From a virus: a stretch of DNA of 64,000 nucleotides. Each line of letters starts with the position of its first letter. Positions within the stretch are counted from its first letter, which is position 1. This document shows, piece by piece, positions 1 to 64,000 of this stretch. The notes beneath the pieces are model-generated. The model made no database searches. It was given only the letters and a program-made list of their open reading frames with translations, and was not told the DNA's origin. The translations under genes were made by a program, and so were the position numbers. The DNA lies in the IMG/VR virus record IMGVR_UViG_3300021142_002226, positions 96,001-160,000 of that record. One strand, 5' to 3'.

Positions 1-1048
1 CATCATCTGGTGTTATAATAACATAATATTTTGGAACACCTTTATCTTTTGTACTCATCATTTCGTCATAAGAAAGTATATTATCTATGTTAGTTATACC
101 ATAGTATTCGGCAACTCTTTCCTTTAAGATTTCAAAATCATCTAATCTCGATAAATCTAAATCTCTGAATTGACTATAAGGTAATCTATCAGAAATTTTT
201 TGTTTTTCAGGATTGATTTTACTTAATTCCTTTTTGTTAGCGTCAGCAGAAAAACTGGTTGAATCGAAATCTGGGTTTTTAGTAACAGCAGCAATTTTAG
301 TATGAGCGGCGCTAATAATATTGTAACCCTCAGATTTCAATCGATTCATTACGTTATTTGCTATTTTTACATATTTTTCAGTAAAAAAATCACCAGAATC
401 ATTCCATCTGAACATAACTCTATGTTTATATCCTTTGACAGCCTTATGTTCAACACATTTTTCCTTTAATTCGATATATAACCTTTCTTCATATTCTTTT
501 GGAAAGTTCAATAAATAATTTAATCTTCTTGTCATACTATCATATGACGCTGGATATTGAATATAATTTCCAGATAATGCATAACAACCTTGCCTGCATT
601 TACCAGCGCCTGGACAAGTGTTAATTATATAGAACTTTTTACTTTGAATATCATAAGCTAATCCTCTAAATGCTGGTAAACCAGTTTTATAAACAAAATC
701 ATTTCTACCACCACTTTTTAACATTTTATCGTTGGTATTCACCAAATTATTAGGTGGTGTAGTCATTCTTTCAATAAATGTTGGGATATCCACTTCCTCA
801 AATTCTGTACCAATCAATCTTGATTTTGCGTGTACAAATGGCATACCTGTACTAAATTTTTCTCTATCTGCGGTACTTAATTCTCTGTTAGCTATTACAC
901 GATTTAAATAATTAACAACTTCTGGTAAAGGCATACATGTAGCCTTTACATCCTTGAAATCCTTTTTCCAATCAATTTCATCTATCTGAATTCCAGATAT
1001 TTTTTTGATTTTATCAATTGACTCTTGAAGAGATAAAGCTTTTTTCAT
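1..1048 (-). CDS. GP88-like Cys-cluster protein (3' end runs off the window; not in the ORF track)
   Basis: Manual translation: MKKALSLQESIDKIKKISGI...NTCPGAGKCRQGCYALSGNY...VMFRWNDSGDFF. The Cx5Cx3CYA and FRWxDSGD motifs resemble phage GP88-like proteins. Open from ATG 1048 to the window edge. Confidence 0.7.
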   Translation of the reverse strand, partial: MKKALSLQESIDKIKKISGIQIDEIDWKKDFKDVKATCMPLPEVVNYLNRVIANRELSTADREKFSTGMPFVHAKSRLIGTEFEEVDIPTFIERMTTPPNNLVNTNDKMLKSGGRNDFVYKTGLPAFRGLAYDIQSKKFYIINTCPGAGKCRQGCYALSGNYIQYPASYDSMTRRLNYLLNFPKEYEERLYIELKEKCVEHKAVKGYKHRVMFRWNDSGDFFTEKYVKIANNVMNRLKSEGYNIISAAHTKIAAVTKNPDFDSTSFSADANKKELSKINPEKQKISDRLPYSQFRDLDLSRLDDFEILKERVAEYYGITNIDNILSYDEMMSTKDKGVPKYYVIITPDD

Positions 1049-1058
1049 ATAATATTGT

Positions 1059-1078
1059 TATAAATAGAAGTATTTATA
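1059..1078. promoter_or_regulatory. Divergent pair of putative late-promoter motifs (TATAAATA-gaag-TATTTATA palindrome)
   Basis: Perfect 8-bp inverted repeat between divergent ATGs at 1048(-) and 1097(+). The same motif recurs upstream of most structural genes. Confidence 0.6.
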
Positions 1079-1096
1079 GATATAAATATAATAAAC

Positions 1097-2188
1097 ATGA
1101 GAATAAGTCCAACCGAAAGGCAAAAAATATACACGCAAGCCAAGCATAGATTAGGAGCACCAACCAGAAAAATACAGTTGGAGACCGAAACTATGGATAG
1201 TTTATTGGAAATTGCAACTGAAGACTATGTCGAATATATACAAAATTATTTAATAGAACAACAGTGGCCTTCACTTGTTGGTGTAAATGTTACAGAAGCA
1301 GATCTTACCAGAGCTTTTGTGAGCAGAAATTATGATCTTTTGACACAATACACTTACTCCTACTCAAAAATAGTTGGTTTGGGGGCTGGAGAAGGTGGAT
1401 ATATATTAAAAAAAGATTATGTGACTTTACAGTCTGGTGTACAAATGTATGAAATTCCAGCTAATCGTGAAATTAACGAAGTTCTTTGGTATAACCCAGC
1501 AACTTTGGATCAATCGGTTATTGATCCTTTTTTAGGTGTTTGGAACAATCAATTTGGCGCAGAATATATTGGATTAGGTTCATATTATATATTACCTGCA
1601 TTTGATATTTTAATGAGGGCTTCAGACAGAAATTTAAAAAACCGTTTGGTTAAGGGTGAATTATTATATAAAATCACAAACGCACCAAATGGAAAAAAAT
1701 ATTTACACCTTTTAAATACACCTGGTGGTCAATATGACCAAAACCAGGAAATATTACAATATGGTAGGGTTTGGTATTGGTATTACGATATTAATGGAAA
1801 TAAAGAAGATTGCCTGGAAAAAAATAAAGATATTATTAAGACACCGTCTGACGTTCCTCTTGATAATTTATCTTTTGATGATTTAAATGATCCATCTAAA
1901 GTTTGGATAAGACGTTATTTTGTTGCATTATGTAAAGAAACCTTGGGTAGAATTCGTGGTTATGCAAACGGAAAAATTCCTTCAGGAGAACAGCAAGCTT
2001 TAGAACTTGAATACCAATCTTTATACACTGAAGCTAAAGATGAAATGAGTATACTTAAAAAAGAGTTGGAAGATAGATTAATTAAATTCCACCCAACAGC
2101 AACATTAGAAAGAATGTCGAAAGAGGCTGAATTTATTAACACTGGTCTTAAATACAGACCAATGCCAAGACCAATTAGATTGATATAA
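1097..2188 (+). CDS. gp13: Neck protein, T4 gp13-like
   Basis: N-terminal RLGAPTRKIQLETETMDSLLEIATEDY resembles gp13 LGAPxxxVEL; C-terminal ELEYQSLYTEAKDEM...L is typical of the family. Confidence 0.75.
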   Translation: MRISPTERQKIYTQAKHRLGAPTRKIQLETETMDSLLEIATEDYVEYIQNYLIEQQWPSLVGVNVTEADLTRAFVSRNYDLLTQYTYSYSKIVGLGAGEGGYILKKDYVTLQSGVQMYEIPANREINEVLWYNPATLDQSVIDPFLGVWNNQFGAEYIGLGSYYILPAFDILMRASDRNLKNRLVKGELLYKITNAPNGKKYLHLLNTPGGQYDQNQEILQYGRVWYWYYDINGNKEDCLEKNKDIIKTPSDVPLDNLSFDDLNDPSKVWIRRYFVALCKETLGRIRGYANGKIPSGEQQALELEYQSLYTEAKDEMSILKKELEDRLIKFHPTATLERMSKEAEFINTGLKYRPMPRPIRLI

Positions 2189-2189
2189 C

Positions 2190-4346
2190 ATGTATAAAGT
2201 ATTTTTAGTTGAAAATGATTTCGATTTTGAACTTGCGGACGATGTTACAGAATACAGTCGTGATTATAGTTCATATGAAGCATTTTATATTGATGTGACA
2301 AAATCTTTATATTCAACAGGCGGAACTACTCAACAAACAAGTGTTTTACTAAATAATATTAGTTTAACTGGTTTTGATAATGGATTTTTGGGTGATGATA
2401 TACCCAAACAATATCAAGGAATTGTAGTTGCAAATAGTTATACATCTTATACACTTTCTGGTGACATGAATTGGGCATATATATTTAATGATTATACATA
2501 TGATTATACAGGATATACAGGACAAAAAGATTTATTAATAGAATTTAAACCACCTATTATCAGAAATACTTACGATTCATTAGTTTTTGTTGTTTATGAT
2601 AATAATAGTTCCTTTTATGAATATATACCATTTGCATACGAAGATGGTATATCAAATTTTTATACTTGCTATGATAATAATGGTTCTTTAAATGGTATAA
2701 TAAATTCAGGTGATACTATATCTTTTTATATCAGCAACAACACACTATATGTGCAAGTTAATGGTACAACAATTAGGGTAAATAATAACCCAAATACCAA
2801 TAATGACTATAGATTTGAATTTGGCGCATTAGCTACTGTCAGCGGTGAAACGTATACAGTTAATGATTTTTCCATATATTCACAAAGAATAATTTATACT
2901 GGAACATCAAACAATATTACAGACTTAAATCCTCAATTAACAGGAACAACTTATACTTGGGGTAAAACCAAATTTAAATTACTACCTGTTTCAACTTTAA
3001 ATATTGGGCAAAATAACAATATAAAATATGATATAATTCCTCAATATGATTACAAAGAATTGAATGGTGGATTCTATCAAGGTGCTTTTAAACTATACAA
3101 CTACCCTGTCCAATACTTCAAAACGAGAGCAAATAAAGGTTGGACAATTAATACTTTGATAACAAATCCTTCTGTTGTAACTGGTTCAACTAATTACTTG
3201 AATTTTTTACATCCTGATAATAGCGGAATTATATTTTATATCGGAACAAGAGCTGAAAATAAATATTGGTCAGTTACAGGTTCCGCAATAAATGTAATGA
3301 AAACCCAATATAAATTACCTACAAGTGGTGATACTGCAAGTGTCTTTAATTATAATAATAATTACAATAATACAGATTATCAGAACACTTACTACTATGA
3401 AGTACCAAATGATATTTCAAATAATGTTATAACTGGAATCACGGAACCAATTAGTAAAATCAATGACGAAATTGACCATGGTTTGATTGATGAAAATAAT
3501 ATGTACACCGTTGACGCTATTTTCACCTTAAATAATCAACCTTATTCTGGATATTATAATAGTAAAAATGGTTTATATTATTCTGGTAGAACATATGACG
3601 GAACAGGCAATGGTTTATTAAAGAAGATTAATTTTTATAAAGATGTTATTGATAATTCATTTGGAATCTTTTTAGATAAACATGGTAATATAGGATATAA
3701 GTTGATTTATGCTACAGATCCTTGTTATACTGGAACATGTCAAGACCCATTAACAATCACTAATAATAGTTTCATAGATTACACAACTGATTCAGATACG
3801 AATAAAATTCAAGAAATTAGAACAAAGTATTTTTCGATAAAAAAGGTTACTTCTAAAACACCAATTATAAATACTGGTGATACAATGAATAGATTTATAT
3901 ATTTGACAACAATTTTTGAAAGAGATTTTACTTATGACACTGATTGTATGTTAAAATATGGAAAGTATAAAAATGGTACTTTGAGTATATTCATTAACGG
4001 TAAAAAAGTTTTCGAAGATAAAAATTGTAATGAAATTATCCCACATGAGTTAGATACCGATTCGTTTTACCAAGAAGGTGTCCCATTCAACATATCATTT
4101 GGGGGTGGTACTCAAGGATTAATAAACTCCGTAGATATTTTAGGTAATTATACAAGTCCATATAATAAACTTATAATTGATGAATTTTTTAGTGGTACAT
4201 ATTTTGGTGGTGTCAAATCTATACAAATGTTAATGGTGCCGCTTGATGTGACAGAAATAAAATCAAATGTGGATAAAATAAAAAATATATATAATTTACC
4301 AACAATAACTGGTGGTAGATATGTTAAATTAAAACAATTATACTAA
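2190..4346 (+). CDS. Virion structural protein (Thr/Asn/Tyr-rich, LamG-like C-terminus)
   Basis: 718-aa ORF with beta-rich composition; C-terminal LSIFING...ISFGGG...YFGGVKSIQM pattern; follows the neck gene. Confidence 0.5.
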   Translation: MYKVFLVENDFDFELADDVTEYSRDYSSYEAFYIDVTKSLYSTGGTTQQTSVLLNNISLTGFDNGFLGDDIPKQYQGIVVANSYTSYTLSGDMNWAYIFNDYTYDYTGYTGQKDLLIEFKPPIIRNTYDSLVFVVYDNNSSFYEYIPFAYEDGISNFYTCYDNNGSLNGIINSGDTISFYISNNTLYVQVNGTTIRVNNNPNTNNDYRFEFGALATVSGETYTVNDFSIYSQRIIYTGTSNNITDLNPQLTGTTYTWGKTKFKLLPVSTLNIGQNNNIKYDIIPQYDYKELNGGFYQGAFKLYNYPVQYFKTRANKGWTINTLITNPSVVTGSTNYLNFLHPDNSGIIFYIGTRAENKYWSVTGSAINVMKTQYKLPTSGDTASVFNYNNNYNNTDYQNTYYYEVPNDISNNVITGITEPISKINDEIDHGLIDENNMYTVDAIFTLNNQPYSGYYNSKNGLYYSGRTYDGTGNGLLKKINFYKDVIDNSFGIFLDKHGNIGYKLIYATDPCYTGTCQDPLTITNNSFIDYTTDSDTNKIQEIRTKYFSIKKVTSKTPIINTGDTMNRFIYLTTIFERDFTYDTDCMLKYGKYKNGTLSIFINGKKVFEDKNCNEIIPHELDTDSFYQEGVPFNISFGGGTQGLINSVDILGNYTSPYNKLIIDEFFSGTYFGGVKSIQMLMVPLDVTEIKSNVDKIKNIYNLPTITGGRYVKLKQLY

Positions 4347-4747
4347 TGGTTTTTACAATCAGAAAAAATGCGACTCTACCTATATTGAAATTGAAAGTAT
4401 ATAAAGATGGTAGAAATGATTTTTATAAATTGATGGACTTATTGCCAACAGCATCTATAACTTTTGCTATGAAGGATAATATTACTGGTATCTATAAGGT
4501 TGCAAATAGAGCCGCTCAGATATATCTCAAAGACCCTTCAGTTACAGATGGTGTAAAGGAATATTATATAGGTTATCAATTTACATCTGAAGATACAGAT
4601 ACACCAGGAGTTTATACTGGAAGTTTTAAGATAAATTGTTTTAATTCAGATAATTCATTATACGGTGAATTGGTAGTCCCAATTAGAGAAGAATTATATA
4701 TTCATGTTATAGATAACTTTGTCAAATCTGACGTAGTCTATATTTAA
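4346..4747 (+). CDS. BppU-like Ig-fold virion protein
   Basis: FTIRKNATLPILKL...YQFTSEDTDTPGVYTGSFKI fits the BppU N-terminal pattern. Confidence 0.6.
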   Translation: MVFTIRKNATLPILKLKVYKDGRNDFYKLMDLLPTASITFAMKDNITGIYKVANRAAQIYLKDPSVTDGVKEYYIGYQFTSEDTDTPGVYTGSFKINCFNSDNSLYGELVVPIREELYIHVIDNFVKSDVVYI

Positions 4748-4779
4748 TTTGTTTTTTGACTTTATTTTTATTATATTTG
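4748..4779 (+). promoter_or_regulatory. Bacteroidetes-type housekeeping promoter for the DNA polymerase
   Basis: TTTG(4748-4751)-N20-TATATTTG(4772-4779) matches the -33/-7 consensus. Confidence 0.7.
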
Positions 4780-4795
4780 TGCTCAAAATAGTGTT

Positions 4796-7700
4796 ATGAG
4801 TGAATATAGTATCCCAATGGAGTCTGTGGAAAAGTTTCTTTCTGGTCATGGTGAAGAGAAATATATTGTAAATATTGAATATGAATCTGACACAAATACA
4901 ATATATAAAATCAAAGATATACCAGAACAAGGGATTGTTATTGAGAAAGAATTCTTAAAATCTTTCATGTGGATTAAAAACCTTAATGAAGTTAAAAAGA
5001 TTTGCAACTTTTATCATAACAACGATCTTACCATTAAACTCAAAATGAAGGAGTATGGCATCCAAATTAAAAAGCTAAGACACGATGACCACCCAAGATT
5101 AGTGAATGGTTACACATATTTAGTTACATGTGAACAAGGACACAAAAGAATGCTATCATTTTTTGCTGATGGTGGTATAAATTTCTACAACAAGTTTGAA
5201 AAGAGAATTAATTTAAAGGAATATTTTACAATATTATCCCCAATTGAACAGTATTTTATCAGTACTGGTAATCGTTTATATAAAGGTATTGAAGATTATA
5301 ATGAGTTGACAAAACTTATTTTTGACTTGGAAACAACAGGCTTGGATCCAAATATAGAAAAAATATTTTTGATTGGTTGTAAAACTAATAAAGGATATGA
5401 AAAATTGATTGAAATCGACATAAACGACCCTGAATCTGAAAAAAATGGGATTATACAATTCTTCAATGAAATCGATGCAATAAAACCAACTATCATTGGT
5501 GGTTACAATAGTGCAAACTTTGACTGGTATTTCATATTCAAAAGATGTCAAATTCTTGGTATTGATATTGAAAATATCGCAAAGACTCTGAAAAAAGATA
5601 AACAAATATACGTTACTGAACAAATACTAAAACTTGGTAACGAGGTTGAAAGATATATCCAAACAAATATGTTCGGATATAGTATTATCGATATTAACCA
5701 CTCAACCAGAAGAGCACAAGCTATTGATTCTGATATGAAATTTACCAGATTGAAATATGTTTGTAAATATAATGATGTTGCTAAATCAAATCGTGTATAC
5801 ATCGTTGGTGAAAATATTGGAAAATATTGGAAAAGCGACAAGAAATATTATTTTGATGATAAAAGTGGTTCATATTCTGAAATTAAACCAAAAGTTGAGT
5901 ATATGGATTTTATCACGAGACAGATTGTTAAAGATAATCCAGACAAAATATTTATTTTCGGTGATAATGATCTAAGAGAAGGTTTTGGTGGTCAGGCCAA
6001 AGAAATGAGAAACGAAAAAAACTCTATTGGTATTGTCACAAAAAAAGCGCCAGGTACAACTGATGATTGTTATTATAATGATGATGAGTTTGAATTAAAT
6101 AAAAAGAAAATAAATCTCGACCTAAAAATTATAATTAACGAAATAAAGAAAGGTAAATGTATTGTTATACCTTCTTCTGGTATTGGTACAGGTTTAGCTA
6201 AATTACAGGAAAAAGCTCCAAAAACCTTCAAATTTTTACAAAATTCTTTAAACTTATTAAAGGTTTATTGTGATAGTTTTGTAGAATGTGATGGTAAATA
6301 TATTGTTAACAGATACTTGATGGATGACCTTTGGGAAACACTCGAAGTTGATAATATTTACAATCAATCATCATTTATGTTGGCTAAATTAATACCAACA
6401 AGTTATCAAAGAGTATCTACAATGGGTACTGCTGGACTATGGAAAATGTTGATGTTAACATGGTCTTATGAAAATGATTTAGCAATTCCAATAAATGATG
6501 AAAAACGAGATTTCGTTGGTGGATTATCAAGACTGTTTAAAGTTGGTTTTTCTAAGAAATTAAGAAAGATGGACTATTCATCTCTTTATCCTTCTATACA
6601 GCTTGCACATGAGGTGTTCCCATCTTGTGATATAACACATGTAATGAAATCTTTACTTAAATATTTTCACTCTGAACGTTTTAAAGCAAAGAATCTCGCT
6701 AAGAAATACGGTAAAGCTGGTGATAAACAAATGAAAAGTTTTTATGACCGTAAACAATTACCTCTGAAAATATTCATCAACTCAATGTTCGGTGCCCTTG
6801 GAGCACCAACAGCATTTAACTGGGCTGAAATGGATGTTGCTGAAGGTATTACTGCGAGAGCAAGACAATACTTAAGGATAATGGTTAAATTTTTTATGGC
6901 TAAAGGTTATGAACCATTAGTACTTGATACGGATGGTGTTAACTTTATGGCACCAGAATCTGGAGAGGAAAATTTTAGATACATTGGTCTGGGTAATAAT
7001 GAAGCTGTAATTAAAGATAAAGAATACACAGGAGTTGATGCAGTGATTGCTGAATTTAATGATTTATTCATGAAAGGTGAAATGGCATTAAGTTTGGATG
7101 GTACATGGCCGTCAACCATAAATCTTGCTCGTAAAAACTATGCCTTACTTGAAGATAGTGGTAAAGTAAAATTGACTGGTAATAGTATCAAATCTAAAAA
7201 AATGCCAGCCTATATTGAAGAATTTTTGGATAAAGCCTTGGTTTTACTATTAAATGAAAAAGGTTCTGAATTTGTTAACTACTACAATACCTACGTTCAA
7301 AAAATATATAATAAAGAAATTCCACTTTCAAAAATTGCAACAAAAGCAAGAGTTAAAAAAACTTTAGAAGATTATAAAAATCGTGGGCTTAACAAGAACG
7401 GTAAACCATTACCAAAGCAAGCTCATATGGAATTAGCCATAATCAATAAATTAAATATTAATCTTGGAGATACTTTATATTACGTTAATAATGGTACAAA
7501 ATTAACTCAAGGCGATATTCAAACAGTAAAAGTTACAAAAAAAGGTTGGTCAGAAAAAGATATAGAAGATCATATAACTCATTATGGTAAATCACCAGTG
7601 GGTCTAACATCGATAAATAAATTAAATTGTTATATGTTAGATAGCAAAGAATTGGAAGATAAACCAGATATGTTAGGTGAGTACAATGTAGCAAAATATT

Positions 7701-8002
7701 TGGATGCTTTCAACAAGAGAATCAAACCGCTTTTAGTTGTCTTTAGTGAAGATATTAGAGCTGGTTTACTATTAAAAAACCCTTCAGATAAAAAGGATTA
7801 TTTAAAAAATGAGTTGAAGCTAATCAATGGTATACCATATAAAGAGGCTGACCAAGATACTATACAAGATTTATTTACACCATCGGAACTTGAAAATGTT
7901 TACTGGAAAAAAATGAATTATAATCCAAATTTCTGGTTTAATGATAAAATAAACTTTACTGTTCCAGGGTTAGATAGGGTGGTTGAGATAGAAAATATAT
8001 AA
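4796..8002 (+). CDS. polB: Family B DNA polymerase with an inserted domain in the exonuclease region
   Basis: ExoI FDLETTG, ExoII YNSANFDW, ExoIII RYLMDD; polymerase motifs MDYSSLYPS, KIFINSMFG, LDTDG. Confidence 0.95.
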   Translation: MSEYSIPMESVEKFLSGHGEEKYIVNIEYESDTNTIYKIKDIPEQGIVIEKEFLKSFMWIKNLNEVKKICNFYHNNDLTIKLKMKEYGIQIKKLRHDDHPRLVNGYTYLVTCEQGHKRMLSFFADGGINFYNKFEKRINLKEYFTILSPIEQYFISTGNRLYKGIEDYNELTKLIFDLETTGLDPNIEKIFLIGCKTNKGYEKLIEIDINDPESEKNGIIQFFNEIDAIKPTIIGGYNSANFDWYFIFKRCQILGIDIENIAKTLKKDKQIYVTEQILKLGNEVERYIQTNMFGYSIIDINHSTRRAQAIDSDMKFTRLKYVCKYNDVAKSNRVYIVGENIGKYWKSDKKYYFDDKSGSYSEIKPKVEYMDFITRQIVKDNPDKIFIFGDNDLREGFGGQAKEMRNEKNSIGIVTKKAPGTTDDCYYNDDEFELNKKKINLDLKIIINEIKKGKCIVIPSSGIGTGLAKLQEKAPKTFKFLQNSLNLLKVYCDSFVECDGKYIVNRYLMDDLWETLEVDNIYNQSSFMLAKLIPTSYQRVSTMGTAGLWKMLMLTWSYENDLAIPINDEKRDFVGGLSRLFKVGFSKKLRKMDYSSLYPSIQLAHEVFPSCDITHVMKSLLKYFHSERFKAKNLAKKYGKAGDKQMKSFYDRKQLPLKIFINSMFGALGAPTAFNWAEMDVAEGITARARQYLRIMVKFFMAKGYEPLVLDTDGVNFMAPESGEENFRYIGLGNNEAVIKDKEYTGVDAVIAEFNDLFMKGEMALSLDGTWPSTINLARKNYALLEDSGKVKLTGNSIKSKKMPAYIEEFLDKALVLLLNEKGSEFVNYYNTYVQKIYNKEIPLSKIATKARVKKTLEDYKNRGLNKNGKPLPKQAHMELAIINKLNINLGDTLYYVNNGTKLTQGDIQTVKVTKKGWSEKDIEDHITHYGKSPVGLTSINKLNCYMLDSKELEDKPDMLGEYNVAKYLDAFNKRIKPLLVVFSEDIRAGLLLKNPSDKKDYLKNELKLINGIPYKEADQDTIQDLFTPSELENVYWKKMNYNPNFWFNDKINFTVPGLDRVVEIENI

Positions 8003-8044
8003 TTTTTACCTTTTCTTTGATATTTATAATAAATATATTTATAA

Positions 8045-8593
8045 ATGCAAAAAAAGGTTTTAAAAGAGTTTATAGATGGCGATGGTAATATTCCAGACTC
8101 TAAAATACCGCCAGGACTTAATGCTAAATCAACCTCGCATATAACATCTGACAAGATGATGAGGATGGTTGCACAGCCATTTGTGTTCGTTAACTACAGA
8201 CGTTATTATGGTGAATCTGAACTCCCATATAATGAGGAGGCTGATAAACACGCTAAAGATCCTAAAAAATTCTACGAGTTTTTGAAAACTAAAGGTGCTG
8301 AAGCTACCTTTGAAGAATATTTTACTAAAGACGAAAAATCCCTTCAAGAAACTTTAAAAGACATTAGAAAACAAAAAGCTATTGATCTTATCGAAGACAT
8401 ATTAACAAAAAGACAAATATATAATGATGTTTTTGCTAAACAAGCTGAAAACACAAAAAGTATCGATGAAATCAAAAATGATAATAAACTAATTTTTGGT
8501 CAACTTGACAAAATATTAGAATTTATTAAATATAATATGGATACAGGTGAAAAACATTTGATTTTATCTCATATTATGGAAAATCTAAAATAA
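8045..8593 (+). CDS. Hypothetical late protein
   Basis: 182-aa ORF with two TATTTATA motifs upstream (8021, 8036). Confidence 0.6.
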   Translation: MQKKVLKEFIDGDGNIPDSKIPPGLNAKSTSHITSDKMMRMVAQPFVFVNYRRYYGESELPYNEEADKHAKDPKKFYEFLKTKGAEATFEEYFTKDEKSLQETLKDIRKQKAIDLIEDILTKRQIYNDVFAKQAENTKSIDEIKNDNKLIFGQLDKILEFIKYNMDTGEKHLILSHIMENLK

Positions 8594-9069
8594 TGGCAAA
8601 TTCTCAGTTAAGAGGTATGGTTTTCAACATACCTGAAAAAATATACTTAGAATTGACTGGAATATACAACAAATATCCAGACAGAAAAGATACGTCTGGT
8701 TACAAAAGATTACAATTTTTGTTGAAAAATCGTTCCTGTACTTATGAACAAATGAAAAGGATTAAAAACTTTTTTGACCATTTCATTCCTGACCAAAATA
8801 ACAGTGTTGAATACGAATTAAATGGTGGCCAGAATTTTAGGAATTGGGTTGAAAGAACCTTAGCAGATGCAAGAGGTGAAATTAAGGATAGGAAAACTCA
8901 CCATACCAATGCTGGATTAACAAATCAATTCAGACAACATTCAGACAACAATAAATTAATAAATGCTATAAAACCTCCACAAGTTAGAGCTTATCCAGAT
9001 ATAATGACTAATAGCGCATTGATGGAGCAAATTAATAAAATAAAAAAAATAATATATTTAATTGATTAA
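8593..9069 (+). CDS. Hypothetical virion-associated protein
   Basis: Translationally coupled; QMKRIKNFFDH...ELNGG...W motif; C-terminal MEQINKIKKII resembles the shared leader motif. Confidence 0.55.
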   Translation: MANSQLRGMVFNIPEKIYLELTGIYNKYPDRKDTSGYKRLQFLLKNRSCTYEQMKRIKNFFDHFIPDQNNSVEYELNGGQNFRNWVERTLADARGEIKDRKTHHTNAGLTNQFRQHSDNNKLINAIKPPQVRAYPDIMTNSALMEQINKIKKIIYLID

Positions 9070-9071
9070 TT

Positions 9072-9299
9072 ATGGATAATAGAACACCAGCGTCAACTCA
9101 ACTTAGAGATACCGCTAAAATTCAAGAAAACACACTTGAAGCTGTAAATAAATTCAAGCCAAACTCAAATGAGTATGGTGCAACAAATAATGAGGTAATT
9201 AGTGAAGGTAACGGTACACCAATTGATATTCAACAAAGAAACACCCTCGAAGCTATCAATTATTACGGTGCAAACAACGAATATAAAACCCCAGAATAA
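9072..9299 (+). CDS. Small hypothetical protein with an internal repeat
   Basis: ENTLEAVNKFKPNSNEY / RNTLEAINYYGANNEY duplication. Confidence 0.55.
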   Translation: MDNRTPASTQLRDTAKIQENTLEAVNKFKPNSNEYGATNNEVISEGNGTPIDIQQRNTLEAINYYGANNEYKTPE

Positions 9300-9336
9300 C
9301 TTTACAAATTAATAAAAACTATTAATATTATAGATA

Positions 9337-10056
9337 ATGAATAATACAATACCAACTGATAAAGAGGCTTTATTACAATTTGCCATAGAACGTGGTATTG
9401 AAATTGTGTTTTTTTATAAAGGTGTTGATTTTGCTCAAAGGCAGAAAAGAAACGCTGACCGAAAAGAACAAGGTTTACGATATGTGCAACCCACACAATT
9501 GTTTATTCATAAAAATAGTAAAAATATGTTATTATCTGCTTTTCAGTGGGGTGGTATTACAAATACAGATACAAAAGCTGTTGGTAGTACAACCAAAGGT
9601 GGTAAACCACACTGGAAAAGTTTCAGACTTGACGAAATGAGTAATGTTCAGTTGAGATATAAAGGTAATAATGAATTTGATTATTTTGATGTTCCAAGTA
9701 AAAAGGGTGCTACTGGAAATAATGTGTCAAGTGGTTTTCCTGTTGGAAATTATACTGGACAAAGTAATATAAATGCGCTTGGCGGTAAAGCTTTAGTTTA
9801 TTTTGATTTAAATAAAGCTAAGGTATTAAGACAACAAGACAAATCATTAGAGGAACCAAAAGAACCACAAGAACCTAATTTACAGAAGGAACCTGAAAAA
9901 CCTAATCAACCAAAGAAACAAGGTTTATATACACCAGATGAAATTAAAAAGGTTCAAAAAATAAAACAAAACCTTGATAGCTATGAGCCTATAGAGGAAA
10001 GCTATAGCTCAGGGTTCTTTAAATGGGTACAAAATTTGTATGGAAAGACAAGATAA
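9337..10056 (+). CDS. WYL-domain-like protein
   Basis: IVFFYKG...RYVQPTQL...LLSAFQ...WKSFRLDEMSNV fits the WYL pattern RxVxP...FRLDRI. Confidence 0.65.
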   Translation: MNNTIPTDKEALLQFAIERGIEIVFFYKGVDFAQRQKRNADRKEQGLRYVQPTQLFIHKNSKNMLLSAFQWGGITNTDTKAVGSTTKGGKPHWKSFRLDEMSNVQLRYKGNNEFDYFDVPSKKGATGNNVSSGFPVGNYTGQSNINALGGKALVYFDLNKAKVLRQQDKSLEEPKEPQEPNLQKEPEKPNQPKKQGLYTPDEIKKVQKIKQNLDSYEPIEESYSSGFFKWVQNLYGKTR

Positions 10057-10723
10057 AATAGATTTTATTGCTCAAAGTATAGCAAAAGCAAAAAAAGTTA
10101 TGGAAAAAACTGAAACCATCTCACCAACAGGTAATAAATCTATTGGTGGTGGTAGACAAGTATATACTGAAGAACAGTATGATAATATGGATGTTGATAA
10201 TACACAATATCTTACTGAAGATCAAGTTAGACGTATGGGTGCACCAGCTCCTAAACAACAAAGATATGATTTGTATGAAGATAACGAAAGAGAAATACCA
10301 ATGATACCTCAACAATCATCTCAACAAAACGCACAATATAGACCTTATAAAAATTTAAATAGCACAAGCATGCCAAAAGAAATAGTAGAGTCTTTTCTCA
10401 AGAAACCAATGATTGATCCGACTCAACCACTTGGTATGGAAACAATTTTTGAAAAGGTTCATCAAAAAGAACAATCTGCTCGACCAGCACCATCATATGA
10501 ACAAAAACCAAAAGCTAAACCACAACCAGTATATGAAGAAAGAACAACACAATCTGGGGGCGGTATGGATATGCAATTACTTGAGTTTGTAATTAAAAAA
10601 ACTGTTGAAGAAACATTGAAACAAGTGAGTGAGCAAACCAATATCAATGAAAATATTCAAATTAAAATCGGAGAAAAAACCTTTGGTGGTACAATAAAAA
10701 GTTTAAAAACAATAAAAAAATAA
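10040..10723 (+). CDS. Hypothetical protein (Gln/Pro-rich)
   Basis: 227-aa ORF overlapping the upstream stop. Confidence 0.55.
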   Translation: MERQDKIDFIAQSIAKAKKVMEKTETISPTGNKSIGGGRQVYTEEQYDNMDVDNTQYLTEDQVRRMGAPAPKQQRYDLYEDNEREIPMIPQQSSQQNAQYRPYKNLNSTSMPKEIVESFLKKPMIDPTQPLGMETIFEKVHQKEQSARPAPSYEQKPKAKPQPVYEERTTQSGGGMDMQLLEFVIKKTVEETLKQVSEQTNINENIQIKIGEKTFGGTIKSLKTIKK

Positions 10724-10724
10724 T

Positions 10725-10913
10725 ATGAGTAAGACTATCACTTTTTGCAAAGCAAAATGTTGCCCAGTTGTTGAAATTTATGAAAATGAAATTAAACTTG
10801 GTGACGAAAAAGGCCCTGAAGGCGTAACAACCTGGTCAAAAAAACAATTTAAAGATTTTATCGATGCCGCCAAAGAAGGAAAATTCGATGAAGCTGTAAA
10901 AGATGTAAATTAA
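10725..10913 (+). CDS. DUF397-like small protein
   Basis: CPVVEIYENEIKLGDEKGPEG...WSKKQFKDFIDAAKEGKFD resembles DUF397 CVEVA...RDSK..GP...W.AF...K.G.FD. Confidence 0.5.
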   Translation: MSKTITFCKAKCCPVVEIYENEIKLGDEKGPEGVTTWSKKQFKDFIDAAKEGKFDEAVKDVN

Positions 10914-10915
10914 TA

Positions 10916-10944
10916 AAAAGGAGCCTTTAAAGCTCCTTTTTTTT
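10916..10944 (+). terminator. Intrinsic terminator
   Basis: aaaaggagc-ctttaaa-gctcctttt followed by a T run. Confidence 0.8.
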
Positions 10945-10996
10945 ATACAAAACTTGTTTTTTACGTATTTTTTTATTACTATTATTAAAAGTAATT

Positions 10997-12223
10997 ATGA
11001 GTACGTATAAAATATTAGTTGCCCCTGGCGATAATGCTGGATCTGGTAAATATAGATGTGTAGACCCACATATTAAATTACAAGAATTATTTCCGAATGA
11101 TTTTTTCGTAGAAATAAATAACGCTGTTGATTTCAGTGATTTCACATATTTGAAACAATTTAGCGCTGTGTTTATACACAGGGTTCCCCAACACAATTAT
11201 AAAGATGCTATCAACATCATTACCAATTTAAAAAAACTTGGCATAAAAGTTATTATTGATATTGATGACTATTGGCATCTTGACCCTTCTCACGGTTTGT
11301 ATGAACAAGTGAAAAGAGAGGGTATTCCACAAATATCTATAAACTGTTTAAAATTAGCTGATTTGGTTGTTGTACCAACAAGTATATTAGCTAACGAAGT
11401 TAAACAATTCAACCAGAATGTTGTTGTCTTAGCCAATGCTTTAGATCCAACAGAGGAACAATTCAAAAGTAAACCATCAGAAAGTGAGAAATTAAGAATT
11501 GGTTGGTTAGGTGGTAGCTCACATATCAAGGATTTAGAATTAATAAAAGGTATATCATCAATTGGTGAATACAATAATAAATCACAAATTGTTTTATGTG
11601 GTTTTGATACAAGAGGTAGCGTAAGGCAAATCGACCCTCAAACAGGTCAAGTACAAGAAAGACAAATGAATCCAACAGAAACTGTTTGGTTCATGTACGA
11701 GTTATTCATGACAGATAATTATCGTATGTTAGAGTCATATCCTGATTATGTAAAATTCCTTGTACAATTTAAAGAGGATAAATCTTTTGATGATTCCAAT
11801 ATGCCTTATAGAAGAGTTTGGACTAAATCCATCAACCAATATGCTAAGAACTATAATCTTTTTGATGTATCATTAGCTCCACTTGTAGATAATAAATTCA
11901 ACTTATATAAATCTCAACTTAAAGTTATTGAAGCTGGATTCCATAAGAAAGCAATTATTGCTCAAAATTACGGCCCTTATACTATCGATTTAGTAAGTGC
12001 AATAAAATCAGGTGGTGAAATAGACCCTAATGGTAATTGTTTACTTGTTGACCCATCTAAAAATCATAAACAGTGGCAAAAATATGTTAAGAAGTTAATC
12101 GATAACCCACAAATGGTTAAAGATCTTGGTGAAAAATTATATGAAACCGTAAAAGATAAATACAACCTTAATAATGTTACTAAAACAAGAGGTGAAATAT
12201 ATTTAAATTTATTAAATAAATAA
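10997..12223 (+). CDS. GT-B glycosyltransferase
   Basis: DIDDYW, RIGWLGG, FDVSLAPL...KSQLKVIEAG motifs. Confidence 0.8.
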   Translation: MSTYKILVAPGDNAGSGKYRCVDPHIKLQELFPNDFFVEINNAVDFSDFTYLKQFSAVFIHRVPQHNYKDAINIITNLKKLGIKVIIDIDDYWHLDPSHGLYEQVKREGIPQISINCLKLADLVVVPTSILANEVKQFNQNVVVLANALDPTEEQFKSKPSESEKLRIGWLGGSSHIKDLELIKGISSIGEYNNKSQIVLCGFDTRGSVRQIDPQTGQVQERQMNPTETVWFMYELFMTDNYRMLESYPDYVKFLVQFKEDKSFDDSNMPYRRVWTKSINQYAKNYNLFDVSLAPLVDNKFNLYKSQLKVIEAGFHKKAIIAQNYGPYTIDLVSAIKSGGEIDPNGNCLLVDPSKNHKQWQKYVKKLIDNPQMVKDLGEKLYETVKDKYNLNNVTKTRGEIYLNLLNK

Positions 12224-12224
12224 T

Positions 12225-12818
12225 ATGAAAAGGAAGAACGATAAAAAAACATTTTTAGCAATAGCTAACAAATATAATGTATGCTCAAAAGATTTATTGG
12301 ATTTTTTGGAATTAAATGGTTTATTTGAATGCCCAGCATCAACAACCACATCTATGCATTATGCATATGAAGGTGGTCTTGTTGATCATATAATAGAAAC
12401 AACAAAAATTGCTTTAAACCTTTTAAATGGTATACCAGAACCTTTAAGACCATCTAAAGAAAGCGTTGTAAAAGTTTGTTTTTTACATGATTTAGGTAAA
12501 TTAAATTTATACACACCAAACAAGAGTGAATGGCACAAAAAGAATCTTGGTAAAATGTATGAATTTAACGAAGATCTTGTATCTATGACAAATGGTGAAA
12601 GATCTTTATGGTATATCTATAATTGTGGAAATAACGATAAACTAACACAGGAAGAACATCAAGCAATACTTAGTTTTGATAAAAATGATAATTCAGATTT
12701 GATGGTTAAATGGCACTCTGAATCACTTTCAAGATTATTGAGACACTCTCTTGAATGGGCTATTATGCTTGAAAAAAAAGAATATAAAGATTCAACCAAA
12801 CCTAATACAAATGAGTAA
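12225..12818 (+). CDS. HD-domain phosphohydrolase (YhaM-like)
   Basis: HYAYEGGLVDH...FLHDLGK. Confidence 0.8.
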   Translation: MKRKNDKKTFLAIANKYNVCSKDLLDFLELNGLFECPASTTTSMHYAYEGGLVDHIIETTKIALNLLNGIPEPLRPSKESVVKVCFLHDLGKLNLYTPNKSEWHKKNLGKMYEFNEDLVSMTNGERSLWYIYNCGNNDKLTQEEHQAILSFDKNDNSDLMVKWHSESLSRLLRHSLEWAIMLEKKEYKDSTKPNTNE

Positions 12819-13038
12819 TTTTTTAAACGCTTTAATTGAAAAAAGACCAGAATTAGAATTGAAAGTCAAAGAGTTCGAGCACCCATTGGATAAACAAAAT
12901 AAATACTTTTCTTTGTATATTAATGGTATCGATTCAAGATTTATATTACCTGAAACTGAACTTAATATTGAAGATCCTCAAGAAATTAATGAATTAGTTA
13001 ACATAACTTTAATGTATATAAATAAAAATGGAAAATAA
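12811..13038 (+). CDS. Hypothetical protein
   Basis: Start reassigned to ATG 12811, which overlaps the upstream stop (MSNFLNAL...). Confidence 0.55.
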   Translation: MSNFLNALIEKRPELELKVKEFEHPLDKQNKYFSLYINGIDSRFILPETELNIEDPQEINELVNITLMYINKNGK

Positions 13039-13582
13039 TTTAGATGAATTTAATATCTTAGATCAAGATATCAAAAAAATACTTGAAAACGCAAATAATT
13101 TAGTCAAAGACTGGGTTTATGTTGACAATGTAATGAAACTTAAGATTAGATTTGTAAATCAGTCAACAAATCAGGATCCAGCTTACGCTAAACAAGGTGA
13201 TAGTGGTTTTGATTTGAGAGCATTCTTAAAAGAGGATGCTGTTTTGAAGCCATTTCAAAGAGCTTTAGTGCCAACTGGTTTGTATTTTCAAATCCCAGAA
13301 AACTTTGAGTTACAAGTTAGACCAAGAAGTGGTTTAGCTTTGAAAAATGGTATTACTGTATTAAATACTCCAGGTACAGTTGACTCTGGATATCGTGGTG
13401 AAATTTGTGTAATACTAATTAATCTTGGTTCTGAAGATTTCATAATCAAAAACGGTGATAGAATTGCTCAAGCTGTTATTGCCCCAGTTCAAACAAATAA
13501 TAACCTCGTATTTATGAAGTCTTCTTCGTTAGAATCAAGCGAAAGAGGTGATACAGGATTCGGAAGTAGCGGTGTCAAATAA
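13028..13582 (+). CDS. dut: dUTPase (trimeric)
   Basis: DSGFDL, RPRSGL, GTVDSGYRGE, RIAQ, RGDTGFGSSG. Confidence 0.97.
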   Translation: MENNLDEFNILDQDIKKILENANNLVKDWVYVDNVMKLKIRFVNQSTNQDPAYAKQGDSGFDLRAFLKEDAVLKPFQRALVPTGLYFQIPENFELQVRPRSGLALKNGITVLNTPGTVDSGYRGEICVILINLGSEDFIIKNGDRIAQAVIAPVQTNNNLVFMKSSSLESSERGDTGFGSSGVK

Positions 13583-13878
13583 TGGAATGTTTTAACCAAC
13601 AAATAAGAGCGTATAAAGCCGTAACTGCTGATATATACGACCAAATAATGTATAAAAGAGTATGGTCTGGAGATATGATTCAAGTTGGGGATAAAGTACT
13701 TTATGCATTTGTATTTGACCCAACAGACGATGCTCTGAAATTAATATCTGTGTTAGATAGAGAGTTGGGTTTGATTCAAAACACCTTTGATTTTGTTGCT
13801 TTCAAAAATAAAATAATACCAGTTTTAAAATTTAAAACGGATGCAAAGAATAGGCAATATACAGAGCAAGAAGATTAG
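13582..13878 (+). CDS. Hypothetical protein
   Basis: 98-aa coupled ORF. Confidence 0.55.
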   Translation: MECFNQQIRAYKAVTADIYDQIMYKRVWSGDMIQVGDKVLYAFVFDPTDDALKLISVLDRELGLIQNTFDFVAFKNKIIPVLKFKTDAKNRQYTEQED

Positions 13879-14533
13879 TGTTGTTTTTTCTACCAGAGCT
13901 TTGGATGAAGAATATATTGATCATATAAAAATGACATCTGGCCTTGGGAATAAAATTGAGATTTTACCCTTTGTGAATAATGGTGAAAAATCGTTAACAC
14001 AAATATATAACGAAGGTTTAGAAAAAGCAAAAAATGATATTGTTGTTTTTTGTCATGATGATTTAATATTTCATACAGAAAATTGGGGAATGGCAATAGG
14101 TGACCATTTTACAAGGAATCCTGGATTCGGTATAATCGGTATAGCTGGAACTAATAAGTTAGTCAATGGAAGATGGTGGGAAATAAAAGAGAACATGCAT
14201 GGTATTGTTAATCACTCAGATGGTAAAAAAATTTGGGTTAGCGAATATTCTAAACCACAAGGAATTACCCTCAAAAAAATGATCACAATTGATGGTTTAT
14301 TTTTTGCTGTACATAAAAATAGAATTAGATGTACTTTTGATGAAAATGTTAAGGGTTTCCATTTCTACGAATTAACATTTTGTATGGACAATCATATTAA
14401 TGGTGTTAAGATAGGATTATGTACAAATATACGTGTTACACACCTTTCAATTGGCGAAACTAACGACCTTTGGGAAGAAAATAAATTAGTATTTGAAGAA
14501 AAATATGGGCATTTATTACCCTTAGAAGTATGA
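13841..14533 (+). CDS. GT-A (family 2-like) glycosyltransferase
   Basis: YNEGL...VVFCHDD...GIIGIAG...IDGLFFA...FHFYE. Confidence 0.75.
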   Translation: MQRIGNIQSKKISVVFSTRALDEEYIDHIKMTSGLGNKIEILPFVNNGEKSLTQIYNEGLEKAKNDIVVFCHDDLIFHTENWGMAIGDHFTRNPGFGIIGIAGTNKLVNGRWWEIKENMHGIVNHSDGKKIWVSEYSKPQGITLKKMITIDGLFFAVHKNRIRCTFDENVKGFHFYELTFCMDNHINGVKIGLCTNIRVTHLSIGETNDLWEENKLVFEEKYGHLLPLEV

Positions 14534-15195
14534 TCAAGTCAATTAAAGAATTAAAAGATATCCATAGAGATGAAGATATTTATGTAATCGGTGCTGGAGC
14601 AAGTGTTGATTATATTAATGAATCTTTTTTTGATGGTAAGATAACAATAGGTACAAATCAAGTTTATAAGAAAATTAAATGTGATTATCTTGTTAGAAAA
14701 GAAACTAAATTTTTGAAACAAGCTTTGAATACTGGTTCAAAAGTTATTGTATCTGAATACGATAGCGGTAATCTTGATACTGGGCAATTTAAATTAAACA
14801 CCAATAAAATTGATCACGAAAACCTTTATTATTTTGAACATCTTGATAATCTACATGATAAGGTTGATACATCTGTTATTGGAACAGATAAATTAGTTGT
14901 TAGTTATTCAACGATTACATCTGCGTTACATCTTGCTGCATATATGGGTGCATTCAATATTTACCTTGTTGGTCATGATTGTGGTTCATTGAATGGTAAA
15001 ATGACATTTGATAAATATTATGATTCAATCAACGATACACCATGGCAAAATTGGAACCAATATAAATCCTGGTTAAAAATCATTGAGTCACAAACTGTTT
15101 CTGTTAGAAATAAACTTGTTGAAGTTTATGAATGTAATGTGGTGTCAATAAATCCTTTTGTTTCATTAAATTTAGAAAACAACCTTTTCATGTAA
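14530..15195 (+). CDS. Maf/DUF115-like (MptE-like) protein, candidate nonulosonate transferase
   Basis: IYVIGAGAS...IGTN...STITSALHLAAYMGAFNIYLVGHD. Confidence 0.65.
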   Translation: MIKSIKELKDIHRDEDIYVIGAGASVDYINESFFDGKITIGTNQVYKKIKCDYLVRKETKFLKQALNTGSKVIVSEYDSGNLDTGQFKLNTNKIDHENLYYFEHLDNLHDKVDTSVIGTDKLVVSYSTITSALHLAAYMGAFNIYLVGHDCGSLNGKMTFDKYYDSINDTPWQNWNQYKSWLKIIESQTVSVRNKLVEVYECNVVSINPFVSLNLENNLFM

Positions 15196-15196
15196 T

Positions 15197-15856
15197 ATGA
15201 GTTTTAAATTTATTATACCAGCCAGAAGAAATTCAAAAGGTTTACCATTTAAGAATCGTAAATTATTTGATATATTTTTAGATAAAACACCTGAAAATCT
15301 ATTAACAGGATTAATTCATTCTCATTCTTTGATTGTATCTACAGATGATGAATCAATCATTGAAAAATGTGTATCAAAGAGTATAAATTATCTTAATAGA
15401 GATAGTAATTTAGCTTTAGACACAACCTCAACTAAAGAAGTTATGATTGATTTATATAACAAGAATTACATTTTTAATGATGATATTGTTGTTATGTTAT
15501 ATTTGACATATCCTGAAAGAAATTGGGATGATATAGGAAATGCTATTGATACTTTTGTCAAAAATGGCTCAAGATCTCTTTTATGTAAAAAAGAAATCAC
15601 AAGTACCCACCCATACCTTTACATGCTTGAAATCGATAAAAATAAAGGTAAACAACTTGTTGCACACGACCTTTATCGTAGACAAGATTATCCAAAGGTA
15701 TTCGAAATTTCACACTATATTTGTATTTTTAAAGGTGGTGAATTAAAAAATTTGAATAACAATCTTTACAACGAGGATACATTTTTTTTACCAATTAACT
15801 CTGTTATAGATGTTGATACTGAAAATGATTTATTAAAATATAATGGGAATTTATGA
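15197..15856 (+). CDS. neuA: CMP-nonulosonate synthetase (acylneuraminate cytidylyltransferase)
   Basis: IIPARRNSKGLPFKN, VSTDD, L..DT, YRRQD, IDVDTEND. Confidence 0.9.
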   Translation: MSFKFIIPARRNSKGLPFKNRKLFDIFLDKTPENLLTGLIHSHSLIVSTDDESIIEKCVSKSINYLNRDSNLALDTTSTKEVMIDLYNKNYIFNDDIVVMLYLTYPERNWDDIGNAIDTFVKNGSRSLLCKKEITSTHPYLYMLEIDKNKGKQLVAHDLYRRQDYPKVFEISHYICIFKGGELKNLNNNLYNEDTFFLPINSVIDVDTENDLLKYNGNL

Positions 15857-16608
15857 AATGTATATTAGGTATAACAACATATAATAGGAGAAAATATTTA
15901 GAACATCTTTTAGATAGTTTTACACCAACTCATAACACAAATTATGAATGGGTAATCATTATCAATGATGACTGTTCAACAGATGACACAGTTAAATTCA
16001 TTGAAAACTATAATTTTCCATGTGAATATCATTTAATCAAAAATGAGAACAGAAAGGGTGTTTCATGGGGAACAAATAATATTTTTTACTTATCTCAAAA
16101 GATTGGATTTGATGTTTTATTCAGAAGTGATGATGATAATTTTTTCTTGAATAATGGTTGGGATGATCTTTATATTAATGCTATGAATAATTCTGGATTT
16201 AAACACCTAAGTTATTATAATAGTAGATGGAAAGGGGAAAATAAAAAAATAATAGAGAATGATGGTTTAATTGCCGCTTCTAATGTTATGGAATCTATGG
16301 GTAATTTCTACACAATAACACCTGAAATCTTAGAAAAAGTTGGTTACATGGATTATCAAAACATGGGTATGTGGGGTGTTGAACATATTGATTATTCATT
16401 AAGATGTTGTAGGCTCAATTATAACAATCCACAAACATTTTGGTGCCCAAAGGATTGTAAAAAATTTATTGGTATGAAAGCTGGAAATACCTATACAAGC
16501 TCAATGAGTACAATTGAGTTAGCTAATGAAAGGAGCAGAGATTATCAAAAAAGAATGATAGCAAATAATAATAATAGAATTTATATACCGAATCAGAATG
16601 CTCAATAA
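15853..16608 (+). CDS. Family 2 glycosyltransferase
   Basis: ITTYNR, DDCSTD, N-x-G-V, SDDD, WGVEHIDY. Confidence 0.85.
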   Translation: MKCILGITTYNRRKYLEHLLDSFTPTHNTNYEWVIIINDDCSTDDTVKFIENYNFPCEYHLIKNENRKGVSWGTNNIFYLSQKIGFDVLFRSDDDNFFLNNGWDDLYINAMNNSGFKHLSYYNSRWKGENKKIIENDGLIAASNVMESMGNFYTITPEILEKVGYMDYQNMGMWGVEHIDYSLRCCRLNYNNPQTFWCPKDCKKFIGMKAGNTYTSSMSTIELANERSRDYQKRMIANNNNRIYIPNQNAQ

Positions 16609-17212
16609 TTATTTTGAAAAAATATATTGTATAAACCTTGAAAAAAGAAAAGATAGGTGGAATGAGGTTAGTAAAGAATTTCAAAAAATTAATTGCAATG
16701 TTGAAAAATTTGTAGCAATTGATGGTGAAAAATTGGAACCCAGTCCATACATTTATAGAGGTGAACTTGGTTGTTACATGTCACACATGGTAATCTTAAA
16801 AGACATGATTAATAATAACTATAGTAAAATTTTAGTTTTTGAGGATGATGTTGTTTTCAACGATGATTTTAACGAAAAATTTGATTACTATTATAATCAA
16901 TTACCTAATGATTGGGATATTGTTTATATGAGTGGAAATCATACAACAAGTTTAGAAAAAATTACTGATAACATATATAAAACTAATGGTACTTTAGCTA
17001 TGCATAGTTATTTCATTAGCTTGGAAGGTGCAAAAAAATTATACAACTTATTAGTCGCTAAAAATATGACAGACCCAATAGATGTTATAGGTATAGAGTA
17101 TCAAAAAAATAATAATTGTTATACGTTTAGGCCACACCTTACGTATCAAAAAGAAGGATTTAGTGATATACAGAAAAAAATTGTTAATTACGACCACCTA
17201 TTAAAACGTTAA
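16598..17212 (+). CDS. Family 25 glycosyltransferase
   Basis: CINLEKRKDR, GELGCYMSH, VFEDD. Confidence 0.85.
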   Translation: MLNNYFEKIYCINLEKRKDRWNEVSKEFQKINCNVEKFVAIDGEKLEPSPYIYRGELGCYMSHMVILKDMINNNYSKILVFEDDVVFNDDFNEKFDYYYNQLPNDWDIVYMSGNHTTSLEKITDNIYKTNGTLAMHSYFISLEGAKKLYNLLVAKNMTDPIDVIGIEYQKNNNCYTFRPHLTYQKEGFSDIQKKIVNYDHLLKR

Positions 17213-17215
17213 TAA

Positions 17216-18058
17216 ATGAATAAAGTAAAAATTATAGCCGAAATAGGACTTAATCACAATGGGGATATAGATATCGCCAAACAACTTATAATGGTTGCTA
17301 AAGCTGCTGGTTGTGATTATGTTAAATTTCAAAAAAGAAATCCTGATGTTTGTGTACCTGAAGATCAAAAATCTAAAATAAGGCAAACACCTTGGGGTGA
17401 GATGACCTATATTGATTATAGATGGAGAGTTGAGTTTAATCAAGAACAATATCAACAAATACATAATTTTTGTCAAAGTATTGGAATTAAATGGTTCGCT
17501 TCAGTTTGGGACAAAGATTCGGTTGATTTTATACAAAAGATCAACTTGGATAATAACTATCATAGTATAATGAAAATACCATCAGCTCTTATAACCGATA
17601 CCGAATTATGCAAATACGCATCAACAAGATGTAATCAATTACTGATTTCTACAGGAATGAGCACCGAAGAAGAAATTGAAAATTGTGTACGTACTTGTAA
17701 TCCAGATGTTATAATGCATACAAATTCAACATATCCCTGTCCTGTTGAGGAATTAAACTTAAACTATATTTTATGGTTGAAGAATAAATATAGAGATAAA
17801 GAAATAGGGTATAGTGGCCATGAATATGGTTTAGTTACAACATTTGCAACAATACCTATGGGAGCTACTTGGATCGAAAGACACATAACGCTTGACCGTA
17901 ATATGTGGGGTTCAGACCAATCATCATCAATCGAGCCATCTGGGGTTTTTAAATTGGTTAAGGGGATAAGAGATATTGAAAAATCTTTGTCCTTTGCACC
18001 AAGTGAAAGATATGTATTAGGAGGAGAGTTGCAAAAAAAACAAACGCTTAGAAAATAA
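17216..18058 (+). CDS. neuB: Nonulosonate (sialic-acid-like) synthase lacking the C-terminal SAF/antifreeze-like domain
   Basis: IIAEIGLNHNG, VKFQK, LISTGM, MHTNSTYP, GYSGHE, IERHIT; only 280 aa. Confidence 0.92.
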   Translation: MNKVKIIAEIGLNHNGDIDIAKQLIMVAKAAGCDYVKFQKRNPDVCVPEDQKSKIRQTPWGEMTYIDYRWRVEFNQEQYQQIHNFCQSIGIKWFASVWDKDSVDFIQKINLDNNYHSIMKIPSALITDTELCKYASTRCNQLLISTGMSTEEEIENCVRTCNPDVIMHTNSTYPCPVEELNLNYILWLKNKYRDKEIGYSGHEYGLVTTFATIPMGATWIERHITLDRNMWGSDQSSSIEPSGVFKLVKGIRDIEKSLSFAPSERYVLGGELQKKQTLRK

Positions 18059-18064
18059 ATATAT

Positions 18065-18388
18065 ATGAAAATATTTGTAGATATTGATAATACAATTTGT
18101 CATACCGAAGGTACTGATTATAAAAATGCTAAGCCGTATTATGAAAAAATAAATATTATTAATGATCTTTTTGATCAGGGGCATGAAATAACCTATTGGA
18201 CTGCAAGAGGATCTGGGTCTGGTATTGACCATAGTTTTTTAACTATGTTTCAGCTGAAAGAATGGGGTGCAAAATATCATGAACTTAGGTTTAAGAAACC
18301 AGTTTTTGATATATTTATTGATGATAAAACAATCAATTCTATTGACAAATTAGGACTATGGGTTCAAGAACAAGAAAAAAGAAGCTAA
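18065..18388 (+). CDS. Small capless HAD phosphatase
   Basis: IFVDIDNTI (DxD), YWTARG, KP..D.FIDD. Confidence 0.8.
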   Translation: MKIFVDIDNTICHTEGTDYKNAKPYYEKINIINDLFDQGHEITYWTARGSGSGIDHSFLTMFQLKEWGAKYHELRFKKPVFDIFIDDKTINSIDKLGLWVQEQEKRS

Positions 18389-19104
18389 CGCACGAGGAAA
18401 TAAACGATGCGTATGTGGATATCGAAACATCACATAATGAAAATATCCTCAAATCAATTCACTTTAATCTAAAGGCAAAAACACAAAATCAAAAGGAATT
18501 AATCAAATTAATTCGTGAGAAAGACATTATCATTTGTTCTGGATTTCCAGGTACAGGTAAAACATATGTCGCATGTGCTATGGCTTTAGAACTATTGAAA
18601 AAAGATCCTAAATACAAGAAAATTGTAATAGTTAAGTCTGTTACACCTTTAAAAGATGAAGAGGTTGGATATCTTAAAGGAACTCTCAGGGAAAAATTGG
18701 AACCATTTATGTATTCTTTTATCCATAATTTCGAAAAAATTATTGGTAAAGATATGGTTGAAAAATTAAAAATTAATGGTTTTTTAGAAGAAATGCCATT
18801 AACTTATATGAGAGGTATCAATATTGATAACGCTATTGTTATTATAGATGAAGCCCAAAATATCAAGAAAACAAACATGAAGACTATCATGACTCGTTTG
18901 GGTGAAGATTCTAAAATGATATTCTTAGGTGATGAAGGTCAAATTGACTTGAAAAACCCACAAGAAAGTTCATTATCATTTATCATTAAAAGATTTAAAG
19001 AAAAAGATTTTTTTGGTACAATTGCTTTTGGAGAAGAAGATATTGTTAGACATCACCTCATCAAAATCATAGAGCAAGGTTTTGATGAAATAAATTATCC
19101 ATAA
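18358..19104 (+). CDS. phoH: PhoH-family ATPase
   Basis: GFPGTGKT, GYLKG, YMRG, IIDEAQN, TRLGEDSK, GD..Q.D, VRH. Confidence 0.95.
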   Translation: MGSRTRKKKLTHEEINDAYVDIETSHNENILKSIHFNLKAKTQNQKELIKLIREKDIIICSGFPGTGKTYVACAMALELLKKDPKYKKIVIVKSVTPLKDEEVGYLKGTLREKLEPFMYSFIHNFEKIIGKDMVEKLKINGFLEEMPLTYMRGINIDNAIVIIDEAQNIKKTNMKTIMTRLGEDSKMIFLGDEGQIDLKNPQESSLSFIIKRFKEKDFFGTIAFGEEDIVRHHLIKIIEQGFDEINYP

Positions 19105-19156
19105 ATAGTTTATTTTCGTACAAAGGTTTCATAAATTTATTTAAAATAATAAATTT

Positions 19157-19810
19157 ATGGTTATTGGTATTACAATAAATAATATAATTAGGGATCATAT
19201 TTCTAAGTTATGTGAAGCTTACGAAATCATTACGGAACAACAACCGATAATGCCTATAAACCCTTATGATCTTGAAAAATCATTTCCTGACAAAGCTCCA
19301 CAGGAATTCGAAACTGTTGAGTTATCGGCATCTAATATAGATAATGAGTATGAACTGACACCAATGGATGTTGAAGAAACAAATTTCAACGTAATCGAGT
19401 TTATGTATATGGACGCATCCTTTGAAGTATTTGGTAGGGCTGGTCAATTAGAAAACAATTTAATCACAAAACTTGCTGAACTACAATCTGATGATGTAGA
19501 TATTATTCTTTTAAACAAAGAATCAACAAGGTCAAAAAACGCAACTTTATTCTTTTTGTCCAAGAATAATTTCGACTTGAAACAAATAGTATTTCCTGAC
19601 AAATACGAAGATTTTTACATGTATTGTGATGTCCTTATCACAGATAATCCTAAATTGATGGATATCAAACCAAAAGACAAGATATTAATTAAGGTTGAAA
19701 ACGAATTTAATATTGATTATATATCAGATTTTACTATTATTAAAGTATCTGATATATTTGAATTAATTGAAGAAATAAAAAATAAACATAATTCATTAAA
19801 AAATAGTTAA
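19157..19810 (+). CDS. 5'-nucleotidase-like HAD-fold protein with a degenerate motif I
   Basis: MVIGITINNIIRD (canonical xIGIDIDGVLRD) and DVLITDNP. Confidence 0.45.
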   Translation: MVIGITINNIIRDHISKLCEAYEIITEQQPIMPINPYDLEKSFPDKAPQEFETVELSASNIDNEYELTPMDVEETNFNVIEFMYMDASFEVFGRAGQLENNLITKLAELQSDDVDIILLNKESTRSKNATLFFLSKNNFDLKQIVFPDKYEDFYMYCDVLITDNPKLMDIKPKDKILIKVENEFNIDYISDFTIIKVSDIFELIEEIKNKHNSLKNS

Positions 19811-19811
19811 A

Positions 19812-20873
19812 ATGGCTAAAAAACAAGAAGTTCTACAAAATATTGATTCGTCAATAGAAAAAATTAAGAACAAAGAACAAAAAATAATTTTCTTAATACC
19901 AGATACAAAAGGTAATGCGAGAGCAAGTGTTAGTGTTTTGTATAGACAAGCTATGTCTCTTAAAAATTTAGGTTATAGTGTTGCAATGCTAAACGAAAAG
20001 AAAGACTCTATAAATGCATCAACATGGTTGGGTTCTGAGTATGATACTTTGGATCATTTTTCAATTGAAGAAAATAATCTAACAATGGGGCCTCAAGACT
20101 TCTTAATAGTACCAGAAATTTTTGGTAATGTTTTTGAACAACTTGAAAAATTACCGATGGAAAAGATTTTATTTGTACAATCATTTGAATATATGTTAGA
20201 CGCATATGCACCAGGTAAAAGTTTTATTGATTTTGGTGTAACTGAATGTATGACAACAAGTGATACACTTTCTAAATTGATTACAGATGTTTTACCTTTA
20301 AATACGGTACAAGTTATACCAATTGGTATTCCTGACCTTTTTAAACCAACAGAAAATCTTACAAAACCTATTGTAGCAATACATTGTAGAGATGCGAGAA
20401 AAGCTGCTAAAATTATTAAAACTTTTTATTTGAAATACCCAATCTACAGATTCGTATCATTCAAAGATATGCATACTATGACCGAGGTTGATTTCGCTAA
20501 TAACCTTAAAGATTGTTGTTTGTCTATATGGGTTGATGATGATTCATCATTTGGAACTTTCCCAGTTGAATCAATCAAATGTAATGTTCCAGTTATAGGT
20601 AAAGTACCAAACATTATAGGTGAGTGGATGGATGATAATAATGGTATGTGGGTTTACGATGAGAATCAGATTGTTGATTTAACCTCTGCATATGTTAAAA
20701 ATTGGTTGGAAGATAATATTCCTGAAAATTTACAAAACGTATCAACAACTCTTGATGGAAAATATGGTATGGTTGAATTTGAAGAAAAAACTAAGCTGGT
20801 TTATGAATATTATTTCCAAAACAGAATTGACAAGTTGGAAAAAATAAAAGAGGATTATATGAAAACAGCTTAA
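19812..20873 (+). CDS. GT-B glycosyltransferase-like protein
   Basis: LIVPE, VIPIGI...F, SFGTFPVESIKCNVPVIG (ExxxC.P donor-binding motif). Confidence 0.7.
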   Translation: MAKKQEVLQNIDSSIEKIKNKEQKIIFLIPDTKGNARASVSVLYRQAMSLKNLGYSVAMLNEKKDSINASTWLGSEYDTLDHFSIEENNLTMGPQDFLIVPEIFGNVFEQLEKLPMEKILFVQSFEYMLDAYAPGKSFIDFGVTECMTTSDTLSKLITDVLPLNTVQVIPIGIPDLFKPTENLTKPIVAIHCRDARKAAKIIKTFYLKYPIYRFVSFKDMHTMTEVDFANNLKDCCLSIWVDDDSSFGTFPVESIKCNVPVIGKVPNIIGEWMDDNNGMWVYDENQIVDLTSAYVKNWLEDNIPENLQNVSTTLDGKYGMVEFEEKTKLVYEYYFQNRIDKLEKIKEDYMKTA

Positions 20874-20874
20874 T

Positions 20875-21576
20875 ATGGATAAATTAATAGAAATATTAAA
20901 AATTATTGGGGGTGACGATTACACAAAACCTCTACCTAATTTATTAAGTTTACCTGAAGAAACACGTTCTCAAATTTTAATAGAATTAAAAAAACTACCA
21001 CAATTTGAAGATACAAAAAATTTTATTTTTTTGGATAGTCCAATTATTATCAAAGATGGTGAAGCGTCAAGCGTACCGACTATGGTTTTAATGAGTCAAG
21101 AACAATTTGATAAAGAAAGTAGTACTCTCAAAATGGAAATGAAATGGAAAGTTATTGATGGTGACAAAGTTGAATTATATCCTTCAACAATGAAATCTGA
21201 AATTTTAATGATGAATGAAACAGTTAAAATTTATTCCATAGGTCTTACCCCAACAACATATACTCCAATTGATGCTCATGAATATGAAGATGTATTGGTT
21301 ACACCATCATTATATGACCCAACTAATTTTGAACCTTTCAGGGAAATCAGGTTGAAATTTTCACCAGAAAAACGTCAAGATATAGCCGCAAAAACAAGTA
21401 CAGAAGATGAGATCGAAAGTTTCAAAAAAGAAATGTATGAAAAATTGGACAAGGCTATAGAAATTTTACTAACTAAGGGTACAAATTATAAACAAAATAA
21501 AAACATTATTGTAAGAATATCTGATGATTCATACGCAAAAAAAACTATAAAACAAAGAGAATTTAAAACTATATAA
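20875..21576 (+). CDS. Hypothetical protein
   Basis: 233-aa ORF within the operon. Confidence 0.55.
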   Translation: MDKLIEILKIIGGDDYTKPLPNLLSLPEETRSQILIELKKLPQFEDTKNFIFLDSPIIIKDGEASSVPTMVLMSQEQFDKESSTLKMEMKWKVIDGDKVELYPSTMKSEILMMNETVKIYSIGLTPTTYTPIDAHEYEDVLVTPSLYDPTNFEPFREIRLKFSPEKRQDIAAKTSTEDEIESFKKEMYEKLDKAIEILLTKGTNYKQNKNIIVRISDDSYAKKTIKQREFKTI

Positions 21577-21577
21577 T

Positions 21578-22423
21578 ATGGCAGAAAATACTAAAACACT
21601 TGACATTACCGTAATTATACCAATACATTCGGTAGCAAATGAAAAAACTGGTGAATACCTTGATATTGCTTTGAATAGCATATCTGTTAATGAAGTAAAA
21701 CCTAAAGAAGTTTTGATTGTTAGATGCGGCTGCGGAGATGTGAGAGAATTTTTGAATGAGTTTGACCTCACCAAATATAACTTGAACGCTCGTGTAATCG
21801 AAAACATAACTGGTAAATCATTCCAGAATCAAATGAATTACGCTGTATCTCAGGTTACAACCGAATATTTCAGCTTACTTGAATTTGATGATGAGTATGC
21901 TTCGAATTGGTTCAAAAATGTTGGTAAATACATGGAGAAAAACCCTGATATCGATATGTTCCTACCTATCGTATCTGATGTTGATCAAAATAATAAATTT
22001 TTGATGATGACAAATGAAGCTGCGTGGGCATATAATTTCTCAGAAGAAATGGGTGTTATTGATAACGAAACTTTAATGAACTTCCCTAATATCAATATTG
22101 ATGGTATGGTTACAAAGAAAGAATCATATTTAGCAGCTGGTGGTATAAAACCTTCAATAAAATTAAGTTTCAATTACGAATTTCTTTTAAGATTTACAAA
22201 GAATGGTTATAAAATCATGGTTGTGCCAAAAATTGGTTACAAACATGTGAACATGAGGACAGATTCTCTGTTTTGGAATTATAAAAATGATCCAGTTGAA
22301 AAAATTTCACCAGATGAAGCGAAATTTTGGATGGAATTAGCGCAAAAAGAATATTACTACAAACAAGATAGAAATGTTATCTATGCGCCAACAACACAAG
22401 ACACAGAAGTAAGTAATGGTTAA
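21578..22423 (+). CDS. Family 2 glycosyltransferase
   Basis: ITVIIPIH, TEYFSLLEFDD, NIDG, YEFLLR. Confidence 0.8.
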   Translation: MAENTKTLDITVIIPIHSVANEKTGEYLDIALNSISVNEVKPKEVLIVRCGCGDVREFLNEFDLTKYNLNARVIENITGKSFQNQMNYAVSQVTTEYFSLLEFDDEYASNWFKNVGKYMEKNPDIDMFLPIVSDVDQNNKFLMMTNEAAWAYNFSEEMGVIDNETLMNFPNINIDGMVTKKESYLAAGGIKPSIKLSFNYEFLLRFTKNGYKIMVVPKIGYKHVNMRTDSLFWNYKNDPVEKISPDEAKFWMELAQKEYYYKQDRNVIYAPTTQDTEVSNG

Positions 22424-23123
22424 TAAAAAAAACAAGAACTATTATGATATCGACCAAGAACAGGCCGTTTTATTATTCTTAAAATCAAAATCTAATGAAG
22501 AAAGAACTAAAATCTATAGAGAACATCTCCAGGATCCAATCAATAAAATGATTGAAATTATCATCAGAAGATATAAACTGGAAAGAAAATCTGAAAATTT
22601 TCCTGATATTCATGCTGACGCTTTATCATTTTTGATGACCAAATTTGATAAATTCAAACCAGAGAGAAACAAAAAATCGTACTCATATTTTGGAACGATT
22701 TGCAGAAATTACCTAAAAGGTGAATTGATTAAAGAATATAAAAAAAATAGGTTACATAAAGATATCGAAACAGCTGAGAGTGAATTACTTGAGAGAGCTG
22801 ACCAAAAATACAGAATTGATGATGACGGATTTAACACCAGCGTTTTTCTCGAAAAATTGATGGATAAGTTAAAAGAAGAGATAAATTCTGAAAATTTGAA
22901 CGATAATGAGTTCAAAGTAGGCCATTCATTAATTAAAATTTTAGAGGATTGGGAAGAACTTTTTGCTGATGCCAGTAACAAAAGTCACACTAAATTCAAT
23001 AAAAATCTAATATTGCTATATATTAGAAATATGACTGGACTATCAACAAAAGAGATAAGAAACAGCATGAAAAGGTTCAAAACTCTTTATTTTATTTTCA
23101 AAAACGATTTTATAGAAGAGTAA
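22416..23123 (+). CDS. Sigma-factor-like protein (T4 gp55-like late sigma candidate)
   Basis: DIHADALSFLMTKFDKFKPERNKKSYSYFGTICRNYL resembles sigma region 2 / gp55 FDP...FxYFT. Confidence 0.65.
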   Translation: MVNKKNKNYYDIDQEQAVLLFLKSKSNEERTKIYREHLQDPINKMIEIIIRRYKLERKSENFPDIHADALSFLMTKFDKFKPERNKKSYSYFGTICRNYLKGELIKEYKKNRLHKDIETAESELLERADQKYRIDDDGFNTSVFLEKLMDKLKEEINSENLNDNEFKVGHSLIKILEDWEELFADASNKSHTKFNKNLILLYIRNMTGLSTKEIRNSMKRFKTLYFIFKNDFIEE

Positions 23124-23142
23124 TATTTATATTAAAAGAGCT

Positions 23143-23523
23143 ATGAACATGATTAACAGAAAGAAAAAGGTAGATATCAGTGAGGATTCATTGAAAGATC
23201 TTATGCAAGAAACTTATAATGAGATTGTTGATGAAAGAAATAGAGCTTTAAGCGCTTATAAGAAGTTCACAAAGGATATTAATGAGAATACTGACATAGC
23301 CTTGGTTGGTAAGATAACTAACGAACTTCTTAAAATAATGGATGCTGCCACTGAGAAAAAACTTAGATTAATCAAACTACAAGGCGATTATCTATATAAA
23401 AATGGTAAACCTTCTGATTCTACTTCTTCTGATTTTGGCCTTAGTGATGATGACAAAAAATGGATTCAATCACAGGTTAAAAACGGTAGTGTTGAAGAAA
23501 ATACAAAAGAATATGATGAATAA
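23143..23523 (+). CDS. Hypothetical late protein
   Basis: TATTTATA at 23124; coiled-coil character. Confidence 0.55.
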   Translation: MNMINRKKKVDISEDSLKDLMQETYNEIVDERNRALSAYKKFTKDINENTDIALVGKITNELLKIMDAATEKKLRLIKLQGDYLYKNGKPSDSTSSDFGLSDDDKKWIQSQVKNGSVEENTKEYDE

Positions 23524-25484
23524 TGGGTGCACAAAGTGAAATATTTGCAAGATATCGTTCATTATACGATGATTCGGTAATACAACCAACAGAAAGTCCA
23601 ACAAGTAAGAAAATTGACAACCTTAGCTTTGTCGATTTTTTGTTTGAGATAATCAAATCAACCAAAGGTCAAACTCAATTCAAAGATTTGATATTGAAGG
23701 GTTGTATGAGCGAATTAAAAAAAGGTGATGAGATTAATAAAGAAATAATTAATATTTTAATCCAAGATTTTGGTTGTAATAGCAATTTGTTAATTCCCAC
23801 AAATCTTACTGAATTATCTGTTAATGGTATTGAGTTGTCAAAAACGGAAATAGATTTGTTTGGTCTACTTAGTTTAGACCCTAATCAATCTCCAGGTAAA
23901 TATCTTTATGAAGGAAATGACATAACTAAACATGTAAATTTCTTTTTATATAAAGGACAAACTACAAACGAGAATTCACCAATATCTTTTAAATATAATA
24001 ATAACACTTTGTTCACAATATATGCAGAAGATAGTTCAACATTTGTTTTTAAATTTGGTAGTTTTTACAAGAATAAATTGTTTGGTGTATGGTTGGAAGA
24101 CTATTTAACAGCAATTTCACCAATATTTAATTTTGCTTTATTTTTATCAACAATCACAGATTTAGTAACTGGTGCCTTATCATTTGGTAGTTCCAAAACC
24201 GAAATACAATTAAGTCAACAAAATAGCATACTTGCGGCATTACAAAAGATTTTTGGGTTTTGTAGTGAATCAAATACTGGAAATAATAATACGAACGGAT
24301 CTCCTACAGGTTATCTTAATAATCAAAACGGTAATTTAAGTAATTCAAATAATGACGGTGCCATAACAACAAATTTTGGTGATACACAAACAAATGATTT
24401 GAATAATGGTGATACAACAGATTATTTTGCATTTGATGCACCAACACTTGATGAAATTAATACGCAAGCACAATTACAATCTGATAATTTAGTAAGATTT
24501 TCAACTTGTGATAACTTAGATGTTCCAGTTGATTCAGCGGCTGTTATCAATGCATTAGATAGCTTGTTCAACATTTCAAAAAATGATACACAAATTGTTG
24601 ATTACACTAAAGGTAATTCAGCATTATCTGATCCATCTTTAAAATTACCAGTTAATGCTGATCCAACAGCATACGATAACACAAATGTTAAACCAAATGT
24701 TGACCAGGCTACAGAATTGTTATCATCATCTATAAGTCAAGGATTAACAGATTTATTAAATGGTGGTGAAATTACTTTACAGGTAGATTTACCAAATATA
24801 AATGCTGAGTTTCAATTAAACATTTTAAAATCAATACCATATGCAGCAATGCAAATGATGCTTTCACCTAAACTATTACTTATACCTAAATTGTATGGTT
24901 ATTTATCTGGTGATACGTCAACAAAAGCTTCAACTGAAGTTGTTAATCAATTGTCTGTTATTATTGCAAAAATTGGGGAAGTAATTGTAAAACTTATTAT
25001 TGACAACATATTCAATTCGATCAAAAATGATTTGATCAATCTCGCTAAAAATCTTGCGTTGAATTATTTAAAACAAAGAGGTATAGATTATTTAGCTTGT
25101 CTTTCATCATTACTCGGTTTACTTGGTATATTTAACGGTTTTAGTAGTAACTGTACAAGTATCCTTGACCAGTTATTAAAGATTTTAAAATTGGCAAATC
25201 TGGCAACACCAATGCCACCAATTCCTCCACCGTTGATTCTTGTTGCAGGAGCTTTGAAACCTGGTATGAACCATGTTGCACTTATGGGTGATATAAAATC
25301 TGCTTTAGAACAAAAAGGAATTGTGACCGCACCAACTTTACCAGACGGCTCACCAAATAATATGATGATTGCTATTGAAGAAACCATGAAAGCAACCATA
25401 ACACACATAAAAACAAATGCTAATATTTCAGTTGCCGTTTCTGGTAGCCCAGTATTACAATTTGGTTACGGTCAAATTCAATAA
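23523..25484 (+). CDS. Putative virion/baseplate protein
   Basis: 653-aa ORF in the late operon upstream of the spike-like gene. Confidence 0.45.
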   Translation: MGAQSEIFARYRSLYDDSVIQPTESPTSKKIDNLSFVDFLFEIIKSTKGQTQFKDLILKGCMSELKKGDEINKEIINILIQDFGCNSNLLIPTNLTELSVNGIELSKTEIDLFGLLSLDPNQSPGKYLYEGNDITKHVNFFLYKGQTTNENSPISFKYNNNTLFTIYAEDSSTFVFKFGSFYKNKLFGVWLEDYLTAISPIFNFALFLSTITDLVTGALSFGSSKTEIQLSQQNSILAALQKIFGFCSESNTGNNNTNGSPTGYLNNQNGNLSNSNNDGAITTNFGDTQTNDLNNGDTTDYFAFDAPTLDEINTQAQLQSDNLVRFSTCDNLDVPVDSAAVINALDSLFNISKNDTQIVDYTKGNSALSDPSLKLPVNADPTAYDNTNVKPNVDQATELLSSSISQGLTDLLNGGEITLQVDLPNINAEFQLNILKSIPYAAMQMMLSPKLLLIPKLYGYLSGDTSTKASTEVVNQLSVIIAKIGEVIVKLIIDNIFNSIKNDLINLAKNLALNYLKQRGIDYLACLSSLLGLLGIFNGFSSNCTSILDQLLKILKLANLATPMPPIPPPLILVAGALKPGMNHVALMGDIKSALEQKGIVTAPTLPDGSPNNMMIAIEETMKATITHIKTNANISVAVSGSPVLQFGYGQIQ

Positions 25485-25486
25485 AT

Positions 25487-25699
25487 ATGAAAAATAAAAT
25501 ATTGGAAGAAATTTGTAAAACATATAAAGATAAATCTAACAAAGACTTATCTAAAATTGCTGTTAATTTGAATAATGACTTTAATGTTATGAAAGAAACA
25601 TTATTAGAATTAACGATTGCTTTAGGTGAGATTGAGGAAACTTATGATAAGGTTTATAATGAGTTACAAAAACGTTTAAAATTTAAGGATAATGGCTAA
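25487..25699 (+). CDS. Small coiled-coil protein
   Basis: 70-aa coupled ORF. Confidence 0.55.
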   Translation: MKNKILEEICKTYKDKSNKDLSKIAVNLNNDFNVMKETLLELTIALGEIEETYDKVYNELQKRLKFKDNG

Positions 25700-27317
25700 T
25701 ATTGAAGTATTATATGGTGTATGTGTTTTTAATGATGATCCTGATAATTCAGAAAGGATCCGTTTTTATGATGTTTCTTTATTAGAAAATGCAACAAGAA
25801 CAGTTAAAGATATTGAAGCTATAATAGGTACTAATGATAATACTAATACCTATTTACCGTGGAGATATTCCACAGGAAACAAAAAAACAGATCCATATCT
25901 GTCAGAACCCTTTTTACCAAAATTTTTCAATATTGTACCAAATCCTGGCCAATTAGTTAAACTAATCAAATACAATACACAACCTGAAAAATATGAATAT
26001 GTTGGACCTATCACAACGGATATAATACAATCAAAGCAAGGTTATTACATGGGACTTCAAAAGTCCAGACCAAATAATAATGGCGCATCTGGTATTGTTC
26101 CAGACCCTTCTAAATTTACAATAAACGGTAAAGATAATGAACAAATTATACTTGGTGGTAATAGTATAATACAAAGATTAGATTATTTTACATCACAAAA
26201 ACAAAAAAAAGATAATTATCCTTTTATACAATTTGTTGAATTTCCTTCAAAATCAACTATTGATACTGTAACAAGTACACAAGTAAAAGAAATAGATTTT
26301 AGTATAGATTTTGTCGTTTCGGTAAAATTTGACTATAAACAAGCAACTTCAGCTGATGATAAAAATCTAACTTGTTATATACAAATTTATGACTCAAAAA
26401 AAATTATTAATCCAAACGGTTTGTCTGGACTAAAAAAATCTATGGTTACCTTCACGGATGGTTTTAGATCTACATTAAATAATCCAGTCATAACTTTTAC
26501 AATAACAACTAAATCTGCTAATAAATTAATCGAAACATTTACTGATGTTTTAACATCAATGAAAAATCAGTTAATATACAAGTACCCTTCAAACTATAAC
26601 ATCGAAGATTTTACCTATACTGATAGCACTCAAAATATTAACATTGTTAATCAATTTGGATTTTTACCCAATGATGGTGGTGCGTTACCAGAAACACCTA
26701 ATACCATAGTAAATAATAATTTTGTTGTTATAGGTGATATTACCCAAGTAGCTTTTACAACATTGAGTCAAGCCACATTAAGCTCAACATACGGTGTTAA
26801 GAATATTTCTGACGATCCTGAATTTCTCACTATAGCAAATTTTGTATCTCAAAGAACTTATGAAAATTTTGTAACCAAATTACAAAATACGTCTAAAGTT
26901 GAAACAACAACATCAGATACTAATAGTTTTCAAAACACAACCGATAGTGTACATATACAACATGTAGATAAAATATTACTTTATTCTACAGAGAATGATA
27001 TACCACTTGTGGAAAAAACAGCGTCAGTAGACGGCACAACACAACAAAAAATTGCTGAAATATTCAAAAATTCTGGCTCACAAGAAGAAAGATTCAAATT
27101 AGCATCCCCAGCAGTTCGAGGTGACAAATTATTAAATATTTTAATACGTCTAATTGGTTTATTATTAAATCATGGTCACGTTGCTGGTGTTAATGTATCC
27201 GATTCTTTAGATGAAACATCAAGGCAAGAATTGGCAAGCATAATACAAGACCTACAAAAAGATTTACAGGACGATAAAAATAGTGTAACTCTTAACCATT
27301 ATATACGATTAAATTAA
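25692..27317 (+). CDS. Baseplate hub/spike protein (gp5/VgrG-like N-terminal OB domain)
   Basis: DDPDNSERIRF...PFLPKFFNIVPNPGQLV; C-terminal RGDKLLNIL...NHGH. Confidence 0.55.
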   Translation: MANIEVLYGVCVFNDDPDNSERIRFYDVSLLENATRTVKDIEAIIGTNDNTNTYLPWRYSTGNKKTDPYLSEPFLPKFFNIVPNPGQLVKLIKYNTQPEKYEYVGPITTDIIQSKQGYYMGLQKSRPNNNGASGIVPDPSKFTINGKDNEQIILGGNSIIQRLDYFTSQKQKKDNYPFIQFVEFPSKSTIDTVTSTQVKEIDFSIDFVVSVKFDYKQATSADDKNLTCYIQIYDSKKIINPNGLSGLKKSMVTFTDGFRSTLNNPVITFTITTKSANKLIETFTDVLTSMKNQLIYKYPSNYNIEDFTYTDSTQNINIVNQFGFLPNDGGALPETPNTIVNNNFVVIGDITQVAFTTLSQATLSSTYGVKNISDDPEFLTIANFVSQRTYENFVTKLQNTSKVETTTSDTNSFQNTTDSVHIQHVDKILLYSTENDIPLVEKTASVDGTTQQKIAEIFKNSGSQEERFKLASPAVRGDKLLNILIRLIGLLLNHGHVAGVNVSDSLDETSRQELASIIQDLQKDLQDDKNSVTLNHYIRLN

Positions 27318-27330
27318 ACTATTTATCAAT

Positions 27331-28722
27331 ATGGGTATTTATAGAACATATTTTGATAAAAATAATACGATTGTTAAGAATAGTTATGTAAACACGGCTA
27401 AAAACCCTGTTTCAGAACTATATTGCGGCGCAAATATTAGTCGATTTCTTTTCTTTTGTAATTTTTCTGAGCTATCGAGCATGGCTGCCGATAAGAGTGT
27501 AATTTTAGATAGTAACACAAGACATATATTAAAAATTAAAAATACATCTGATTTTGATGTAAAAGATTATCTCAATATTGATAATAATCTTGCTATTGGT
27601 GATGGTGAAAGAGCAACATCAATAGATCTGGAGCTCAGACCAATGACACAATTTTGGGATGAGGGTACAGGTTATGATTTTAATCCAGTATTACTTCTGG
27701 GTGATCAAAGTTTTAAATCCGAAGCATCTAATTGGTACCAAGCGACAATAAATAATCGCTTTCATGTTAGTGGTGCAACAGACACCAACATGGTTATTGG
27801 TACACAACATATGGATAACGGAGATGAAAATATTGAGATAGATATTACTAATTATATTAATGCTATTTTGACAACTGGTGTTACGGTTACAACATATACA
27901 GGAGTTTCACACAACTACCAAGGTTTTTGTTTGAAATATACAGATCAAACCGAAAATGCTATGACTGGTATTACAAGAACCCTCGGTTTATATACAAAAT
28001 ATACCCAAACATTTTTCGAACCTTTTATAGAAACTTATTACGATGATTTGATAAAAGATGATCGTGTAAATTTTTACCCAAATAAGGATAATAATTTATT
28101 TTTATATGTTAATGTTAGAGGTAATGCGACTAATTTAGATAGTTTACCTACATGTACCATAAGTGGTATCACATATACGGTACAACAAAAGAATAAAGGT
28201 GTATATTTTGTAACGGTACCAGCTGCAACAAGCAATATGTTCGATACTTATACCCAATATAACGATATTTGGTCTGGTTTGGTTGTAAATGGTGTTAGTT
28301 TACCAAACGTTTCACTTAAATTTATACCGCTGGATAATTCAAGTTATTATCAGATAGGTTCAAACACTTCAGAACCAGTTAAATATGCGGTTTCATTGAG
28401 TGGAATTAAATTTGGGGAAGTTCTTGACCAAGGAAATATTAGAAGAGTTAATGTATTATTGAGAAAGCCATATACCTTAAATGATTACGACTTTGTTGAT
28501 AACGTATTCTATAGATTATATGTAAAACAAGGTAATAATTTGGTAGAAGTATTAGATTGGCAAGAAATAGGTAAGTCTTATGATAGCCATTTTTTTAATA
28601 TTAATACAACTTGGATGATACCACAAACTTATTATATTGACATCAAAACTGTTATAGCTGGCGAAGTGAATATTTATAATGAGGAATTAAAATTCACAGT
28701 TAACAGTAAAATTTTTAATTAA
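27331..28722 (+). CDS. Virion structural protein
   Basis: TATTTAT at 27320; beta-rich 463-aa ORF. Confidence 0.55.
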   Translation: MGIYRTYFDKNNTIVKNSYVNTAKNPVSELYCGANISRFLFFCNFSELSSMAADKSVILDSNTRHILKIKNTSDFDVKDYLNIDNNLAIGDGERATSIDLELRPMTQFWDEGTGYDFNPVLLLGDQSFKSEASNWYQATINNRFHVSGATDTNMVIGTQHMDNGDENIEIDITNYINAILTTGVTVTTYTGVSHNYQGFCLKYTDQTENAMTGITRTLGLYTKYTQTFFEPFIETYYDDLIKDDRVNFYPNKDNNLFLYVNVRGNATNLDSLPTCTISGITYTVQQKNKGVYFVTVPAATSNMFDTYTQYNDIWSGLVVNGVSLPNVSLKFIPLDNSSYYQIGSNTSEPVKYAVSLSGIKFGEVLDQGNIRRVNVLLRKPYTLNDYDFVDNVFYRLYVKQGNNLVEVLDWQEIGKSYDSHFFNINTTWMIPQTYYIDIKTVIAGEVNIYNEELKFTVNSKIFN

Positions 28723-28724
28723 TT

Positions 28725-29120
28725 ATGTATTTAGTTTATATCAACCCATTAGGTAGAAATTACAAAGGTGAATTTATATATGAATTTATTTTTAGTGACT
28801 CAAAAGAAATAGAACTTGGTGAAGATTGGATGGTTAATCCAGCATCAAGTGGTCAACTTACACCACCACCAATTTCTGAAATAAAAAATGTTGAGGTATT
28901 ACAAAACGAAAATATCGAATTAGAATTAGTTATATATTCAGATAATTTTTCTATGCTTGAGGCTGTTGAAAATATCATAGCTTTGGGTTGGGAAAAAGAA
29001 ACACCTGATAATGACACCAGATTAGTGTTTCATTTTGGAGAGGAACAAAGAAGTGTTATAGATAAACTATACGAAAGAGATATAGCCTTCAACAATAAAA
29101 AAACAGTAAAAACAACATAA
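28725..29120 (+). CDS. Hypothetical protein
   Basis: 131-aa coupled ORF. Confidence 0.6.
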   Translation: MYLVYINPLGRNYKGEFIYEFIFSDSKEIELGEDWMVNPASSGQLTPPPISEIKNVEVLQNENIELELVIYSDNFSMLEAVENIIALGWEKETPDNDTRLVFHFGEEQRSVIDKLYERDIAFNNKKTVKTT

Positions 29121-29122
29121 TC

Positions 29123-29962
29123 ATGACAAAACAAGAAATATTAAAAGAGCTTCAATCAAAACAACCAGTTTTAAATTTGAATGCGGTAAATAAACAAAAT
29201 TTGCCAAAAATAACTCAGAGTCTACAAAAAGTTATTCAAGCTCAAGACAATTTAAATAAACAGAACCAAACATTAGTACAGACAGCATCTGGTATGAAAG
29301 GGCAACAATCACAACAGACTTCTGGCGCACCAATATCAGAGGATGATGAAAATACAGGTTCACCGTACCCTGGTACCGTTGACGGTACAGGTGAAAGTCA
29401 TGCCTATGAACCTAAAGGTGTTCCTGAAGCTGGAGTACCTCCAATCGGTGCTGCATCAACACCTATGGGAATGAAAGATATGGCTGCTGATAGCATACCT
29501 GTAATGGAAAATGAGGATGACAGTGAGGAACCAACAAGAAGATATGAAATTGAAGACCATATCAATGACTTATTAAAATCTATGTTTGGTTTTAAATATT
29601 ATTTCGGCTCTGAGCAAGAAGAACCACCAACAATTATTCAAAAGAAAGATATACAAGGTTCATTATTTCCAATGAAACCTGTGGCTAAAGAAGAATACCC
29701 ATATTTTGACAACTTGAGTAATAATAGAAAAAACGAATTATTAAGTGACCGTGAGTTTGTTCAAGTAATGAAACTATTAGATTTTGATAAATTTCCTGAA
29801 GCATTAAACGCTTTGATTCGTATGAAAGAAAAAATGTTATCTGAAAATTTGGTAAATTCTAAAATGTTTAGTATTATTGCTGAAAATGAAATCCCAACAA
29901 TATCAAAAGGTGATTTTATATCATATTTAAAATCAAAGAAAGATGAAAAATTTAACAGCTAA
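29123..29962 (+). CDS. Hypothetical acidic head-region protein
   Basis: 279-aa coupled ORF. Confidence 0.55.
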   Translation: MTKQEILKELQSKQPVLNLNAVNKQNLPKITQSLQKVIQAQDNLNKQNQTLVQTASGMKGQQSQQTSGAPISEDDENTGSPYPGTVDGTGESHAYEPKGVPEAGVPPIGAASTPMGMKDMAADSIPVMENEDDSEEPTRRYEIEDHINDLLKSMFGFKYYFGSEQEEPPTIIQKKDIQGSLFPMKPVAKEEYPYFDNLSNNRKNELLSDREFVQVMKLLDFDKFPEALNALIRMKEKMLSENLVNSKMFSIIAENEIPTISKGDFISYLKSKKDEKFNS

Positions 29963-30068
29963 CGCTCCGATTACTACACCAACAATTACTCCCACGATCA
30001 CACCAACACAAGATCCGAGTAAGATTAACATTGAAAAACCAAGTGTTGACCCAGCTCCAAAAGCTTAA
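29943..30068 (+). CDS. 41-aa Pro/Thr-rich peptide (not in the ORF track)
   Basis: Manual translation MKNLTANAPITTPTITPTITPTQDPSKINIEKPSVDPAPKA; fills the gap before a terminator. Confidence 0.5.
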   Translation: MKNLTANAPITTPTITPTITPTQDPSKINIEKPSVDPAPKA

Positions 30069-30073
30069 AAATA

Positions 30074-30105
30074 TTTGGTTTTTCCAAAATTATTTATTAA
30101 ATTTG
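30074..30105 (+). promoter_or_regulatory. Bacteroidetes-type promoter
   Basis: TTTG(30074)-N20-TAAATTTG(30098-30105). Confidence 0.6.
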
Positions 30106-30133
30106 CCTTGTCTAATAAAACAAGGCTTTTTTT
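30105..30133 (+). terminator. Intrinsic terminator
   Basis: gccttgt-ctaataaa-acaaggc followed by T7. Confidence 0.6.
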
Positions 30134-31276
30134 ATGCGTAAATCTGGTATCAAAATTGAGGGTTACCCAAATTTCATTCACCCTAAAAATATCTCAAACC
30201 TATCATCAAGAAAACATCCTTTAGGTAATTTGCCAATCTATTCCGATAATGATAAAAATTCTCATCAAGAAGAATTACTTGCTTCAGATAGATATAAGTT
30301 TTTAATTGACGAATATTGTCGTACACATAATTGTCAAATTAATGAAATAAAACCTATAAATATTATGATGGAAGCCAGTTTAGGTGGTCATCAATTGATG
30401 AGTTTAGAACAATCCCACAGAACCGAATTAATCAAAATTGCTGAAGAAATTGTTAGGTCTGAATATAATTTGGATAAATCTGAATTATTGTTTGACCTTG
30501 AAATTTTGGATACACCAACAACTAATTTTCCTGAAGGTATGAATTCTGAAGATAAATTTGATTTTGAATCAGAAAGTGATATACCAGATAATATAAAAGA
30601 TGAAATTGTAAAAAGAAGAATTGTTAATTCTCTATGTCAGGGTGCCGCAAAAAAAGGTCACTTTATGTTTCATTTAGCTGGTGATAAATTGAATGATTTA
30701 ATCCCAGGAATAGTAGATAGTTATCAAAAAATAGTACTATCTAACGATATTCTTTATTACATGATGTCAGATGATGATTTTAATAACTTCATTGAAAACG
30801 ACCAAACATCATCATATGTTAAATTGAATTTTGATGGTGATATTCCTGTAATAGAAGCAAAAGCGTTTTCTTTTCCTATACTTGTTCATGAAATGGTTAA
30901 AGGTGTAATTGAATTACTCGCAACTCAAGGTTACCCAAAAGATAAAGATATTGCAAAACAAGTTATCGAAACATGTGACGTTGTACGTGACGAAATGTGG
31001 GGTATCAGAATTGGCCCTGAACTATGGGTTAAATTTCATGAATTAATTCATCCATCAGATTATCATATAAAAAAACTAATCATACGTGACGTGTTCAAAC
31101 TGCCAGCGGATGAGTTTATTAATTTCTTCTATGATGTTTTAAATGACACAAAATCTGCTGAAAAAAAGGTTAAATATATTACATACAATATATTAGAAAA
31201 GATCTCAGAATATGAATTAAATAAAGATTCTGACGAGGATTTACCAGAAGTCGACTTCTCGCAATTTGACATTTAG
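30134..31276 (+). CDS. Hypothetical protein upstream of the terminase
   Basis: 380-aa ORF; contains LVHEMVKG (HExxK). Confidence 0.6.
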   Translation: MRKSGIKIEGYPNFIHPKNISNLSSRKHPLGNLPIYSDNDKNSHQEELLASDRYKFLIDEYCRTHNCQINEIKPINIMMEASLGGHQLMSLEQSHRTELIKIAEEIVRSEYNLDKSELLFDLEILDTPTTNFPEGMNSEDKFDFESESDIPDNIKDEIVKRRIVNSLCQGAAKKGHFMFHLAGDKLNDLIPGIVDSYQKIVLSNDILYYMMSDDDFNNFIENDQTSSYVKLNFDGDIPVIEAKAFSFPILVHEMVKGVIELLATQGYPKDKDIAKQVIETCDVVRDEMWGIRIGPELWVKFHELIHPSDYHIKKLIIRDVFKLPADEFINFFYDVLNDTKSAEKKVKYITYNILEKISEYELNKDSDEDLPEVDFSQFDI

Positions 31277-31315
31277 TCTTTACATTAACTATTTATCTAT
31301 ATATTATTATAATAT

Positions 31316-32359
31316 ATGGATAAAAAAGAATTATTAATTGAGTATAGTAAATGTGTTGCTGACCCATGTTATGTTATTGAAAATTACTATGTAACATTCG
31401 ATAAAACAAGGGAAAGTTATGTCCCATTCAAATTATTCGAAAGACAAAAAGAGCTCATAAGAAACTATGAAGCTAACAGGTATAACATTGTCTTAAAATA
31501 CAGACAAGCAGGTATTACAACTGTAACTGCTGCTTATGCGGCGGTTAAAGCGGTAATGGCAAACGCTGAAAACCCTGAAAGAATATTGATTCTTGCTAAT
31601 AAGCAAGAAACGGCAATAGAGTTTCTTACAAAGATAACCGACTTTATTAAACAATCACCTAATTGGTTGTTGACAAATATCGGAACATTTAATAAAGAGG
31701 GTAAAATTGATTTTACAAAGGGTGCCTCTAAACACGTTAAGTTTAAAAATGGTTCTGAAATCAAAGCGGTTGCAACATCTAAAGATGCCTTGCGTGGTTA
31801 CACACCAACAATCATGATTCTGGATGAGGGTGCGTTCATTGAGGGTGGTCAAGAATTATGGTCAGCATGTCTGGCCTCAGTTTCAACAGGTGGTAAAGTA
31901 TATCTTATCTCAACACCTAATGGTATGGATGAAATATACTACGAAGCTTATGAAGGTTCTGTTGACGGTACAAACAAATTCAAAATTACAGCGATCAAAT
32001 GGTGGGAAGATCCAAGATATAACAAAGGTTTAAAAATGATAAAAACCGATGATATTATAAACTGGATTCAAAAACCTGAGGCAGAAAAAAATGAAGAGAT
32101 TCTCACAGACATTATTCCAGCTGAAGTAAATGGTGTCGTTAAGCCTGATTTATATAAACAAATCATGAATTATATAACACAAGGTTATCAACCACATTCA
32201 CAATGGTTTGAGAATATGTGTCGTGATATGAACTTAAATAAACGAATGATCAACCAAGAGTTGAATTGTGTTATAGGTCAAACAATGGTTACTATTAGGA
32301 ATAAAAATACTGGTATTATTGAGAATATATTGATTCAAGATTTAAATAGTAGACTCTAA
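31316..32359 (+). CDS. terL: Large terminase N-terminal fragment (ATPase) plus split-intein IntN
   Basis: CVADPCYVIENY, FKLFERQ, LKYRQAGITT (Walker A variant), ILDEGAF (Walker B), ISTPNG, WWEDP; ends QELN|CVIGQT... Confidence 0.93.
   Translation: MDKKELLIEYSKCVADPCYVIENYYVTFDKTRESYVPFKLFERQKELIRNYEANRYNIVLKYRQAGITTVTAAYAAVKAVMANAENPERILILANKQETAIEFLTKITDFIKQSPNWLLTNIGTFNKEGKIDFTKGASKHVKFKNGSEIKAVATSKDALRGYTPTIMILDEGAFIEGGQELWSACLASVSTGGKVYLISTPNGMDEIYYEAYEGSVDGTNKFKITAIKWWEDPRYNKGLKMIKTDDIINWIQKPEAEKNEEILTDIIPAEVNGVVKPDLYKQIMNYITQGYQPHSQWFENMCRDMNLNKRMINQELNCVIGQTMVTIRNKNTGIIENILIQDLNSRL
32267..32356 (+). mobile_element. Split intein N-fragment (30 aa) of TerL
   Basis: Block A CVIGQTMVTIRNKNTG followed by a stop after 30 aa. 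Confidence 0.9.
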
Positions 32360-32389
32360 CTTCTGATTAAATTTAAACTATTTATTATT

Positions 32390-33313
32390 ATGGAAATAAT
32401 TAATAAAACAAAAAAAGGTTGGATAACATCAAAAGCAAAAATAACAAGTGATATTTATGATAAAGATAAAACAATAAAAATATTAAAAGAAAATGATTTT
32501 TATTTATCGTTATTGGGTCGAGCAAAAAACAGAACACTAATAAAAAATGATAGTGTTTTATATAATTCTATATATGAGTATACCAAATCTCTGAATGATT
32601 TAAATAAAAATAATAATAAATTTTCTATCAGAATTTTATTTTTAGTGAAAGATAGTGGTGATATAGAAAGAATAAAATGTAAAAAATGTTTAAATAATTT
32701 AACATCATTTAATTATGAAAAAGGTTATTTTAATGAATACTGTTTAAATTGTTTTAATACAAAAAAAATTAAATACCCAAATATTGACTGGTTTAAAACT
32801 AAGTACTCATCTAATTGGGAATATTTCTATAAATTGGATCGTGAGAGAATTAAAAATAAAAAAGTTGGCAGTAAAGATTGGTATATTAAAAAATATGGCG
32901 AGTTAAATGGTACATTAAAATATGATAATGTTAAAGAAAACAGAATTAATAATCTAACTAATTTAATTGGTGTAAAATATTCTAAAATTTCACAAGAAAT
33001 ATTTTGGTTAATTTATAAAGAATTAACAGATGATGAAAAAAATAAATGTTATTTTAAAGAACTAAATCATGAATATTTCTTAAAAAACGGTAATTCTTGT
33101 TTTTTTATTGATTTTAAATGTGGTGATTTTGTCATAGAATATGATGGTGAATATTGGCATAAAAATAGAAAAGAATTGGATGAATTACGAAATGTGTTTT
33201 ATAAAAAAAATAAATTAAATCTTTTAATACTTAACGAAAAAGATTATAATAGAACAAACAAAAACGAAGACACAATCGAAAAATGTTTGGCGTTTATTAG
33301 AAATGAATATTAA
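32390..33313 (+). CDS. Free-standing homing endonuclease (Vsr/DUF559-like C-terminus) between the TerL halves
   Basis: YSKISQEIF...FIDF...VIEYDGEYWH...D..R; CxxC pairs; own TATTTAT at 32379. Confidence 0.8.
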   Translation: MEIINKTKKGWITSKAKITSDIYDKDKTIKILKENDFYLSLLGRAKNRTLIKNDSVLYNSIYEYTKSLNDLNKNNNKFSIRILFLVKDSGDIERIKCKKCLNNLTSFNYEKGYFNEYCLNCFNTKKIKYPNIDWFKTKYSSNWEYFYKLDRERIKNKKVGSKDWYIKKYGELNGTLKYDNVKENRINNLTNLIGVKYSKISQEIFWLIYKELTDDEKNKCYFKELNHEYFLKNGNSCFFIDFKCGDFVIEYDGEYWHKNRKELDELRNVFYKKNKLNLLILNEKDYNRTNKNEDTIEKCLAFIRNEY

Positions 33314-33629
33314 ATTAAATACTGAATATGAAGTCTTAACACCAAATGGTTTTAAAGATTTTTATGCAATAAAACAAATAAAAAAAACCTATTTGAAAAT
33401 ATCATTTAATAACGGTGAAGAAATAGGTATAACACCCAATCACATTTTTGTTATTAACAATGTTGAAATTTTAGCTAAAGATATTAAAATTGGTGATAAA
33501 TTACAAGGTATTCATGATGAATTAATAGTAATCTCAATTACACCTGTTGATGAATTTACAGATGTTTATGATTTAATAGAAGTGGATGGTGGTAATATAT
33601 ATTATACTAATAATATATTATCTCATAAT
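33303..33629 (+). mobile_element. Split intein C-fragment (109 aa) of TerL
   Basis: VLTPNGF, block B ITPNHIF, block F VYDL, block G SHN, with Cys at +1. Confidence 0.9.
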
Positions 33630-34535
33630 TGTGCTTTTATTGGTTCTGGTGATAACGTAATTGATGCGGCAATACTTGAAAAACAATTACAAATAAATGT
33701 ACAAGACCCAATAATTAAAGATTCAAGATGGGATAGTACATTATGGATATGGAAATATCCTGAGGAAGGTCACAGATACATTGGTGCCCTTGACGTATCC
33801 AGAGGAGATTCCGAGGACGCTACTGGATATAGTATTATCGATTTTGATACTTTTGAACAAGTTCTTGAATACCATGGTAAGGTTCCACCTGACGTTGCTG
33901 CGATAATTGTTGAGCAATATAGTAAAATGTATAATGCATTAACCACTTTCGATATAACTGGTGGTATGGGTATAGCCGCAATCAATAAGCTGAAGGAAAT
34001 GAATTTTCCATCTAAACTTTATCATTACGATGATGATAACGATTTAACATTATTTTATGGTGCGGACTCAGACAAAACACCTGGAATCAACTTTGCTTCA
34101 AAAAATAGACGTGTACAAATAGTACAGGCTCTCGAAGAAGCTGTATGTCGTGGTGGGTTTAAAATTAGAAGTGTTAGATTAATAAACGAATTGAAAAAAT
34201 TTGTATTCAAGAACGGTAAACCTGATCATATGAAAGGTTCACATGATGACCTTATCATGGCCTTGGGTATGTGTTTGTTTGTCGCAAATACCTCTTTCAA
34301 AAGATTATCTGAAAATACTTCTACAACAAAAGCTATGTTAGATAGTTGGAAAGTTCAAACTAATAGCATCCAATCAACAGCCGCAAATATGATAAATGAT
34401 ATTAATACGTTAGTCAGTAACGATAAAATTTATGATAATCAGGGTATTTATAGTAATAAAGAAGAAATATTACAAAATACTCGTGACTTTTCTTGGTTAT
34501 TTGGTAATATTAATAAATATAACCCTCAAAATTAA
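33303..34535 (+). CDS. terL: Split-intein IntC plus large terminase C-terminal nuclease fragment
   Basis: IntC ends ILSHN|CAFIGSG; RNase H-like motifs YIGALDVSRG, HDDLIMA. Confidence 0.93.
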   Translation: MNIKLNTEYEVLTPNGFKDFYAIKQIKKTYLKISFNNGEEIGITPNHIFVINNVEILAKDIKIGDKLQGIHDELIVISITPVDEFTDVYDLIEVDGGNIYYTNNILSHNCAFIGSGDNVIDAAILEKQLQINVQDPIIKDSRWDSTLWIWKYPEEGHRYIGALDVSRGDSEDATGYSIIDFDTFEQVLEYHGKVPPDVAAIIVEQYSKMYNALTTFDITGGMGIAAINKLKEMNFPSKLYHYDDDNDLTLFYGADSDKTPGINFASKNRRVQIVQALEEAVCRGGFKIRSVRLINELKKFVFKNGKPDHMKGSHDDLIMALGMCLFVANTSFKRLSENTSTTKAMLDSWKVQTNSIQSTAANMINDINTLVSNDKIYDNQGIYSNKEEILQNTRDFSWLFGNINKYNPQN

Positions 34536-34540
34536 AAACT

Positions 34541-34762
34541 ATGAGTAGACAGTTATTTTCAAGGTTTAACACAGCAGGTGCTGTAAGACAAAGCGTTAAT
34601 AGTGCAACAAAAAGTGAAGCTACAAACGTAAATAAAAAGGCTACTTTGGTTTGTTCTAATTATGATGACCCATTTGTAAATTATGCATATGACGCACAAT
34701 GGAATATTAAATTACAACGCCAAGTACATAACCCAGTATTCGAATGTGGATACGTTGAATAA
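34541..34762 (+). CDS. Small hypothetical protein
   Basis: 73-aa ORF between terL and the portal gene. Confidence 0.5.
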   Translation: MSRQLFSRFNTAGAVRQSVNSATKSEATNVNKKATLVCSNYDDPFVNYAYDAQWNIKLQRQVHNPVFECGYVE

Positions 34763-34771
34763 TCTAAACAT

Positions 34772-37579
34772 ATGGCAAATTTTACAGTATTTCAAAAATT
34801 AAATAAAGTTTTAGGTAATGAATTAGAATCACCTAAATATACCATTGACCCAAATTCATTCAAGAATCTTGACGATCAGGAACTCGAAATGAAACGACTT
34901 GAGGCACAGCAGGTCATCTATTTACAGAATCAGTGGAAAAAAATTGATAACGAATTATATCAAAAAGCTGTTTATTACGAACCAACCAGAATCGCATCAT
35001 ATTATGATTACGAAGCAATGGAGTTTTGTTTGGCTGGAGAGACTAAAATAGCAACACCAAGCGGATTCATAACCATAGAAGAGTTAGCTAAAAAGGGTAG
35101 GGAGAATGAATTTATTGTTTATTCCTATGACCATAATACTAAAAAAGTTGTACCAGCATGGGCTAAAAACGCACACCATACAAGAGATGAAGTGACATAT
35201 AAGGTTATTTTTGACGATGATTCTTATATTATTGGTACTTTTGACCATAAATTAATGAAAAGAGATGGTAGTTTTTCAAAAATTTCAGAATTAAAAGAAG
35301 GGGATTCTATGATGCCTTTCTATAGAAAATCTTTTTATAATAACCAAAAATATAATTGGGTTTATACTTGTAATTCATTAGAAGGTTATAATGGTTGGGT
35401 ATCTGAACACAATTTAATTGCTGAGTGGTTCTATGAGACTAAAATTAATGAAGATGAAGAGGTTCACCATATAGATTTTAATGGTAAAAACAATTCCCCT
35501 GAAAATTTATCTATTATGAAAATATCTGAGCATAGAGCATACCATGCGAGATTAAATAATAGTAAGCTTTGGGTAAATGAGGAATATAGAGCAAAAATGC
35601 TTGAAATAAGTAAAAGAACAGATAATAAACACAAATGGAATGGTGCAAGAAGTGGTAAGAATAATCCAGCTTATTTTAAAATACCTTTTGATTTAATTAT
35701 TGAAACAGCAAAAAAAATTAAAACACTTAAAGGTACGGCGAAAGAGTTAAATATTTCTCACACAAAATTACAAAGAGAAATAATGATGGCTGGATATAAA
35801 GACTGGAAAACATTTTGTCATGCATATAGTATAGAGTTATCTAAATACTCAACAGCAACCGTTAAAGGTGAACAATATGTTCTGAATCATAAAATTAAAT
35901 CTATTGAACCATATAAAGTTATACCAGTATATGATTTGACAGTACCAGGGTATAAAAATTTTGCAACAGATACAATATTTTCACATAATACTCCAGAAAT
36001 TGCTGCTGCGCTTGATATATTTTCTGAGGAGGCAACAACACCTAATGAAAGTGGTAAAATTCTAACAGTATATTCGGAAAGTAATCGTATCAAAGACGAA
36101 TTAACAGACCTTTTTGATAATGTAATCGATATCAATTCAGTTATCACCAGCTGGGCAAGAAACCTATGCAAATATGGTGATAATTTTTTATATAACAAGG
36201 TTATTCCAGGTAAAGGTATTGTGGGTGTAACACAATTACCAAACATCGAAATCACAAGAGCTGAACCAGGTTTCTCAAAAGTTATGAGTATGGATGATTT
36301 CCAAAAAGAAAAGAATGTTAAATTCTTTTGGAAGGAAAAACAACTTGATTTCAACTCATTTGAGATATCTCACTTCAGACTCATGGGTGATGATAGACGT
36401 TTACCTTATGGTACAAGTATGCTCGAAAAAGTTAGAAGAATTTGGAAACAATTACTTTTAGCCGAAGACGCTATGCTTGTTTATCGTGTTACCAGAGCCC
36501 CAGAAAGACGTGTTTACAAAGTTTATGTAGGTAATATGGATGAAAAAGACATCGATGCTTACGTAGATAAAGTCGCTAATAACTTCAAAAGATCAAATTT
36601 GGTAAACTCATCAAACGGACAACAAGATACCAGATATAATGCTATGGCCGTGGATCAAGACTTTTTTATCCCAACCAGAGACCCTCAATTACCAATGCCA
36701 ATTGAAACATTACCAGGAGCTCAAAATCTTGGGGAAATAGCTGATATTCAATACATTCAAAATAAAATGTTGGCTGCTCTAAGAATCCCTAAAACGTTCT
36801 TAGGTTTTGATCAAGCTGTTGGTGACGGTAAAAACCTATCCATTCTTGATATACGTTTTGCAAGAGCTGTTTATAGATTACAAAGATCTATAATACAAGA
36901 GTTAAATAAAATGGCAATCATCCACCTTTATGTTAAAGGTTATGAGGATGATTTACATAATTTTACTCTATCTTTATCTAATCCTTCCACCCAAGCAGAC
37001 ATGCTTAAAATCACTAACTGGCAAGCTAAAATACAACTTTACAAAGACGCTGTTACAGATCTTGGTAATGGTTTTGGGCCTGTATCACAAACTTGGGCTA
37101 AGAAAGAAATTCTTGGATTCAGTGATGATGAAATTAAAATTGATGTTCAAAGACAAGTTGTGGAAAAAGCAGCCTCTGAAGAACTTAAAATGTTGGGTGA
37201 AACAATCAAACAAACAGGTATGTTTAGAGATTTGTATAAATTATACAAGATTGATCCTAACAATATGGGACAAGCGCCTGCTGAAAACCAACAACAAGAA
37301 ACTCCTCCAGGCGGCGGAACAGGTGGTGGTGTAGCTCAAGATTTCACAGCACCACTCGAAGGTGGAACAACCCCTGAAATTGGTGGAACGGAAACAACAC
37401 CAGAAGCTGGTGCTGCACCAGAGGCTGGCACGGCTGAAACCCCAATGCCAGGTACGCCAGGTGAAGAAACACAATTACAAGAAAATATGGTAAAAAGGAT
37501 GTTATTGAATAGAAGACAGTCAATAAGTGAAAATATTTCCAAAACTTTGGATGATATTGACAAAATGTTAAACGAATAA
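34772..37579 (+). CDS. gp20: Portal protein (T4 gp20-like) with an intein
   Basis: YEAMEF|intein|TPEIAAALD, RLPYGTSMLE, YRVTRAPERRVY, DFFIP, L..ALRIPK. Confidence 0.93.
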   Translation: MANFTVFQKLNKVLGNELESPKYTIDPNSFKNLDDQELEMKRLEAQQVIYLQNQWKKIDNELYQKAVYYEPTRIASYYDYEAMEFCLAGETKIATPSGFITIEELAKKGRENEFIVYSYDHNTKKVVPAWAKNAHHTRDEVTYKVIFDDDSYIIGTFDHKLMKRDGSFSKISELKEGDSMMPFYRKSFYNNQKYNWVYTCNSLEGYNGWVSEHNLIAEWFYETKINEDEEVHHIDFNGKNNSPENLSIMKISEHRAYHARLNNSKLWVNEEYRAKMLEISKRTDNKHKWNGARSGKNNPAYFKIPFDLIIETAKKIKTLKGTAKELNISHTKLQREIMMAGYKDWKTFCHAYSIELSKYSTATVKGEQYVLNHKIKSIEPYKVIPVYDLTVPGYKNFATDTIFSHNTPEIAAALDIFSEEATTPNESGKILTVYSESNRIKDELTDLFDNVIDINSVITSWARNLCKYGDNFLYNKVIPGKGIVGVTQLPNIEITRAEPGFSKVMSMDDFQKEKNVKFFWKEKQLDFNSFEISHFRLMGDDRRLPYGTSMLEKVRRIWKQLLLAEDAMLVYRVTRAPERRVYKVYVGNMDEKDIDAYVDKVANNFKRSNLVNSSNGQQDTRYNAMAVDQDFFIPTRDPQLPMPIETLPGAQNLGEIADIQYIQNKMLAALRIPKTFLGFDQAVGDGKNLSILDIRFARAVYRLQRSIIQELNKMAIIHLYVKGYEDDLHNFTLSLSNPSTQADMLKITNWQAKIQLYKDAVTDLGNGFGPVSQTWAKKEILGFSDDEIKIDVQRQVVEKAASEELKMLGETIKQTGMFRDLYKLYKIDPNNMGQAPAENQQQETPPGGGTGGGVAQDFTAPLEGGTTPEIGGTETTPEAGAAPEAGTAETPMPGTPGEETQLQENMVKRMLLNRRQSISENISKTLDDIDKMLNE
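35027..35989 (+). mobile_element. Contiguous intein (321 aa) with an HNH endonuclease
   Basis: CLAGET...TFDH...VHHIDFNGKNNSPENL...VYDLTV...FSHN|T. Confidence 0.92.
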
Positions 37580-37623
37580 AACCTTTTACCAAAAAAACAA
37601 ATATTTATTTAAAACAATCAAAT

Positions 37624-38334
37624 ATGTTCGGTCTACTTAAAGAAAATATTATCAATAATTTAGAAAAAGTCTATCTTGAGAAAGGAGAAAAAGACTTCAA
37701 AAAAGGATTCAATGCGTTTATGAAAACAATTAAAGAATCTAAAGATCTAAAACAAATATATAACATATATTCTTTATATGAGAATATTCATTTTGATAAT
37801 GAGGTTATTGCAAGAGAATTTGTAAATGAATCAATTAATCAGTTAAAATCATATGACAAGTCTAAATTAAATGACTTAAAGACTTTGACTGAAACATATG
37901 AAAATTTACCTAAAAACTCAAGATATTTTTACTTAGATGAATTGGCCTTCAACGATAAATTATCTTTAAAGAACAAAGTTGAATATAAAGTGGCGTTAAT
38001 TAACTCATTAGTTAATGAAACCAAAAACAATGAAAATTTGATCAATCTTATCAATAATGCTGATAAAATTAATGAAAATTTAAATACCTTAAGTGAAGCC
38101 CAAGTCGAAGCTATAAGTATTTTAGCTGAAAATGATAAAACTAAAGTTAATGAATATTATACCAATTTGATTAACGAAACACAAGAACTTTTGGATAACA
38201 AAATCATTGAATCTAAGAAAGAAACTGAAGCTGTAGTTAAATTGGTGGAGGCTAAGAAAAAACTTAAAGCTATTTCCAAGGAAGCTAACGTAAATAATAT
38301 TGAATTAATTTTAGATTTAAAGTCAATCCTATAA
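37624..38334 (+). CDS. Hypothetical head-region protein
   Basis: TATTTAT at 37602; helical 236-aa ORF. Confidence 0.55.
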   Translation: MFGLLKENIINNLEKVYLEKGEKDFKKGFNAFMKTIKESKDLKQIYNIYSLYENIHFDNEVIAREFVNESINQLKSYDKSKLNDLKTLTETYENLPKNSRYFYLDELAFNDKLSLKNKVEYKVALINSLVNETKNNENLINLINNADKINENLNTLSEAQVEAISILAENDKTKVNEYYTNLINETQELLDNKIIESKKETEAVVKLVEAKKKLKAISKEANVNNIELILDLKSIL

Positions 38335-38413
38335 GAAAAAATTTGGTTTTATCATTTTATTTTATTACTTTTATTTTAAATAATAAAAATTTAAATAAAA
38401 TGATTAAAATCAA

Positions 38414-38851
38414 ATGTTTTGCAAATTCGGCAAAGAAAGAAAGTTATTTACTAACACAAATTTCAGAGTTAAATATGGGACTATAGATGCCCTTAAACTC
38501 AATTCAATATACATAGATATTGAATCCTGGGTTCAGCCAAAAGAACCCTTAAGCTACGAATCTTATATTCGTTTAATGCGAAGACAAGTTATTCTTTCGC
38601 TCAATAATGAACTTGATTCAAATTTTTTCAATCAAAACTTTATTGTTGATCTTGATTTAAGAGCATCAGGAATGGATCCAAAAAGGAAATCATTCATGTT
38701 GCTCGAAGTTACTTTATACCCCAAAATCAAACCTAAATTCACATCAAAAGAACTTAATCAAAAGGTTGAAGAAGTAACAAATGTTATAATCAATACACTA
38801 CAAAAAAATAAATTCAATTTTAACTCCAAAAAAAATGAACGTAATAAATAG
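38414..38851 (+). CDS. Hypothetical protein
   Basis: 145-aa ORF. Confidence 0.55.
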   Translation: MFCKFGKERKLFTNTNFRVKYGTIDALKLNSIYIDIESWVQPKEPLSYESYIRLMRRQVILSLNNELDSNFFNQNFIVDLDLRASGMDPKRKSFMLLEVTLYPKIKPKFTSKELNQKVEEVTNVIINTLQKNKFNFNSKKNERNK

Positions 38852-39776
38852 CGATTATATGGACATTGATCTAAATGAAAATCTCATTAATGAAATCATA
38901 ATTGAAAATCATTCAGATCTATCTAAGATTGGCGAAAACATGGAAACCTGGTTTTCTATTAATAATAAAGATTATTTCTTCAATTATAGAAGTATACCTA
39001 AATTACCATCTGGCCTATATTCTATCGTATTTACTGAAGCAAATGGTTTTGGATTATCTAAAATGGAATATAAATCTGAAGATTATTTTGTATTACCCTC
39101 GTTACCCCACGAAGAAATTATCTCAGATATCAAGAAATTTTGGGATAGTAAAAAGAACTATGAAAAATACAATCTTACTACTAAGAGAGGAATAATTTTG
39201 CATGGTGATCCAGGTGGTGGTAAAACATCCCTGATTTATCTTTTGATTGAAGAAATGAAGAAATATGATGGTATTTCCATATATTTTGATTCACCAAAAA
39301 CCTGGATTGAGATAGCTAAACTTATTCGTAAAATTGAACCAGACAGACCAATATTGTGCATTATTGAGGATATTGACGGTGTAATTGAAAATAATGGTGA
39401 AGAAATATTTTTAAATTTCCTTGATGGTCTAAACTCCGTATCAAATATTGTTTATGTTGCAACAACCAATAATTTAAGGGAAATACCAGATAGGATAAAG
39501 AATAGACCATCACGTTTCGATAAAAAATATGAAGTAAAAAAACCAACAGATGAAGATAGGTTAATATATTTCACCAGAATGGTTTGTGAAGAAGATAAGG
39601 ATATCTATGACCTTAAAAAACTTGCAAAGGACACGAAAGACTTGAGCATGGCTCATCTTAAAGAATTATTCATATCATTATACATATTCAAGAATGATTA
39701 TGCAAAGAGTCTACAAGATATAAAAAAGGGTAATATAATAGAAAAATCTATTGGGTTTGGCAGAAATGATGACTGA
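38835..39776 (+). CDS. AAA+ ATPase
   Basis: GDPGGGKT, IIEDID, ATTN, NRPSRFD. Confidence 0.9.
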   Translation: MNVINSDYMDIDLNENLINEIIIENHSDLSKIGENMETWFSINNKDYFFNYRSIPKLPSGLYSIVFTEANGFGLSKMEYKSEDYFVLPSLPHEEIISDIKKFWDSKKNYEKYNLTTKRGIILHGDPGGGKTSLIYLLIEEMKKYDGISIYFDSPKTWIEIAKLIRKIEPDRPILCIIEDIDGVIENNGEEIFLNFLDGLNSVSNIVYVATTNNLREIPDRIKNRPSRFDKKYEVKKPTDEDRLIYFTRMVCEEDKDIYDLKKLAKDTKDLSMAHLKELFISLYIFKNDYAKSLQDIKKGNIIEKSIGFGRNDD

Positions 39777-39829
39777 AACCATCTTTTAATACAATCTTAA
39801 ATATTTATAATTGAAATATTATATTTATT

Positions 39830-40531
39830 ATGGCTATAAAACTATTAAAAGAGGGTGAAGAAGGATTTATATATACATTAACAGACCCAAATACCAACTT
39901 GGTTAGATATGTTGGTAAAGCCAAATCTATAGAGAACAGGTTCAAAGAACATATAAAAAAAGCAAAACTGGGAAAAACACATAAAAATAATTGGATTAAT
40001 TCACTTTTAAAAAATAACCAATTACCAATTATAGAAATAATTGATTCTGTAAGTACCGTTGATATTAATTTTTATGAAATATATTGGATTAATCAATTTA
40101 AATCATGGGGGTTCAATTTAACAAATGAAGCTAAAGGTGGTTCTGGTGGGAATTTGGGTGATATGGTTAATAAAAAAATTTCAAATAAATTGAAAAATAG
40201 AACTTTTAGTCCTGAAACAATAGAAAAAATGAGGCTTGCACGAATAGGAAAAAAAGCATCAACTAAAACAAAAGAATTGCTTTCTAAACAAAGATTGGGT
40301 AATAAAAATCCAATGTATGGAAAAAAAAGATGCATAATATCCAATTATAAAAAGATAATACAATTGGATATAAATAATAAATTTATTAAAGAGTGGGCAT
40401 CAATAAAAGATGCTTCAGAAAATTTAAAAATAAGTAGACAACTTATTGGCGATGTTCTTCATAATAGAAAATGGAAGAAAACTGCTGGTGGTTTCAAGTG
40501 GGCTTTTAAAAATATAAATAATGAAATATAG
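39830..40531 (+). CDS. Free-standing GIY-YIG homing endonuclease with NUMOD3/NUMOD1 domains
   Basis: FIYTL...RYVGK...RF.EH...E..WI...LTN; FSPETIEKM; NPMYGK; IIQLD...IKEWASI..A...TAGGFKW. Confidence 0.88.
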   Translation: MAIKLLKEGEEGFIYTLTDPNTNLVRYVGKAKSIENRFKEHIKKAKLGKTHKNNWINSLLKNNQLPIIEIIDSVSTVDINFYEIYWINQFKSWGFNLTNEAKGGSGGNLGDMVNKKISNKLKNRTFSPETIEKMRLARIGKKASTKTKELLSKQRLGNKNPMYGKKRCIISNYKKIIQLDINNKFIKEWASIKDASENLKISRQLIGDVLHNRKWKKTAGGFKWAFKNINNEI

Positions 40532-41243
40532 TGATATTGGAATTAATGAAAACAATGAATTAGGTGTTTTCAAACTACTAATAGAACATGATGCTGGTTT
40601 CATTTCAAAAGAATTTACAAAAGGATTCTTAAAAGAGGGAACCATAAACGAAACTCTTGATTTAACTAAACCAATATTCTATTATTCAACACTTCAGAAA
40701 TATGGTGTTGAAAATAGAAATGGTAGAATCTACCCTGAAGACATACTCAAACGTCAAGTTGAGATATACAAAGATGTTATAAGAAAGAATGCGTCTTTTC
40801 ATGAAATGGATCACCCAGATTCATCAACAATATCACTTAAAGGTGGTTCACCATACAGAATAGTTGATCTTTTTTGGAAAGGTAACGCTTTAATTGGTAA
40901 GCTTGAGGTACTTGTATCAGACGGTTATAGAAGAAGCGGTATTATATCATGTAATGGTGACCTTTTGGCTCATTATCTAAGCTATGGCATGACCGTTGGT
41001 ATATCTTCAAGAGGTATAGGTACATTGAAGAAAGTTAACGGCAAAAACATGGTTCAAGATGATTTTGAACTTATATGTTGGGATGCTGTTTCAAGCCCAT
41101 CAACACCTGGTTCCTATCTTTATCAAGATATAAATGATTTTGGTAAATATGATGAGGTTTTACCAGATAAAAAAGATGAGATTGAAGAATCAAGCAACGG
41201 TAATGATTTTCTTAAGAACCTACAGAAATTTTTGAACAGATAA
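40521..41243 (+). CDS. gp21: Prohead maturation protease (gp21-like)
   Basis: NRNGRIYP, EMDHP, GISSRGIG, WDAVSSPSTPG. Confidence 0.93.
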   Translation: MKYSDIGINENNELGVFKLLIEHDAGFISKEFTKGFLKEGTINETLDLTKPIFYYSTLQKYGVENRNGRIYPEDILKRQVEIYKDVIRKNASFHEMDHPDSSTISLKGGSPYRIVDLFWKGNALIGKLEVLVSDGYRRSGIISCNGDLLAHYLSYGMTVGISSRGIGTLKKVNGKNMVQDDFELICWDAVSSPSTPGSYLYQDINDFGKYDEVLPDKKDEIEESSNGNDFLKNLQKFLNR

Positions 41244-41298
41244 TTTGTTTTTATGGATCTTATTTACTATTATTGTAGTAATAAAAAAGATATTTAAT

Positions 41299-41532
41299 AT
41301 GAAAACTTATTATTGGTACTTAGTTTCATCCCAGGATATTTACACGGATGATAATGGAAGACAGAAGAAGCAAAAGAAAACAAATTTATTTAAAGCTGTA
41401 TCTGTTACTGACGCTGAAACACAAGCAATTGCACAACTTAGTAATATGAGTGATGACTTCAGAATCCTCAGTGTTACTGAATCAAAGATCGAACAAGTAT
41501 TCTTTCCAGAAGGTGTTGAGATCAACGATTAA
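41299..41532 (+). CDS. DUF4494-like protein (Bacteroidetes family)
   Basis: Start reassigned to ATG 41299; WY...DNG.QKK...AVSVTDAE...F.I..V.ESKI..VF. Confidence 0.65.
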   Translation: MKTYYWYLVSSQDIYTDDNGRQKKQKKTNLFKAVSVTDAETQAIAQLSNMSDDFRILSVTESKIEQVFFPEGVEIND

Positions 41533-41556
41533 GAAAGTTTAAAAACTTTTTTTTAT

Positions 41557-41594
41557 AAAACCCCAAAAAAAATAACATTTTTTGGGGTTTTTTT
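41557..41594 (+). terminator. Intrinsic terminator
   Basis: aaaaccccaaaaaa...ttttttggggtttt followed by a T run. Confidence 0.7.
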
Positions 41595-41636
41595 ATTGTT
41601 TTTACTATATAAATTGGTTTTTTGAAAAATATAATA

Positions 41637-41644
41637 TATTTATA
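41637..41644 (+). promoter_or_regulatory. Putative late-promoter motif for the scaffold/MCP operon
   Basis: TATTTATA 40 nt upstream of the scaffold ATG. Confidence 0.55.
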
Positions 41645-41684
41645 TCTAAGAAAGCATAATAGTTTTTATTAAAACAAATAAAAT

Positions 41685-42884
41685 ATGAGCAAAAGAAGTA
41701 TATTAGCTGATACTCTAAATGAGGTTCAACAAATTAGAGAAGCTATAGAAAAAAATGCTAATCACGTATTGAAATCTACCTTGAAAGAAGAATTGGAAGA
41801 AATTATTCACAAGGGTTTAGATGAAATGGGTGATGAGGAACAAGATGAAAACATCGAAGATATGAATCCAGACTCTACAGATGGCATGGACTTAGATTCA
41901 GAAATGGGTTCTGACTCAGAAGAAATGACCGATAAACCAGACATTGAAGACACCCCAAGTGACGAAATACCTGGTGACGAGGTAATTGATCTAACTGATA
42001 AATCAGACAAAGAAGTTCTAAAGAGATTTGAACTTATGGAACCTACAGACGAAATCGAAGTTATTCGCACAGGAGACGGTATCGAAATTAAATTCCACCC
42101 AGAAGGATCTGAAGAAGAACCAGGTGAAATGAGCCCAGAAATGGATCATGAAGCTGGCGAAGAAGAAGATGAAGCTGGTGAAGAAGAAGACGAAATGGCA
42201 CCAGCAATGGATGAAGCATCTGAAGAAGATGAGGGTGTTATGTACGAAATCGAAATCGCAGAAGGTGATGAAGAAGAAGATGAAGCTGTTAAAGAAGCTG
42301 AAGGTGAGGAAGAAGATGAAAGCACCATGGATGAAGTAAAGACTACAAGCAAAGTTAAGTTTTTAAAAACTCATACTGCTGCTCCAGCTGGTCAATCAGA
42401 AGGCTTACAAGAAAAACTTGTTAACACAAGAAAAAAATTACAAACTCTTGTTGCAGAAAACAAAAAAATCAAACAAGAATTAGATGCTTTCAAAACTCTT
42501 AAAGAATCATTTGTTTCAAATGAGAAAGAGTATAAGAATGCTATCAAAGTTCTTAAAACACAACTTCAAGAAGTTTCGTTATTCACTACCAATTTAACAT
42601 ATGCTGTTAAATTGATGACAGAGAACACTACAACTAAAGAAGAAAAATTCCAAATTTTATCGACTTTAGACAAAGCAAAAACTTTGAATGAATCTCAAAA
42701 CATAGCAACTACGTTGGAAGAACAATTTAAATCAAAGAAATCAACATCTGCTGCTACAATTCTTGAAAATAAAGTTCTTGACAAACCTGCTTTCAGCAGC
42801 ACTTCAGCTTCGATTAACGAATCTACAGTGTACAAGAATCCACAGGTTGAAAGAATGAAAGATTTAATAAATAAAATACAATAA
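41685..42884 (+). CDS. Prohead scaffold/core protein
   Basis: Very acidic middle, coiled-coil C-terminal half, directly upstream of MCP. Confidence 0.8.
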   Translation: MSKRSILADTLNEVQQIREAIEKNANHVLKSTLKEELEEIIHKGLDEMGDEEQDENIEDMNPDSTDGMDLDSEMGSDSEEMTDKPDIEDTPSDEIPGDEVIDLTDKSDKEVLKRFELMEPTDEIEVIRTGDGIEIKFHPEGSEEEPGEMSPEMDHEAGEEEDEAGEEEDEMAPAMDEASEEDEGVMYEIEIAEGDEEEDEAVKEAEGEEEDESTMDEVKTTSKVKFLKTHTAAPAGQSEGLQEKLVNTRKKLQTLVAENKKIKQELDAFKTLKESFVSNEKEYKNAIKVLKTQLQEVSLFTTNLTYAVKLMTENTTTKEEKFQILSTLDKAKTLNESQNIATTLEEQFKSKKSTSAATILENKVLDKPAFSSTSASINESTVYKNPQVERMKDLINKIQ

Positions 42885-42920
42885 TAATAACAATAAAACA
42901 AAAAACAAAAACCAAATAAA

Positions 42921-44657
42921 ATGGGTGCATTATTAGAATCAGGTAGAGTTGGTAACGTGAGCGTTAACCACTTGAAACTTGTAAGAGAAGATGTAATCAA
43001 CAGATGGGATGACTTAGGTCTTTTAGAAGGTCTTAAAGGTCATGCTAAAGAAAACGTCGCTCAATTATTCGAGAACCAAGCTTCTTGGATGTTAAACGAA
43101 TCAACTGCTTTAGGCGTTGAGGGTTCATTTGAAACCGTTGTGTTTCCAATCGTGAGAAGAGTATTCTCAAAATTATTAGCTAACGAAATCGTTTCGGTAC
43201 AAGCGTTGAACTTACCTATCGGTAAATTGTTCTACTTCATACCTAAAATCGGTTCATCTGCGTTCAGTGCTACTGGTACTAACCAAATGGCAATGGATAG
43301 TGGTAACGGTTTCAGCGATAACGTAAATCTTTACGATGCGTTCTATGGTGAAGATGGTATGTATGATAAATCTAAGGGTGCTGCTGTAGCTATCACTGGT
43401 AGCTTAGGTTCTTACTCTGGTGCTACTGCTCATACTTTCGCATACACAAGAACTCCATGGGGTCACTCTCAACCAAACGATGGTTTTGCTCCAATAGCTC
43501 CATTCGTAGTTAATATTTCTGGTGGTACATCATCAGTTCCAGCAAGCGCTATTGTAAAAGTACAATTTGCACTTTCTACAGTTAACCAAGTATTGACATC
43601 ATTAGGTTTGTCTACTTCTACTTATCAAGGTGAAAATCCTGGTCAGTATTTGTTCGAAAACGCTGAAGAATTCTTGTCAACATTAAGTTTGACTGCTACT
43701 TCTGGTTACGGTGGTGTTGCAGCTGGTGCAGCTTTAGACTTTAATTTCGCTACTCAAAAGTACGGATTACAGTTAATGACTGATAACGGTACAAACGCTT
43801 ACACTTATGTACAGCTTTATAACTATGACACTACTAAATTAGCTCTTTCTAACGTTACTGTAGGTGCTAAAATCTACAAATCATTGGAACTTGCTGATGA
43901 TATGGGTGAAGTAAGCTTCGAGCTTAAATCAGTAACTGTATCTGTTATTGAAAGAAAATTAAGAGCACAATGGTCTCCAGAACTTGCTCAAGATGTTAGT
44001 GCATTCCACAACATTGACGCTGAAGCTGAATTGACAGCTTTATTGTCTGAACAAGTTGCTGCTGAAATCGACAGAGAAATCTTGCGTGACTTACGTAGAG
44101 GTGCTGCTTGGAGATTGGCATGGGATTATAAAGGTTCTACTGGTCGTGGTATCGATACATCAAACAGCGCTGCATTCTATACTCAAAAAGAATGGAACCA
44201 AACTTTGATGACTGCTATCAACCAAGTTTCTGCTCAAATCCATAAAGCAACTTTAAGAGGTGGTGCTAACTTCATCGTATGCTCTGCTGAAATTTCAGCT
44301 ATCTTCGATGACTTGGAATATTTCCACGTATCTAACGCTGCTCCTGAGCAAGATAAATATAACATGGGTATCGAAAGAATCGGTGCTTTAGGTGGTCGCT
44401 ACCAAGTTTATCGTGATCCTTACTTCCCAGCAGACACAATCCTTATGGGACACAAAGGTACATCATTGTTAGACACTGGTTATGTGTACGCTCCATACGT
44501 GCCAATGCAATTGACACCAACAATGTATAACCCATTCACTTTCGCTCCTGTGAAAGGTTTGATGACAAGGTACGCTAAGAAAATGGTTAACAACCGTTAC
44601 TATGGTGTGATCAAAGTTAGAAATGTGGTATCATTTGGTATCGATAGCTTTAGATAA
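42921..44657 (+). CDS. gp23: Major capsid protein (T4 gp23-like)
   Basis: AQLFENQ, VSVQALNLPIG, RKLRAQWSPELAQD, EIDREI, YAPYVP, TRYA. Confidence 0.97.
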   Translation: MGALLESGRVGNVSVNHLKLVREDVINRWDDLGLLEGLKGHAKENVAQLFENQASWMLNESTALGVEGSFETVVFPIVRRVFSKLLANEIVSVQALNLPIGKLFYFIPKIGSSAFSATGTNQMAMDSGNGFSDNVNLYDAFYGEDGMYDKSKGAAVAITGSLGSYSGATAHTFAYTRTPWGHSQPNDGFAPIAPFVVNISGGTSSVPASAIVKVQFALSTVNQVLTSLGLSTSTYQGENPGQYLFENAEEFLSTLSLTATSGYGGVAAGAALDFNFATQKYGLQLMTDNGTNAYTYVQLYNYDTTKLALSNVTVGAKIYKSLELADDMGEVSFELKSVTVSVIERKLRAQWSPELAQDVSAFHNIDAEAELTALLSEQVAAEIDREILRDLRRGAAWRLAWDYKGSTGRGIDTSNSAAFYTQKEWNQTLMTAINQVSAQIHKATLRGGANFIVCSAEISAIFDDLEYFHVSNAAPEQDKYNMGIERIGALGGRYQVYRDPYFPADTILMGHKGTSLLDTGYVYAPYVPMQLTPTMYNPFTFAPVKGLMTRYAKKMVNNRYYGVIKVRNVVSFGIDSFR

Positions 44658-44681
44658 TCGAATTATCTATACACTATACAG

Positions 44682-44712
44682 AAATGGCTGGAAAAAATTC
44701 CAGCCATTTTTA
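44682..44712. terminator. Bidirectional terminator
   Basis: aaatggctggaa-aaaa-ttccagccattt between convergent genes. Confidence 0.85.
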
Positions 44713-45282
44713 TTTTGATACAATATCATTTATAAAAATATTATCAACCTTAAAATATAAATCATCTAATGTACCATCATTAATTATTAAATGATTATAT
44801 TTTATATCAAACATTTCTTTTTCTGATGCGTGGAAATCACCAACGTTCATTCCTGGTCTATCAACTCTCCATATTTCCCCACCCATTTTTACAATGGAAT
44901 CAGCTTCATGCATAAATCTAACATCAGATATTACAACACTATTATCTGTATTTGATTTATACCATTGCTCAAATCTTTTAACCCAAATCAATCTACCTAT
45001 TTCTTTAAAAGCTGGTATATGATTCTGTAAATCATATTGAGAAACTTCAGTTCCCATAACCTTTAATATATCTCTTGGAGTACAACCCCATACAGGATCG
45101 ATAGTATCCTTTGCATCACCAAAGACTTGTTCTTCGGTGAATCCAAACATGGCCATACAACCACGTTTTAGTGGGTCAGCAAAACTATATTTATTGTATT
45201 TGTGATATTTGCAAAGAAAATCAGATATTGTGTCTTTGCCAGAACGAGCTAATCCTATACAACCTATTAATTTTTTTTTCAT
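44710..45282 (-). CDS. Deoxynucleoside monophosphate kinase (T4 gp1-like)
   Basis: GLARSGKDT, SFADPLK, TPRDILK..GTE, ISDVRF..E, HASE. Confidence 0.9.
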   Translation of the reverse strand: MKKKLIGCIGLARSGKDTISDFLCKYHKYNKYSFADPLKRGCMAMFGFTEEQVFGDAKDTIDPVWGCTPRDILKVMGTEVSQYDLQNHIPAFKEIGRLIWVKRFEQWYKSNTDNSVVISDVRFMHEADSIVKMGGEIWRVDRPGMNVGDFHASEKEMFDIKYNHLIINDGTLDDLYFKVDNIFINDIVSK

Positions 45283-45321
45283 ATAATCTATATTTTTTAG
45301 TTATTACAATAATAACTAAAA

Positions 45322-45553
45322 TTATTTGAATTTCCAAATATACCCATAAGCTGTTACCACTTCCACACCCATTAACAAATTTCATAGCATCCTCAATTGA
45401 TCTGTGTTCTTTAATTAAAGAACCAGTTTTAGTAAATTGTAAAACTGGTTTACAAAACCTTGTTTTTCAATTTTTTCTTTTGTTAATTCTGATAATTTCT
45501 TATCTTTATTTAAAGATGTTGAGCCTTTTTTAAAACAACCAGAGTTAGCTTTA
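45322..45553 (-). pseudogene. Frameshifted remnant of a NUMOD-type homing endonuclease C-terminus
   Basis: Three consecutive frames give NSGCFKKG...KLSELTKEKI / KPVLQFTKTGSLIKEHRSIEDA / TAYGYIWKF. Confidence 0.7.
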
Positions 45554-45564
45554 AAAAACCAAAT

Positions 45565-45589
45565 AAAAAAACCCACATTTCTGTGGGTT
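45565..45589 (-). terminator. Intrinsic terminator
   Basis: aacccaca-gaaa-tgtgggtt followed by a U run on the minus strand. Confidence 0.75.
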
Positions 45590-45593
45590 AATT

Positions 45594-46835
45594 TTAAGTA
45601 TTTGTATTATCGTCAGTAGTTGTGGAAGTATTAAATTTTGGTACACCAGTATTGGTTTGATTAGATGGGGCTTTTGAATCAGGTTTTTTTTGTTTAGTCG
45701 GAGTTTTTTTAGCTACTTTTTTTGGAGCCGCTTTTGCTGGTACAACTTTTTTATTTTGATCAGCATTTTGACTTAAAATATTTGTGTTATCTGTACCATT
45801 AGCATTAACGTTTGTAATATTATAACCTATATTCAAAGATTTTAATATATCTGTAAGGGCTTTAACACTTATTGTATCTCCTTCTTGATTAGCCTTTTGT
45901 AACTCCTTCTGTGTTTGTTTCGCAACATCATTTTTTTGATTCGGATCGTTAGACTTTATAGCTTGATTAGCTTTATTAGCCAAAGATTGAACCTCTGGTT
46001 CTTGAGCAGATGGATTGTCAACCCCTTTTTCATCTGATGAAAGTGTTGCTTGAGCCCTTTTTATGATATTGAAAAAATTATTTATATCATTCTGTAGTTT
46101 TTCTATCTGTTTAAATTCTTCGAACTCAGCACCATTTTTTTGAACATCAACATATAATTTGTTTAACTCAGAAACAAGCGGTATTAATTTATTCAACGTT
46201 GGCATAACCTTATTATTCAAATCTTTAGTAATTCTTTTGGCTATAGAACTCCATCTTTTACCATAAAAATTAAATGTATAAGCATTTACACCAGTTTTGA
46301 AACCAGTTTTTAAACCCCAATCAGGTGTTCCAATATTTTGTAAAGGTTTTTGTCCTTTTGGTAACCAATATGTTGCAAGACCTTCATTGATATTGTTTAA
46401 TCTGTTGATTAAATTTTCAGTTATATTGCTATAATCCTCATCTCCCTTATAATAATCTTCATTCATCCCCCAATCAGGACTATATCTATTGTACATCCAT
46501 TCTCTTTCATTTGGATCTGGATAATCTCTTTCGAACCTATCCGCAAAATCATCATTGGATTTTATTCTATAGAAATCACGTTCATCATCGCTACGATAAT
46601 CTTCAGGGTCATCATCGTGATAATCCATATCATCATCGTGATAATCCATGTCATCGTGTTGTTCCTCTGGTTCTGGATCTTCCTCCTCAAATTCCTCTAA
46701 AGGAATAATACCAAGATCAAGTTTATTACCAGAAAGAGCACCCTTAGCGTCAATATTAACTGATGGATCTAAAAATTCATTTAAACCCATTAGTTTTCTT
46801 TGCTTATTAAGTGATTCTAATAGTTCTTTTTTCAT
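45594..46835 (-). CDS. Putative head-internal protein with the shared leader
   Basis: MKKELLESLNKQRKLMGLNE; acidic repeats; Lys/Pro-rich tail. Confidence 0.6.
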   Translation of the reverse strand: MKKELLESLNKQRKLMGLNEFLDPSVNIDAKGALSGNKLDLGIIPLEEFEEEDPEPEEQHDDMDYHDDDMDYHDDDPEDYRSDDERDFYRIKSNDDFADRFERDYPDPNEREWMYNRYSPDWGMNEDYYKGDEDYSNITENLINRLNNINEGLATYWLPKGQKPLQNIGTPDWGLKTGFKTGVNAYTFNFYGKRWSSIAKRITKDLNNKVMPTLNKLIPLVSELNKLYVDVQKNGAEFEEFKQIEKLQNDINNFFNIIKRAQATLSSDEKGVDNPSAQEPEVQSLANKANQAIKSNDPNQKNDVAKQTQKELQKANQEGDTISVKALTDILKSLNIGYNITNVNANGTDNTNILSQNADQNKKVVPAKAAPKKVAKKTPTKQKKPDSKAPSNQTNTGVPKFNTSTTTDDNTNT

Positions 46836-46838
46836 ATA

Positions 46839-47582
46839 TTATACTGTTGTTGTTGCAGCTTTATTATTTTTTGCAGCATTTCTTGCATTTAATTGACTTT
46901 GATTCAACGGTCTACCATTTTTATCAACTTCTGGAGCTGCTTGTGTTTCTGGAGCCTGTGTTGTTGATGCTTGAGTTTCTGGAGCTTGTGTTGTTGTAGA
47001 CGTTCCAGTTTGGGTAGTTTGTCCGCTTTGAGCAGTCGCACCCTGAGCGTTAGATTGCGTTGCCGCTTCTTTATCAGCTTGTGCTGCTCCAGTTGCAGAT
47101 GCTTGGCTCAATGATGTTACAAATTGTGACATTTGAGCTAAAGAATCTTTTTGAGCTTTCCATGTAGTACCCATGTTACCAAATACTGTTGTCATTTGTT
47201 TAACGATTGGATCATTAGCACCTAATTGAGCTACTTGCTGTTGCATCGATTTAAGTTGATTAAATTGACCATCACTTTTGTTCACAAATTGAGTCATTTG
47301 TTGAATGGTTTTTTGCAATACTTTAATTTGGTTGTTAATCTTTCTCAATATTATGGCCTTTTTAGCACCTTGCATTGCACCACCAATAGCACCTTTAATA
47401 GCGGTATTTATACCAAAAATTTCATCCAACTCACCCTCTTCTTCGTCATGTTCACTTTCTTCCATTGGTTTAGAATATTCAGCGTAGCCACCTTCCTTAA
47501 ATTCGTAGCTCATTGTTTCGTTCAATCCCATTAGTTTTCTTTGTCTATCAAGGGATTCGTTTAATGATAATTTCTTTTCCAT
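46839..47582 (-). CDS. Putative head-internal protein with the shared leader
   Basis: MEKKLSLNESLDRQRKLMGLNE; Gln/Ala/Thr-rich. Confidence 0.6.
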   Translation of the reverse strand: MEKKLSLNESLDRQRKLMGLNETMSYEFKEGGYAEYSKPMEESEHDEEEGELDEIFGINTAIKGAIGGAMQGAKKAIILRKINNQIKVLQKTIQQMTQFVNKSDGQFNQLKSMQQQVAQLGANDPIVKQMTTVFGNMGTTWKAQKDSLAQMSQFVTSLSQASATGAAQADKEAATQSNAQGATAQSGQTTQTGTSTTTQAPETQASTTQAPETQAAPEVDKNGRPLNQSQLNARNAAKNNKAATTTV

Positions 47583-48415
47583 TATATTTTATTTAACTTT
47601 TTTTTAATGTCTTTTATTATATTACTATAAATAGTCTGTTTTTCCTCATTAATCATCTTTTGGCTATCTTCCATTTCACCAAATTTTACAAGTGAAAGAT
47701 ACACATCTTTACCATCTTCATCAAGATCATTATAACCTCTCAAAAGTGGACTTGGTTTGTACTTAAATTTGTATAAAATAGATTCTAAATAGTGGATAAA
47801 AGGTATATCCTCATTATAATCATTAATATACACTCTTATTGCGTCAGATATATCGAATGCTAAACTTGCTTGATTTTCATAATTATCCAAACCAGCCATT
47901 TTAACTATTTTGGAAATTATAGGTACAGCCATGAAGTCTTTAACCCATGCGTAAGTGTTGTCTTCATTATCATCATCTCCTTCTACCTCAGAAAGATTTG
48001 CATCTTGTTGAGCCTCTTCTTTACCATTCAATTTATTCATAATCTGTTCCTTGTCCTTATCTGTTAACTTAGTAACATCAACAGCGGATAAAACAGAATT
48101 AATTATATATTTATATTCTTTATTTGTTAGTTGTTGTGCAATCTCACGCATGTCTTGAGCAAGTTTTCCAGTTGTTTTTTGTATTTCATTAAATGTCATT
48201 TCCTCACCACCTTCAGTACCAGCACCCATATCAGGTGTTGTCATCGGAACTTCTGGGGCAGCTGACGCATTTGGGTCGGCCATAGGTTGAGGTTGTTGTG
48301 AAAAATCAACAGCACCAACATCAGGTGTCGGTGCCGTCATATCTGGTTGAGGGATTGCTTCTTGAGTAGGTTGTACAGGAATAGATGCTTGTGCAGGTTG
48401 TTTAACCTTGATCAC
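47582..48415 (-). CDS. Hypothetical protein; probably the -1-frame continuation of 48427-48783
   Basis: Only a GTG start; the frame stays open upstream through the A10 run to position 48451. Confidence 0.55.
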   Translation of the reverse strand: MIKVKQPAQASIPVQPTQEAIPQPDMTAPTPDVGAVDFSQQPQPMADPNASAAPEVPMTTPDMGAGTEGGEEMTFNEIQKTTGKLAQDMREIAQQLTNKEYKYIINSVLSAVDVTKLTDKDKEQIMNKLNGKEEAQQDANLSEVEGDDDNEDNTYAWVKDFMAVPIISKIVKMAGLDNYENQASLAFDISDAIRVYINDYNEDIPFIHYLESILYKFKYKPSPLLRGYNDLDEDGKDVYLSLVKFGEMEDSQKMINEEKQTIYSNIIKDIKKKLNKI

Positions 48416-48426
48416 AAAACGTTCAT

Positions 48427-48783
48427 CTATACTACTTTTTTTTTTAAAATATCAACCTGTTGAGCGTGTTCATTCAATTCGTTGATTTCTTTAAACATCA
48501 AATTTAGATGTTTAAGAGCATCAGCAGTTGTTTTATATGAGAATTCTTTAATGTTATTAACACCACTCATATACTCATATGATTCGTTAATTTTTTTCTT
48601 GATATAAACATATTTGTTCTCTTGAACAATAGCATATTCATCACCATTAGAAGCTGTAGCTTCATGGATGATGGTTGAACTAACATCATTTTTGTTAGAA
48701 CTTTCAGTGATGCCAGCAATTTGCTTAATTCTTGCTAATTTATCATCAACATTTTGAATTTTTTCTGAACCAATTGGTCTCAT
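48427..48783 (-). CDS. Hypothetical late protein ending at a slippery site
   Basis: MRPIGSEK...LARIKQIAGITES; three late motifs upstream; ends DILKKKVV. Confidence 0.65.
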   Translation of the reverse strand: MRPIGSEKIQNVDDKLARIKQIAGITESSNKNDVSSTIIHEATASNGDEYAIVQENKYVYIKKKINESYEYMSGVNNIKEFSYKTTADALKHLNLMFKEINELNEHAQQVDILKKKVV

Positions 48784-48798
48784 ATATAATTAATTTAA

Positions 48799-48838
48799 TA
48801 TAAATAGTCTTATTCTTATTATAAATAGTTTATAAATA
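48799..48838 (-). promoter_or_regulatory. Three tandem putative late-promoter motifs
   Basis: TATTTATA on the minus strand at 48799-806, 48820-827 and 48831-838. Confidence 0.6.
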
Positions 48839-49591
48839 CTAAAAAGTATTCATTTCTTCGTTTTCAAGTGATAATTTCTTATCAATTAATGAGTATTTCA
48901 AATCGCTCAATTCTTCATTGAATCCAACCCTTCTTAAGTATTTGAAAACCATGTTTTCTGTGCCAAATTCGCCGTTTTTATCCAATCCTGACTGTCTATA
49001 CCTTTTAATCTTTTCCTTCAATTTTTCGATCATTTTAAGCTTGTCATCGGTATTTGCGGAAGCTTTTATATGATCCAAATCTTTATAAAAAGATTTGACC
49101 TTTTTCAATATAGATTCCTTGTCTATTTTCTCACCAGATGTTGTTGGTTCAGATACCCATTTGTTATACAAAACACTGTACATACCTTTAGATTTTAAAT
49201 CTTCTCTATTAATATCCTGAACGTACATTTCAATATCAAAACCTTTTATCTTAATATCATGGTTTTGAGTAAATTCTTTTTTCTTGGTATCTAAAAATTC
49301 ATCCACAAGATCTTGATTATCACTTATTTTGCTTTTATCAACAACAATATGAATATCCAGGTCTGAAAAACTTGACCAATTGTAATTACAAATACTACCA
49401 ACAAGTAGTATATCATGAACATCCAAAAATTCAATATTGATAGACTCAATGAAAACCTGAGCAGCCTCCAACATGTGTTTTCTGACCTCTGGGTTTAACT
49501 TGATCTGAGAAAAATCCTTAGTTTCAACATTATCCCATATTTCTGGTGATAGTGTATCTTTAAATTTGAAACTTTTTAAAATATTATTCAT
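48839..49591 (-). CDS. Pol-beta superfamily nucleotidyltransferase
   Basis: LLVGSICNYNWSSFSDLDIHI (GS...DxD) and a third acidic residue in IEMYV. Confidence 0.75.
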   Translation of the reverse strand: MNNILKSFKFKDTLSPEIWDNVETKDFSQIKLNPEVRKHMLEAAQVFIESINIEFLDVHDILLVGSICNYNWSSFSDLDIHIVVDKSKISDNQDLVDEFLDTKKKEFTQNHDIKIKGFDIEMYVQDINREDLKSKGMYSVLYNKWVSEPTTSGEKIDKESILKKVKSFYKDLDHIKASANTDDKLKMIEKLKEKIKRYRQSGLDKNGEFGTENMVFKYLRRVGFNEELSDLKYSLIDKKLSLENEEMNTF

Positions 49592-49630
49592 ACCTATAAA
49601 TATCTTGAAAATAGGTAATATCTATCTTAA

Positions 49631-50092
49631 TTAGATTAATTTGGCATCGTGAACTGATAATGTTATTGCGTGTGTGGAAATATTATCAATATCATAAGCT
49701 AAGTCCGAAGATAAAATCATATCTAAGGAACATGTATATTCCCATTTTTCACGAGACATACCTGTAGGATCAAGCATATCCAAATAAACCACAAATTCAT
49801 TGTAATCTGGATTACCATTTTTTATATTATCCATGATTTTGTATAGTCTATGTGGTACTGAAAAATCTAATGGATCATATAATGTAACTCTCATGGTACT
49901 ATATTCTATAGTTTGACCAACCATTATATAAGGTCTTTCAACAGATTTTACAATCCATGGTTTTATATCAAAATATTCTGGGAATGTAAAATAGAATCTA
50001 TTATTCATTTTCGGTTCCCATGCCTTAGGCATTTCATCTAAATTAGATGTACCACTATTATGTTCTGGTACAATATCCTCATTAGTATTCAT
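49631..50092 (-). CDS. Tail-tube (gp19-like) protein
   Basis: EPKMNNRF...VKSVERP...MRVTLYDP...LDPTG...EKW...LAYD...ITL. Confidence 0.65.
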   Translation of the reverse strand: MNTNEDIVPEHNSGTSNLDEMPKAWEPKMNNRFYFTFPEYFDIKPWIVKSVERPYIMVGQTIEYSTMRVTLYDPLDFSVPHRLYKIMDNIKNGNPDYNEFVVYLDMLDPTGMSREKWEYTCSLDMILSSDLAYDIDNISTHAITLSVHDAKLI

Positions 50093-50138
50093 AATCTTTT
50101 TATTTTAAAAATAAAAAGATATCAACCAAAGTAAAGTA

Positions 50139-50300
50139 TTATCTCTGATTGTATAAATGATATAAAATAAAAAATTGAATACAAAGAACTATTAGACCTA
50201 TTAACGTTCTAACAAGTTCCATCCTATTTTTATATCTTCCAAGTTTTTGCTCAAAAGATTCCTTTTTGATTTCTATAAAATCTCCTGTAACTTCTTCCAT
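50139..50300 (-). CDS. 53-aa protein with a C-terminal hydrophobic helix (not in the ORF track)
   Basis: MEEVTG...MELVRTLIGLIVLCIQFFILYHLYNQR. Confidence 0.5.
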   Translation of the reverse strand: MEEVTGDFIEIKKESFEQKLGRYKNRMELVRTLIGLIVLCIQFFILYHLYNQR

Positions 50301-50301
50301 A

Positions 50302-50541
50302 TTAATATTGTACGTATTTGTTTAATAATTCTATTTGTTTTCTTTTTTGTGCAAAGTTTGGATTTTCATCCAAAAAAATACCCAATTCATCTTCCGATGC
50401 TTTTTCAGCTATTATATCATATTCATCATCGGATATACGATAATAACTTTTAATAACATTATCAAAAGCATCAAAAATACCTCCACGACATAAAAGTCCC
50501 ATATATGAAGGATCTAAATTTCTTCTATTAATTCTACTCAT
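50302..50541 (-). CDS. Hypothetical protein
   Basis: Part of a coupled minus-strand run. Confidence 0.5.
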   Translation of the reverse strand: MSRINRRNLDPSYMGLLCRGGIFDAFDNVIKSYYRISDDEYDIIAEKASEDELGIFLDENPNFAQKRKQIELLNKYVQY

Positions 50542-50764
50542 TTTTATAGATTATAATATGATTATATATGTTTAATATATCTAATGTTATTTCAAACGAA
50601 GGTTTACGGTTATCTTCATATCGATCCCAATTAATATTTAGTTTTAAAAATGTGATACCGTCTTTTAAAGACCTAATAGGTGCTAATAACTGATACTCAA
50701 AAAAGTATTTTCTACTTATAGCAAAATATCCGCAAAACCCAATAAATTTTTTACCAAACCTCAT
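50534..50764 (-). CDS. Hypothetical protein
   Basis: Part of a coupled minus-strand run. Confidence 0.45.
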   Translation of the reverse strand: MRFGKKFIGFCGYFAISRKYFFEYQLLAPIRSLKDGITFLKLNINWDRYEDNRKPSFEITLDILNIYNHIIIYKNE

Positions 50765-50773
50765 ATTGTTATA

Positions 50774-51037
50774 TTATTCAATATTAAAAGTTATATTACC
50801 ATCTTCTATTTTGGTTACCACACGTTTTTGATTCACTATCTCACATTCCTGTCCAGCACCGTTAACTAAAGCTTCCTTTGCCATTTGTTTAAATTCAAGT
50901 GCTATTGTATCTAACATCACTTCTAATAAACCCATCGCTCTCATGTCTGACAAATATTCATCAATAAATGTTTGCTGAAAAGTTAATTGTTTCATTTCTC
51001 CCTGTGGAGTTTCGATTTTTTTAATTTGTATTTTCAT
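50774..51037 (-). CDS. Hypothetical protein
   Basis: Part of a coupled minus-strand run. Confidence 0.5.
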   Translation of the reverse strand: MKIQIKKIETPQGEMKQLTFQQTFIDEYLSDMRAMGLLEVMLDTIALEFKQMAKEALVNGAGQECEIVNQKRVVTKIEDGNITFNIE

Positions 51038-51042
51038 AAAAT

Positions 51043-52251
51043 TTAATTTGATAATGGCGCTTTAATTGCTGGATGTGATTGATAATTTTCTACTCTGAAA
51101 TCATCAGGATCTAAATGACCAAATAACGATATGTGGTTTGATAAAGATTCAAAAAACGCTGGAGTTTTACCAGTTATTAATTTCGGTAATGGATATGGTT
51201 CTCTTGTATAATACGGTATTTTAAACGATTCGAAATACTCACTCATACCACCGCCAAACGGCATTAAATCTGAAACAGCATCTTTATACTTTTCTTCACC
51301 CATTGCTGTTTTCAACATTTCTGTTCTTTCTTCTATACTAATTTTTTTACCAATTTGTTCTTTCGCTTGTTCAATGTGATTCGAATAAAGATGAGTATCA
51401 CCCAAGTTTCCAATCAATTCATCAGGAACCATGTTAACCATTTTTGCAATTATTTCAAGTAATAAACCATATGAAGCAATGTTAAATGGTAAACCTAAAA
51501 ATGTATCCACGCTACGCTGATTCCACATTAATGAAATTGCTCTGGTTGGGATATTATATTTAATATAATCTTCTTCTGATATTGCAGTCATTTTTCTTTT
51601 CTTTGCCGCACATAAATCATATCTCTCATCATCATTTAACTCCCTTGTATAAAATTGGAAAAAGTTATGACATGGACGAAGTACCATCTGGTCGAGTTCT
51701 CCTACGTTCCATGCTGATACAATTATACCCCTATCATCTGGGTTTGTTTTAAGTTTATTAATTACTTCTGCAATTTGATCAATATTGCCATTCCAATTAC
51801 GCCACTGATGTCCATAGATAGAACCCAAATCACCCCACTTCTTAGCAAAATCATCATCAGTTTTGATTTGGTTGATGAATTCTACCATTGTCATTAATCT
51901 CATGCAATTCTGATTTGGGTCATCTATATGAATATTATAATCTGGCTCTTCCATAGAGCCTGCAATTTTGCAATAATTCTTATAAGCGTCACCGTTCCAT
52001 ATATGACAATCGTTTTCTAAGAGATACTCTATTGATGTATCACCTTTTAAAAACCACAATAGTTCGGTTACTACACTTTTAAAGTGAATTTTCTTTGTGG
52101 TGAGCAGTGGAAATTTTCCGTCTTTAAATTTGTACTTAATTTGTCTACCAAAAACACTTAACGTCCCTGTACCAGTCCTATCTTTTTTCTCCACGCCATT
52201 TTCTAAAATGTCTTTTAATAGAGCTTGATAATCTAAATCTAATTGATTCAT
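51043..52251 (-). CDS. thyA: Thymidylate synthase with insertions
   Basis: RTGTGT, PLLTTKK, IYGHQWR, SAWN, PCH, QRSVD, LPFNIASY, GDTHLY. Confidence 0.95.
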   Translation of the reverse strand: MNQLDLDYQALLKDILENGVEKKDRTGTGTLSVFGRQIKYKFKDGKFPLLTTKKIHFKSVVTELLWFLKGDTSIEYLLENDCHIWNGDAYKNYCKIAGSMEEPDYNIHIDDPNQNCMRLMTMVEFINQIKTDDDFAKKWGDLGSIYGHQWRNWNGNIDQIAEVINKLKTNPDDRGIIVSAWNVGELDQMVLRPCHNFFQFYTRELNDDERYDLCAAKKRKMTAISEEDYIKYNIPTRAISLMWNQRSVDTFLGLPFNIASYGLLLEIIAKMVNMVPDELIGNLGDTHLYSNHIEQAKEQIGKKISIEERTEMLKTAMGEEKYKDAVSDLMPFGGGMSEYFESFKIPYYTREPYPLPKLITGKTPAFFESLSNHISLFGHLDPDDFRVENYQSHPAIKAPLSN

Positions 52252-52472
52252 AATATTATAAATTTAAAATTAATTCCTTTATTTATTACAGATTCTCTTT
52301 TAATAATATTTTTTTCTTTTTCTTTATTAAATGTATATGTTATTATACATCCTTTATTTTTATTATATCTTTTTATAGTAAGAATACCTTCTGATATTCC
52401 TTGATATGTTCCTCTACCAAAAACCTTAATTATTTTCTTTTTCAGTTTACGAGGTAATTTATTTTTATTCAT
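52248..52472 (-). CDS. Basic hypothetical protein
   Basis: 74-aa ORF. Confidence 0.45.
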   Translation of the reverse strand: MNKNKLPRKLKKKIIKVFGRGTYQGISEGILTIKRYNKNKGCIITYTFNKEKEKNIIKRESVINKGINFKFIIL

Positions 52473-52475
52473 AAT

Positions 52476-52835
52476 TTAATATCTTTTTTCTTTCCATTCA
52501 TCATCTGCTTGATTCTCAAGTTTTGTAACTATTTCATATGCCATTTTTGCTGTTGGTATTTTAACATCGACATTATAAGCAATTATTCCTATAGAAACAA
52601 GTAATAATCTAAAAAGTCTTCGTGGTATTTCTAAAGTTTGTGGCGAATCATATGGAATATTTTGCGCCTCTGGATTATTGGATGTGAAGTATAATCCAAA
52701 AAAAAATGGTTTAATTATATTTGCTAATTCAATAAACCGTTCTTTAGAAACTCTTTCAAATTCTTTTCTTGATGCGGAATCTACCCATGTATGAACAGAA
52801 GCCCATTCTTCTTTTGTTAATGTTACCTTTATCAT
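52476..52835 (-). CDS. Hypothetical protein
   Basis: 119-aa coupled ORF. Confidence 0.5.
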   Translation of the reverse strand: MIKVTLTKEEWASVHTWVDSASRKEFERVSKERFIELANIIKPFFFGLYFTSNNPEAQNIPYDSPQTLEIPRRLFRLLLVSIGIIAYNVDVKIPTAKMAYEIVTKLENQADDEWKEKRY

Positions 52836-53143
52836 AATTTAATATATTCAATTTTCTTTATATCATTCGGTGGTATATAATCTGTAACAAATTCAAAATC
52901 TGATTTAATTGGAATACCAGTTGATGTATAAATGTGAGGCTCAACATTATGTGTGTCAATATATATTATAGCAATTTCTTTCCAATGATTTCTACCTAAT
53001 TGGGTATCTATTATTTTCCATATGTCATTAGTTAAAAATACTTTTTTATATTTTATACTACCAATTCCTTTTTTATAATCTGGTTTTAATCCTTCAATTA
53101 AAATATTGGATATATTTTCAGGTTTAGTGATATGATATAACAT
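52832..53143 (-). CDS. ADP-ribosyltransferase-fold protein (Tpt1/KptA C-domain or DUF952-like)
   Basis: LYHIT..NI..IL.EGLKP...VFLT...EFVTDYIPP..I. Confidence 0.65.
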   Translation of the reverse strand: MLYHITKPENISNILIEGLKPDYKKGIGSIKYKKVFLTNDIWKIIDTQLGRNHWKEIAIIYIDTHNVEPHIYTSTGIPIKSDFEFVTDYIPPNDIKKIEYIKL

Positions 53144-53157
53144 TTATTTATATTTTA

Positions 53158-53406
53158 TTATTGAGATGATAAAGTACCTAATTTTTTATATTTGTATTTT
53201 GGCATCTTTTTATCTTTAACAAATGATAGCGCCCAACAATCTTTGGTTGTCCAATACCCTTGAGATTTACAAAAGGTTTTTGCTTCTTCTTCTGATTTGG
53301 TATAAGAGTGATATTCATACCCAAAGGCATCACGATTTTCCAATGGGTCGATCCAAGCTTTTAAAATTAAGAAAATATCTTCAGTATTATCTAATTTTTT
53401 ATTCAT
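53158..53406 (-). CDS. Hypothetical protein
   Basis: 82-aa ORF. Confidence 0.5.
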   Translation of the reverse strand: MNKKLDNTEDIFLILKAWIDPLENRDAFGYEYHSYTKSEEEAKTFCKSQGYWTTKDCWALSFVKDKKMPKYKYKKLGTLSSQ

Positions 53407-53408
53407 AA

Positions 53409-53612
53409 TTAAAAGTATATTTTATCTATGTAATAGTTATCATTGTTATATCCATATTTTTCTCTGGCTTCTTGAGCTTCTTGTTCAGATTTGTATGGTG
53501 CAAGTATTACATTATTTATCGCACTACCATGTGCTGGTACCTTTTCATACACAGCATATTGTGGATAATTTTCCTGAATAAATGCTTTATAACTTGAATT
53601 AACATTGTTCAT
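53409..53612 (-). CDS. Hypothetical protein
   Basis: 67-aa ORF, first gene after a host-type promoter. Confidence 0.5.
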   Translation of the reverse strand: MNNVNSSYKAFIQENYPQYAVYEKVPAHGSAINNVILAPYKSEQEAQEAREKYGYNNDNYYIDKIYF

Positions 53613-53616
53613 AGAA

Positions 53617-53648
53617 CAAATATACGAAATAATTTTGAATAAAACAAA
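53617..53648 (-). promoter_or_regulatory. Bacteroidetes-type promoter
   Basis: Minus strand TTTG(53648-45)-N20-TATATTTG(53624-17). Confidence 0.65.
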
Positions 53649-53923
53649 TTAAATTCCGTAATTAGCTCTTTGAGCATTAAAGTTTTGTGAAATTTCTGTG
53701 GCAGATAAGCCTCTGTTATACATTTGTATTGCACCCATGTAACCTTGATATAGCGCACCACTTCCACTATATCTACCTAATATACCAAACTTGGGTCAAC
53801 ACCTGACCAATAATCTGTAGTAACAGTTGGGCCATAAGCAATAGTATCGGTACCCAATAAAACATTACCTTTTTTTATTGTACCTGTTAAAGAAGTTGCT
53901 GAATATTTTACTGCATTACCCAT
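53649..53923 (-). pseudogene. Internally deleted, frameshifted paralog of the neighbouring LamG gene
   Basis: Frame 1: MGNAVKYSATS...GPTVTTDYWSGVDP. Frame 2: ...MYNRGLSATEISQNFNAQRANYGI*. These match the two ends of 53941-54966. Confidence 0.8.
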
Positions 53924-53940
53924 GTTAATAAATATTAACT

Positions 53941-54966
53941 TTATATACCAAATCTCGACCTCTGAGCATTGAAATTTTGACTTATTTCTGTTGATGATAA
54001 TATTCTGTTATATACCTGACATATTGCTATTCTACCAGGAAAAAAATTGGATGTGCCACCACCAGGGCCTCCAAGTCTTATCAAACCAATACCCAAACTA
54101 ACACCAGTTGAAGATTGCTCAACAATTGCTGAATTTGATTGGGTTGTTGTGGTCGACCCATTAAGATAAAATATGGCTGTTTTGGTACTTGTATTCCATG
54201 TTACACAAACATAATTCCAAGTATTTAACGTTAATGCTGTACCTGTATCAACTAAATCTTTATTAGCGTGAGGCCAGAACTGTAATTTATTACTACTGTT
54301 TAACCAAAAACCCCATCCCCCATAAGCTGATGATCCTCCGCTACCTGTATTATCATATTCTTTATCAATAATTCCAGCAACACCACTTGGTGATGATGTG
54401 GGATATATCCATGCACACGCTGTTTTATTGGCAACATCCACACCAAGATTATTTGAACCAAAATTTATATAACTTGAAGCACCATCAAAAGATAAATAAC
54501 CACCATTACCAGAGTTCCAAGTTGGTGAATTTGTTAAAGTACCAGAAATATTACCTCCAGAAATATCCCACCAAGAATTACCATTTTGAGGATATGATTG
54601 TATAAAACCTGAATCAATGTTAAAAACAAGTCCGCTTGTTACAATATTTTCATATAATCTATTTGTCACAAGGATATTTGATTGCGTTTCAAAATAATTT
54701 AACGCACCATTAAATGTTGTTATCCCAGAGCCACCAAGTTGGTTGGCCAAAGTTACAATTTGAGTTGAATCTACATAATATATTCTTGGGGCACCAGAAG
54801 TCCCAACAAAATAATAAATACAATAATTTGAACCTGGATTAACCGCAGTCCAAAAATCTGTTGTACTTGTTGGCCCATACTGAACTTGATTTGCACCAAT
54901 TGCAACATTATTAGCTCTTAATGCATTCGAGGGTGTTGTTGTTGAATATTTTATACCATTATCCAT
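53941..54966 (-). CDS. LamG/concanavalin-A-like virion protein
   Basis: SYPQNGNSWWDISG, FDGASSY, WIYP, WNYVCVTW, YLNG, VYNRILSSTEISQNF. Confidence 0.85.
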   Translation of the reverse strand: MDNGIKYSTTTPSNALRANNVAIGANQVQYGPTSTTDFWTAVNPGSNYCIYYFVGTSGAPRIYYVDSTQIVTLANQLGGSGITTFNGALNYFETQSNILVTNRLYENIVTSGLVFNIDSGFIQSYPQNGNSWWDISGGNISGTLTNSPTWNSGNGGYLSFDGASSYINFGSNNLGVDVANKTACAWIYPTSSPSGVAGIIDKEYDNTGSGGSSAYGGWGFWLNSSNKLQFWPHANKDLVDTGTALTLNTWNYVCVTWNTSTKTAIFYLNGSTTTTQSNSAIVEQSSTGVSLGIGLIRLGGPGGGTSNFFPGRIAICQVYNRILSSTEISQNFNAQRSRFGI

Positions 54967-55005
54967 AAATTATCTTTATCTTATGAATAAATATCCATGA
55001 AATTA

Positions 55006-55251
55006 TTAAATTACAGCATTCCAAACTGAGGTACCTAATATAGGTAAAATTTCATCATATGTATATACGCCAACTATTGTTGTCATATCAGATAAAAATC
55101 CTGGAACATCACCATCATACTTCATCAAAACCAAAGTTCCATCAAGTGATTTTCTTATAGTTTCATGACTGTCCTCAAGAATTTGATTGAAATCAATCTT
55201 ATCAAGCTCAGAAGCTGAAAATATTACGAAATTTCTATTACTATAATCCAT
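55006..55251 (-). CDS. Small virion-associated protein
   Basis: 81-aa ORF upstream of the LamG gene. Confidence 0.55.
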   Translation of the reverse strand: MDYSNRNFVIFSASELDKIDFNQILEDSHETIRKSLDGTLVLMKYDGDVPGFLSDMTTIVGVYTYDEILPILGTSVWNAVI

Positions 55252-55268
55252 ATGTATAAATATCCGTA

Positions 55269-55442
55269 TTATTGGGTTAATTTATCCAATTCGGATGACA
55301 AATCCCTCAATTCCTTTTCAATTTTTGCTTTTTCCAATAAAAGACGATTAAGTTCCTCTTTATCATGTTTACTCAAACCGTCCTCATGTTCAAGGATATT
55401 ATCAATCTGTTGGGTAATTTTTTTTAAAATATCTTTAATCAT
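55269..55442 (-). CDS. 57-aa coiled-coil protein (not in the ORF track)
   Basis: MIKDILKKITQQIDNILE...ELDKLTQ; abuts the upstream stop. Confidence 0.5.
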   Translation of the reverse strand: MIKDILKKITQQIDNILEHEDGLSKHDKEELNRLLLEKAKIEKELRDLSSELDKLTQ

Positions 55443-55443
55443 A

Positions 55444-55923
55444 TTAAATATTATTTAATGTTTTGATTATTTTATTTTTGATACCATCTTGTTTTATACC
55501 GTCATTATCTTTCGAACAAATTACAAAATGGTCGGTTAACCATGTCTTCATATCAAGGTCGTCAATTGCTACCCATGGTTCATTAATATTATGCACATTT
55601 AACCACTGATTGATTTCTTGTGCACGATTAAATTCGAGGGTAGTTGCAACACTATTATTGAATGTACCTGTGAAACCTATCGGTTGTTTAATCACACCTT
55701 GCCAAGAGTACATTTCCCTCATCATAGGTAAAGATAAATCGTATTTCCAATCAGAAGATACAACTATTTCAGCATCAGGTACTTCTATTAAAATTTCATT
55801 TAATATTTGTACACAACCCTTATCAAAATAATCAACATCATATTTGTTTGGTCTTTTCGCTCTTGAACCCCATTGCGGTTGAAGACACATCACGCCATCA
55901 TGATCAAGAAATATTAGTTTCAT
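55444..55923 (-). CDS. HAD-domain protein (HAD_SAK_2, RNA-repair-associated type)
   Basis: IFLDHDGV, IVVSSDW, EI..WL, VAIDD, DGI. Confidence 0.75.
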   Translation of the reverse strand: MKLIFLDHDGVMCLQPQWGSRAKRPNKYDVDYFDKGCVQILNEILIEVPDAEIVVSSDWKYDLSLPMMREMYSWQGVIKQPIGFTGTFNNSVATTLEFNRAQEINQWLNVHNINEPWVAIDDLDMKTWLTDHFVICSKDNDGIKQDGIKNKIIKTLNNI

Positions 55924-56159
55924 TTTTTTCTAAATGTAAATTTTTTATTTATATTTTTGTTAAAGTGTTTACCCTGGCTTTCTGCCATGTCAAACTCCGT
56001 AAATGTTTTATGGTCTACATTATCATATTCATAAGTTGAACCATTACTAAACGTAATTTCGAGTAATTTAGACTCAATATCATATTGAGCTTTATGAATA
56101 TTTGAAGAGTCATATTCACATAAGATTTTAGTACCTAAGATAGCTTTTGATTTATTCAT
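55920..56159 (-). CDS. KTSC-domain protein
   Basis: SSNI..AQYD....LEITF.NG.TYEY..V...F..AESQGKHFN.NI. Confidence 0.9.
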   Translation of the reverse strand: MNKSKAILGTKILCEYDSSNIHKAQYDIESKLLEITFSNGSTYEYDNVDHKTFTEFDMAESQGKHFNKNINKKFTFRKK

Positions 56160-56230
56160 AACAATATTTATTTTATATTATTACAAATATACTAAAAAAA
56201 GCGGATAAAAACAATTTTTGATAAAAACAT

Positions 56231-56261
56231 TTTGTTGTTTCGGAAATTATTATTACATTTG
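56231..56261 (+). promoter_or_regulatory. Bacteroidetes-type promoter for the clpC N-half
   Basis: TTTG(56231)-N19-TACATTTG(56254-61). Confidence 0.7.
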
Positions 56262-56279
56262 TATAAAATCAAATTATAG

Positions 56280-57056
56280 ATGCAAGAAAAAATGAGCAAC
56301 GAGCTGAGGATAGCTTTTCAAAAGGGTTATAAATCAGCAATAATTTTAAATGATAGTCTAATTAGAATTGAACACGTTCTGTACGGTATACTCACTACAA
56401 ACAATATCATCAGTGAAATAATTAGTAAAAAACTTGAGGATTTTGATGTTTTCATAAATGACATTGAAGATCATAACAGAAGTATATCGGAAGATATTGA
56501 CCCAGAATTAAGGACAGAAAAAGTTCTTAATTTCGAAGATTCTCTTAAGGTATTGGTAAAAAAATGTGCCCAAAAATCTAATGATGCAATTACAGTCAAC
56601 ACATTTTTTATGAGTTGTTTTGATCTCGATAATCAAATCATCAAAATAATGAACGAATACGGTATAACAAAATCATTTATGCAAAGAAGACTTAAACAAC
56701 TAACACCAACTGCCTCTACATTCCCACTCGATGAAAACTTCGAAAAGAGATATGATGGCAATAATTCAAATAGACAAAAATCTAAAACCCCAGTTTTGGA
56801 TAACTTCAGTCGTGATTTAACCATTCTTGCAACTGAGGGTAAACTCGATCCTGTAATTGGTAGAGAAGCTGAAGTTGAACGTGTTGCCCAAATCCTCACC
56901 AGACGCAAAAAGAACAACCCAGTTCTTATTGGTGATCCAGGTGTTGGTAAATGCTATATTAAAGAAACTAATATATGTTTACGAAATGACCTAACTGGTG
57001 AAATTTTTAGTATATCAGTCAATGATTTTTTAACATCGCTTACCGATGCCAAGTAA
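56280..57056 (+). CDS. clpC: ClpC-type AAA+ ATPase N-fragment plus split-intein IntN
   Basis: Clp-N (EHVLYGIL), [39 protein letters not shown]|CYIKET... Confidence 0.93.
56952..57053 (+). mobile_element. Split intein N-fragment (34 aa) of ClpC
   Basis: [26 protein letters not shown], then a stop. Confidence 0.88.
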
Positions 57057-57111
57057 TCTTTTTTTTAAATAATTGATTTACTTTCTTAATTTTTATACTA
57101 TTTATTGTGGT

Positions 57112-58566
57112 ATGAGAATTGTAACAAAAAAAGAAAGTTTTGATTTTAAAGAATATTTTAAAACTGTTAATGATTTAAAAACATTTATCAAAGAAAATAA
57201 TGAATTTGTAAATGTTGAAGGTATTGGTGAAAAGATAGGTAAATTATATGATGATTTATCCGAATTAGATATTTCTTTAAAATCATCGGTTTTACCTGAA
57301 AGATTAATTTATTATCTTGGTTTTAAGAATAGGTCAGCATTTAAGTTGGATTTTTGGTTGGAGCGTGGTAATACTATAACCGAATTTAATACTTGGTTAT
57401 TAAAAAGGAGAAATATTGAACCAGTTAAATCTTTGGAATGTGGTAACGTAAATAAATTCGAATACGGTGAGTTTAAATTTACGTTTGATGGTAGACCAGT
57501 TTGTAATTTATGTAAATCCGATTTAACATTTGATGTTTTAACCGATAGGTATGTGATAAAAAATTGTCAAAATGATGGTTGTCCAACACACAAAAATCAA
57601 GATCAATACTTCATAAGGCAACTGGCTTATTTGCCTATTGATATTTTTAAAAATAAAAATAAGAGAACTAACATAGAATCGAGGATTCATCCTTATTTTT
57701 GGTTGTTGTCTGGTTTAACTTATGATGAGTCGTTGAAAAAATGTGAAGAGATAAAAACCACACTTAAAAATAAAATAAAGGGGTCAGATGAATATTATAA
57801 GATTTTATTTGGTTTGACTGATGAAATGGCTTTAGATAGGGCTTTAGCACCAACTCAAATTAGGTTTTGGGTTAATAGGGGTTTTTCGGAGGAGGATGCT
57901 AAGATCAAAGTGTCTGAAAACCAAAAGAATGCGGCTAAATCTGTTGATTTTGAGAAACGGTTATTACCATCAAATATTGAGTATTGGATTAAAAGGGGTT
58001 TAACGGAAGATGACGCTAAGGTTGAAGTATCTAATCATCAGAGGACGTTTACACTTCAAAAATGTATTGATAAACATGGTGAAGGAACTGGTAACCTTAT
58101 CTATACTAAACGACAAGTTAAGTGGCAAACTTCATTAATTGAAAATGGGAATTTAAAATGTGGGTTTTCAAGAATATCACAAGAATTATTTTATCGACTA
58201 TTAGACGAATATTCATTTAAAGAAAAAATTGACGTTTTTTTTGCTACAAAAAATAAAGAATATTTTATATCTTTAAAGGGTGGTGAATTTTATCAATATG
58301 ATTTTGTTGATAGGAATAAAATGAAAATTATCGAATTTAACGGTGACTGTTATCATGCAAACCCAATTAAATATAATGAAAATGATAAGCCCAATCCGTT
58401 TAGACAAAACCTAACAGCATCAGATATATGGGCTAAAGATAAAAGAAAAACGGAAGTTGCTATTGAAAACGGTTTTCAGCTCTTAACAATATGGGAATCG
58501 GAGTATAAAAAGAATAAAGAGTTAACAATAAAAAAATGTTTGGATTTTTTGGAAATCCGAGAATAA
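57112..58566 (+). CDS. Free-standing homing endonuclease (Vsr-like C-terminus) between the clpC halves
   Basis: Start reassigned to ATG 57112, behind TATTTAT at 57099; FSRISQELF...YDF...IIEFNGDCYH...D..K...TIWESE; W..RG.sEE repeats. Confidence 0.8.
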   Translation: MRIVTKKESFDFKEYFKTVNDLKTFIKENNEFVNVEGIGEKIGKLYDDLSELDISLKSSVLPERLIYYLGFKNRSAFKLDFWLERGNTITEFNTWLLKRRNIEPVKSLECGNVNKFEYGEFKFTFDGRPVCNLCKSDLTFDVLTDRYVIKNCQNDGCPTHKNQDQYFIRQLAYLPIDIFKNKNKRTNIESRIHPYFWLLSGLTYDESLKKCEEIKTTLKNKIKGSDEYYKILFGLTDEMALDRALAPTQIRFWVNRGFSEEDAKIKVSENQKNAAKSVDFEKRLLPSNIEYWIKRGLTEDDAKVEVSNHQRTFTLQKCIDKHGEGTGNLIYTKRQVKWQTSLIENGNLKCGFSRISQELFYRLLDEYSFKEKIDVFFATKNKEYFISLKGGEFYQYDFVDRNKMKIIEFNGDCYHANPIKYNENDKPNPFRQNLTASDIWAKDKRKTEVAIENGFQLLTIWESEYKKNKELTIKKCLDFLEIRE

Positions 58567-58579
58567 ATAACTAAATTTG
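58548..58579 (+). promoter_or_regulatory. Bacteroidetes-type promoter for the clpC C-half
   Basis: TTTG(58548)-N20-TAAATTTG(58572-79). Confidence 0.6.
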
Positions 58580-58586
58580 CAAAAAA

Positions 58587-59066
58587 ATGACAATGAATTA
58601 CTACGAATTTTATGAACAAGAGTCGTTGGCTCAGTTAGATAAGGATTACCCAAATGAAGAGGGGCATAAAAAATTCACCAAAACTTGGAATATCGAAAAT
58701 TTTAGTGTTTTAACGGACAATGGATTTCAAAAAATTGATAAACTACATGAAACAATATCGTACAATGTTTATCATTTAATATTGGATAATGGATTTGAAC
58801 TTAAATGCGCTGATAACCATATTGTTATGTTACCTCGTATGGTTAACATGGTAAGACAACTCGATAATATGAGTGAATCGACAGAACCTATTGAATGTTA
58901 TGTTAAAAATTTGAAACCAGGTGACTTAGTTCATACTAATGATGATATTGGTTGTGCCTCTGTTGTATCCGTAACCAATCTTGGATATCAAGAGAATATG
59001 TATGATTTGCAATTATCAGACGATTCTAACCACAGATATTACACTAATGGTATATTGAGCCATAAT
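58587..59066 (+). mobile_element. Split intein C-fragment (about 160 aa) of ClpC
   Basis: VLTDNGF, block [22 protein letters not shown], with Thr at +1. Confidence 0.88.
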
Positions 59067-60857
59067 ACAGCTATCGTTGAAGGATTGGCCATTAAAATAG
59101 CAAATAACGATTGTCCCAGAACATTGCAAGGTAAGCGTCTTGTTACGCTCGACCTAACCTCAATGGTTGCTGGTACAAAATATCGTGGCCAGTTTGAAGA
59201 ACGCATAAAAGCGTTACTTGATGAAGTTCGTGATAACGATCAGGTTATATTATTCATTGATGAACTACACACAATGGTTGGTGCTGGCAATTCATCTGGT
59301 TCCCTTGATGCTGCAAATGTATTCAAACCAGCTCTTGCTCGTGGTGAAATACAATGCATTGGTGCAACAACTCTTGACGAATATCGTGAACACATTGAAA
59401 AAGATGGTGCACTTGATAGAAGATTTCAGAAAGTAATGGTTAACCCACCATCAATTACTGAAACCAGAGATATTTTAATGAACATAAAAAACAAGTATGA
59501 GGACTATCATAAAGTAACTTATACTGAAGATGCTGTTGATGAAATTGTAAGACTTGCTGATAGGTATATTACCAATCGTGAATTTCCAGACAAAGCTATT
59601 GATATACTTGATGAAGCTGGCTCACGCACACACATTAATATAAAACCACCTCAAATCATTAAAGATCTACAAGACGAGATTAATGAAATTAAAGTTGAGA
59701 AACAAAATGTTGTTAAAACACAAAATTTTGAAAAAGCAGCAGACCTTAGAGATAAGGAAAAGAAACTATTAACACAACTTGATAAAGAATCTGGTATTTG
59801 GAAAAAAAGTCTTGAAATAGATAGAGTTGTTATCGATGAAAACATGATAGCTGATGTTGTATCATCAATGACTGGTATACCTGTAAGTAGGGTTTCACAA
59901 AACGAAATTCAAAGATTACTTCAAATAGACACTGAATTAAAAGATTCTGTGATAGGTCAAGATGAAGCAATTCAAAAAGTTGCTTCAGCTATCAGACGTA
60001 ATAGAACTGGTATAAGCAGAAAAAGTAGACCAATTGGTTCTTTCATGTTTATAGGCCCTTCAGGTGTTGGTAAAACGGAACTTGCCAAAACTCTCGCTGA
60101 AAAAATCTTCGGAACACAAGATGCTTTAATCAGATTTGATATGTCTGAATTCGGTGAGAAATTTAATGTAAGTAAACTTATAGGTTCACCTCCAGGATAT
60201 GTTGGTTATGAAGAAGGCGGCCAACTTACAGAAAAAATTAAGAATAAACCCTATTCATTAATATTGTTCGATGAAATCGAGAAAGCGCACCCAGATGTTT
60301 TTAATATCCTACTCCAATTACTGGATGAAGGTCATCTTTCAGATTCATCAGGTAGAAAAATAAACTTTAAAAATACCATCGTCATTATGACATCTAATAT
60401 CGGTATTAGAGAAGTTCAAGATTTCGGAACCAAAATTGGTTTTAGCGCCGATGGTTCAGAAGATGATTTGAAAAACGCAAATTATATCATAGAAAAAGCT
60501 TTGAAAAAGCAATTCAAACCAGAGTTTTTAAATAGGTTAGATGATATAATTTACTTTAATTATCTTAAAGATGAAAGTATATTAAAAATTATCGATATAC
60601 AATTAAACGATCTTGAAGAGAGATTACTCGAATCTTGTTATACACTTGAAATTGGTAAAAACGTTAAAGAATACGTATTAAAACAAGGTTATGACAAAAA
60701 TTACGGAGCCAGAGAAATTCAACGAACAGTTCAAAAATACCTCGAAGATCCTATTTCCGAGGAATTGTTAAAAGAACATATGCCTAAATTTGCACATATT
60801 ACCGTTGGTTACGATAAGAAAAATGATAAGCTAAATATCAAAATAACCACTACTTAA
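58587..60857 (+). CDS. clpC: Split-intein IntC plus ClpC C-fragment (rest of NBD1, UVR domain, NBD2)
   Basis: ILSHN|[62 protein letters not shown]. Confidence 0.93.
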
Positions 60858-60889
60858 TTTGGATATTTACACACTATTTAGTATATTTG
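60858..60889 (+). promoter_or_regulatory. Bacteroidetes-type promoter
   Basis: TTTG(60858)-N20-TATATTTG(60882-89). Confidence 0.65.
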
Positions 60890-60936
60890 TGCCACTTAGC
60901 AATAAGTGGTATATTTATTTTTAAAAACTATAACAT

Positions 60937-61470
60937 ATGAAAAAGAAATTGTTTGTAATTGTTTTGTCGGTTATTTCGATTGGATTATGCTCATGGTTCT
61001 CATATAATAATTTTATCAGATCTGAGAAATTTACCCATTTTCCAGAATCGGTTAAAATGTATTTCTACATTGAGAAATATTCAAAAGAATATGGTATTCC
61101 AAGAAATATTGCTTATGGTATACCTTATTATGAAACTAATTATAAAGGCCCTACTGATACTACATATAACCCAAAAAGAACCTCAAAATCTAAGGCTTAT
61201 GGGGCAATGCAGCTAAAGTTGAAGACGGCCAATGCTGTATGCGATTCAACTATCACGAGAAAAGAACTATTGAATAATACTGAACTTAATGTAATACTTT
61301 CATTCAAACTACTGAAGACTCTACATGACAAATATGGGAGTTGGAAATTGGCTTTGGGTGCATATAATACAGGTAAACCTGTTGTAAACAAGTATTCAAA
61401 AAATATAACCAAATTCAGTTTAAGAAAAATATTTAAGACACAGAATTACCTATATGCAACAACAAATTAA
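60937..61470 (+). CDS. Lytic transglycosylase (SLT domain) with an N-terminal signal/anchor
   Basis: MKKK plus a hydrophobic helix; YYETNY (catalytic Glu), AYGAMQL, ALGAYNTG. Confidence 0.85.
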   Translation: MKKKLFVIVLSVISIGLCSWFSYNNFIRSEKFTHFPESVKMYFYIEKYSKEYGIPRNIAYGIPYYETNYKGPTDTTYNPKRTSKSKAYGAMQLKLKTANAVCDSTITRKELLNNTELNVILSFKLLKTLHDKYGSWKLALGAYNTGKPVVNKYSKNITKFSLRKIFKTQNYLYATTN

Positions 61471-62308
61471 AAATTTAATAGATATATTATCAACCCCAAC
61501 ATATTTTGCAAATGAAGAAAAATTGGTTGAGAAAATATGTAATATTTTAAAAGAAAATGATGTATCGTATGAAGTTGATGATGTCGGTAACATTTATGTA
61601 ACAAAAGGAGAAGCTGAATTTTACCCTTGTGTTGTTGCCCATACAGATACAGTACATGAATTGGAATCAATAAATATCAGAGAGACATTAGATCATGGAA
61701 TGTTATGTCTATCAGCATACAACGATAGCGGTATGCCCACAGGTATTGGGGGAGATGATAAATGTGGCGTTTTTGTTTGTCTTGAGGTTATCAAATCCTT
61801 AAACAATATTAAGGCTGTATTTCTGGTAGGTGAAGAATTCGGTTGTTATGGCGCAAGAATGGCCAACCCTATTTTTTTTGATAATGTTGGGTATGCAATA
61901 CAATTCGATGCCCCATATCATAACTGGGTATCACATGTTTCCTACGGTGTCAAATTGTTTGATGAAAATGGTGAATTCTACAATCATATACAACCAATAC
62001 TTGAAAAATATATGGGTAAATACACTCTTGGTAATCATCCATATACAGACGTATGTGTGTTAAAAAATAAATACGATTTTAGTTGTATCAATATTTCTGT
62101 TGGATATCACAACATGCACACAAGAGAAGAATTTGTTGATGTTAACACAACTCTCAGAACTGTTGAAATTGCTAAAGACATGATCAATACATTAGGAACA
62201 AAAAAATATGAATTTATATCTAAAACCAGGGATGTCTTATTTGAACATATTGATAGTATACAACAATTAAAATACAAATTTTTATCCAGAAAAACAAAAA
62301 GCGACTAA
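61454..62308 (+). CDS. M20/M28-family zinc peptidase
   Basis: VAHTDTV, GGDDKCG, GEEFG, SVGY.N.HT. Confidence 0.8.
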   Translation: MQQQIKNLIDILSTPTYFANEEKLVEKICNILKENDVSYEVDDVGNIYVTKGEAEFYPCVVAHTDTVHELESINIRETLDHGMLCLSAYNDSGMPTGIGGDDKCGVFVCLEVIKSLNNIKAVFLVGEEFGCYGARMANPIFFDNVGYAIQFDAPYHNWVSHVSYGVKLFDENGEFYNHIQPILEKYMGKYTLGNHPYTDVCVLKNKYDFSCINISVGYHNMHTREEFVDVNTTLRTVEIAKDMINTLGTKKYEFISKTRDVLFEHIDSIQQLKYKFLSRKTKSD

Positions 62309-62327
62309 GAATAGTCGCTTTTTTTTG
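62296..62327. terminator. Bidirectional terminator
   Basis: aaaaagcgacta-agaa-tagtcgcttttt. Confidence 0.85.
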
Positions 62328-62346
62328 TGATATTGCCAATTAAATA

Positions 62347-63090
62347 TTATTTCTTGTCCATTTTAGCGTTCATAGCTTCCATAGCCTCTTTTTTCTTGTC
62401 TTTCATTTGCTTTGGTGTTAAAGACTCTTTTTTCTCTTCATTAACTGTACCAGTTTTTGCATTTTCCCAAGTACCAGTTTTAGCTTTTGCGGATTCGATA
62501 TCTTTCATACCACCTGCACTTTTCAACGATTTTTCAACGTGCTTAGTAGCTTCTTTAGCAACACCTGATGTTGCTTTTGCTGTATCTTTAGTTGCACTCT
62601 TTGGAGCACCCATAGAATTTTTAACCTCACCAGCTTTCATTCCTTTAACCATGTGAGCTGTAGCATCTGCTGATTTTTTGCTCACACCATCCCATACACC
62701 AGTAGCTGCTTTTGCCTTCTCAATATCTGTAGATTTACCACCAGATTTGATACCATCCTTAGGTGTTTTACCACTCTTCACATTTTTATCCCAAGTACCT
62801 TCACCTTTAGTTCCAGCTACCTTTGTACCAGTAAATTTTTCTTTACCAACTTCTTCATGCATAGAACCTTTAGCCATGTGCTTTGGATTGTGAGCTTCTG
62901 GAGCATAAGGTTTCTTAGGTAAAGCAGTTGCTTCAGCTTCCTTAACTGTTTCATCTTCCTCTTCTTCAGTTTCCATCATAGCTTCATCTTCCATAGGAGT
63001 TTCCATCATGGATTCGTCTTCAACAGATTCGTTTAAGTGTTTATGAATGCTCATCAATTGAGCTTCTGTAATTCTATATTTTACTGCCAT
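62347..63090 (-). CDS. Putative head-internal protein with Lys/Ala/Gly repeats
   Basis: Start reassigned to MAVKYRITEAQLMSIHKHLNES; late motif at 63110-63116. Confidence 0.6.
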   Translation of the reverse strand: MAVKYRITEAQLMSIHKHLNESVEDESMMETPMEDEAMMETEEEEDETVKEAEATALPKKPYAPEAHNPKHMAKGSMHEEVGKEKFTGTKVAGTKGEGTWDKNVKSGKTPKDGIKSGGKSTDIEKAKAATGVWDGVSKKSADATAHMVKGMKAGEVKNSMGAPKSATKDTAKATSGVAKEATKHVEKSLKSAGGMKDIESAKAKTGTWENAKTGTVNEEKKESLTPKQMKDKKKEAMEAMNAKMDKK

Positions 63091-63191
63091 AATAAATGAT
63101 ATTTTTATAATAAATAGTTTATATTTAGCTAAAAGACATAAAAAAAGTGATATTTCTATCACTTTTTCTTGGAACCTCGTAGATTTTATTA

Positions 63192-63971
63192 TTATTTTAA
63201 TTTATTCCCACATTTTGGGCAAAAATTGTAGGATTCTTTCTTAATTTTGGTACCGCAAGAAGTACAATAGTTCTGCACAGCAGCATATTGCACAGGTTCT
63301 TGTGATTGCGGCATTATTTTCCAGTAGGTTCTGGTTGAGTAATAGGTGTTAAAACTACCATTAACTTCTGTAAATGATTGGTTTGAAACGTCACCCTTTT
63401 CAATTCTACCTGTTTCAATACTTTCTAATGAATCCATGGTTGCTGAACTATTAGAACTTGAACTACGTAATATTCTTGAGCTAACTTGACCAACCATACT
63501 CGTGTTATTCAAAGTATTGGTAGCGGTAGTCATAACAGTTGGGTTATTTAGAAAGTTATTGGATATTGGTTGACTTGAATACCAGAAAGTATTAGTTGTC
63601 AATATTGGGGCAATGTATTCATCATAAAATTCGATTTCAACATCACCATTATTAGCTATTGCCTTTTTAACCTCATTCGAAGCACCAACTTCATATGTTG
63701 AAAATAAAAATTTATTGTTATTATCAATAAATCTATCCAAGAATATGCGTTGACCTGGTTTCAAATAGATACCTCTGGTTGAGATATAATTTCCGTTTAA
63801 TTTTATTTTTACGAGAACAGATGTGGTTTTTGGATTGAACAGTTCAATCTCGAATTCTTGTTTATCATTCATGTAAACAGTATTGTTGTACTGTTTAACT
63901 CTGTTTTTACCGACTGTTAAATATGCAGACGGTGTTGACCCATTGTTATAGGTGTACGTTGTGTGATACAT
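63192..63971 (-). CDS. Hypothetical protein with a C-terminal zinc ribbon
   Basis: CTSCG...FCPKCG. Confidence 0.65.
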   Translation of the reverse strand: MYHTTYTYNNGSTPSAYLTVGKNRVKQYNNTVYMNDKQEFEIELFNPKTTSVLVKIKLNGNYISTRGIYLKPGQRIFLDRFIDNNNKFLFSTYEVGASNEVKKAIANNGDVEIEFYDEYIAPILTTNTFWYSSQPISNNFLNNPTVMTTATNTLNNTSMVGQVSSRILRSSSSNSSATMDSLESIETGRIEKGDVSNQSFTEVNGSFNTYYSTRTYWKIMPQSQEPVQYAAVQNYCTSCGTKIKKESYNFCPKCGNKLK

Positions 63972-64000
63972 ATATTTTTCCTCTTTTTTTAATTTACCTA

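Follow-up and report, generated by a model that had tools for sequence, protein, structure and literature searches.

What is the extra segment that interrupts the proofreading domain of the DNA polymerase encoded here, and what might it do for the phage? The gene lies in a stretch of 64,000 nucleotides (the window), which comprises positions 96001-160000 of a 190,177-bp IMG/VR virus record that is 64% complete by CheckV. Because a related record reaches 97% completeness at 290,710 bp, these viruses are taken to be jumbo phages of roughly 300 kb. The polymerase (P0001) matches the Pfam families DNA_pol_B, DNA_pol_B_exo1 and RNase_H_2 as well as phrog_262 (DNA polymerase) in PHROGs, and its residues 498-864 can be aligned to archaeal PolB structures. 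A single frame holds ExoI, ExoII and ExoIII together with polymerase motifs A and C (Table 1), which identifies the product as a family-B polymerase.

Other genes of the window encode a portal protein, a major head protein and an ATP-dependent protease. The portal protein (935 aa, window 34772-37579, + strand) matches phrog_213 over residues 406-793, and its residues about 177-285 form an HNH endonuclease-like segment matching several HNH phrogs. The ATP-dependent protease or chaperone-like gene (756 aa, 58587-60857, + strand; phrog_4871, E 2e-218) is preceded by a 497-aa gene with no assigned function (57073-58566, + strand). Downstream of the polymerase there are a glycosyltransferase (10997-12223, + strand; phrog_7162, E 5e-44) and a dUTPase (13028-13582, + strand; PF00692, E 1e-27); the other neighbours mostly have no Pfam match.

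Table 1. Features of the polymerase gene and its inserted domain (window coordinates; residue numbers refer to the polymerase)
Feature	Position	Strand	Basis or remark
Family-B DNA polymerase gene, P0001, 1068 aa	4796..8002	+	Stop-free frame; Pfam and PHROGs
ExoI FDLETTG, residues 176-182	5321..5341	+	D177, E179, T180 invariant in 12-polymerase alignment
ExoII YNSANFDW, residues 237-244	5504..5527	+	Pairs with Pfu YNGDSFD in alignment
Inserted DUF7831 domain, residues about 371-484	5906..6247	+	PF25176 match; boundaries from insert-less relatives
Candidate loop 1, F388-G-D-N391-D-L-R-E-G396-F-G398-G399-Q-A401	5957..5998	+	Invariant in free-standing members and polymerase inserts
T415-K416-K417, candidate catalytic lysine	6038..6046	+	K invariant, T nearly so
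Candidate loop 2, P459-S-S-G462-I-G464-T-G466-L	6170..6196	+	Glycines invariant in free-standing members
A474-P-K-T477, invariant DUF7831-specific motif, start of last helix	6215..6226	+	No assignable DarG counterpart
ExoIII RYLMDD, residues 506-511	6311..6328	+	Pairs with Pfu KYSMED in alignment
Polymerase motif A region YSSLYPS, residues 594-600	6575..6595	+	
Polymerase motif C LDTDGV, residues 710-715	6923..6940	+	

The original prediction, made from the sequence alone, had placed the segment at 5903-6270 between ExoII and ExoIII. All three peptide strings quoted for it are present in the translated polymerase, and its boundaries were set by alignment with six insert-less IMG/VR relatives (53-57% identity). 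These lack exactly residues ~371-484 and their flanking sequences abut directly there, which confirms an extra segment of ~114 residues that ends ~22 residues upstream of ExoIII. It was matched by the Pfam family PF25176 (DUF7831) at 144-149 bits (E 1.8e-42 to 5.9e-44). Since the gathering cut-off of this family is 27 bits, the match is not due to chance, and with positions 2-117 of the 118 in the model covered, the domain is complete. The segment also matches phrog_2072, a PHROG without assigned function. Residues about 371-484 are thus a DUF7831 domain within the family-B polymerase of a jumbo phage. Inteins and homing-endonuclease inserts likewise appear as in-frame insertions (here of ~115 aa) in a conserved polymerase gene and are missing from close relatives. 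However, this insert is a globular DUF7831 domain that is vertically inherited and has host-like composition (GC 0.290 and GC3 0.198, compared with 0.298 and 0.226 in the rest of the gene). As had been anticipated, the polymerase has no intein, HNH, LAGLIDADG or GIY-YIG matches in Pfam or PHROGs, and an intein or homing endonuclease was ruled out.

The segment had been read as a macrodomain, with AlphaFold modelling and structure searches proposed as the check. The AlphaFold2 models of the insert (pLDDT 90) and of a free-standing homologue, P0003 (pLDDT 94), have the same layout, beta-alpha-beta-loop-alpha-beta-alpha-beta-loop-alpha-alpha. Foldseek did not find a match in the PDB at E <= 0.001 for either model. 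Its weak top rows consist of PTP/DUSP phosphatases and DHFR, and the best TM-score in its list is that of TARG1 (4j5s, 0.46). In a structural ranking with P0003, ranks 1-9 were all macrodomains, among them 2afc (score 6.8), Poa1p (6.5), nsP3 (6.2), TARG1 (6.0) and DarG (6.5, rmsd 3.6 over 106 aligned residues), and the 22% identity to DarG was the highest in the list. The first fold of another kind, CbiL, followed at rank 10 with 5.5. When Foldseek's own PDB candidates were re-compared, no macrodomain was among them, because Foldseek had ranked none high enough. Profile searches did not reveal a link: none of 32 DUF7831 members matched PF01661 (Macro) at E values up to 10, Pfam returned DUF7831 only, and the PDB profile search, PADLOC and NCBIfam gave no macro link for the family. 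The Cys-x5-Arg phosphate-binding loop and PTP fold of the rhodanese-phosphatase superfamily were not found in the insert. Feature searches in the ESM Atlas provided leads only, namely the A1S_2505 phage family as the nearest named cluster (0.88) and a cluster with 11% Macro members at 0.80; a putative tyrosine-phosphatase cluster was a further neighbour (TM 0.50).

The macrodomain reading is partly supported: the nearest solved folds and the conserved glycine-loop patterns may agree with it; the sequence and profile searches and Foldseek's PDB search did not bear it out. Judged from the predicted model, the insert is likely to have a macro-like fold, and the DUF7831 family most likely represents a reduced macrodomain, of the type seen in TARG1, DarG and Poa1p. 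DarG and TARG1 are ADP-ribosyl hydrolases that act on thymidine-linked DNA adducts and glutamate-linked adducts. DUF7831 has no significant sequence or profile similarity to their macrodomains, is ~35 residues shorter, and is predicted to have four strands where these have six. This difference arises because the ~33 residues that DarG has between loop 1 and the T-K strand are absent and because a long C-terminal helix takes the place of the last strand.

We compared the conserved residues with those of DarG from EPEC, the sequence of which was taken from its RefSeq locus. The invariant residues of the DUF7831 family are G-x-N, G-x-x-G-x-A, N-x-x-G-x-x-x-K, G-x-G-x-G-L and A-P, and the polymerase inserts keep them invariant save G462 and L467; in loop 2 of the inserts, P459, G464 and G466 do not vary but G462 does. 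Three elements follow each other in the same order in both proteins. A strand followed by N391-x4-G396-x-G398-G399 corresponds to N22-x5-G28-K29-G30 of DarG, a strand ending in T415-K416 to T79-K80, and a strand followed by P459-x-x-G462-x-G464-x-G466 to P114-x-x-G117-x-G119-x-G121, so that P114-P-L-G117-A-G119-N-G121 of DarG and loop 2 of the insert are one pattern, P-x-x-G-x-G-x-G. Local hhalign against a macro profile built from EPEC DarG and 60 homologues recovered the T-K and loop 2 pairings with a score that is not significant (16.6, compared with 12.7 +/- 2.7 for column shuffles, 3 of 40 of which reach 16.6; p about 0.07). We infer the residue equivalences from the motif order and the structural ranking. 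In DarG, hydrogen bonds to ADP-ribose are made by N8, L9, T20, N22, V31, Q34, T79, G117, G119, N120 and G121, K80 is catalytic and the counterpart of K84 in TARG1, and the substitutions N22A, K29E, G119E and K80A lower activity (Jankevicius et al. 2016, PMC5179494).

To trace the history of the insert, we surveyed its relatives. In a database clustered at 90%, the insert recurs in about 29 polymerases with identities of 54-98%, and the longest of their contigs measures 358 kb. When 150 representatives were taken from the polymerase family at large, a clear DUF7831 domain was found in P0084 and P0090 only. The stretch bounded by query residues 365 and 490 differs in length among relatives, from 2 to about 160 residues. 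P0087, P0088, P0095, P0104, P0195, P0200, P0223 and others have unrelated or unrecognisable inserts of 40-100 aa at the site equivalent to window 5890-6265, and the exonuclease loop is therefore an insertion hot spot. A further 25 polymerases, mostly from one distant, N-terminally extended clade, have a decayed but recognisable homologue at the same site (HMM E 1e-5 to 1e-7, linked by BLAST), in which the GDN, GxGG, TK and GxGxG motifs are all gone. Polymerases of this decayed type, such as P0150, have no close relative among cultured phages. In BFVD, the fold was found at 18-20% identity inside proteins of 1278-1451 aa from uncultured 'cr' phages.

In a tree of the domain, the polymerase-borne copies form one clade, save the long-branched P0090. 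This topology fits a single capture of DUF7831, after which the domain may have descended vertically, been lost cleanly in some lineages and decayed in others. Recent horizontal acquisition is not supported by base composition or by the domain tree. One 'free' DUF7831 protein, P0002 (163 aa, with a hydrophobic N-terminal segment, on a contig of 1086 bp), is nested in the polymerase-borne clade; it might have escaped from a polymerase gene, but could also be a fragment that was miscalled. Within the intact clade, mean identity to the query is 66% for the insert, 64% for the exonuclease and 70% for the polymerase domain, 58% for the N-terminal and 52% for the C-terminal region. In the most distant intact group, the insert (58-60%) is more similar to the query than the exonuclease domain is (44-49%). 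The insert matches the catalytic parts in conservation and has been kept under purifying selection in the intact lineage. The insert of another IMG/VR record (L016, 153,961 bp) is still recognised as DUF7831 (E 2.9e-35), and both of its glycine loops are altered (FGDN to YSDN, GGQ to GEQ, and GTGLA to GNDSS); from its sequence, this looks like decay in progress.

In each of six IMG/VR records with the insert, the polymerase-borne copy is the only DUF7831 domain. Fourteen records whose polymerase lacks the insert, the 97%-complete one among them, do not encode DUF7831 anywhere, and a canonical Macro or NADAR domain was found in none of these 20 records. As virus records are fragmentary, these absences are weaker than they appear, save in the 97%-complete relative. 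We thus found no replacement of the insert by a free DUF7831, Macro or NADAR gene in insert-less sister phages. The insert is an accessory feature of the polymerase and not part of its core.

Most DUF7831 members are free-standing, with a length of about 130 aa. The original prediction had mentioned similar small phage proteins, and homologues of this kind, 125-145 aa long or thereabouts and sharing 40-61% identity with the insert, were indeed found, both in metagenomes and among cultured phages of Sinorhizobium, Ruegeria, Caulobacter, Rhizobium and Microcystis. Proteins such as gp155 of Sinorhizobium phage phiM9 and gp109 of Caulobacter phage Seuss have the invariant residues in common with the insert, but they are encoded by separate small genes amid uncharacterised early-type genes instead of being embedded in a polymerase. 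In phiM9, Seuss and Mwe-JY26, the neighbours of the free-standing copies are almost all hypothetical, with no Pfam match. DUF7831 also occurs in the giant viruses Tupanvirus, Hyperionvirus and Yasminevirus. ESM Atlas clusters that are rich in viruses contain fusions of it to DUF4326 and YAcAr-SLOG domains, and together with an 'active DUF488-N3a' it forms the N-terminus of proteins of 1500-1650 aa. DUF4326 is predicted to process terminal phosphates of ADP-ribose products (Iyer et al., PMC9503650).

Two larger proteins place the domain in other settings. A 1546-aa protein with N-terminal DUF7831 and DUF488-N3a domains is encoded on an 86-kb metagenome scaffold (L098:8001-12641, + strand). Its gene is flanked by those of a MobL relaxase and a T4SS coupling protein, and SSB and RNase H are encoded close by. 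This gene therefore belongs to a conjugative element, and its product looks like a polyvalent protein of that element; ~1250 of its residues match no family. On a T7-like phage contig (L101:1188-7001, + strand), an internal virion protein of 1937 aa (phrog_6651) that is ejected harbours DUF7831 at residues 558-668; its gene comes directly before those for the tail fibre, the small terminase and the terminase. At replication forks, during conjugation and on ejection, DNA is exposed, newly arriving or single-stranded, and by analogy a role in counter-defence that protects DNA would fit all three.

We tentatively propose that the insert is a minimal, TARG1/DarG-like macrodomain, tethered to the polymerase as an accessory counter-defence that removes ADP-ribose from template or primer DNA. 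According to this model, DUF7831 would have been captured once, in a loop that lies on the surface of the 3'-5' exonuclease domain immediately before the ExoIII helix. ADP-ribose would be bound between the N-x4-G-x-GG loop and the P-x-x-G-x-G-x-G loop, the second of which would clamp the diphosphate. The invariant T-K would put K416 at the position of the catalytic lysine of DarG and TARG1, and after the domain has bound nucleotide-attached ADP-ribose, K416 could help to cleave the ribose-base bond. Tethering to the polymerase would allow DarT-type adducts to be removed from single-stranded template or primer before synthesis stalls. An ADP-ribose-related or anti-DarT function is plausible; binding and hydrolysis of ADP-ribose, a DNA substrate and DarT as the adversary are what we infer.

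There are precedents in the literature for the background that the original prediction had invoked: DarT blocks phage replication by ADP-ribosylating ssDNA, and mutations in the phage polymerase give escape. Besides such point mutations, described phage answers to DarT are the inhibitors AdfA and AdfB and the free NADAR eraser AdfN (PMC11825919). Like the activity proposed here, AdfN is a phage-encoded means of stripping ADP-ribose from phage DNA that is accessory and patchily distributed. However, it is a separate protein of the unrelated NADAR fold that acts on the guanine adducts of DarT1, and its activity was demonstrated experimentally (PMC11825919), whereas that of the insert would follow from fold and motifs. 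In archaea, family-B polymerases have a read-ahead pocket in the N-terminal domain, which senses uracil only. The two cases share a concept, in that a module built into a replicative family-B polymerase deals with a template lesion before the active site meets it, but the insert is a whole foreign domain, located in the exonuclease, and is proposed to remove the lesion.

The insert cannot be assigned to a DarTG system, since no DarT is encoded in the record and the domain is internal to the polymerase. It also differs from DarG in being embedded instead of acting as an antitoxin, and has neither a DarT-binding C-terminal domain nor a darT neighbour. In the phage's own 190-kb record, Macro, DUF4326, NADAR and DarT (PF14487) were not found. 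A 99-aa frame outside the window (G000:C1:179416-179604, - strand, locus L011) has an ADP-ribosyltransferase-like match, to ART-PolyVal (PF18760), at E 2.2e-8 and 32 bits; a gene of this type was found in none of 20 related viral records. Self-protection against the phage's own ART-PolyVal-like gene is thus not supported, as the six other insert-bearing records do not have it.

Other explanations have to be weighed against this proposal, and they are kept alive by the members in giant viruses, by fusion partners of the phosphatase type and by the decayed copies in polymerases. The domain might be a macro-like binder or hydrolase that acts on small ADP-ribose or NAD derivatives or on ADP-ribosylated proteins and not on DNA. 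Candidate substrates would be ADP-ribose-1''-phosphate, O-acyl-ADP-ribose or immune signals of the cyclic ADP-ribose type, and the location in the polymerase would only secure early co-expression or localisation. This would agree with the score of Poa1p, an ADP-ribose-1''-phosphatase, being level with that of DarG, with the predominance of free-standing members, with the repeated fusion to DUF488-N3a and DUF4326, and with the occurrence in viruses of eukaryotes. However, an insert that is internal to the exonuclease, vertically inherited and equally conserved is an odd way to deliver a soluble enzyme, and the ejected virion protein and the relaxase-adjacent giant protein are embedded contexts that travel with DNA. 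We consider such a small-molecule or protein substrate unlikely.

It is less likely still that the insert is mainly a structural or regulatory module, such as a replisome docking surface or a ligand-sensing proofreading switch, in which the conserved residues would maintain the fold or ligand binding only and not serve catalysis. A homologous insert stripped of its motifs is kept across a large polymerase clade, partial decay is seen in the related P0086, P0091 and L016, and the site tolerates unrelated inserts in other relatives. Yet for a spacer or docking module one would not expect the invariant residues of the free-standing members to be invariant, or nearly so, in the insert, and as sister phages that cleanly lack the domain keep a full polymerase, it is not structurally required. 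The least probable explanation in our view is a non-macro three-layer alpha/beta fold, either a divergent SLOG domain or one resembling the rhodanese-phosphatases, with a different substrate, for instance a signal derived from a nucleotide or a DNA end that carries a modification. SLOG domains are also defined by strand-glycine-loop-helix units, PTP/DUSP phosphatases top the weak rows of Foldseek, a putative tyrosine-phosphatase cluster is a neighbour in the ESM Atlas, and sequence profiles do not support the macro relationship.

Database pipelines already tag these polymerases with PF25176. In the literature searched, we found no mention of DUF7831, and no prior description of its function, of the fusion or of any macro-like domain inside a DNA polymerase, in agreement with the original prediction, which knew of none. 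The decayed copies in the large polymerase clade offer a natural series for studying the structural contribution of the domain. ADP-ribosylation of DNA by DarT has recently been recognised as a defence against phages, and if the proposal is true, an eraser built into the polymerase would give phages a fourth route against it and, to our knowledge, would be the first lesion-reversing enzyme domain known to be housed in a replicative polymerase. It is possible, if doubtful, that such a cis-acting DNA de-ADP-ribosylase would provide the polymerase with intrinsic immunity and that the same domain in ejected or relaxase-associated proteins would shield entering DNA. The proposal gives a testable function to DUF7831, an uncharacterised domain found across phages, giant viruses and conjugative elements, which repeatedly sits in proteins that accompany incoming DNA.

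What the first reader, a model, noticed from the sequence alone, without database searches (positions are those of the whole stretch)
10997..22423. Phage-encoded nonulosonic-acid (sialic-acid-like) glycosylation pathway
Seen: one operon-like run with NeuB synthase, NeuA CMP-synthetase, a Maf/DUF115-like protein, a HAD phosphatase directly after neuB, and six glycosyltransferases (GT-A and GT-B). No NeuC epimerase is in the window, and NeuB lacks the SAF domain. Known: Maf proteins transfer CMP-activated pseudaminic or legionaminic acid to flagellin. Bacteroides thetaiotaomicron makes KDN from mannose-6-P via a 9-phosphate synthase, a HAD phosphatase and a CMP-synthetase. Inference: the phage makes a nonulosonate, possibly by the 9-phosphate/KDN route, to glycosylate its virion or remodel the host surface.
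Basis: partly seen in the sequence, partly recalled or inferred. Interest (0 to 1): 0.75.

Follow-up and report, generated by a model that had tools for sequence, protein, structure and literature searches.

The report
Phage sialic-acid-like sugar gene island
A large uncultured T4-like phage carries soluble enzymes that should make, activate and attach a nine-carbon sialic-acid-like sugar (probably Kdn, made through a phosphorylated intermediate), a capacity I found in no paper on phages; the sugar and its target are untested.

Summary
Window 10997-22423 encodes a NeuB-family synthase without a SAF domain, a 107-aa HAD phosphatase directly after it, and a CMP-nonulosonate synthetase. It also encodes a DUF115 protein with a sialyltransferase-like fold and six glycosyltransferases (two GT-B, four GT-A). 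HD, dUTPase and PhoH genes are interspersed. The 190-kb virus record has no NeuC, no Pse/Leg precursor enzymes and no polytopic membrane protein.

NeuB, HAD and the CMP-synthetase form a conserved core. In 79 related viral loci the HAD is present in 70, always on the same strand, and the synthetase in 62. They sit in a hypervariable sugar island upstream of a gp55-like late sigma factor.

The 9-phosphate route is well supported. The sister NeuB clade in bacteria is fused to YrbI-type phosphatases, whose best solved match is 3E8M/3E81 (which I recall as Bacteroides KDN-9-P phosphatase). The small HAD is also found fused to NeuB and to CMP-synthetase.

- **Caveat:** the small HAD family also occurs without NeuB.
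- **Open:** Kdn is the most likely sugar but is unproven. The acceptor (virion protein or host envelope) is unknown.
- **Prior notes:** this scan noted similar cassettes on at least 23 other genomes. I found no published description.

The parts
10997..12223 (+). GT-B type glycosyltransferase (408 aa), first gene of the island
   Evidence: phrog_7162 'glycosyltransferase' 5.3e-44; homologues in 24 related loci
12225..13582 (+). Interspersed genes that are not part of the sugar pathway: weak HD-domain protein, a small ORF and dUTPase
   Evidence: HD 0.0065, below cut-off; dUTPase 1e-27
13841..14533 (+). GT-A glycosyltransferase (Glyco_tranf_2_5)
   Evidence: PF13712 1.5e-25
14530..15195 (+). DUF115/MptE-like protein with a GT42-sialyltransferase-like fold; candidate CMP-nonulosonate transferase
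   Evidence: PF01973 in 15 of 15 homologues, best 1.8e-08. phrog_4603 'alpha-2,3-sialyltransferase' 5.7e-06. Model pLDDT 81. VIA Z 12.9 to MptE HPPK, 10.7 to CstI, 10.3 to CstII. DUF115+NeuB fusion proteins exist.
15197..15856 (+). CMP-nonulosonate synthetase (NeuA/PseF-like cytidylyltransferase)
   Evidence: PF02348 1.3e-08, above cut-off. TIGR03584 PseF 2.2e-11. PDB CMP-Neu5Ac synthetases 6ifd 5.8e-09 and 1eyr 2.6e-08. Present in 62 of 79 NeuB loci.
15853..16608 (+). GT2 glycosyltransferase (GT-A)
   Evidence: PF00535 6.7e-12
16598..17212 (+). GT25 glycosyltransferase (LPS galactosyltransferase-like, GT-A)
   Evidence: PF01755 1.3e-24
17216..18058 (+). SAF-less NeuB-family nonulosonate(-9-phosphate) synthase, 280 aa, with a conserved basic C-terminal tail
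   Evidence: PF03102 5.5e-63. TIGR03569 204 bits against PseI 154 bits. Residues E9, K37, Q39, H202, E221, H223 and D234 are invariant in 19 sequences. Sister clade fused to YrbI phosphatases.
18065..18388 (+). Small capless HAD phosphatase; candidate nonulosonate-9-phosphate phosphatase
   Evidence: Motifs DxDxT, T46, K78 and D82..D87 invariant. PDB 9iqw 3.8e-21, 1xpj, 2obb. Present in 70 of 79 NeuB loci, within 50 nt in 32. Fused to NeuB (P0137) and to CMP-synthetase (P0131).
18358..19104 (+). PhoH, interspersed and not part of the pathway
   Evidence: PF02562 6.4e-57
19812..20873 (+). GT-B glycosyltransferase (GT4-like), 353 aa
   Evidence: Profile A2 hits 8xsg glucosyltransferase at 1.1e-12 and GT4 structures; conserved in 23 loci
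21578..22423 (+). GT2 glycosyltransferase (GT-A)
   Evidence: PF00535 7.2e-09; conserved in 23 loci
22416..23123 (+). gp55-like late sigma factor; marks the downstream border of the island
   Evidence: TIGR02937 sigma-70 2.1e-04. Weak SigA profile hits. Found downstream of NeuB in 39 loci, about 5.6 kb by the median of the 35-locus cluster.

Best explanation
The island is a soluble, cytoplasmic module that makes and transfers a CMP-activated nonulosonic acid.

1. NeuB condenses PEP with a phosphorylated host hexose to give a nonulosonate-9-phosphate. The hexose is most likely mannose-6-phosphate, which would give Kdn-9-P.
2. The adjacent small HAD removes the phosphate.
3. The cytidylyltransferase makes the CMP-sugar.
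4. The DUF115 protein, which has a GT42-like fold, transfers it onto a glycan built by the neighbouring GT-A and GT-B enzymes.

**Shown:** family membership, intact catalytic motifs, conserved linkage and gene fusions.

**Inferred:** the phosphorylated substrate (strong comparative support), Kdn as the product (moderate), DUF115 as the transferase (moderate), and the acceptor. My guess for the acceptor is a phage structural protein glycosylated in the cytoplasm, about 45%, against about 35% for a host envelope glycan.
For: - **Families and motifs:**
- **Linkage in 79 viral NeuB loci:** the HAD is present in 70, always on the same strand, and the CMP-synthetase in 62.
- **Fusions of the small HAD:** small HAD+NeuB and small HAD+CMP-synthetase.
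- **Fusions of phage-type NeuB:** bacterial proteins join YrbI phosphatase+NeuB, or CMP-synthetase+YrbI phosphatase+NeuB, at 48-52% identity, aligned to the last residue.
- **Tree:** the YrbI-fused clade is sister to the viral-type clade, SH support 0.94, 0.91 and 0.996.
- **Fused phosphatase:** its best solved match is 3e81/3e8m at 8e-31, which I recall as BT1713 KDN-9-P phosphatase.
- **No other precursor route:** the 190-kb record has no NeuC, SDR dehydratase or DegT aminotransferase. The epimerases in relatives are WecB-type, not NeuC. No NanE or sugar kinase appears among the common neighbours.
- **Kdn lead:** SAF-less NeuB is typical of Streptomyces (PMC8208679), whose main wall polymer contains Kdn (PMC11481543, PMC7831098).
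- **Transferase lead:** DUF115 has a CstI/CstII-like fold, DUF115+NeuB fusions exist, and sister phages carry GT29 sialyltransferase-like genes in the same slot.
- **Export:** no protein in the record has four or more predicted TM segments.
Against: - Nothing has been assayed.
- The small HAD family is not specific to NeuB. HAD+cupin pairs occur in 78 of 80 viral loci with no NeuB within 6 kb. A 98%-complete 177-kb phage has the pair but no NeuB, CMP-synthetase or KdsA. The HAD tree does not separate NeuB-linked from cupin-linked copies.
- The HAD is not of the BT1713/YrbI family.
- NeuB and the CMP-synthetase score below every NCBIfam equivalog cut-off.
- I could not fetch BT1714 or other characterised Kdn-9-P synthases, so there is no direct comparison.
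- The DUF115 model is structurally closest to a pterin pyrophosphokinase, Z 12.9.
- The record is only 64% complete, so precursor genes could lie in the missing part.
- No acceptor evidence of any kind was found.
Confidence: 0.55

Rival explanations
1. Same 9-phosphate chemistry, but the substrate is ManNAc-6-phosphate. The product is then Neu5Ac, by the animal-type NANS/NANP route, rather than Kdn.
For: NCBIfam's best model is NeuB_NnaB. The CMP-synthetase is closest to CMP-Neu5Ac synthetases in the PDB. Animal NANS uses ManNAc-6-P followed by a HAD phosphatase (PMC8208679).
Against: No route to ManNAc-6-P is encoded in the record or among the common neighbours of 79 loci: no NeuC, kinase or NanE. 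ManNAc-6-P is not a general bacterial metabolite (my knowledge). The SAF domain, which carries the Arg that contacts ManNAc in the Neisseria enzyme, is missing (PMC8208679).
Confidence: 0.2
2. NeuB uses an unphosphorylated sugar supplied by the host (ManNAc, or a Leg/Pse precursor). The small HAD serves a different sugar-phosphate step of the island.
For: The HAD family occurs without NeuB, paired or fused with a cupin, and intermixes with NeuB-linked copies in the tree. It is also fused to PF01467 nucleotidyltransferases. The CMP-synthetase's best NCBIfam model is PseF.
Against: The HAD is fused directly to NeuB and to CMP-synthetase. It sits within 50 nt of NeuB in 32 loci. The sister NeuB clade is fused to an unrelated phosphatase family. 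No Pse/Leg precursor enzymes are present. The PseI model scores lower than the NeuB model.
Confidence: 0.15
3. The pathway is as in the best explanation, but the glycan is added to host envelope intermediates (LPS core, O-antigen or capsule). This would change the infected cell's surface and block superinfection. The virion is not the target.
For: GT25 and GT2 families are typical of LPS synthesis. This role was proposed for glycosyltransferase islands of pelagimyophages and cyanomyophages (PMC7029224). The island lies among replication-module genes, not structural genes.
Against: The 190 kb encodes no flippase, polymerase, ligase or initiating transferase, and no protein with four or more TM segments, so export would depend wholly on the host. 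All the enzymes are soluble. Virus-encoded cytoplasmic glycosylation of virions is established for giant viruses (PMC9614988) and, from my knowledge, for mycobacteriophages.
Confidence: 0.35
4. The DUF115 protein is not a glycosyltransferase but a pyrophosphokinase-like or regulatory protein. Another GT of the island would transfer the CMP-sugar.
For: The best structural match is M. jannaschii MptE HPPK, Z 12.9. SteA (Z 10.2) and thiamin pyrophosphokinases also match. PF01973 is named after MptE.
Against: It abuts the CMP-synthetase gene (4-base overlap upstream, 1-base gap downstream). It co-occurs with NeuB in 22 loci and is fused to NeuB in P0147-P0149 and others. Sister phages carry GT29 in the same slot. 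CstI aligns over 187 residues, against 155 for MptE.
Confidence: 0.2

Closest known systems
CMP-Kdn pathway of Bacteroides thetaiotaomicron (BT1714 synthase, BT1713 phosphatase, BT1715 synthetase) and Prymnesium parvum (PMC6200933)
   Same: The three-step logic is the same: a NeuB-family synthase, a HAD phosphatase and a CMP-synthetase, with no NeuC. The sister clade of the phage NeuB is fused to phosphatases whose best PDB match is 3e81/3e8m.
   Different: The phage phosphatase is a 107-aa EcbF/BcbF-like HAD, not YrbI-type. Orthology of the synthase to BT1714 was not tested. The carrier is a virus, and transferases are built into the same island.
Predicted Kdo pathway cluster of Cafeteria roenbergensis virus and Fadolivirus (PMC9614988)
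   Same: A virus-encoded ulosonic-acid pathway (PEP-condensing synthase, phosphatase, CMP-transferase) lies beside glycosyltransferases and methyltransferases. It too is predicted only in silico.
   Different: That pathway makes an eight-carbon Kdo through a KdsA-type synthase, in eukaryotic giant viruses. Here a nine-carbon NeuB-type synthase is in a tailed phage, and no KdsA is present.
Campylobacter GT42 sialyltransferases CstI/CstII and Maf (DUF115) flagellin nonulosonate transferases
   Same: The fold is shared: Z 10.3-10.7 over 178-187 residues. The gene lies next to a CMP-nonulosonate pathway.
   Different: Sequence similarity is marginal: PF06002 hits 1 of 15 homologues, and PF01973 is below cut-off for the window protein. 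It is a single 221-aa domain without the flanking domains of Maf proteins (Maf size from my knowledge). No flagellin is in the context.
Actinomycete CMP-synthetase+YrbI phosphatase+NeuB fusion proteins (Nonomuraea, Streptosporangium, Isoptericola) and Kdn teichulosonic acids of Streptomyces
   Same: The SAF-less NeuB type is the same, including the C-terminal tail, at 48-52% identity. The three activities are the same.
   Different: They form one polypeptide with a YrbI-type phosphatase. They are cellular, cell-wall polymer context is only known for Streptomyces (PMC11481543), and the fusion proteins are uncharacterised as far as I could find.

Membership tests
NeuB / nonulosonate synthase family (PF03102) | NeuB TIM-barrel domain above Pfam's gathering score | tested here: met
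   213.1 bits against a cut-off of 22.1
NeuB / nonulosonate synthase family (PF03102) | Catalytic and metal-binding residues (Neisseria E25, K53, Q55, H215, E234, H236, D247) | tested here: met
   E9, K37, Q39, H202, E221, H223 and D234 are invariant in 19 viral sequences. The mapping to Neisseria numbering is by offset from the PDB alignments and PMC8208679.
NeuB / nonulosonate synthase family (PF03102) | C-terminal SAF (antifreeze-like) domain with the substrate-contacting Arg314 | tested here: not met
   The protein is 280 aa and ends in a conserved basic tail (R265, K274, R279) instead of a SAF domain. About 30% of NeuB-family sequences lack SAF (PMC8208679).
NCBIfam equivalogs NeuB_NnaB (TIGR03569) and PseI (TIGR03586) | Score above the curated cut-off | tested here: not met
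   203.9 against 399.65, and 154.4 against 340.25
Bacteroides-type CMP-Kdn pathway | Synthase, phosphatase and CMP-synthetase genes linked, with no NeuC | tested here: met
Bacteroides-type CMP-Kdn pathway | Phosphatase of the YrbI/KdsC C0 HAD family (BT1713) | tested here: not met
   Best families are TIGR01689 EcbF-BcbF and BT0820. The profile hits only 9iqw, 1xpj and 2obb in the PDB, with no YrbI entries.
Bacteroides-type CMP-Kdn pathway | Synthase uses mannose-6-phosphate; synthetase prefers Kdn | not testable with these tools
   Needs enzyme assays. The BT1714 sequence could not be fetched for a tree.
Canonical bacterial Neu5Ac pathway (NeuC-NeuB-NeuA) | Hydrolysing UDP-GlcNAc 2-epimerase NeuC | tested here: not met
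   No PF02350 match in the 190-kb record. Epimerases in 9 related loci are WecB-type: 310 bits for wecB against 57 for NeuC. The record is 64% complete.
Pseudaminic / legionaminic acid pathways | 4,6-dehydratase (PseB/LegB) and aminotransferase (PseC/LegC) | tested here: not met
   No PF01370 or PF01041 match in the record
HAD superfamily phosphatases | Motifs I-IV (DxDxT, S/T, K, DD) | tested here: met
   D6, D8, T10, T46, K78, D82 and D87 are invariant in 18 sequences
CMP-nonulosonate/Kdo cytidylyltransferases (PF02348) | CTP_transf_3 domain above cut-off | tested here: met
   35.4 bits against 22.6. The PseF equivalog cut-off is not reached: 43.9 against 205.7.
Maf (motility accessory factor) nonulosonate transferases | DUF115/MptE-like domain | tested here: inconclusive
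   PF01973 scores 22.8 bits for the window protein, below the cut-off of 34.6. All 15 homologues match at E up to 0.01, best 1.8e-08.
Maf (motility accessory factor) nonulosonate transferases | Large multidomain protein acting on flagellin | tested here: not met
   A single-domain protein of 221 aa, in a phage with no flagellin context. Maf size is from my knowledge.
GT42 sialyltransferases (CstI/CstII) | GT42 fold | tested here: met
   Foldseek top hit CstII at 5.9e-05. VIA Z 10.7 (CstI, 187 aligned, rmsd 4.2) and Z 10.3 (CstII, 178 aligned, rmsd 4.4). MptE HPPK scores higher, Z 12.9.
GT42 sialyltransferases (CstI/CstII) | Sequence family PF06002 and the catalytic His | tested here: inconclusive
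   PF06002 matches 1 of 15 homologues at 5.2e-05. An invariant GHD motif (H149, D150) exists, but its equivalence to the CstII catalytic His was not tested.

The most novel reading that the evidence does not exclude
Abundant aquatic T4-like phages coat their own particles with Kdn-type sialic acid made during infection. They would use a previously unrecognised minimal HAD as Kdn-9-phosphate phosphatase and a minimal DUF115 enzyme as a new class of soluble nonulosonate transferase. Sister phages swap the transferase and tailoring genes, which would vary the virion's sugar coat.
Probability: 0.25. Interest if true: 0.85.

Novelty: new variant of a known kind. Interest (0 to 1): 0.64.

Why it matters
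Sialic-acid-like sugars are known as surface caps of animals, some bacteria and some algae. Among viruses, the giant-virus glycan review I searched names no sialic or nonulosonic acid at all; the closest case is a predicted Kdo pathway.

- **Scale:** a self-contained nonulosonate module in a widespread lineage of uncultured T4-like phages would add a new kind of auxiliary metabolism. I found 80+ viral loci and thousands of close proteins in metagenomes.
- **Biology:** it raises the question whether phage particles or infected cells carry acidic sugar caps that affect adsorption, grazing, defence or superinfection.
- **Enzymology:** it points to two compact uncharacterised enzymes, a 107-aa HAD and a 221-aa DUF115 protein. 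It also gives a comparative argument that the SAF-less NeuB clade makes 9-phosphorylated products.

Tried and rejected
I obtained context through the search for related loci instead.
- **Near DNA search in the phage collection:** no match. The protein search found only two uncultured viruses at 47% identity.
- **PDB sequence search for DUF115:** nothing, with either the single sequence or the profile.
- **HAD-cupin lead:** I expected the fusion labelled 'mannose-6-phosphate isomerase-like' to tie the HAD to Man-6-P. The cupin match to PF01050 is below cut-off, and the pair mostly occurs without NeuB. I therefore count it as a caveat, not as support. The record's own cupin is a pirin.
- **DNA glycosylation:** no sign of the T4-type hydroxymethyl-cytosine route. 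The thymidylate-synthase homologue is a true ThyA.
- **NeuC in relatives:** rejected; those genes are WecB-type.
- **Promoter and terminator scans, and the T4 late-promoter motif:** nothing above chance, so I make no claim about timing.
- **Atlas search of ORF 20875-21576:** nothing usable.
- **Literature:** ten searches found no paper on a phage-encoded nonulosonate pathway. This is not proof that none exists.
- **Reference enzymes:** I could not obtain BT1714, human NANS or P. parvum synthase sequences by reference, so no tree includes characterised enzymes.

Full report
**What the window is.** The window is bases 96001-160000 of a 190,177-base IMG/VR virus record that CheckV rates 64% complete. 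GC is about 30%. DNA polymerase, a portal with an HNH insert, a major head protein and a ClpC/Lon-like ATPase lie in the window. A gene just downstream of the finding (22416-23123) is a gp55-like late sigma factor. This is a large T4-like tailed phage.

**Check of the observation.**
- NeuB (17216-18058) has a full NeuB domain at 5.5e-63 and stops at 280 aa, without a SAF domain.
- The next ORF (18065-18388, 107 aa) starts MKIFVDIDNT. It is a capless HAD, and all four motifs are invariant across 18 homologues.
- ORF 15197-15856 is a CTP_transf_3 cytidylyltransferase. Its nearest solved relatives are CMP-Neu5Ac synthetases.
- ORF 14530-15195 is DUF115-like.
- Six glycosyltransferases are real: GT-B at 10997 and 19812, and GT-A at 13841, 15853, 16598 and 21578.
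- HD, dUTPase, PhoH and three unassigned ORFs are interspersed, so the run is an island inside the replication module and not a pure operon.

**What is missing.** The whole record lacks NeuC, SDR 4,6-dehydratases and DegT aminotransferases. It also lacks Kdo-8-P synthase. A hydropathy scan of 195 ORFs finds no protein with four or more predicted TM segments. That means no flippase, polymerase, ligase or lipid-carrier initiating transferase. The thymidylate-synthase homologue is a genuine ThyA, so nothing points to the T4-type hydroxymethyl-cytosine route to DNA sugar modification.

**Comparative anatomy.**
- A scan of IMG/VR with NeuB returned 80 loci at 49-100% identity. The protein database holds more than 8000 relatives, and the best 120 are all 269-299 aa.
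- Among 79 loci with NeuB, the small HAD is present in 70. It is always on the same strand, and in 32 loci it lies within 50 nt of NeuB. The CMP-synthetase is present in 62 and DUF115 in 22.
- About 25 close relatives are syntenic from the first GT-B to gp55.
- Around the conserved triad the content varies between sister phages. It includes GT29 sialyltransferase-like genes, GDP-mannose 4,6-dehydratase, aminotransferases, WecB-type epimerases, UDP-sugar dehydrogenases, methyltransferases, dioxygenases, a pyruvyl transferase, and GT4, GT8 and GT10 enzymes.
- The window's version carries GT2 and GT25 between the synthetase and NeuB, where relatives carry GT29-like genes.
- The island is therefore a hypervariable glycan locus with a fixed nonulosonate core.

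**The route.** The strongest new evidence comes from fusion proteins.
- The small HAD occurs fused N-terminally to NeuB (P0137) and to a CMP-synthetase (P0131). Both fusions were checked residue by residue.
- Independently, bacterial proteins of about 495 aa and 680-720 aa carry the phage-type NeuB as their C-terminal domain. Identity is 48-52%, and the alignment runs to the last residue, including the basic tail that replaces SAF.
- In those proteins NeuB sits behind a YrbI-type HAD phosphatase, with or without a CMP-synthetase in front. They come from Nonomuraea, Streptosporangium, Isoptericola and related genera.
- In a tree the YrbI-fused clade is sister to the viral-type clade. SH-like supports are 0.94, 0.91 and 0.996.
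- The fused phosphatase's best solved match is 3e81/3e8m at 8e-31. From memory these are the Bacteroides BT1713 Kdn-9-P phosphatase entries. KdsC entries score almost as well.
- Two unrelated HAD subfamilies recruited to one NeuB clade is hard to explain unless the synthase releases a phosphorylated product.
- No route to ManNAc-6-P appears anywhere in these loci, whereas mannose-6-phosphate is a common metabolite. SAF-less NeuB is typical of Streptomyces (PMC8208679), whose main wall polymer contains Kdn (PMC11481543, PMC7831098). Kdn is therefore the most likely product, but this is inference.

**A caveat I did not expect.** The small HAD family is not dedicated to NeuB.
- A HAD-cupin fusion led me to 80 viral loci in which HAD and cupin are fused or adjacent. 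In 78 of them NeuB is not within 6 kb.
- One 177-kb phage rated 98% complete has the pair but no NeuB, CMP-synthetase or KdsA.
- NeuB-linked and cupin-linked HADs intermix in a tree.
- By sequence the HAD belongs with EcbF/BcbF 'capsule biosynthesis phosphatases', 9iqw, 1xpj and BT0820, not with BT1713.
- It may be a broadly used sugar-phosphate phosphatase that the nonulosonate module borrows.

**The transferase.**
- The DUF115 protein gave a fair model: pLDDT 81 and pTM 0.83.
- Foldseek ranks CstII first.
- By VIA-align the best matches are MptE pterin pyrophosphokinase (Z 12.9, 155 residues), CstI (Z 10.7, 187 residues), CstII (Z 10.3), SteA, and then animal GT29 enzymes at Z about 8.5.
- Fold alone cannot decide its function.
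- Three context facts favour a CMP-nonulosonate transferase. The gene abuts the synthetase. DUF115+NeuB fusion proteins exist at 61-62% NeuB identity. GT29-like genes fill the equivalent slot in sister phages.
- It is a bare 221-aa domain, so it is not a Maf protein in the usual sense.

**Target.** I found no evidence that identifies the acceptor. All the enzymes are soluble and no export genes are present. This fits cytoplasmic glycosylation of phage proteins, as in giant viruses (PMC9614988). It fits equally well with action on host lipid-linked intermediates that the host then exports, as proposed for pelagimyophage islands (PMC7029224). I lean slightly to the virion.

**Origin and spread.** The nearest 'cellular' hits, at 54-65% identity, sit in MAGs of unrelated phyla: Planctomycetota, SAR202, Woesearchaeota and Saprospiraceae. 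They are probably mis-binned viral contigs. Clearer cellular relatives start near 45% identity, and some Bacteroidota and Chloroflexota MAGs carry the NeuB and small HAD pair too.

**Novelty.** Ten literature searches found no description of a phage nonulosonate pathway. The giant-virus glycan review mentions none, and its closest case is the predicted Kdo cluster of CroV. Earlier notes of this scan describe similar cassettes, mostly with GT29, on at least 23 other genomes. These are unchecked AI notes that agree with my reading. This window adds four things:
- the DUF115 variant of the cassette;
- the phosphatase-fusion argument for the 9-phosphate route;
- the finding that the small HAD is not NeuB-specific;
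- the absence of export machinery.

Noticed in passing
L130-L209; G003 (record of L158): A small HAD plus a small cupin (labelled 'mannose-6-phosphate isomerase-like') are fused or adjacent in many viral contigs, including giant-virus MAGs. NeuB is usually absent. One 98%-complete 177-kb phage has the pair but no NeuB, CMP-synthetase or KdsA. The function of the pair is unknown.
   Followed up: partly
window 19157-19810: A conserved 217-aa protein, present in 23 loci, lies between PhoH and the GT-B. Its N-terminus (M.IGITINNILRD) resembles the DxDGV motif of HAD 5'-nucleotidases, but the aspartates are replaced in most members. It has no family match.
   Followed up: partly
L003:4097-5248, L005:7025-7558 and 24 further loci: Sister phages carry short soluble GT29 (animal-type sialyltransferase) homologues between the CMP-synthetase and NeuB, where this window has GT2 and GT25. 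GT29+NeuB and GT29+HAD fusion proteins also exist (P0154, P0128).
   Followed up: partly
window 51043-52251 (-): The thymidylate synthase ORF is 402 aa, about 100 aa longer than usual. The family match falls in separate pieces, which suggests an insertion.
   Followed up: no
window 34772-37579: The portal protein ORF (935 aa) contains an HNH endonuclease-like segment at residues about 180-380, ahead of the portal domain.
   Followed up: no
L082-L094 (genome contigs): The closest 'cellular' NeuB hits (54-65% identity) are in MAGs of unrelated phyla (Planctomycetota, SAR202, Woesearchaeota, Saprospiraceae, Magnetovibrio). These are probably viral contigs binned into MAGs.
   Followed up: no
P0152 (Amoebophrya sp. 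A25, 567 aa): A protein from a parasitic dinoflagellate genome carries a phage-type NeuB segment at 60% identity over 68% of the query. This could be gene transfer or contamination.
   Followed up: no
L053:16707-17867 and 3 further loci: A collagen-like repeat protein lies next to the sugar island in some relatives. It may be a virion fibre and hence a candidate acceptor.
   Followed up: no
window 20875-21576: A 233-aa ORF inside the island is found only here and in L015. It has no family, Atlas or fold lead.
   Followed up: partly

Follow-up and report, generated by a model that had tools for sequence, protein, structure and literature searches.

The window, a stretch of 64,000 nucleotides (positions 96,001 to 160,000 of the IMG/VR record IMGVR_UViG_3300021142_002226), comes from a T4-like jumbo phage and holds two genes, terL, which encodes the DNA-packaging motor (31316-34535), and a clpC-like unfoldase gene (56280-60857), each of which is a "fractured gene". 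In both, the open reading frames follow each other on one strand in the same order, namely, an N-extein fused to a short intein N-fragment (IntN) that is directly followed by a stop codon, a free-standing gene for a Vsr-like/EDxHD endonuclease, and an intein C-fragment (IntC) fused to the C-extein (Table 1).

Table 1. Pieces of the two fractured genes in the window
Feature	Position	Strand	Basis
TerL N-extein, ATPase part, ends ...NQELN	31316..32266	+	Pfam Terminase_6N; PHROG terminase large subunit families
TerL IntN, 30 aa from Cys1 (32267-32356), plus stop codon	32267..32359	+	End-to-end alignment with CatN of 6DSL
HE1 (307 aa), free-standing gene for a Vsr-like/EDxHD homing endonuclease	32390..33313	+	Homology to HE2; family profile
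TerL IntC, 109 aa, ends SHN (SHN/C)	33303..33629	+	PDB 6DSL_B (CatC) match, E 3.2e-15, full length
TerL C-extein, nuclease part, starts Cys+1 (CAFIGSG...)	33630..34535	+	Terminase_6C; PHROG 2
ClpC-like N-extein, ends within Walker A (...GDPGVGK)	56280..56951	+	PHROG 4871, ATP-dependent protease
ClpC IntN, 34 aa from Cys1 (56952-57053), plus stop codon; D1-class motif RNDLTGE	56952..57056	+	Located in translation
HE2 (497 aa if read from TTG 57073), free-standing gene for a Vsr-like/EDxHD homing endonuclease	57073..58566	+	PHROG 22677
ClpC IntC, 160 aa, ends SHN (SHN/T)	58587..59066	+	6DSL_B match, E 9.3e-8
ClpC-like C-extein, starts Thr+1 (TAIVEGLA...), completing Walker A	59067..60857	+	Pfam AAA_2, AAA_lid_9, ClpB_D2-small, UVR

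The two TerL pieces cover adjoining parts of PHROG 2 (258-435 for the N-piece and 452-597 for the C-piece), and the intein between them has the catalytic residues Cys1, a block-B TPNH, a terminal SHN, and Cys+1. HE1 is preceded by a spacer of 30 nt and overlaps the IntC reading frame by 11 nt, so that its stop overlaps the IntC start codon. The TerL IntN is kept in two related loci, L007 and L008, and comparison with L007 yields a dN/dS of 0.018 for the N-extein of this essential protein and of 0.30 for IntC. Judged by dN/dS values of 0.3-0.5, the TerL intein is under purifying selection; splicing itself is predicted.

The second intein is inserted in the first Walker A motif of the ClpC-like ATPase, with the remainder of D1, the UVR/M-domain, and D2 all contained in the C-extein. 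Its catalytic residues are Cys1, a block-B ADNH (in which, as in the majority of family members, Ala takes the place of Thr), a terminal SHN, and Thr+1. Spacers of 16-55 nt before HE2 and 20 nt after it separate the pieces; for HE2, the ATG at 57112 (484 aa) is a more likely start than the TTG, and a 483-aa ORF occupies the same position in a relative. The ClpC IntC has an N-terminal extension of ~30 aa and a 17-aa insertion. In the family tree, it is placed in the ClpC-D1 clade, and it shares 57-81% identity with its alleles in other phages.

A preliminary description of this DNA had proposed two related split inteins in one genome, and these are real: each of the peptides that it quoted lies where it was placed, on the plus strand; BLASTP links the two IntNs at E 2e-5 (11/30 identical residues, 37%) and the two IntCs at E 8e-10 (39/128 identical, 30%, with 33 gap columns; 32% in the IntC core); and within the 190-kb record, each intein piece matches only its counterpart. 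On this evidence, the similarity of the two pairs is homology, not chance, but at 37% and 30% identity the wording "align closely" goes too far. The placement of both splits just after block A is borne out, both IntNs ending where CatN of 6DSL ends, after motif N1/block A.

The known, atypically split AceL-TerL/GOS-TerL/"Cat" family takes in both inteins. For both IntCs, 6DSL is the top match in PDB; for the TerL IntN, CatN is the top PDB match but a weak one (E 1.4), and the ClpC IntN on its own gave no match in PDB. Both possess the hallmarks of class-1 inteins, that is, Cys1, a block-B His, a C-terminal His-Asn, and Cys or Thr at +1, and the removal of either restores an intact host protein, as seen from the relative's gene for clpC and from PHROG 2 for terL. 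Both are also split in the atypical manner, with an IntN of ~25-40 aa and an IntC of at least 100 aa encoded in separate ORFs after motif N1.

The TerL intein resembles GOS-TerL, AceL-TerL, and Cat (6DSL) in having a short IntN with motif N1 only, a long IntC, and a phage TerL host, and it shares the Cys1/Cys+1 combination with AceL-TerL. Its insertion site, NQE../C..F.GS, is common to the window terL and to loci with Ser1/Cys+1, the combination reported for GOS-TerL in a review. In the tree, it groups with L007 and L008, far from other members of the family (distance at least 1.8), and the window's TerL and ClpC inteins belong to distant branches (distance 3.3). The ClpC intein differs from the described Cat-family members in its host, which is ClpC rather than TerL, in Thr+1, and in the 160-aa IntC with its extra segments; a TerL host characterizes the members that have been described and is not inherent in the fold. 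PolB16 OarG (8CPN) and VidaL (6VGV) also have short IntNs and weakly match the ClpC IntC (E 0.002-0.3), but they represent other families, with IntNs of 15-16 aa and with other hosts and nucleophiles.

The arrangement of the two loci, with short spacers and a free-standing endonuclease gene on the same strand, is that of the fractured genes described in 2009 by Dassa et al. (PMC2677866). That set includes gp41-1, NrdJ-1, IMPDH-1, and terminase, one terminase being split at an unusual point and having a C-part of 122 aa; Vsr-like endonucleases occur at half the loci, and ClpC, with 0 mentions, is absent from the eight host types (PMC2677866). We found no paper in the literature on ClpC split inteins. 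The present case differs from the 2009 set in that three fractured genes reside in one genome and that relatives display an empty site and decayed endonucleases. Beyond the two split inteins of terL and clpC, the same record encodes a third one, canonical in type, and also three inteins that are contiguous.

The family to which the two inteins belong is widespread, comprising 566 IntC-ClpC proteins and, in an alignment-based scan of IMG/VR, at least 294 loci, with at least six insertion sites; a single-sequence scan of IMG/VR with the ClpC IntC found nothing, and a megablast search of the phage collection with 24 kb of sequence was equally empty. ClpC and TerL genes in three or four pieces, cut by inteins of this same family, occur in nature. 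Single essential TerL genes carry two or three of them, with pairwise IntC core identities of 21-32%, and single ClpC genes carry two, the second-P-loop intein being 66-69% identical to the first-P-loop (D1) intein and having the same GVGK/.../T junction.

The endonucleases HE1 and HE2 are homologous to each other (E 2e-7). As single sequences, they matched nothing in Pfam, NCBIfam, or PDB; only a family profile of the inter-fragment ORFs reached Vsr (1VSR, 1CW0, and 1ODG, ~7e-6) and I-Bth0305I (3R3P, 3.8e-5). A D...E.DG..H motif is conserved, homologous ORFs fill 40 of the 46 long inter-fragment gaps in related loci, and HE3 weakly matches TIGR00632. The likeness to the EDxHD/Vsr-like I-Bth0305I consists of this profile match and the motif. 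I-Bth0305I, however, sits in a group I intron of recA, whereas HE1 and HE2 lie between intein halves as free-standing genes and possess long, unrelated N-terminal regions.

Relatives of the phage present another facet of these cassettes. In the near-identical genome G002, clpC is uninterrupted, the exteins are 99% identical, and the empty site is base-exact, so that the insert in the window is exactly 56952-59066. The uninterrupted clpC of locus L019 equals the N-extein and the C-extein joined to the base, and the flank 55502-56951, which includes the N-extein, shares 99.5% DNA identity with that gene. Divergence at the flanks (dS 0.007 on the 5' side vs 0.13 on the 3' side) marks a recombination breakpoint at the insertion site. 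In terL, by comparison, G002 and a further relative, G001, retain the split intein together with only a 3' remnant of the endonuclease, and the HE1 gene is 5'-deleted in L007 and L008. For clpC, we infer a recent gain of the cassette or a polymorphism, the event being either a gain here or a loss in the relative, and for terL an older split that persists while its endonuclease decays in relatives. The exact empty site and the recombination breakpoint are circumstantial evidence that HE1 and HE2 might site-specifically cleave intein-free alleles. A recent origin of the clpC cassette by copying from the resident terL cassette is rejected, given the 30-37% identity and the long distance between the inteins in the tree, and given endonucleases of unequal length whose common part is the C-terminal domain only, at 29% identity.

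The scenario that we favor, with a probability of roughly 0.7, is that of two fractured genes whose products are joined by trans-splicing, whose cassettes spread by homing, and whose intein pairs are largely orthogonal. The ~30-aa IntN would dock into the incomplete IntC, bringing the two polypeptides together, and class-1 trans-splicing would then proceed from a Cys1 thioester through transfer to Cys+1 (TerL) or Thr+1 (ClpC) to Asn cyclization at SHN. The predicted products are a rebuilt TerL, with the ATPase joined to the nuclease, and a ClpC of ~820 aa with a rebuilt GVGKT Walker A. The endonuclease would cut intein-free alleles in co-infecting relatives, and we propose that, as a consequence, these alleles acquire a copy of the entire IntN-HE-IntC cassette. 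In the cell, the two pairs are expected to be largely orthogonal.

Cross-talk is a fair question to raise because genuine related split inteins reside in two unrelated genes of one phage. The ClpC D1 class is distinguished by a set of swaps, in IntN, K13D (Asp in 23 of 23 ClpC-N fragments), x14L, and a hydrophobic position 19, and in IntC, E to S in column 14, D to K in column 23, and A to K in column 26. Since these swaps are present in the window's ClpC intein and absent from its TerL intein, orthogonality is favored, and the two pairs are probably orthogonal. The opposite outcome, in which the TerL IntN enters the ClpC IntC, or the reverse, to an appreciable extent, and the resulting TerL-N/ClpC-C or ClpC-N/TerL-C chimeras or dead-end complexes are tolerated by the phage, appears unlikely. 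Both inteins belong to the same family, are split at the same point, and have many IntN positions in common (C1, T6, R11, N12, T15, G16, I18, I22, and D25); moreover, according to a review, GOS-TerL and AceL-TerL can exchange their IntN fragments, and in a 24x24 matrix, cross-talk occurred mostly between inteins that have an atypical split site and one short fragment. Against this stand the low identity, the extra segments of the ClpC IntC, the swaps that set D1 inteins apart from all others, and the existence of multi-fractured essential TerL genes holding pairs no more diverged than the TerL/ClpC pair.

Whether the D1 swaps amount to a natural specificity code, evolved because many ClpC genes hold a second-P-loop intein of the same family, is a more tentative proposition, and we consider it rather less probable than its converse. 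The D1 signature may stem from a single ancestral event and, therefore, could be neutral rather than a specificity code. K13/E14 is ruled out as a general determinant of orthogonality because co-resident TerL inteins share these residues.

Cross-talk could, conceivably, be avoided by timing, with clpC and terL expressed at different stages and no need for specificity between intein halves. The layout of the genes is compatible with this, given that clpC opens its own plus-strand block after the divergent intergenic region 56160-56279 and that terL lies within a head-morphogenesis block with the portal and major head protein. The promoters that the preliminary description had assigned, host-type for clpC and late for terL, found no support, however: sigma-70-like sites are not commoner than in shuffled sequence, scans for sigma-70 sites, terminators, and T4 late motifs detected nothing above chance near terL or clpC, and no TATAAATA occurs directly upstream of terL. 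Furthermore, related phages hold same-family inteins in one gene, where they must act together in time, and we regard separation in time as an improbable substitute for specificity. It is highly improbable that a recent insertion of the cassette simply broke clpC as an accessory gene, leaving an intein that splices poorly or not at all and halves that are decaying: clpC is intact in the nearest relatives, is not an essential phage gene, and has Ala for Thr in block B (CADNH), but no nucleophile is lost, the SHN end is preserved, both ORFs are open, CADNH is the fixed state in hundreds of members at the D1, D2, and TerL P-loops, and D1 alleles occur in phages with 55-79% identical ClpC exteins that keep all ATPase motifs.

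Protein semisynthesis and labelling place a high value on split inteins whose IntN is peptide-sized and, to our knowledge, few natural ones have been characterized. The locus described here adds to the Cat family a TerL member and a ClpC member with Cys1/Thr+1. If the D1 swaps indeed are a specificity code, this phage would provide a ready-made orthogonal split-intein pair with ~30-aa IntNs, and one-pot ligation of multiple fragments with peptide-sized IntNs could draw on the wider family as a natural library. The locus and its relatives form a natural series, from the empty site through the full cassette and the cassette with a decayed endonuclease to contiguous alleles, that shows how fractured genes arise and persist. 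Moreover, the locus points to natural genes that need two or three split inteins of the same family side by side and, consequently, the way in which orthogonality is encoded is directly testable.

Judged from their sequences, the two inteins in terL and the clpC-like gene are genuine and belong, as distant relatives of each other, to a family that is already known; their arrangement is known as well. All peptides quoted in the preliminary description are found where it placed them, the IntN and IntC pairs match significantly (37% identity, E 2e-5, and 30% identity with 33 gap columns, E 8e-10, respectively), and each intein piece, searched against the whole record, has its counterpart as sole match; the observation is therefore confirmed, although at such identities "align closely" was too strong. 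The best solved relative of both IntCs is CatC of the consensus atypically split TerL intein Cat (6DSL), matched by the TerL IntC over its full length with E 3.2e-15 and by the ClpC IntC with E 9.3e-8, and the TerL IntN aligns with CatN from end to end. The fragment lengths can be set beside the reviewed IntN/IntC values of 25/104 aa for AceL-TerL, 37/115 for GOS-TerL and 30/104 for Cat. The same gene layout, with Vsr-like endonucleases, was already described by Dassa et al. 2009 (PMC2677866), including a terminase that is split behind motif N1 and has a C-part of 122 aa; unlike the ClpC intein of the window, none of the inteins described there has ClpC as its host.

Split genes, endonuclease ORFs and contiguous inteins of the virus record G000 (190,177 bp, ~64% complete, ~30% G+C); positions are in the window (record bases 96001-160000) unless marked G000
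Feature	Position	Strand	Description
RNR-like gene	G000:C1:53130-58513, ~37.5 kb before the window	-	two contiguous LAGLIDADG inteins and one canonically split intein
terL ORF 1	31316-32359	+	ends ...NQELN, then 30-aa IntN, stop
HE1	32390-33313	+	ORF between terL halves
terL ORF 2	33303-34535	+	109-aa IntC ending SHN, then Cys+1, nuclease half
Portal intein	35027-35989, inside portal gene 34772-37579	+	contiguous, 321 aa, HNH endonuclease domain
clpC-like ORF 1	56280-57056	+	ends within Walker A (GDPGVGK), then 34-aa IntN, stop
HE2	57073-58566 (ATG 57112 is the likelier start)	+	ORF between clpC halves
clpC-like ORF 2	58587-60857	+	160-aa IntC ending SHN, then Thr+1, TAIVEGLA

Whether the two pairs are orthogonal or able to cross-splice is a question on which sequence comparison favors the former, and we would put the probability of orthogonality at roughly 0.65. 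A tree computed from 120 IntCs places the ClpC intein in the clade of the first ClpC P-loop (D1; support 0.90), nested with that of the second (D2), and groups the TerL intein with those of two relatives, loci L007 and L008, far from all others, at a distance of 3.3 substitutions per site from the ClpC intein. Co-resident pairs of the same family in other phages show 21% to 69% IntC identity; in this comparison, the window pair (32% IntC, 37% IntN) has diverged as much as pairs coexisting in single TerL genes. A few positions set the D1 inteins apart from all other classes: IntN has Asp at position 13 in all 23 D1 fragments, where nearly all other members have Lys, together with Leu at position 14 and a hydrophobic residue at position 19, and in IntC, Ser replaces Glu in column 14, Lys replaces Asp in column 23, and Lys replaces Ala in column 26. 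In the window, the D1 state is found in the ClpC intein and the common state in the TerL intein; the TerL IntN is on average 39% identical to D2 IntNs and 31% to D1 IntNs. Several points count toward cross-reaction, however: the D1 signature may represent a single inherited event, the AceL and GOS IntNs are reported to be interchangeable, and in a large splicing matrix, cross-talk came mainly from atypically split inteins. Separation in time by different promoters, host-type for clpC and late for terL, found no support, with sigma-70-like sites not above expectation (22 versus 29.8 near clpC, 34 versus 34.7 near terL) and no TATAAATA just upstream of terL.

Close relatives differ from the window at both loci. 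In record G002 (39 kb; loci L007 and L019), whose ClpC exteins are 99% identical to those of the window, clpC is an uninterrupted frame of 820 aa, and the empty site is exact: the extra DNA of the window (56952-59066; 2,115 bp) begins with the codon for Cys1 and ends with that for the terminal Asn; clpC is uninterrupted also in the complete 321-kb genome G001 (locus L008). Compared with G002, the 5' flank is nearly identical (dS 0.007) and the 3' flank has dS 0.13, and we therefore place a recombination breakpoint at the clpC site. Such a breakpoint fits homing but does not distinguish gain in the window from loss in the relative. ClpCs that carry intein alleles at the D1 site include some with extein identities of only 55-79%, and the three-ORF clpC layout is present in an NCBI assembly as well. 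The terL split intein is kept in both relatives, with HE1 reduced to a 3' remnant: window bases 32366-33108 are absent from L007, and the loss in L008 is larger. The start codon of IntC-TerL-C lies within the last HE1 codons (33303-33313), and the retained 3' ends (L007:3807-4000, L008:3895-3931) include this overlap; perhaps, they persist because they carry translation start signals for the TerL C-half. Between the window and L007, dN/dS is 0.3-0.5 for the TerL intein and ~0.02 for the exteins, and window region 28548-35025 is a fine-scale mosaic of near-identical stretches alternating with ~15%-diverged patches, one of them restricted to the latter half of the TerL IntC (33386-33635).

HE1 and HE2 share a C-terminal domain (E 2e-7) and, as single sequences, match nothing in Pfam or PDB; a profile built from 18 inter-fragment ORFs, with a conserved D...E.DG..H core, matches the Vsr endonucleases 1VSR, 1CW0 and 1ODG (E ~7e-6) and I-Bth0305I (3R3P; E 3.8e-5). 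HE2-type ORFs occupy 40 of the 46 long inter-fragment gaps in related loci. A third paralogue, the 341-aa Vsr-like HE3, sits between the halves of the canonically split intein (IntN ~111 aa, IntC 34 aa) of the RNR-like gene. In the available part of the genome, fractured genes and contiguous inteins number three each. The portal and major head protein genes share a plus-strand block with terL, and the clpC-like gene opens a later one. The portal intein (junctions ...AMEF|C and SHN|TPEI) is missing from L007 and L008, where the empty site is exact. TerL-C of the 321-kb relative (L008:3932-6313) contains an extra contiguous LAGLIDADG intein (GSHDD|C and VHN|CIMALG), which the window lacks. The minus-strand thymidylate synthase (51043-52251; 402 aa) exceeds its PHROG profile by ~100 aa, the match to profile positions 29-307 of 335 extending over the whole protein, which suggests inserted segments; a search of it for an intein signal found none.

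The family is broad, with relatives encoded at no fewer than 294 IMG/VR loci, mostly split and in a few cases contiguous, and inserted in the D1 and D2 P-loops of ClpC, in the P-loop, Walker B and NQE..|C.F.GS sites of TerL (the last being the site of the TerL intein in the window), and in other ATPases and helicases. Two loci, L025 (5040-10735) and L031, encode ClpC as three ORFs with one atypically split intein per Walker A, their two IntCs being 66-69% identical; the second gap of L025 also contains a gene for a DNA methylase and an endonuclease remnant of 113 aa. In L066, L079, L069, L091, L094 and L099, split inteins of this family, inserted at the P-loop, Walker B and NQE sites, divide TerL into three or four ORFs; one gap of L079 is filled by a GIY-YIG-like rather than a Vsr-like ORF, and an intein of L099 has Ser1/Cys+1 and is of the GOS-TerL type. 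In L030 and L047, a same-family IntC (ending ...HN, with Cys+1) occupies the D1 P-loop of ClpC, with its insertion point shifted upstream by two residues from the usual one. The proteins P0032, P0072, P0109 and P0117 (660-673 aa) have ~260-270 aa in frame before a ClpC D2-site IntC, a stretch that may represent a fused endonuclease. A literature search for ClpC split inteins found no paper, and ClpC seems to be undescribed as a host in the searched literature; a related IntC is fused to ClpC sequence at the start of 566 database proteins, and this host is common in metagenomes.

Follow-up and report, generated by a model that had tools for sequence, protein, structure and literature searches.

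A clpC gene fractured at its first Walker A motif by split intein halves and an endonuclease gene in a large freshwater T4-like phage

Fractured genes were described by Dassa, London, Stoddard, Schueler-Furman & Pietrokovski in 2009 for eight hosts, which are DNA-metabolism or packaging enzymes: gp41, IMPDH, DnaE, NrdA, NrdJ, ligase, terminase, and one unknown (PMC2677866). No chaperone is among these hosts, and the words "Clp," "ATPase," and "Walker" are absent from that text (PMC2677866). A second relevant group is formed by the atypically split inteins AceL-TerL, GOS-TerL, and the consensus Cat intein (PDB 6DSL), in which an N-terminal half (IntN) of 25 to 37 aa is paired with a long C-terminal half (IntC); natural inteins with such a peptide-sized IntN are rare, according to a review (PMC11766414).

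Here, we describe a clpC gene in a large (jumbo) freshwater T4-like phage that is divided into two genes, each fused to an intein half, with a nuclease gene between them. A search of a literature library found no paper on an intein in a ClpC, ClpA, ClpB, ClpX, or Hsp100 ATPase, and the novelty of host and site proposed in the initial annotation stands with respect to that literature. The intein itself is of a type known from phage TerL. The type of element is thus already known, while ClpC as its host appears to be unpublished.

Anatomy of the locus and its uninterrupted allele

The window is a 64,000-nucleotide stretch of the metagenome-assembled virus record IMGVR_UViG_3300021142_002226 (positions 96,001 to 160,000), and all features of the locus lie on its plus strand. 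The first open reading frame (56280 to 57056; 258 aa) encodes a 224-aa ClpC N-extein (56280 to 56951), comprising a divergent N-domain, a linker, and the start of the D1 module up to Walker A residues GDPGVGK. It continues into a 34-aa IntN (56952 to 57056, including the stop codon), which runs from the predicted catalytic Cys1 to a terminal TDAK. A noncoding gap of 55 nt separates the IntN stop codon from a free-standing gene for a predicted Vsr-like (I-Bth0305I/EDxHD-type) homing endonuclease (57112 to 58566). Although this middle frame is open from a TTG at 57073 (497 aa), alignments with homologues begin at residue 14, and the likely start is the ATG at 57112, which gives 484 aa. The last frame (58587 to 60857; 756 aa) encodes a 160-aa IntC (58587 to 59066) with blocks B (LKCADNH), F (MYDLQL..NH), and G (GILSHN), followed by a 596-aa ClpC C-extein (59067 to 60857) that starts with TAIVEGLA and holds the Walker A Thr+1, the remainder of D1, a UVR-type middle domain, D2, and the D2-small domain. 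These frames agree with the initial annotation, which had reported LIGDPGVGK followed by Cys and a 34-aa IntN, a nuclease gene of roughly 484 aa, and an IntC of roughly 160 aa ending SHN/TAIVEGLA. Bacteroidota-type promoter-like motifs (TTTG-N19-TAcaTTTG) lie 19 nt upstream of the ClpC-N start (56231 to 56261) and, overlapping the end of the endonuclease gene, 8 nt upstream of the IntC start (58548 to 58579); both are weak leads. A consensus scan also placed a terminator-like hairpin directly 3' of the ClpC stop codon (60888 to 60913).

The position of the break is defined by L002, a phage contig 96 to 99% identical to the window that encodes an uninterrupted 820-aa ClpC. Relative to this empty-site allele, the window carries an exact, in-frame insertion of 2115 bp (56952 to 59066), consisting of IntN, the endonuclease gene, and IntC, between the Lys and Thr codons of the D1 Walker A motif. 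L002 reads GGTAAA/ACAGCT across the site, with flanks 98.8% and 96.3% identical to those of the window. The window N-extein is 99% identical to L002 ClpC residues 1 to 224, with just 3 nt different, and the C-extein is also 99% identical. The rebuilt Walker A motif proposed in the initial annotation, GDPGVGK/TAIVEGLA, is exactly what L002 encodes, and since this allele is otherwise nearly identical, the resemblance of the join to a P-loop is not due to chance. As an uninterrupted homologue, L002 ClpC also shows that the break lies inside one conserved gene, as in the fractured genes of Dassa 2009. The insertion could be recent; the window/L002 pair taken alone says little about long-term function, an argument that is carried by more diverged fractured alleles.

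The inserted DNA was recovered repeatedly. For a 2.6-kb stretch spanning both junctions, 96 to 100% of sampled words were held by 16 freshwater runs, 3 of which (from three studies) were not flagged as possible sources of the record. The initial annotation had called for the stop codons to be checked against assembly error; independent contigs from run X14 bridge 56951/56952, the stop codon at 57054, and 59066/59067 with 0 differences.

The intein halves and the endonuclease

By sequence, the ClpC intein falls into the lineage of atypically split inteins with a short IntN that has already been described in phage terminases (AceL/GOS/Cat-TerL). Among solved structures, IntC finds its best match in CatC, the consensus atypical intein (6DSL_B, E 9.3e-8), with which it has in common a block B KC.DNH motif and a YYTNG..SH end. 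IntC also matches Pfam Intein_splicing with an E value of 6.9e-5, below the curated cut-off (23.1 versus 35.8 bits). It is 30 to 45 aa longer than most relatives, the additions including an acidic tail at the N terminus and an extra loop that may affect splicing. The IntN motif C...T..(R/K)N..TGE is conserved in dozens of N-half relatives. Cys1 (Cys225), directly after GVGK, is invariant in 29 N-halves, and IntC residues H78 (block B), D140 (block F), H159, and N160, together with Thr+1 (T161), are invariant in 28 sequences, so that the residue set of a class 1 split intein is complete: Cys1, block B His, block F Asp, His-Asn, and Thr+1. In block B, the Thr of most inteins is replaced by an Ala (CADNH) that is invariant across the ClpC lineage. 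This Ala is probably tolerated, by analogy with the splicing-competent Cat intein, which has Ser at that position.

The two halves were also modelled as a complex. The IntN/IntC model, built from alignments made by ourselves, scored an ipSAE of 0.81, versus 0.00 for the best control; of 80 solved complexes, 58 attain the pass mark, as do 2 of 110 mismatched pairs. At least 66% of contacts recur between runs, the pLDDT of the partner is 73 or higher, and IntN residues 223 to 238 are placed next to blocks B, F, and G. Because a like complex has already been solved, the model supports the fit of the two halves as a likeness, not as binding.

The product of the middle gene has no Pfam or NCBIfam match and has 5620 representative relatives at an E value of ≤0.001. 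In its structural model (pLDDT 91), the N-terminal two-thirds are helical repeats, putatively DNA binding, and the C-terminal ~135 aa form the nuclease. The nuclease fold matches Vsr (1CW0; Z 11.1, root mean square deviation [rmsd] 4.1 Å, 130 residues aligned) and I-Bth0305I (3R3P; Z 10.2, rmsd 2.9 Å, 95 of 97 residues aligned). In the alignment of relatives, E167, H174, and an Asn are invariant, and D156 and D202 are nearly so. The presumed substrates are intein-less alleles, with the L002 sequence around GGTAAA/ACAGCT as the target.

Function and fate of the split ClpC

The host protein has the layout of a ClpC-type Hsp100: two AAA+ modules with Walker A and B motifs, a short UVR-type middle domain, and a D2-small domain. 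The N-extein matches phrog_4871 "ATP-dependent protease" (E 1.6e-29), the C-extein matches Pfam AAA_lid_9, UVR (25.5 bits; cut-off, 21.5), AAA_2, and ClpB_D2-small, and the best PDB match of intact L002 ClpC is Bacillus subtilis ClpC (3J3S), aligned in one stretch (E 1e-219). Pfam Clp_N gave no match on the window N-half, and PF02861 is recorded for relatives 60 to 71% identical. Scores against the NCBIfam equivalogs for ClpB (845 bits; cut-off, 1232) and ClpA (759; cut-off, 993) fell below cut-off, and that library lists no ClpC equivalog. By these sequence criteria, we classify the window ClpC as a divergent phage member. D2 is complete in the window, with its own Walker A motif intact (GPSGVGKT), and D1 alone is split. 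A KIGF sequence lies between an ...IMTSNIG... motif and the D2-small domain, with G618 and F619 invariant in 28 relatives, a position that we take, from general knowledge of ClpA and ClpC, to be that of the ClpP-docking IGF loop. The initial annotation had proposed host ClpP as a possible partner. The phage encodes a ClpP of its own, scoring above the NCBIfam cut-off, and the partner therefore need not be that of the host; most likely, ClpC would feed the phage's own ClpP via the IGF loop. No second clpC was found in the 190-kb record, which is ~64% complete, so that an intact copy elsewhere is possible.

Metagenomic relatives number in the hundreds; their ClpC is split in D1, in D2, or into three pieces, and the nuclease gene may be present or absent. 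Both Walker A motifs are recurrent intein targets. Two other contigs have the D1 split with an endonuclease gene encoding 483 to 484 aa. In L082/L083 the D1 split comes without the endonuclease, with a 28-nt gap and both intein halves kept, which indicates that the split persists on its own. One site is thus found in three states: empty (L002), split with endonuclease (the window), and split without it (L082/L083). Alleles that have diverged to 50 to 60% identity retain the same split, with intact Walker B, arginine fingers, and IGF loop, and many other relatives carry uninterrupted clpC. Values of dN/dS were 0.022 for the C-extein against L002 and 0.02 to 0.06 over the exteins, and they were 0.16 for IntC and 0.13 for the endonuclease against L084, a pattern that speaks for purifying selection on exteins, intein, and nuclease alike. 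In a tree, the D1 and D2 ClpC inteins are sister groups, and the relative farthest removed from the ClpC intein is the AceL-type intein in the TerL of this same phage.

We consider it very probable that the locus is a fractured gene in the full sense, i.e., that a mobile intein/endonuclease element sits in clpC and that trans-splicing restores ClpC. The analysis establishes the anatomy of the locus, the exact insertion and its empty counterpart, the family placement, the conservation, and that the DNA is real; trans-splicing, the specificity of the endonuclease, and the partnership with ClpP are inferred. The element sits precisely at the Lys/Thr codon boundary in the first Walker A motif of clpC, and the two ClpC halves would be translated separately. 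The short IntN would then dock with the nearly complete IntC, finishing the HINT fold, and Cys1, the block B His, the block F Asp, the terminal His-Asn, and Thr+1 would drive protein trans-splicing to an 820-aa ClpC with its GDPGVGKT P-loop restored. During co-infection, the endonuclease would cleave intein-less, L002-type alleles, into which the cassette would be copied.

A bolder proposal, which we regard as rather unlikely, is that the lineage has specialised in P-loop GK/T bonds, moving among unrelated ATPases (the Walker A motif of TerL, D2 and D1 of ClpC, an AAA protein with a single domain, and a DnaB-like helicase), and has been kept in ClpC as an obligatory assembly step that gates phage ClpCP, with D1 binding ATP only once both halves have spliced. 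In another reading, which is distinctly improbable, splicing might have been co-opted as a control point at which D1 becomes active once both separately promoted halves are present, or Cys1 is reduced, thereby timing phage ClpCP. The promoter-like motif before each half, the persistence of the split after endonuclease loss, and the repeated targeting of D1 and D2 Walker A motifs fit such a role, but the motif is not significantly above shuffled sequence (8 in the window versus 5.4 ± 2.25), and endonuclease-less alleles are equally explained by the difficulty of deleting an intein precisely.

Another possibility is that splicing does not occur. The fragmented NrdA of phage Aeh1 is reportedly held together by interaction domains derived from a mobile element, and the ClpC halves could likewise assemble noncovalently without ever splicing, their intein pieces having decayed to such domains; the Ala in place of Thr in block B would be compatible with this. 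However, ~190 intein residues would then sit within the D1 P-loop, between Lys and Thr, where they should block nucleotide binding, and invariance of the catalytic residues over 28 to 29 diverged relatives is unexpected if the chemistry is not needed. We consider noncovalent assembly very unlikely. Still less credible is a clpC killed by insertion and decaying as a pseudogene in a phage that no longer needs ClpC. Selfish elements can inactivate genes, and with so many uninterrupted relatives the split form could be a dead end, but the three frames are intact, the dN/dS values are low on both sides of the junctions and within the intein, the split is kept in strongly diverged alleles, and alleles lacking the endonuclease still hold both intein halves. 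That the stop codons and inserted block are a chimera of assembly or sequencing, as might be feared of a metagenome-assembled contig, is effectively refuted by the 16 runs and the X14 contigs described above and by homologous fractured loci from ENA, JGI, NCBI, and Logan assemblies.

As a fractured clpC, the locus takes fractured genes beyond DNA-metabolism enzymes and into the machinery of proteostasis, and the three states of its insertion site open the gene-breaking model of split-intein evolution to direct testing. Short-IntN inteins are valued tools for the semisynthesis and labelling of proteins. To these, the ClpC lineage contributes many diverged natural pairs with a Thr+1 junction, and relatives with two related intein pairs in one protein offer a natural test bed for orthogonality. 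The loci also carry a warning for annotation: in source records the N-halves appear under the name ClpC, but many D2-type C-terminal pieces are entered as "hypothetical protein" or "MoxR-like ATPase," and an intein is mentioned in none of the source annotations of these loci.

Comparison with known fractured genes and inteins

The window shares with the loci of Dassa 2009 the fusion of gene halves to intein halves on one strand with an endonuclease gene between them, a short noncoding gap before the endonuclease (55 nt versus 27 to 51 nt), a Vsr-like endonuclease family, a phage setting, and occurrence in aquatic metagenomes. It differs in where its intein is split, since all but one of the earlier inteins are split at the canonical site, with an IntN of 88 to 105 aa (PMC2677866). 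The endonuclease shares with I-Bth0305I and other Vsr-like (EDxHD) enzymes (PMC3239194) the nuclease fold (3R3P), conserved acidic and His residues, and a bipartite build with a putative N-terminal DNA-binding region; unlike intron-encoded I-Bth0305I, it is free-standing between intein halves, and identity is only ~20%.

With AceL-, GOS-, and Cat-TerL, the ClpC intein shares, as judged from its residues, a short IntN, an IntC with blocks B, F, and G, and class 1 Cys1 chemistry. It departs from them in its host, in a +1 Thr instead of Cys, in its P-loop site, and in an IntC of 160 aa rather than 104 to 115 aa. A mini-intein in the TerL Walker A motif of Ackermannviridae and other cultured phages (e.g., Vibrio phage Kuja, MN718199.1) occupies the same P-loop position (RQSGK/C...SHN/TT), with a nearly identical block B (LKCADDH), the same C-terminal motif, and 38 to 40% identity to the ClpC IntC. 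In those cultured phages, however, it is contiguous and its host is terminase; a relative of the ClpC IntC is present in 316 GenBank phage records, and none of them has it in a Clp gene. The three-piece and D2-split ClpC genes of related metagenomic phages carry inteins of the same lineage as the ClpC D1 intein at the homologous K/T bond of the second Walker A motif, whereas the window has the D1 split only.

A fractured clpC locus and its uninterrupted counterpart

The source record comprises 190,177 bp at ∼30% G+C, of which the window covers bases 96001-160000 and encodes a T4-type major capsid protein, a portal, and a terminase. Positions 56280-60857 are filled by three ORFs in the same orientation. 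ORF 1 (56280-57056, + strand, 258 aa) encodes 224 aa of ClpC, then 34 aa beginning with Cys (IntN, the short N-terminal intein piece), and then a stop. ORF 2, the endonuclease gene (57112-58566, + strand, 484 aa from its likeliest ATG), begins 55 nt past the ORF 1 stop; its frame is open from TTG 57073, and because homologue alignments begin at residue 14, the real start is most likely ATG 57112. ORF 3 (58587-60857, + strand, 756 aa) begins 20 nt past ORF 2 and joins a 160-aa IntC, the long C-terminal intein piece, to 596 aa of ClpC starting at TAIVEGLA and containing AAA_lid_9, UVR, AAA_2, and ClpB_D2-small domains. The ORF boundaries and join residues agree with the layout in the initial annotation, namely, ClpC-N plus IntN, a nuclease, and IntC plus ClpC-C. 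No second clpC was seen in the 190,177-bp record, which is an estimated 64% complete.

One of 80 related IMG/VR loci, the 39-kb contig L002, encodes an uninterrupted ClpC of 820 aa to which both window exteins (the flanking ClpC parts) are 99% identical, and identity across the DNA flanks of the insertion is 98.8% and 96.3%. L002 reads GGTGTTGGTAAA before and ACAGCTATCGTT after the site, where the window carries 2115 bp more (56952-59066). Inserted precisely and in frame, these bases separate the Lys codon of the D1 Walker A motif from its Thr codon. This precision relative to L002 rules out chance and delimits the mobile unit, which consists of IntN, the endonuclease gene, and IntC.

A clean co-conversion tract was rejected, since mismatches with L002 are patchy; the identical stretches on either side of the site are 118 nt and 83 nt long. 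Synonymous divergence (dS) from L002 is 0.007 upstream (56280-56951) and 0.131 downstream (59067-60854), ∼20-fold lower upstream; together with the patchy downstream differences, this resembles a mosaic left by recombination near the site, for which no link to homing was found. Contigs matching 56910-56950 only are not empty phage alleles; they represent clpC of other organisms (GC-rich loose ends). Elsewhere, the L002 phage, otherwise 97 to 99% identical, has an additional 545-aa Laminin_G_3 (ConA-like lectin) gene (L002:1381-3018, corresponding to window 54972-54977). It adjoins the position of the only lectin-like gene of the window, which is 341 aa long (53941-54966), and marks a difference in gene content.

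The intein halves and the endonuclease

IntC matched Pfam Intein_splicing below the cut-off. Its best solved relative is CatC (6DSL_B; E value, 9.3e-8), the IntC of a consensus of atypically split terminase inteins, with which it has in common a KC.DNH block B and a YYTNG..SH end. Across 29 aligned N-halves and 28 aligned C-halves, Cys1, block-B His78, block-F Asp140, His159, Asn160, and Thr+1 are invariant, and the block-B position that is usually Thr is Ala across the whole ClpC intein lineage. A complex model of IntC (residues 1 to 175) with N-half residues 213 to 258 gave 0.81, the best control giving 0.00. Among solved complexes, 58 of 80 attained the pass mark, compared with 2 of 110 among mismatched pairs; these counts apply approximately here, as the model used our own alignments. 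Runs shared at least 66% of contacts, with a partner pLDDT of at least 73, and the modeled contacts place IntN residues 223 to 238 against IntC residues 38 to 42, 72 to 78, 136 to 141, and 151 to 158, that is, blocks B, F, and G. Because the Cat intein complex is already solved, passing this test indicates resemblance to a functional split intein and not binding by this copy.

The endonuclease is a member of a very large family of metagenomic proteins, with 5620 representatives at E ≤ 0.001. Sequence searches of PDB, Pfam, and NCBIfam returned nothing useful, and the one profile match was phrog_22677, whose function is unknown. The protein was placed by fold comparison only, using a structure predicted for its C-terminal 243 residues (pLDDT 91); Foldseek alone was weak (E ≥ 0.019). 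The model aligned best with Vsr endonuclease 1CW0 (Z 11.1; 4.1 Å over 130 residues), 3HRL (Z 10.3; 2.2 Å over 90 residues), and the I-Bth0305I catalytic domain 3R3P (Z 10.2; 2.9 Å over 95/97 residues), and the acidic and His residues of the family are kept in the alignment (YDF.D...IIEFNGD.YHANP...D..K). The same genome encodes two paralogues, one of 307 aa between the fractured terminase halves in the window (+ strand) and the other upstream of the window at about 53700-54740 of the whole virus record (− strand), with a weak IntC-like match adjoining.

ClpC, its likely partner, and the proposed splicing

The intact L002 ClpC aligns with Bacillus subtilis ClpC/MecB (3J3S) in a single stretch (E value, 1e-219), and ClpB ranks lower, in two stretches. 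Scores for the NCBIfam ClpB and ClpA equivalogs fell under their cut-offs, and the protein is therefore a divergent phage ClpC-type unfoldase. Its D2 Walker A motif (GPSGVGKT) and the two Walker B motifs are present, as is a KIGF loop, whose Gly-Phe is invariant among relatives and whose position we take to be the site of the ClpP-docking tripeptide in ClpA/ClpC. A phage ClpP is encoded outside the window (6235-6762 of the whole record, − strand); it scored above the cut-off of an NCBIfam ClpP subfamily and far better as ClpP than as prohead protease. Its presence alongside ClpC points to a complete ClpCP protease of phage origin. Host ClpP, the partner proposed in the initial annotation, may act in addition, but since the record encodes its own, phage ClpP is the likeliest partner, instead of or besides that of the host.

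We consider it highly probable that the locus is an active fractured gene. The two ClpC halves would be made separately, the short IntN would complete the HINT fold of IntC, and class-1 splicing would rebuild GDPGVGKT to give an 820-aa ClpC that works together with ClpP; the Vsr-like endonuclease would spread the cassette to alleles that lack it, such as that of L002. It is possible, and unsupported, that the split has been co-opted for a regulatory role. Noncovalent assembly of the halves without splicing is unlikely; the split falls within the D1 Walker A motif, and Cys1, Asn160, and Thr+1 do not vary.

It is similarly improbable that clpC is a dead gene. Relative to L002, dN/dS is 0.022 for the C-extein (dS 0.13), and the N-extein has too few differences for an estimate (3 nt; dS 0.007). 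Relative to the fractured allele L084, dN/dS is 0.16 for IntC (dS 0.83), 0.13 for the endonuclease C terminus (dS 0.83), and 0.06 for the C-extein (dS 2.79). These low values indicate that extein, intein, and endonuclease are all maintained.

We likewise regard an assembly artifact as an unlikely source of the split. Across 56700-59300, 96 to 100% of sampled words are held by 16 freshwater runs (2012 to 2018), 13 of which are possible assembly sources; the other 3, from three studies, were not flagged as such. Contigs from one unflagged run (X14) tile 56100-61000 with no differences and span the junctions 56951/56952 and 59066/59067 as well as the stop at 57054.

RNA splicing gained no support from an Rfam scan (55900-61200, E ≤ 1), which detected neither a group I or II intron nor any other relevant RNA. 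Contigs from two RNA libraries (X17 and X18) contain parts of IntC, and one includes the IntC/extein junction. This coverage fits excision after translation; because these are contigs only, with DNA carry-over possible, it is no proof of transcription. The Bacteroidota promoter motif TTTG-N17-21-TANNTTTG occurred 8 times compared with 5.4 ± 2.25 in shuffles, which is not significant, and we therefore built on neither the motif nor a host assignment.

Related inteins in ClpC and other P-loop proteins

The window contains two further inteins (slashes mark splice junctions). A second fractured gene, TerL (31316-34535, + strand), comprises a Terminase_6N N-half ending QELN/C with a 30-aa IntN, the endonuclease paralogue, a 109-aa IntC ending SHN/CAFIGSG, and TerL-C; its intein is of the atypically split AceL/GOS-TerL type. 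The ClpC and TerL inteins are identical at 11 of 30 IntN, 43 of 99 IntC, and 15 of 32 modeled interface positions. The T4-type portal gene (34772-37579, + strand) contains a contiguous intein that includes an HNH endonuclease domain (C/LAGETKI ... IFSHN/TPEI), matching Pfam Intein_splicing above its cut-off (47 bits) and HNH_3 below its own (21.2 bits; cut-off, 24.8).

An IntC search returned 575 cluster representatives, the best 120 of which include about 35 D1-split C-halves like that of the window, 71 D2-split C-pieces, and 16 middle pieces with IntC at the start and a second IntN past the D2 Walker A motif at the end. Dozens of ∼260-aa N-halves end in GVGK/C plus a conserved 30- to 40-aa IntN. 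Some D1-split loci have a 483- to 484-aa endonuclease gene, and others have none and a 28-nt gap. A longer-protein search seeded on IntN, weak evidence on this point, found no contiguous ClpC D1 intein and yielded D2-split N-pieces only (455 to 684 aa). Two apparent contiguous D2 inteins are probably artifacts in which the endonuclease frame runs on into IntC; L163 is one and the same contig as L043, and L043 carries the endonuclease.

Three-piece ClpC has related atypically split inteins at both Walker A motifs, and cyclization or mispairing of halves is possible in principle. Examples are P0030 and P0032 (middle pieces) and P0041 and P0048 (C-pieces). Another relative, P0037 (1129 aa), combines a D1-split C-half with a contiguous LAGLIDADG-containing intein in D2 (SRLIG/C ... 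VHN/SPPGYVG), which adds a third insertion site for inteins in phage ClpC.

Among 50,697 GenBank phage records, 316 matched IntC at ≤40% identity, and all of the 30 listed were in terminase genes. Both Ackermannviridae TerL genes examined carry the IntC relative as a contiguous mini-intein, and its position in Vibrio phage Kuja is the TerL Walker A motif (RQSGK/C...SHN/TT). A 10-residue IntC end plus /T occurs in at least 119 IMG/VR stretches, followed by exteins of TerL (mostly with long IntC-type open frames), ClpC D1, ClpC D2, a single-domain AAA ATPase, and a DnaB-like helicase; among loci L087 to L166, the ATPase is found in L111 and L166 (G..G.GK/C upstream) and the helicase in L126. This distribution suggests an intein lineage that may be specialized on the GK/T bond of P-loops. 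A FastTree phylogeny of 193 IntC cores, a lead rather than a history given its few columns and many unresolved forks, placed all 50 D1 inteins in one group (SH-like support, 96) and, under midpoint rooting, a block of 77 D2 inteins as its sister. TerL Walker A inteins lie further off, and the AceL-type TerL intein of the same phage is most distant.

Full-text literature searches, which covered the atypical-intein papers in part, found no intein, split or not, in ClpC, ClpA, ClpB, ClpX, or Hsp100, in keeping with the initial annotation, which named no Clp/Hsp100 ATPase among the hosts of natural split inteins; the only Clp-related intein mentioned was that of the chloroplast ClpP protease. The fractured genes of Dassa et al. 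(PMC2677866) represent eight hosts, with no chaperone among them, and half contain the Vsr-like family to which the endonuclease described here is assigned. We class ClpC as a putative new host protein for an otherwise known kind of element.
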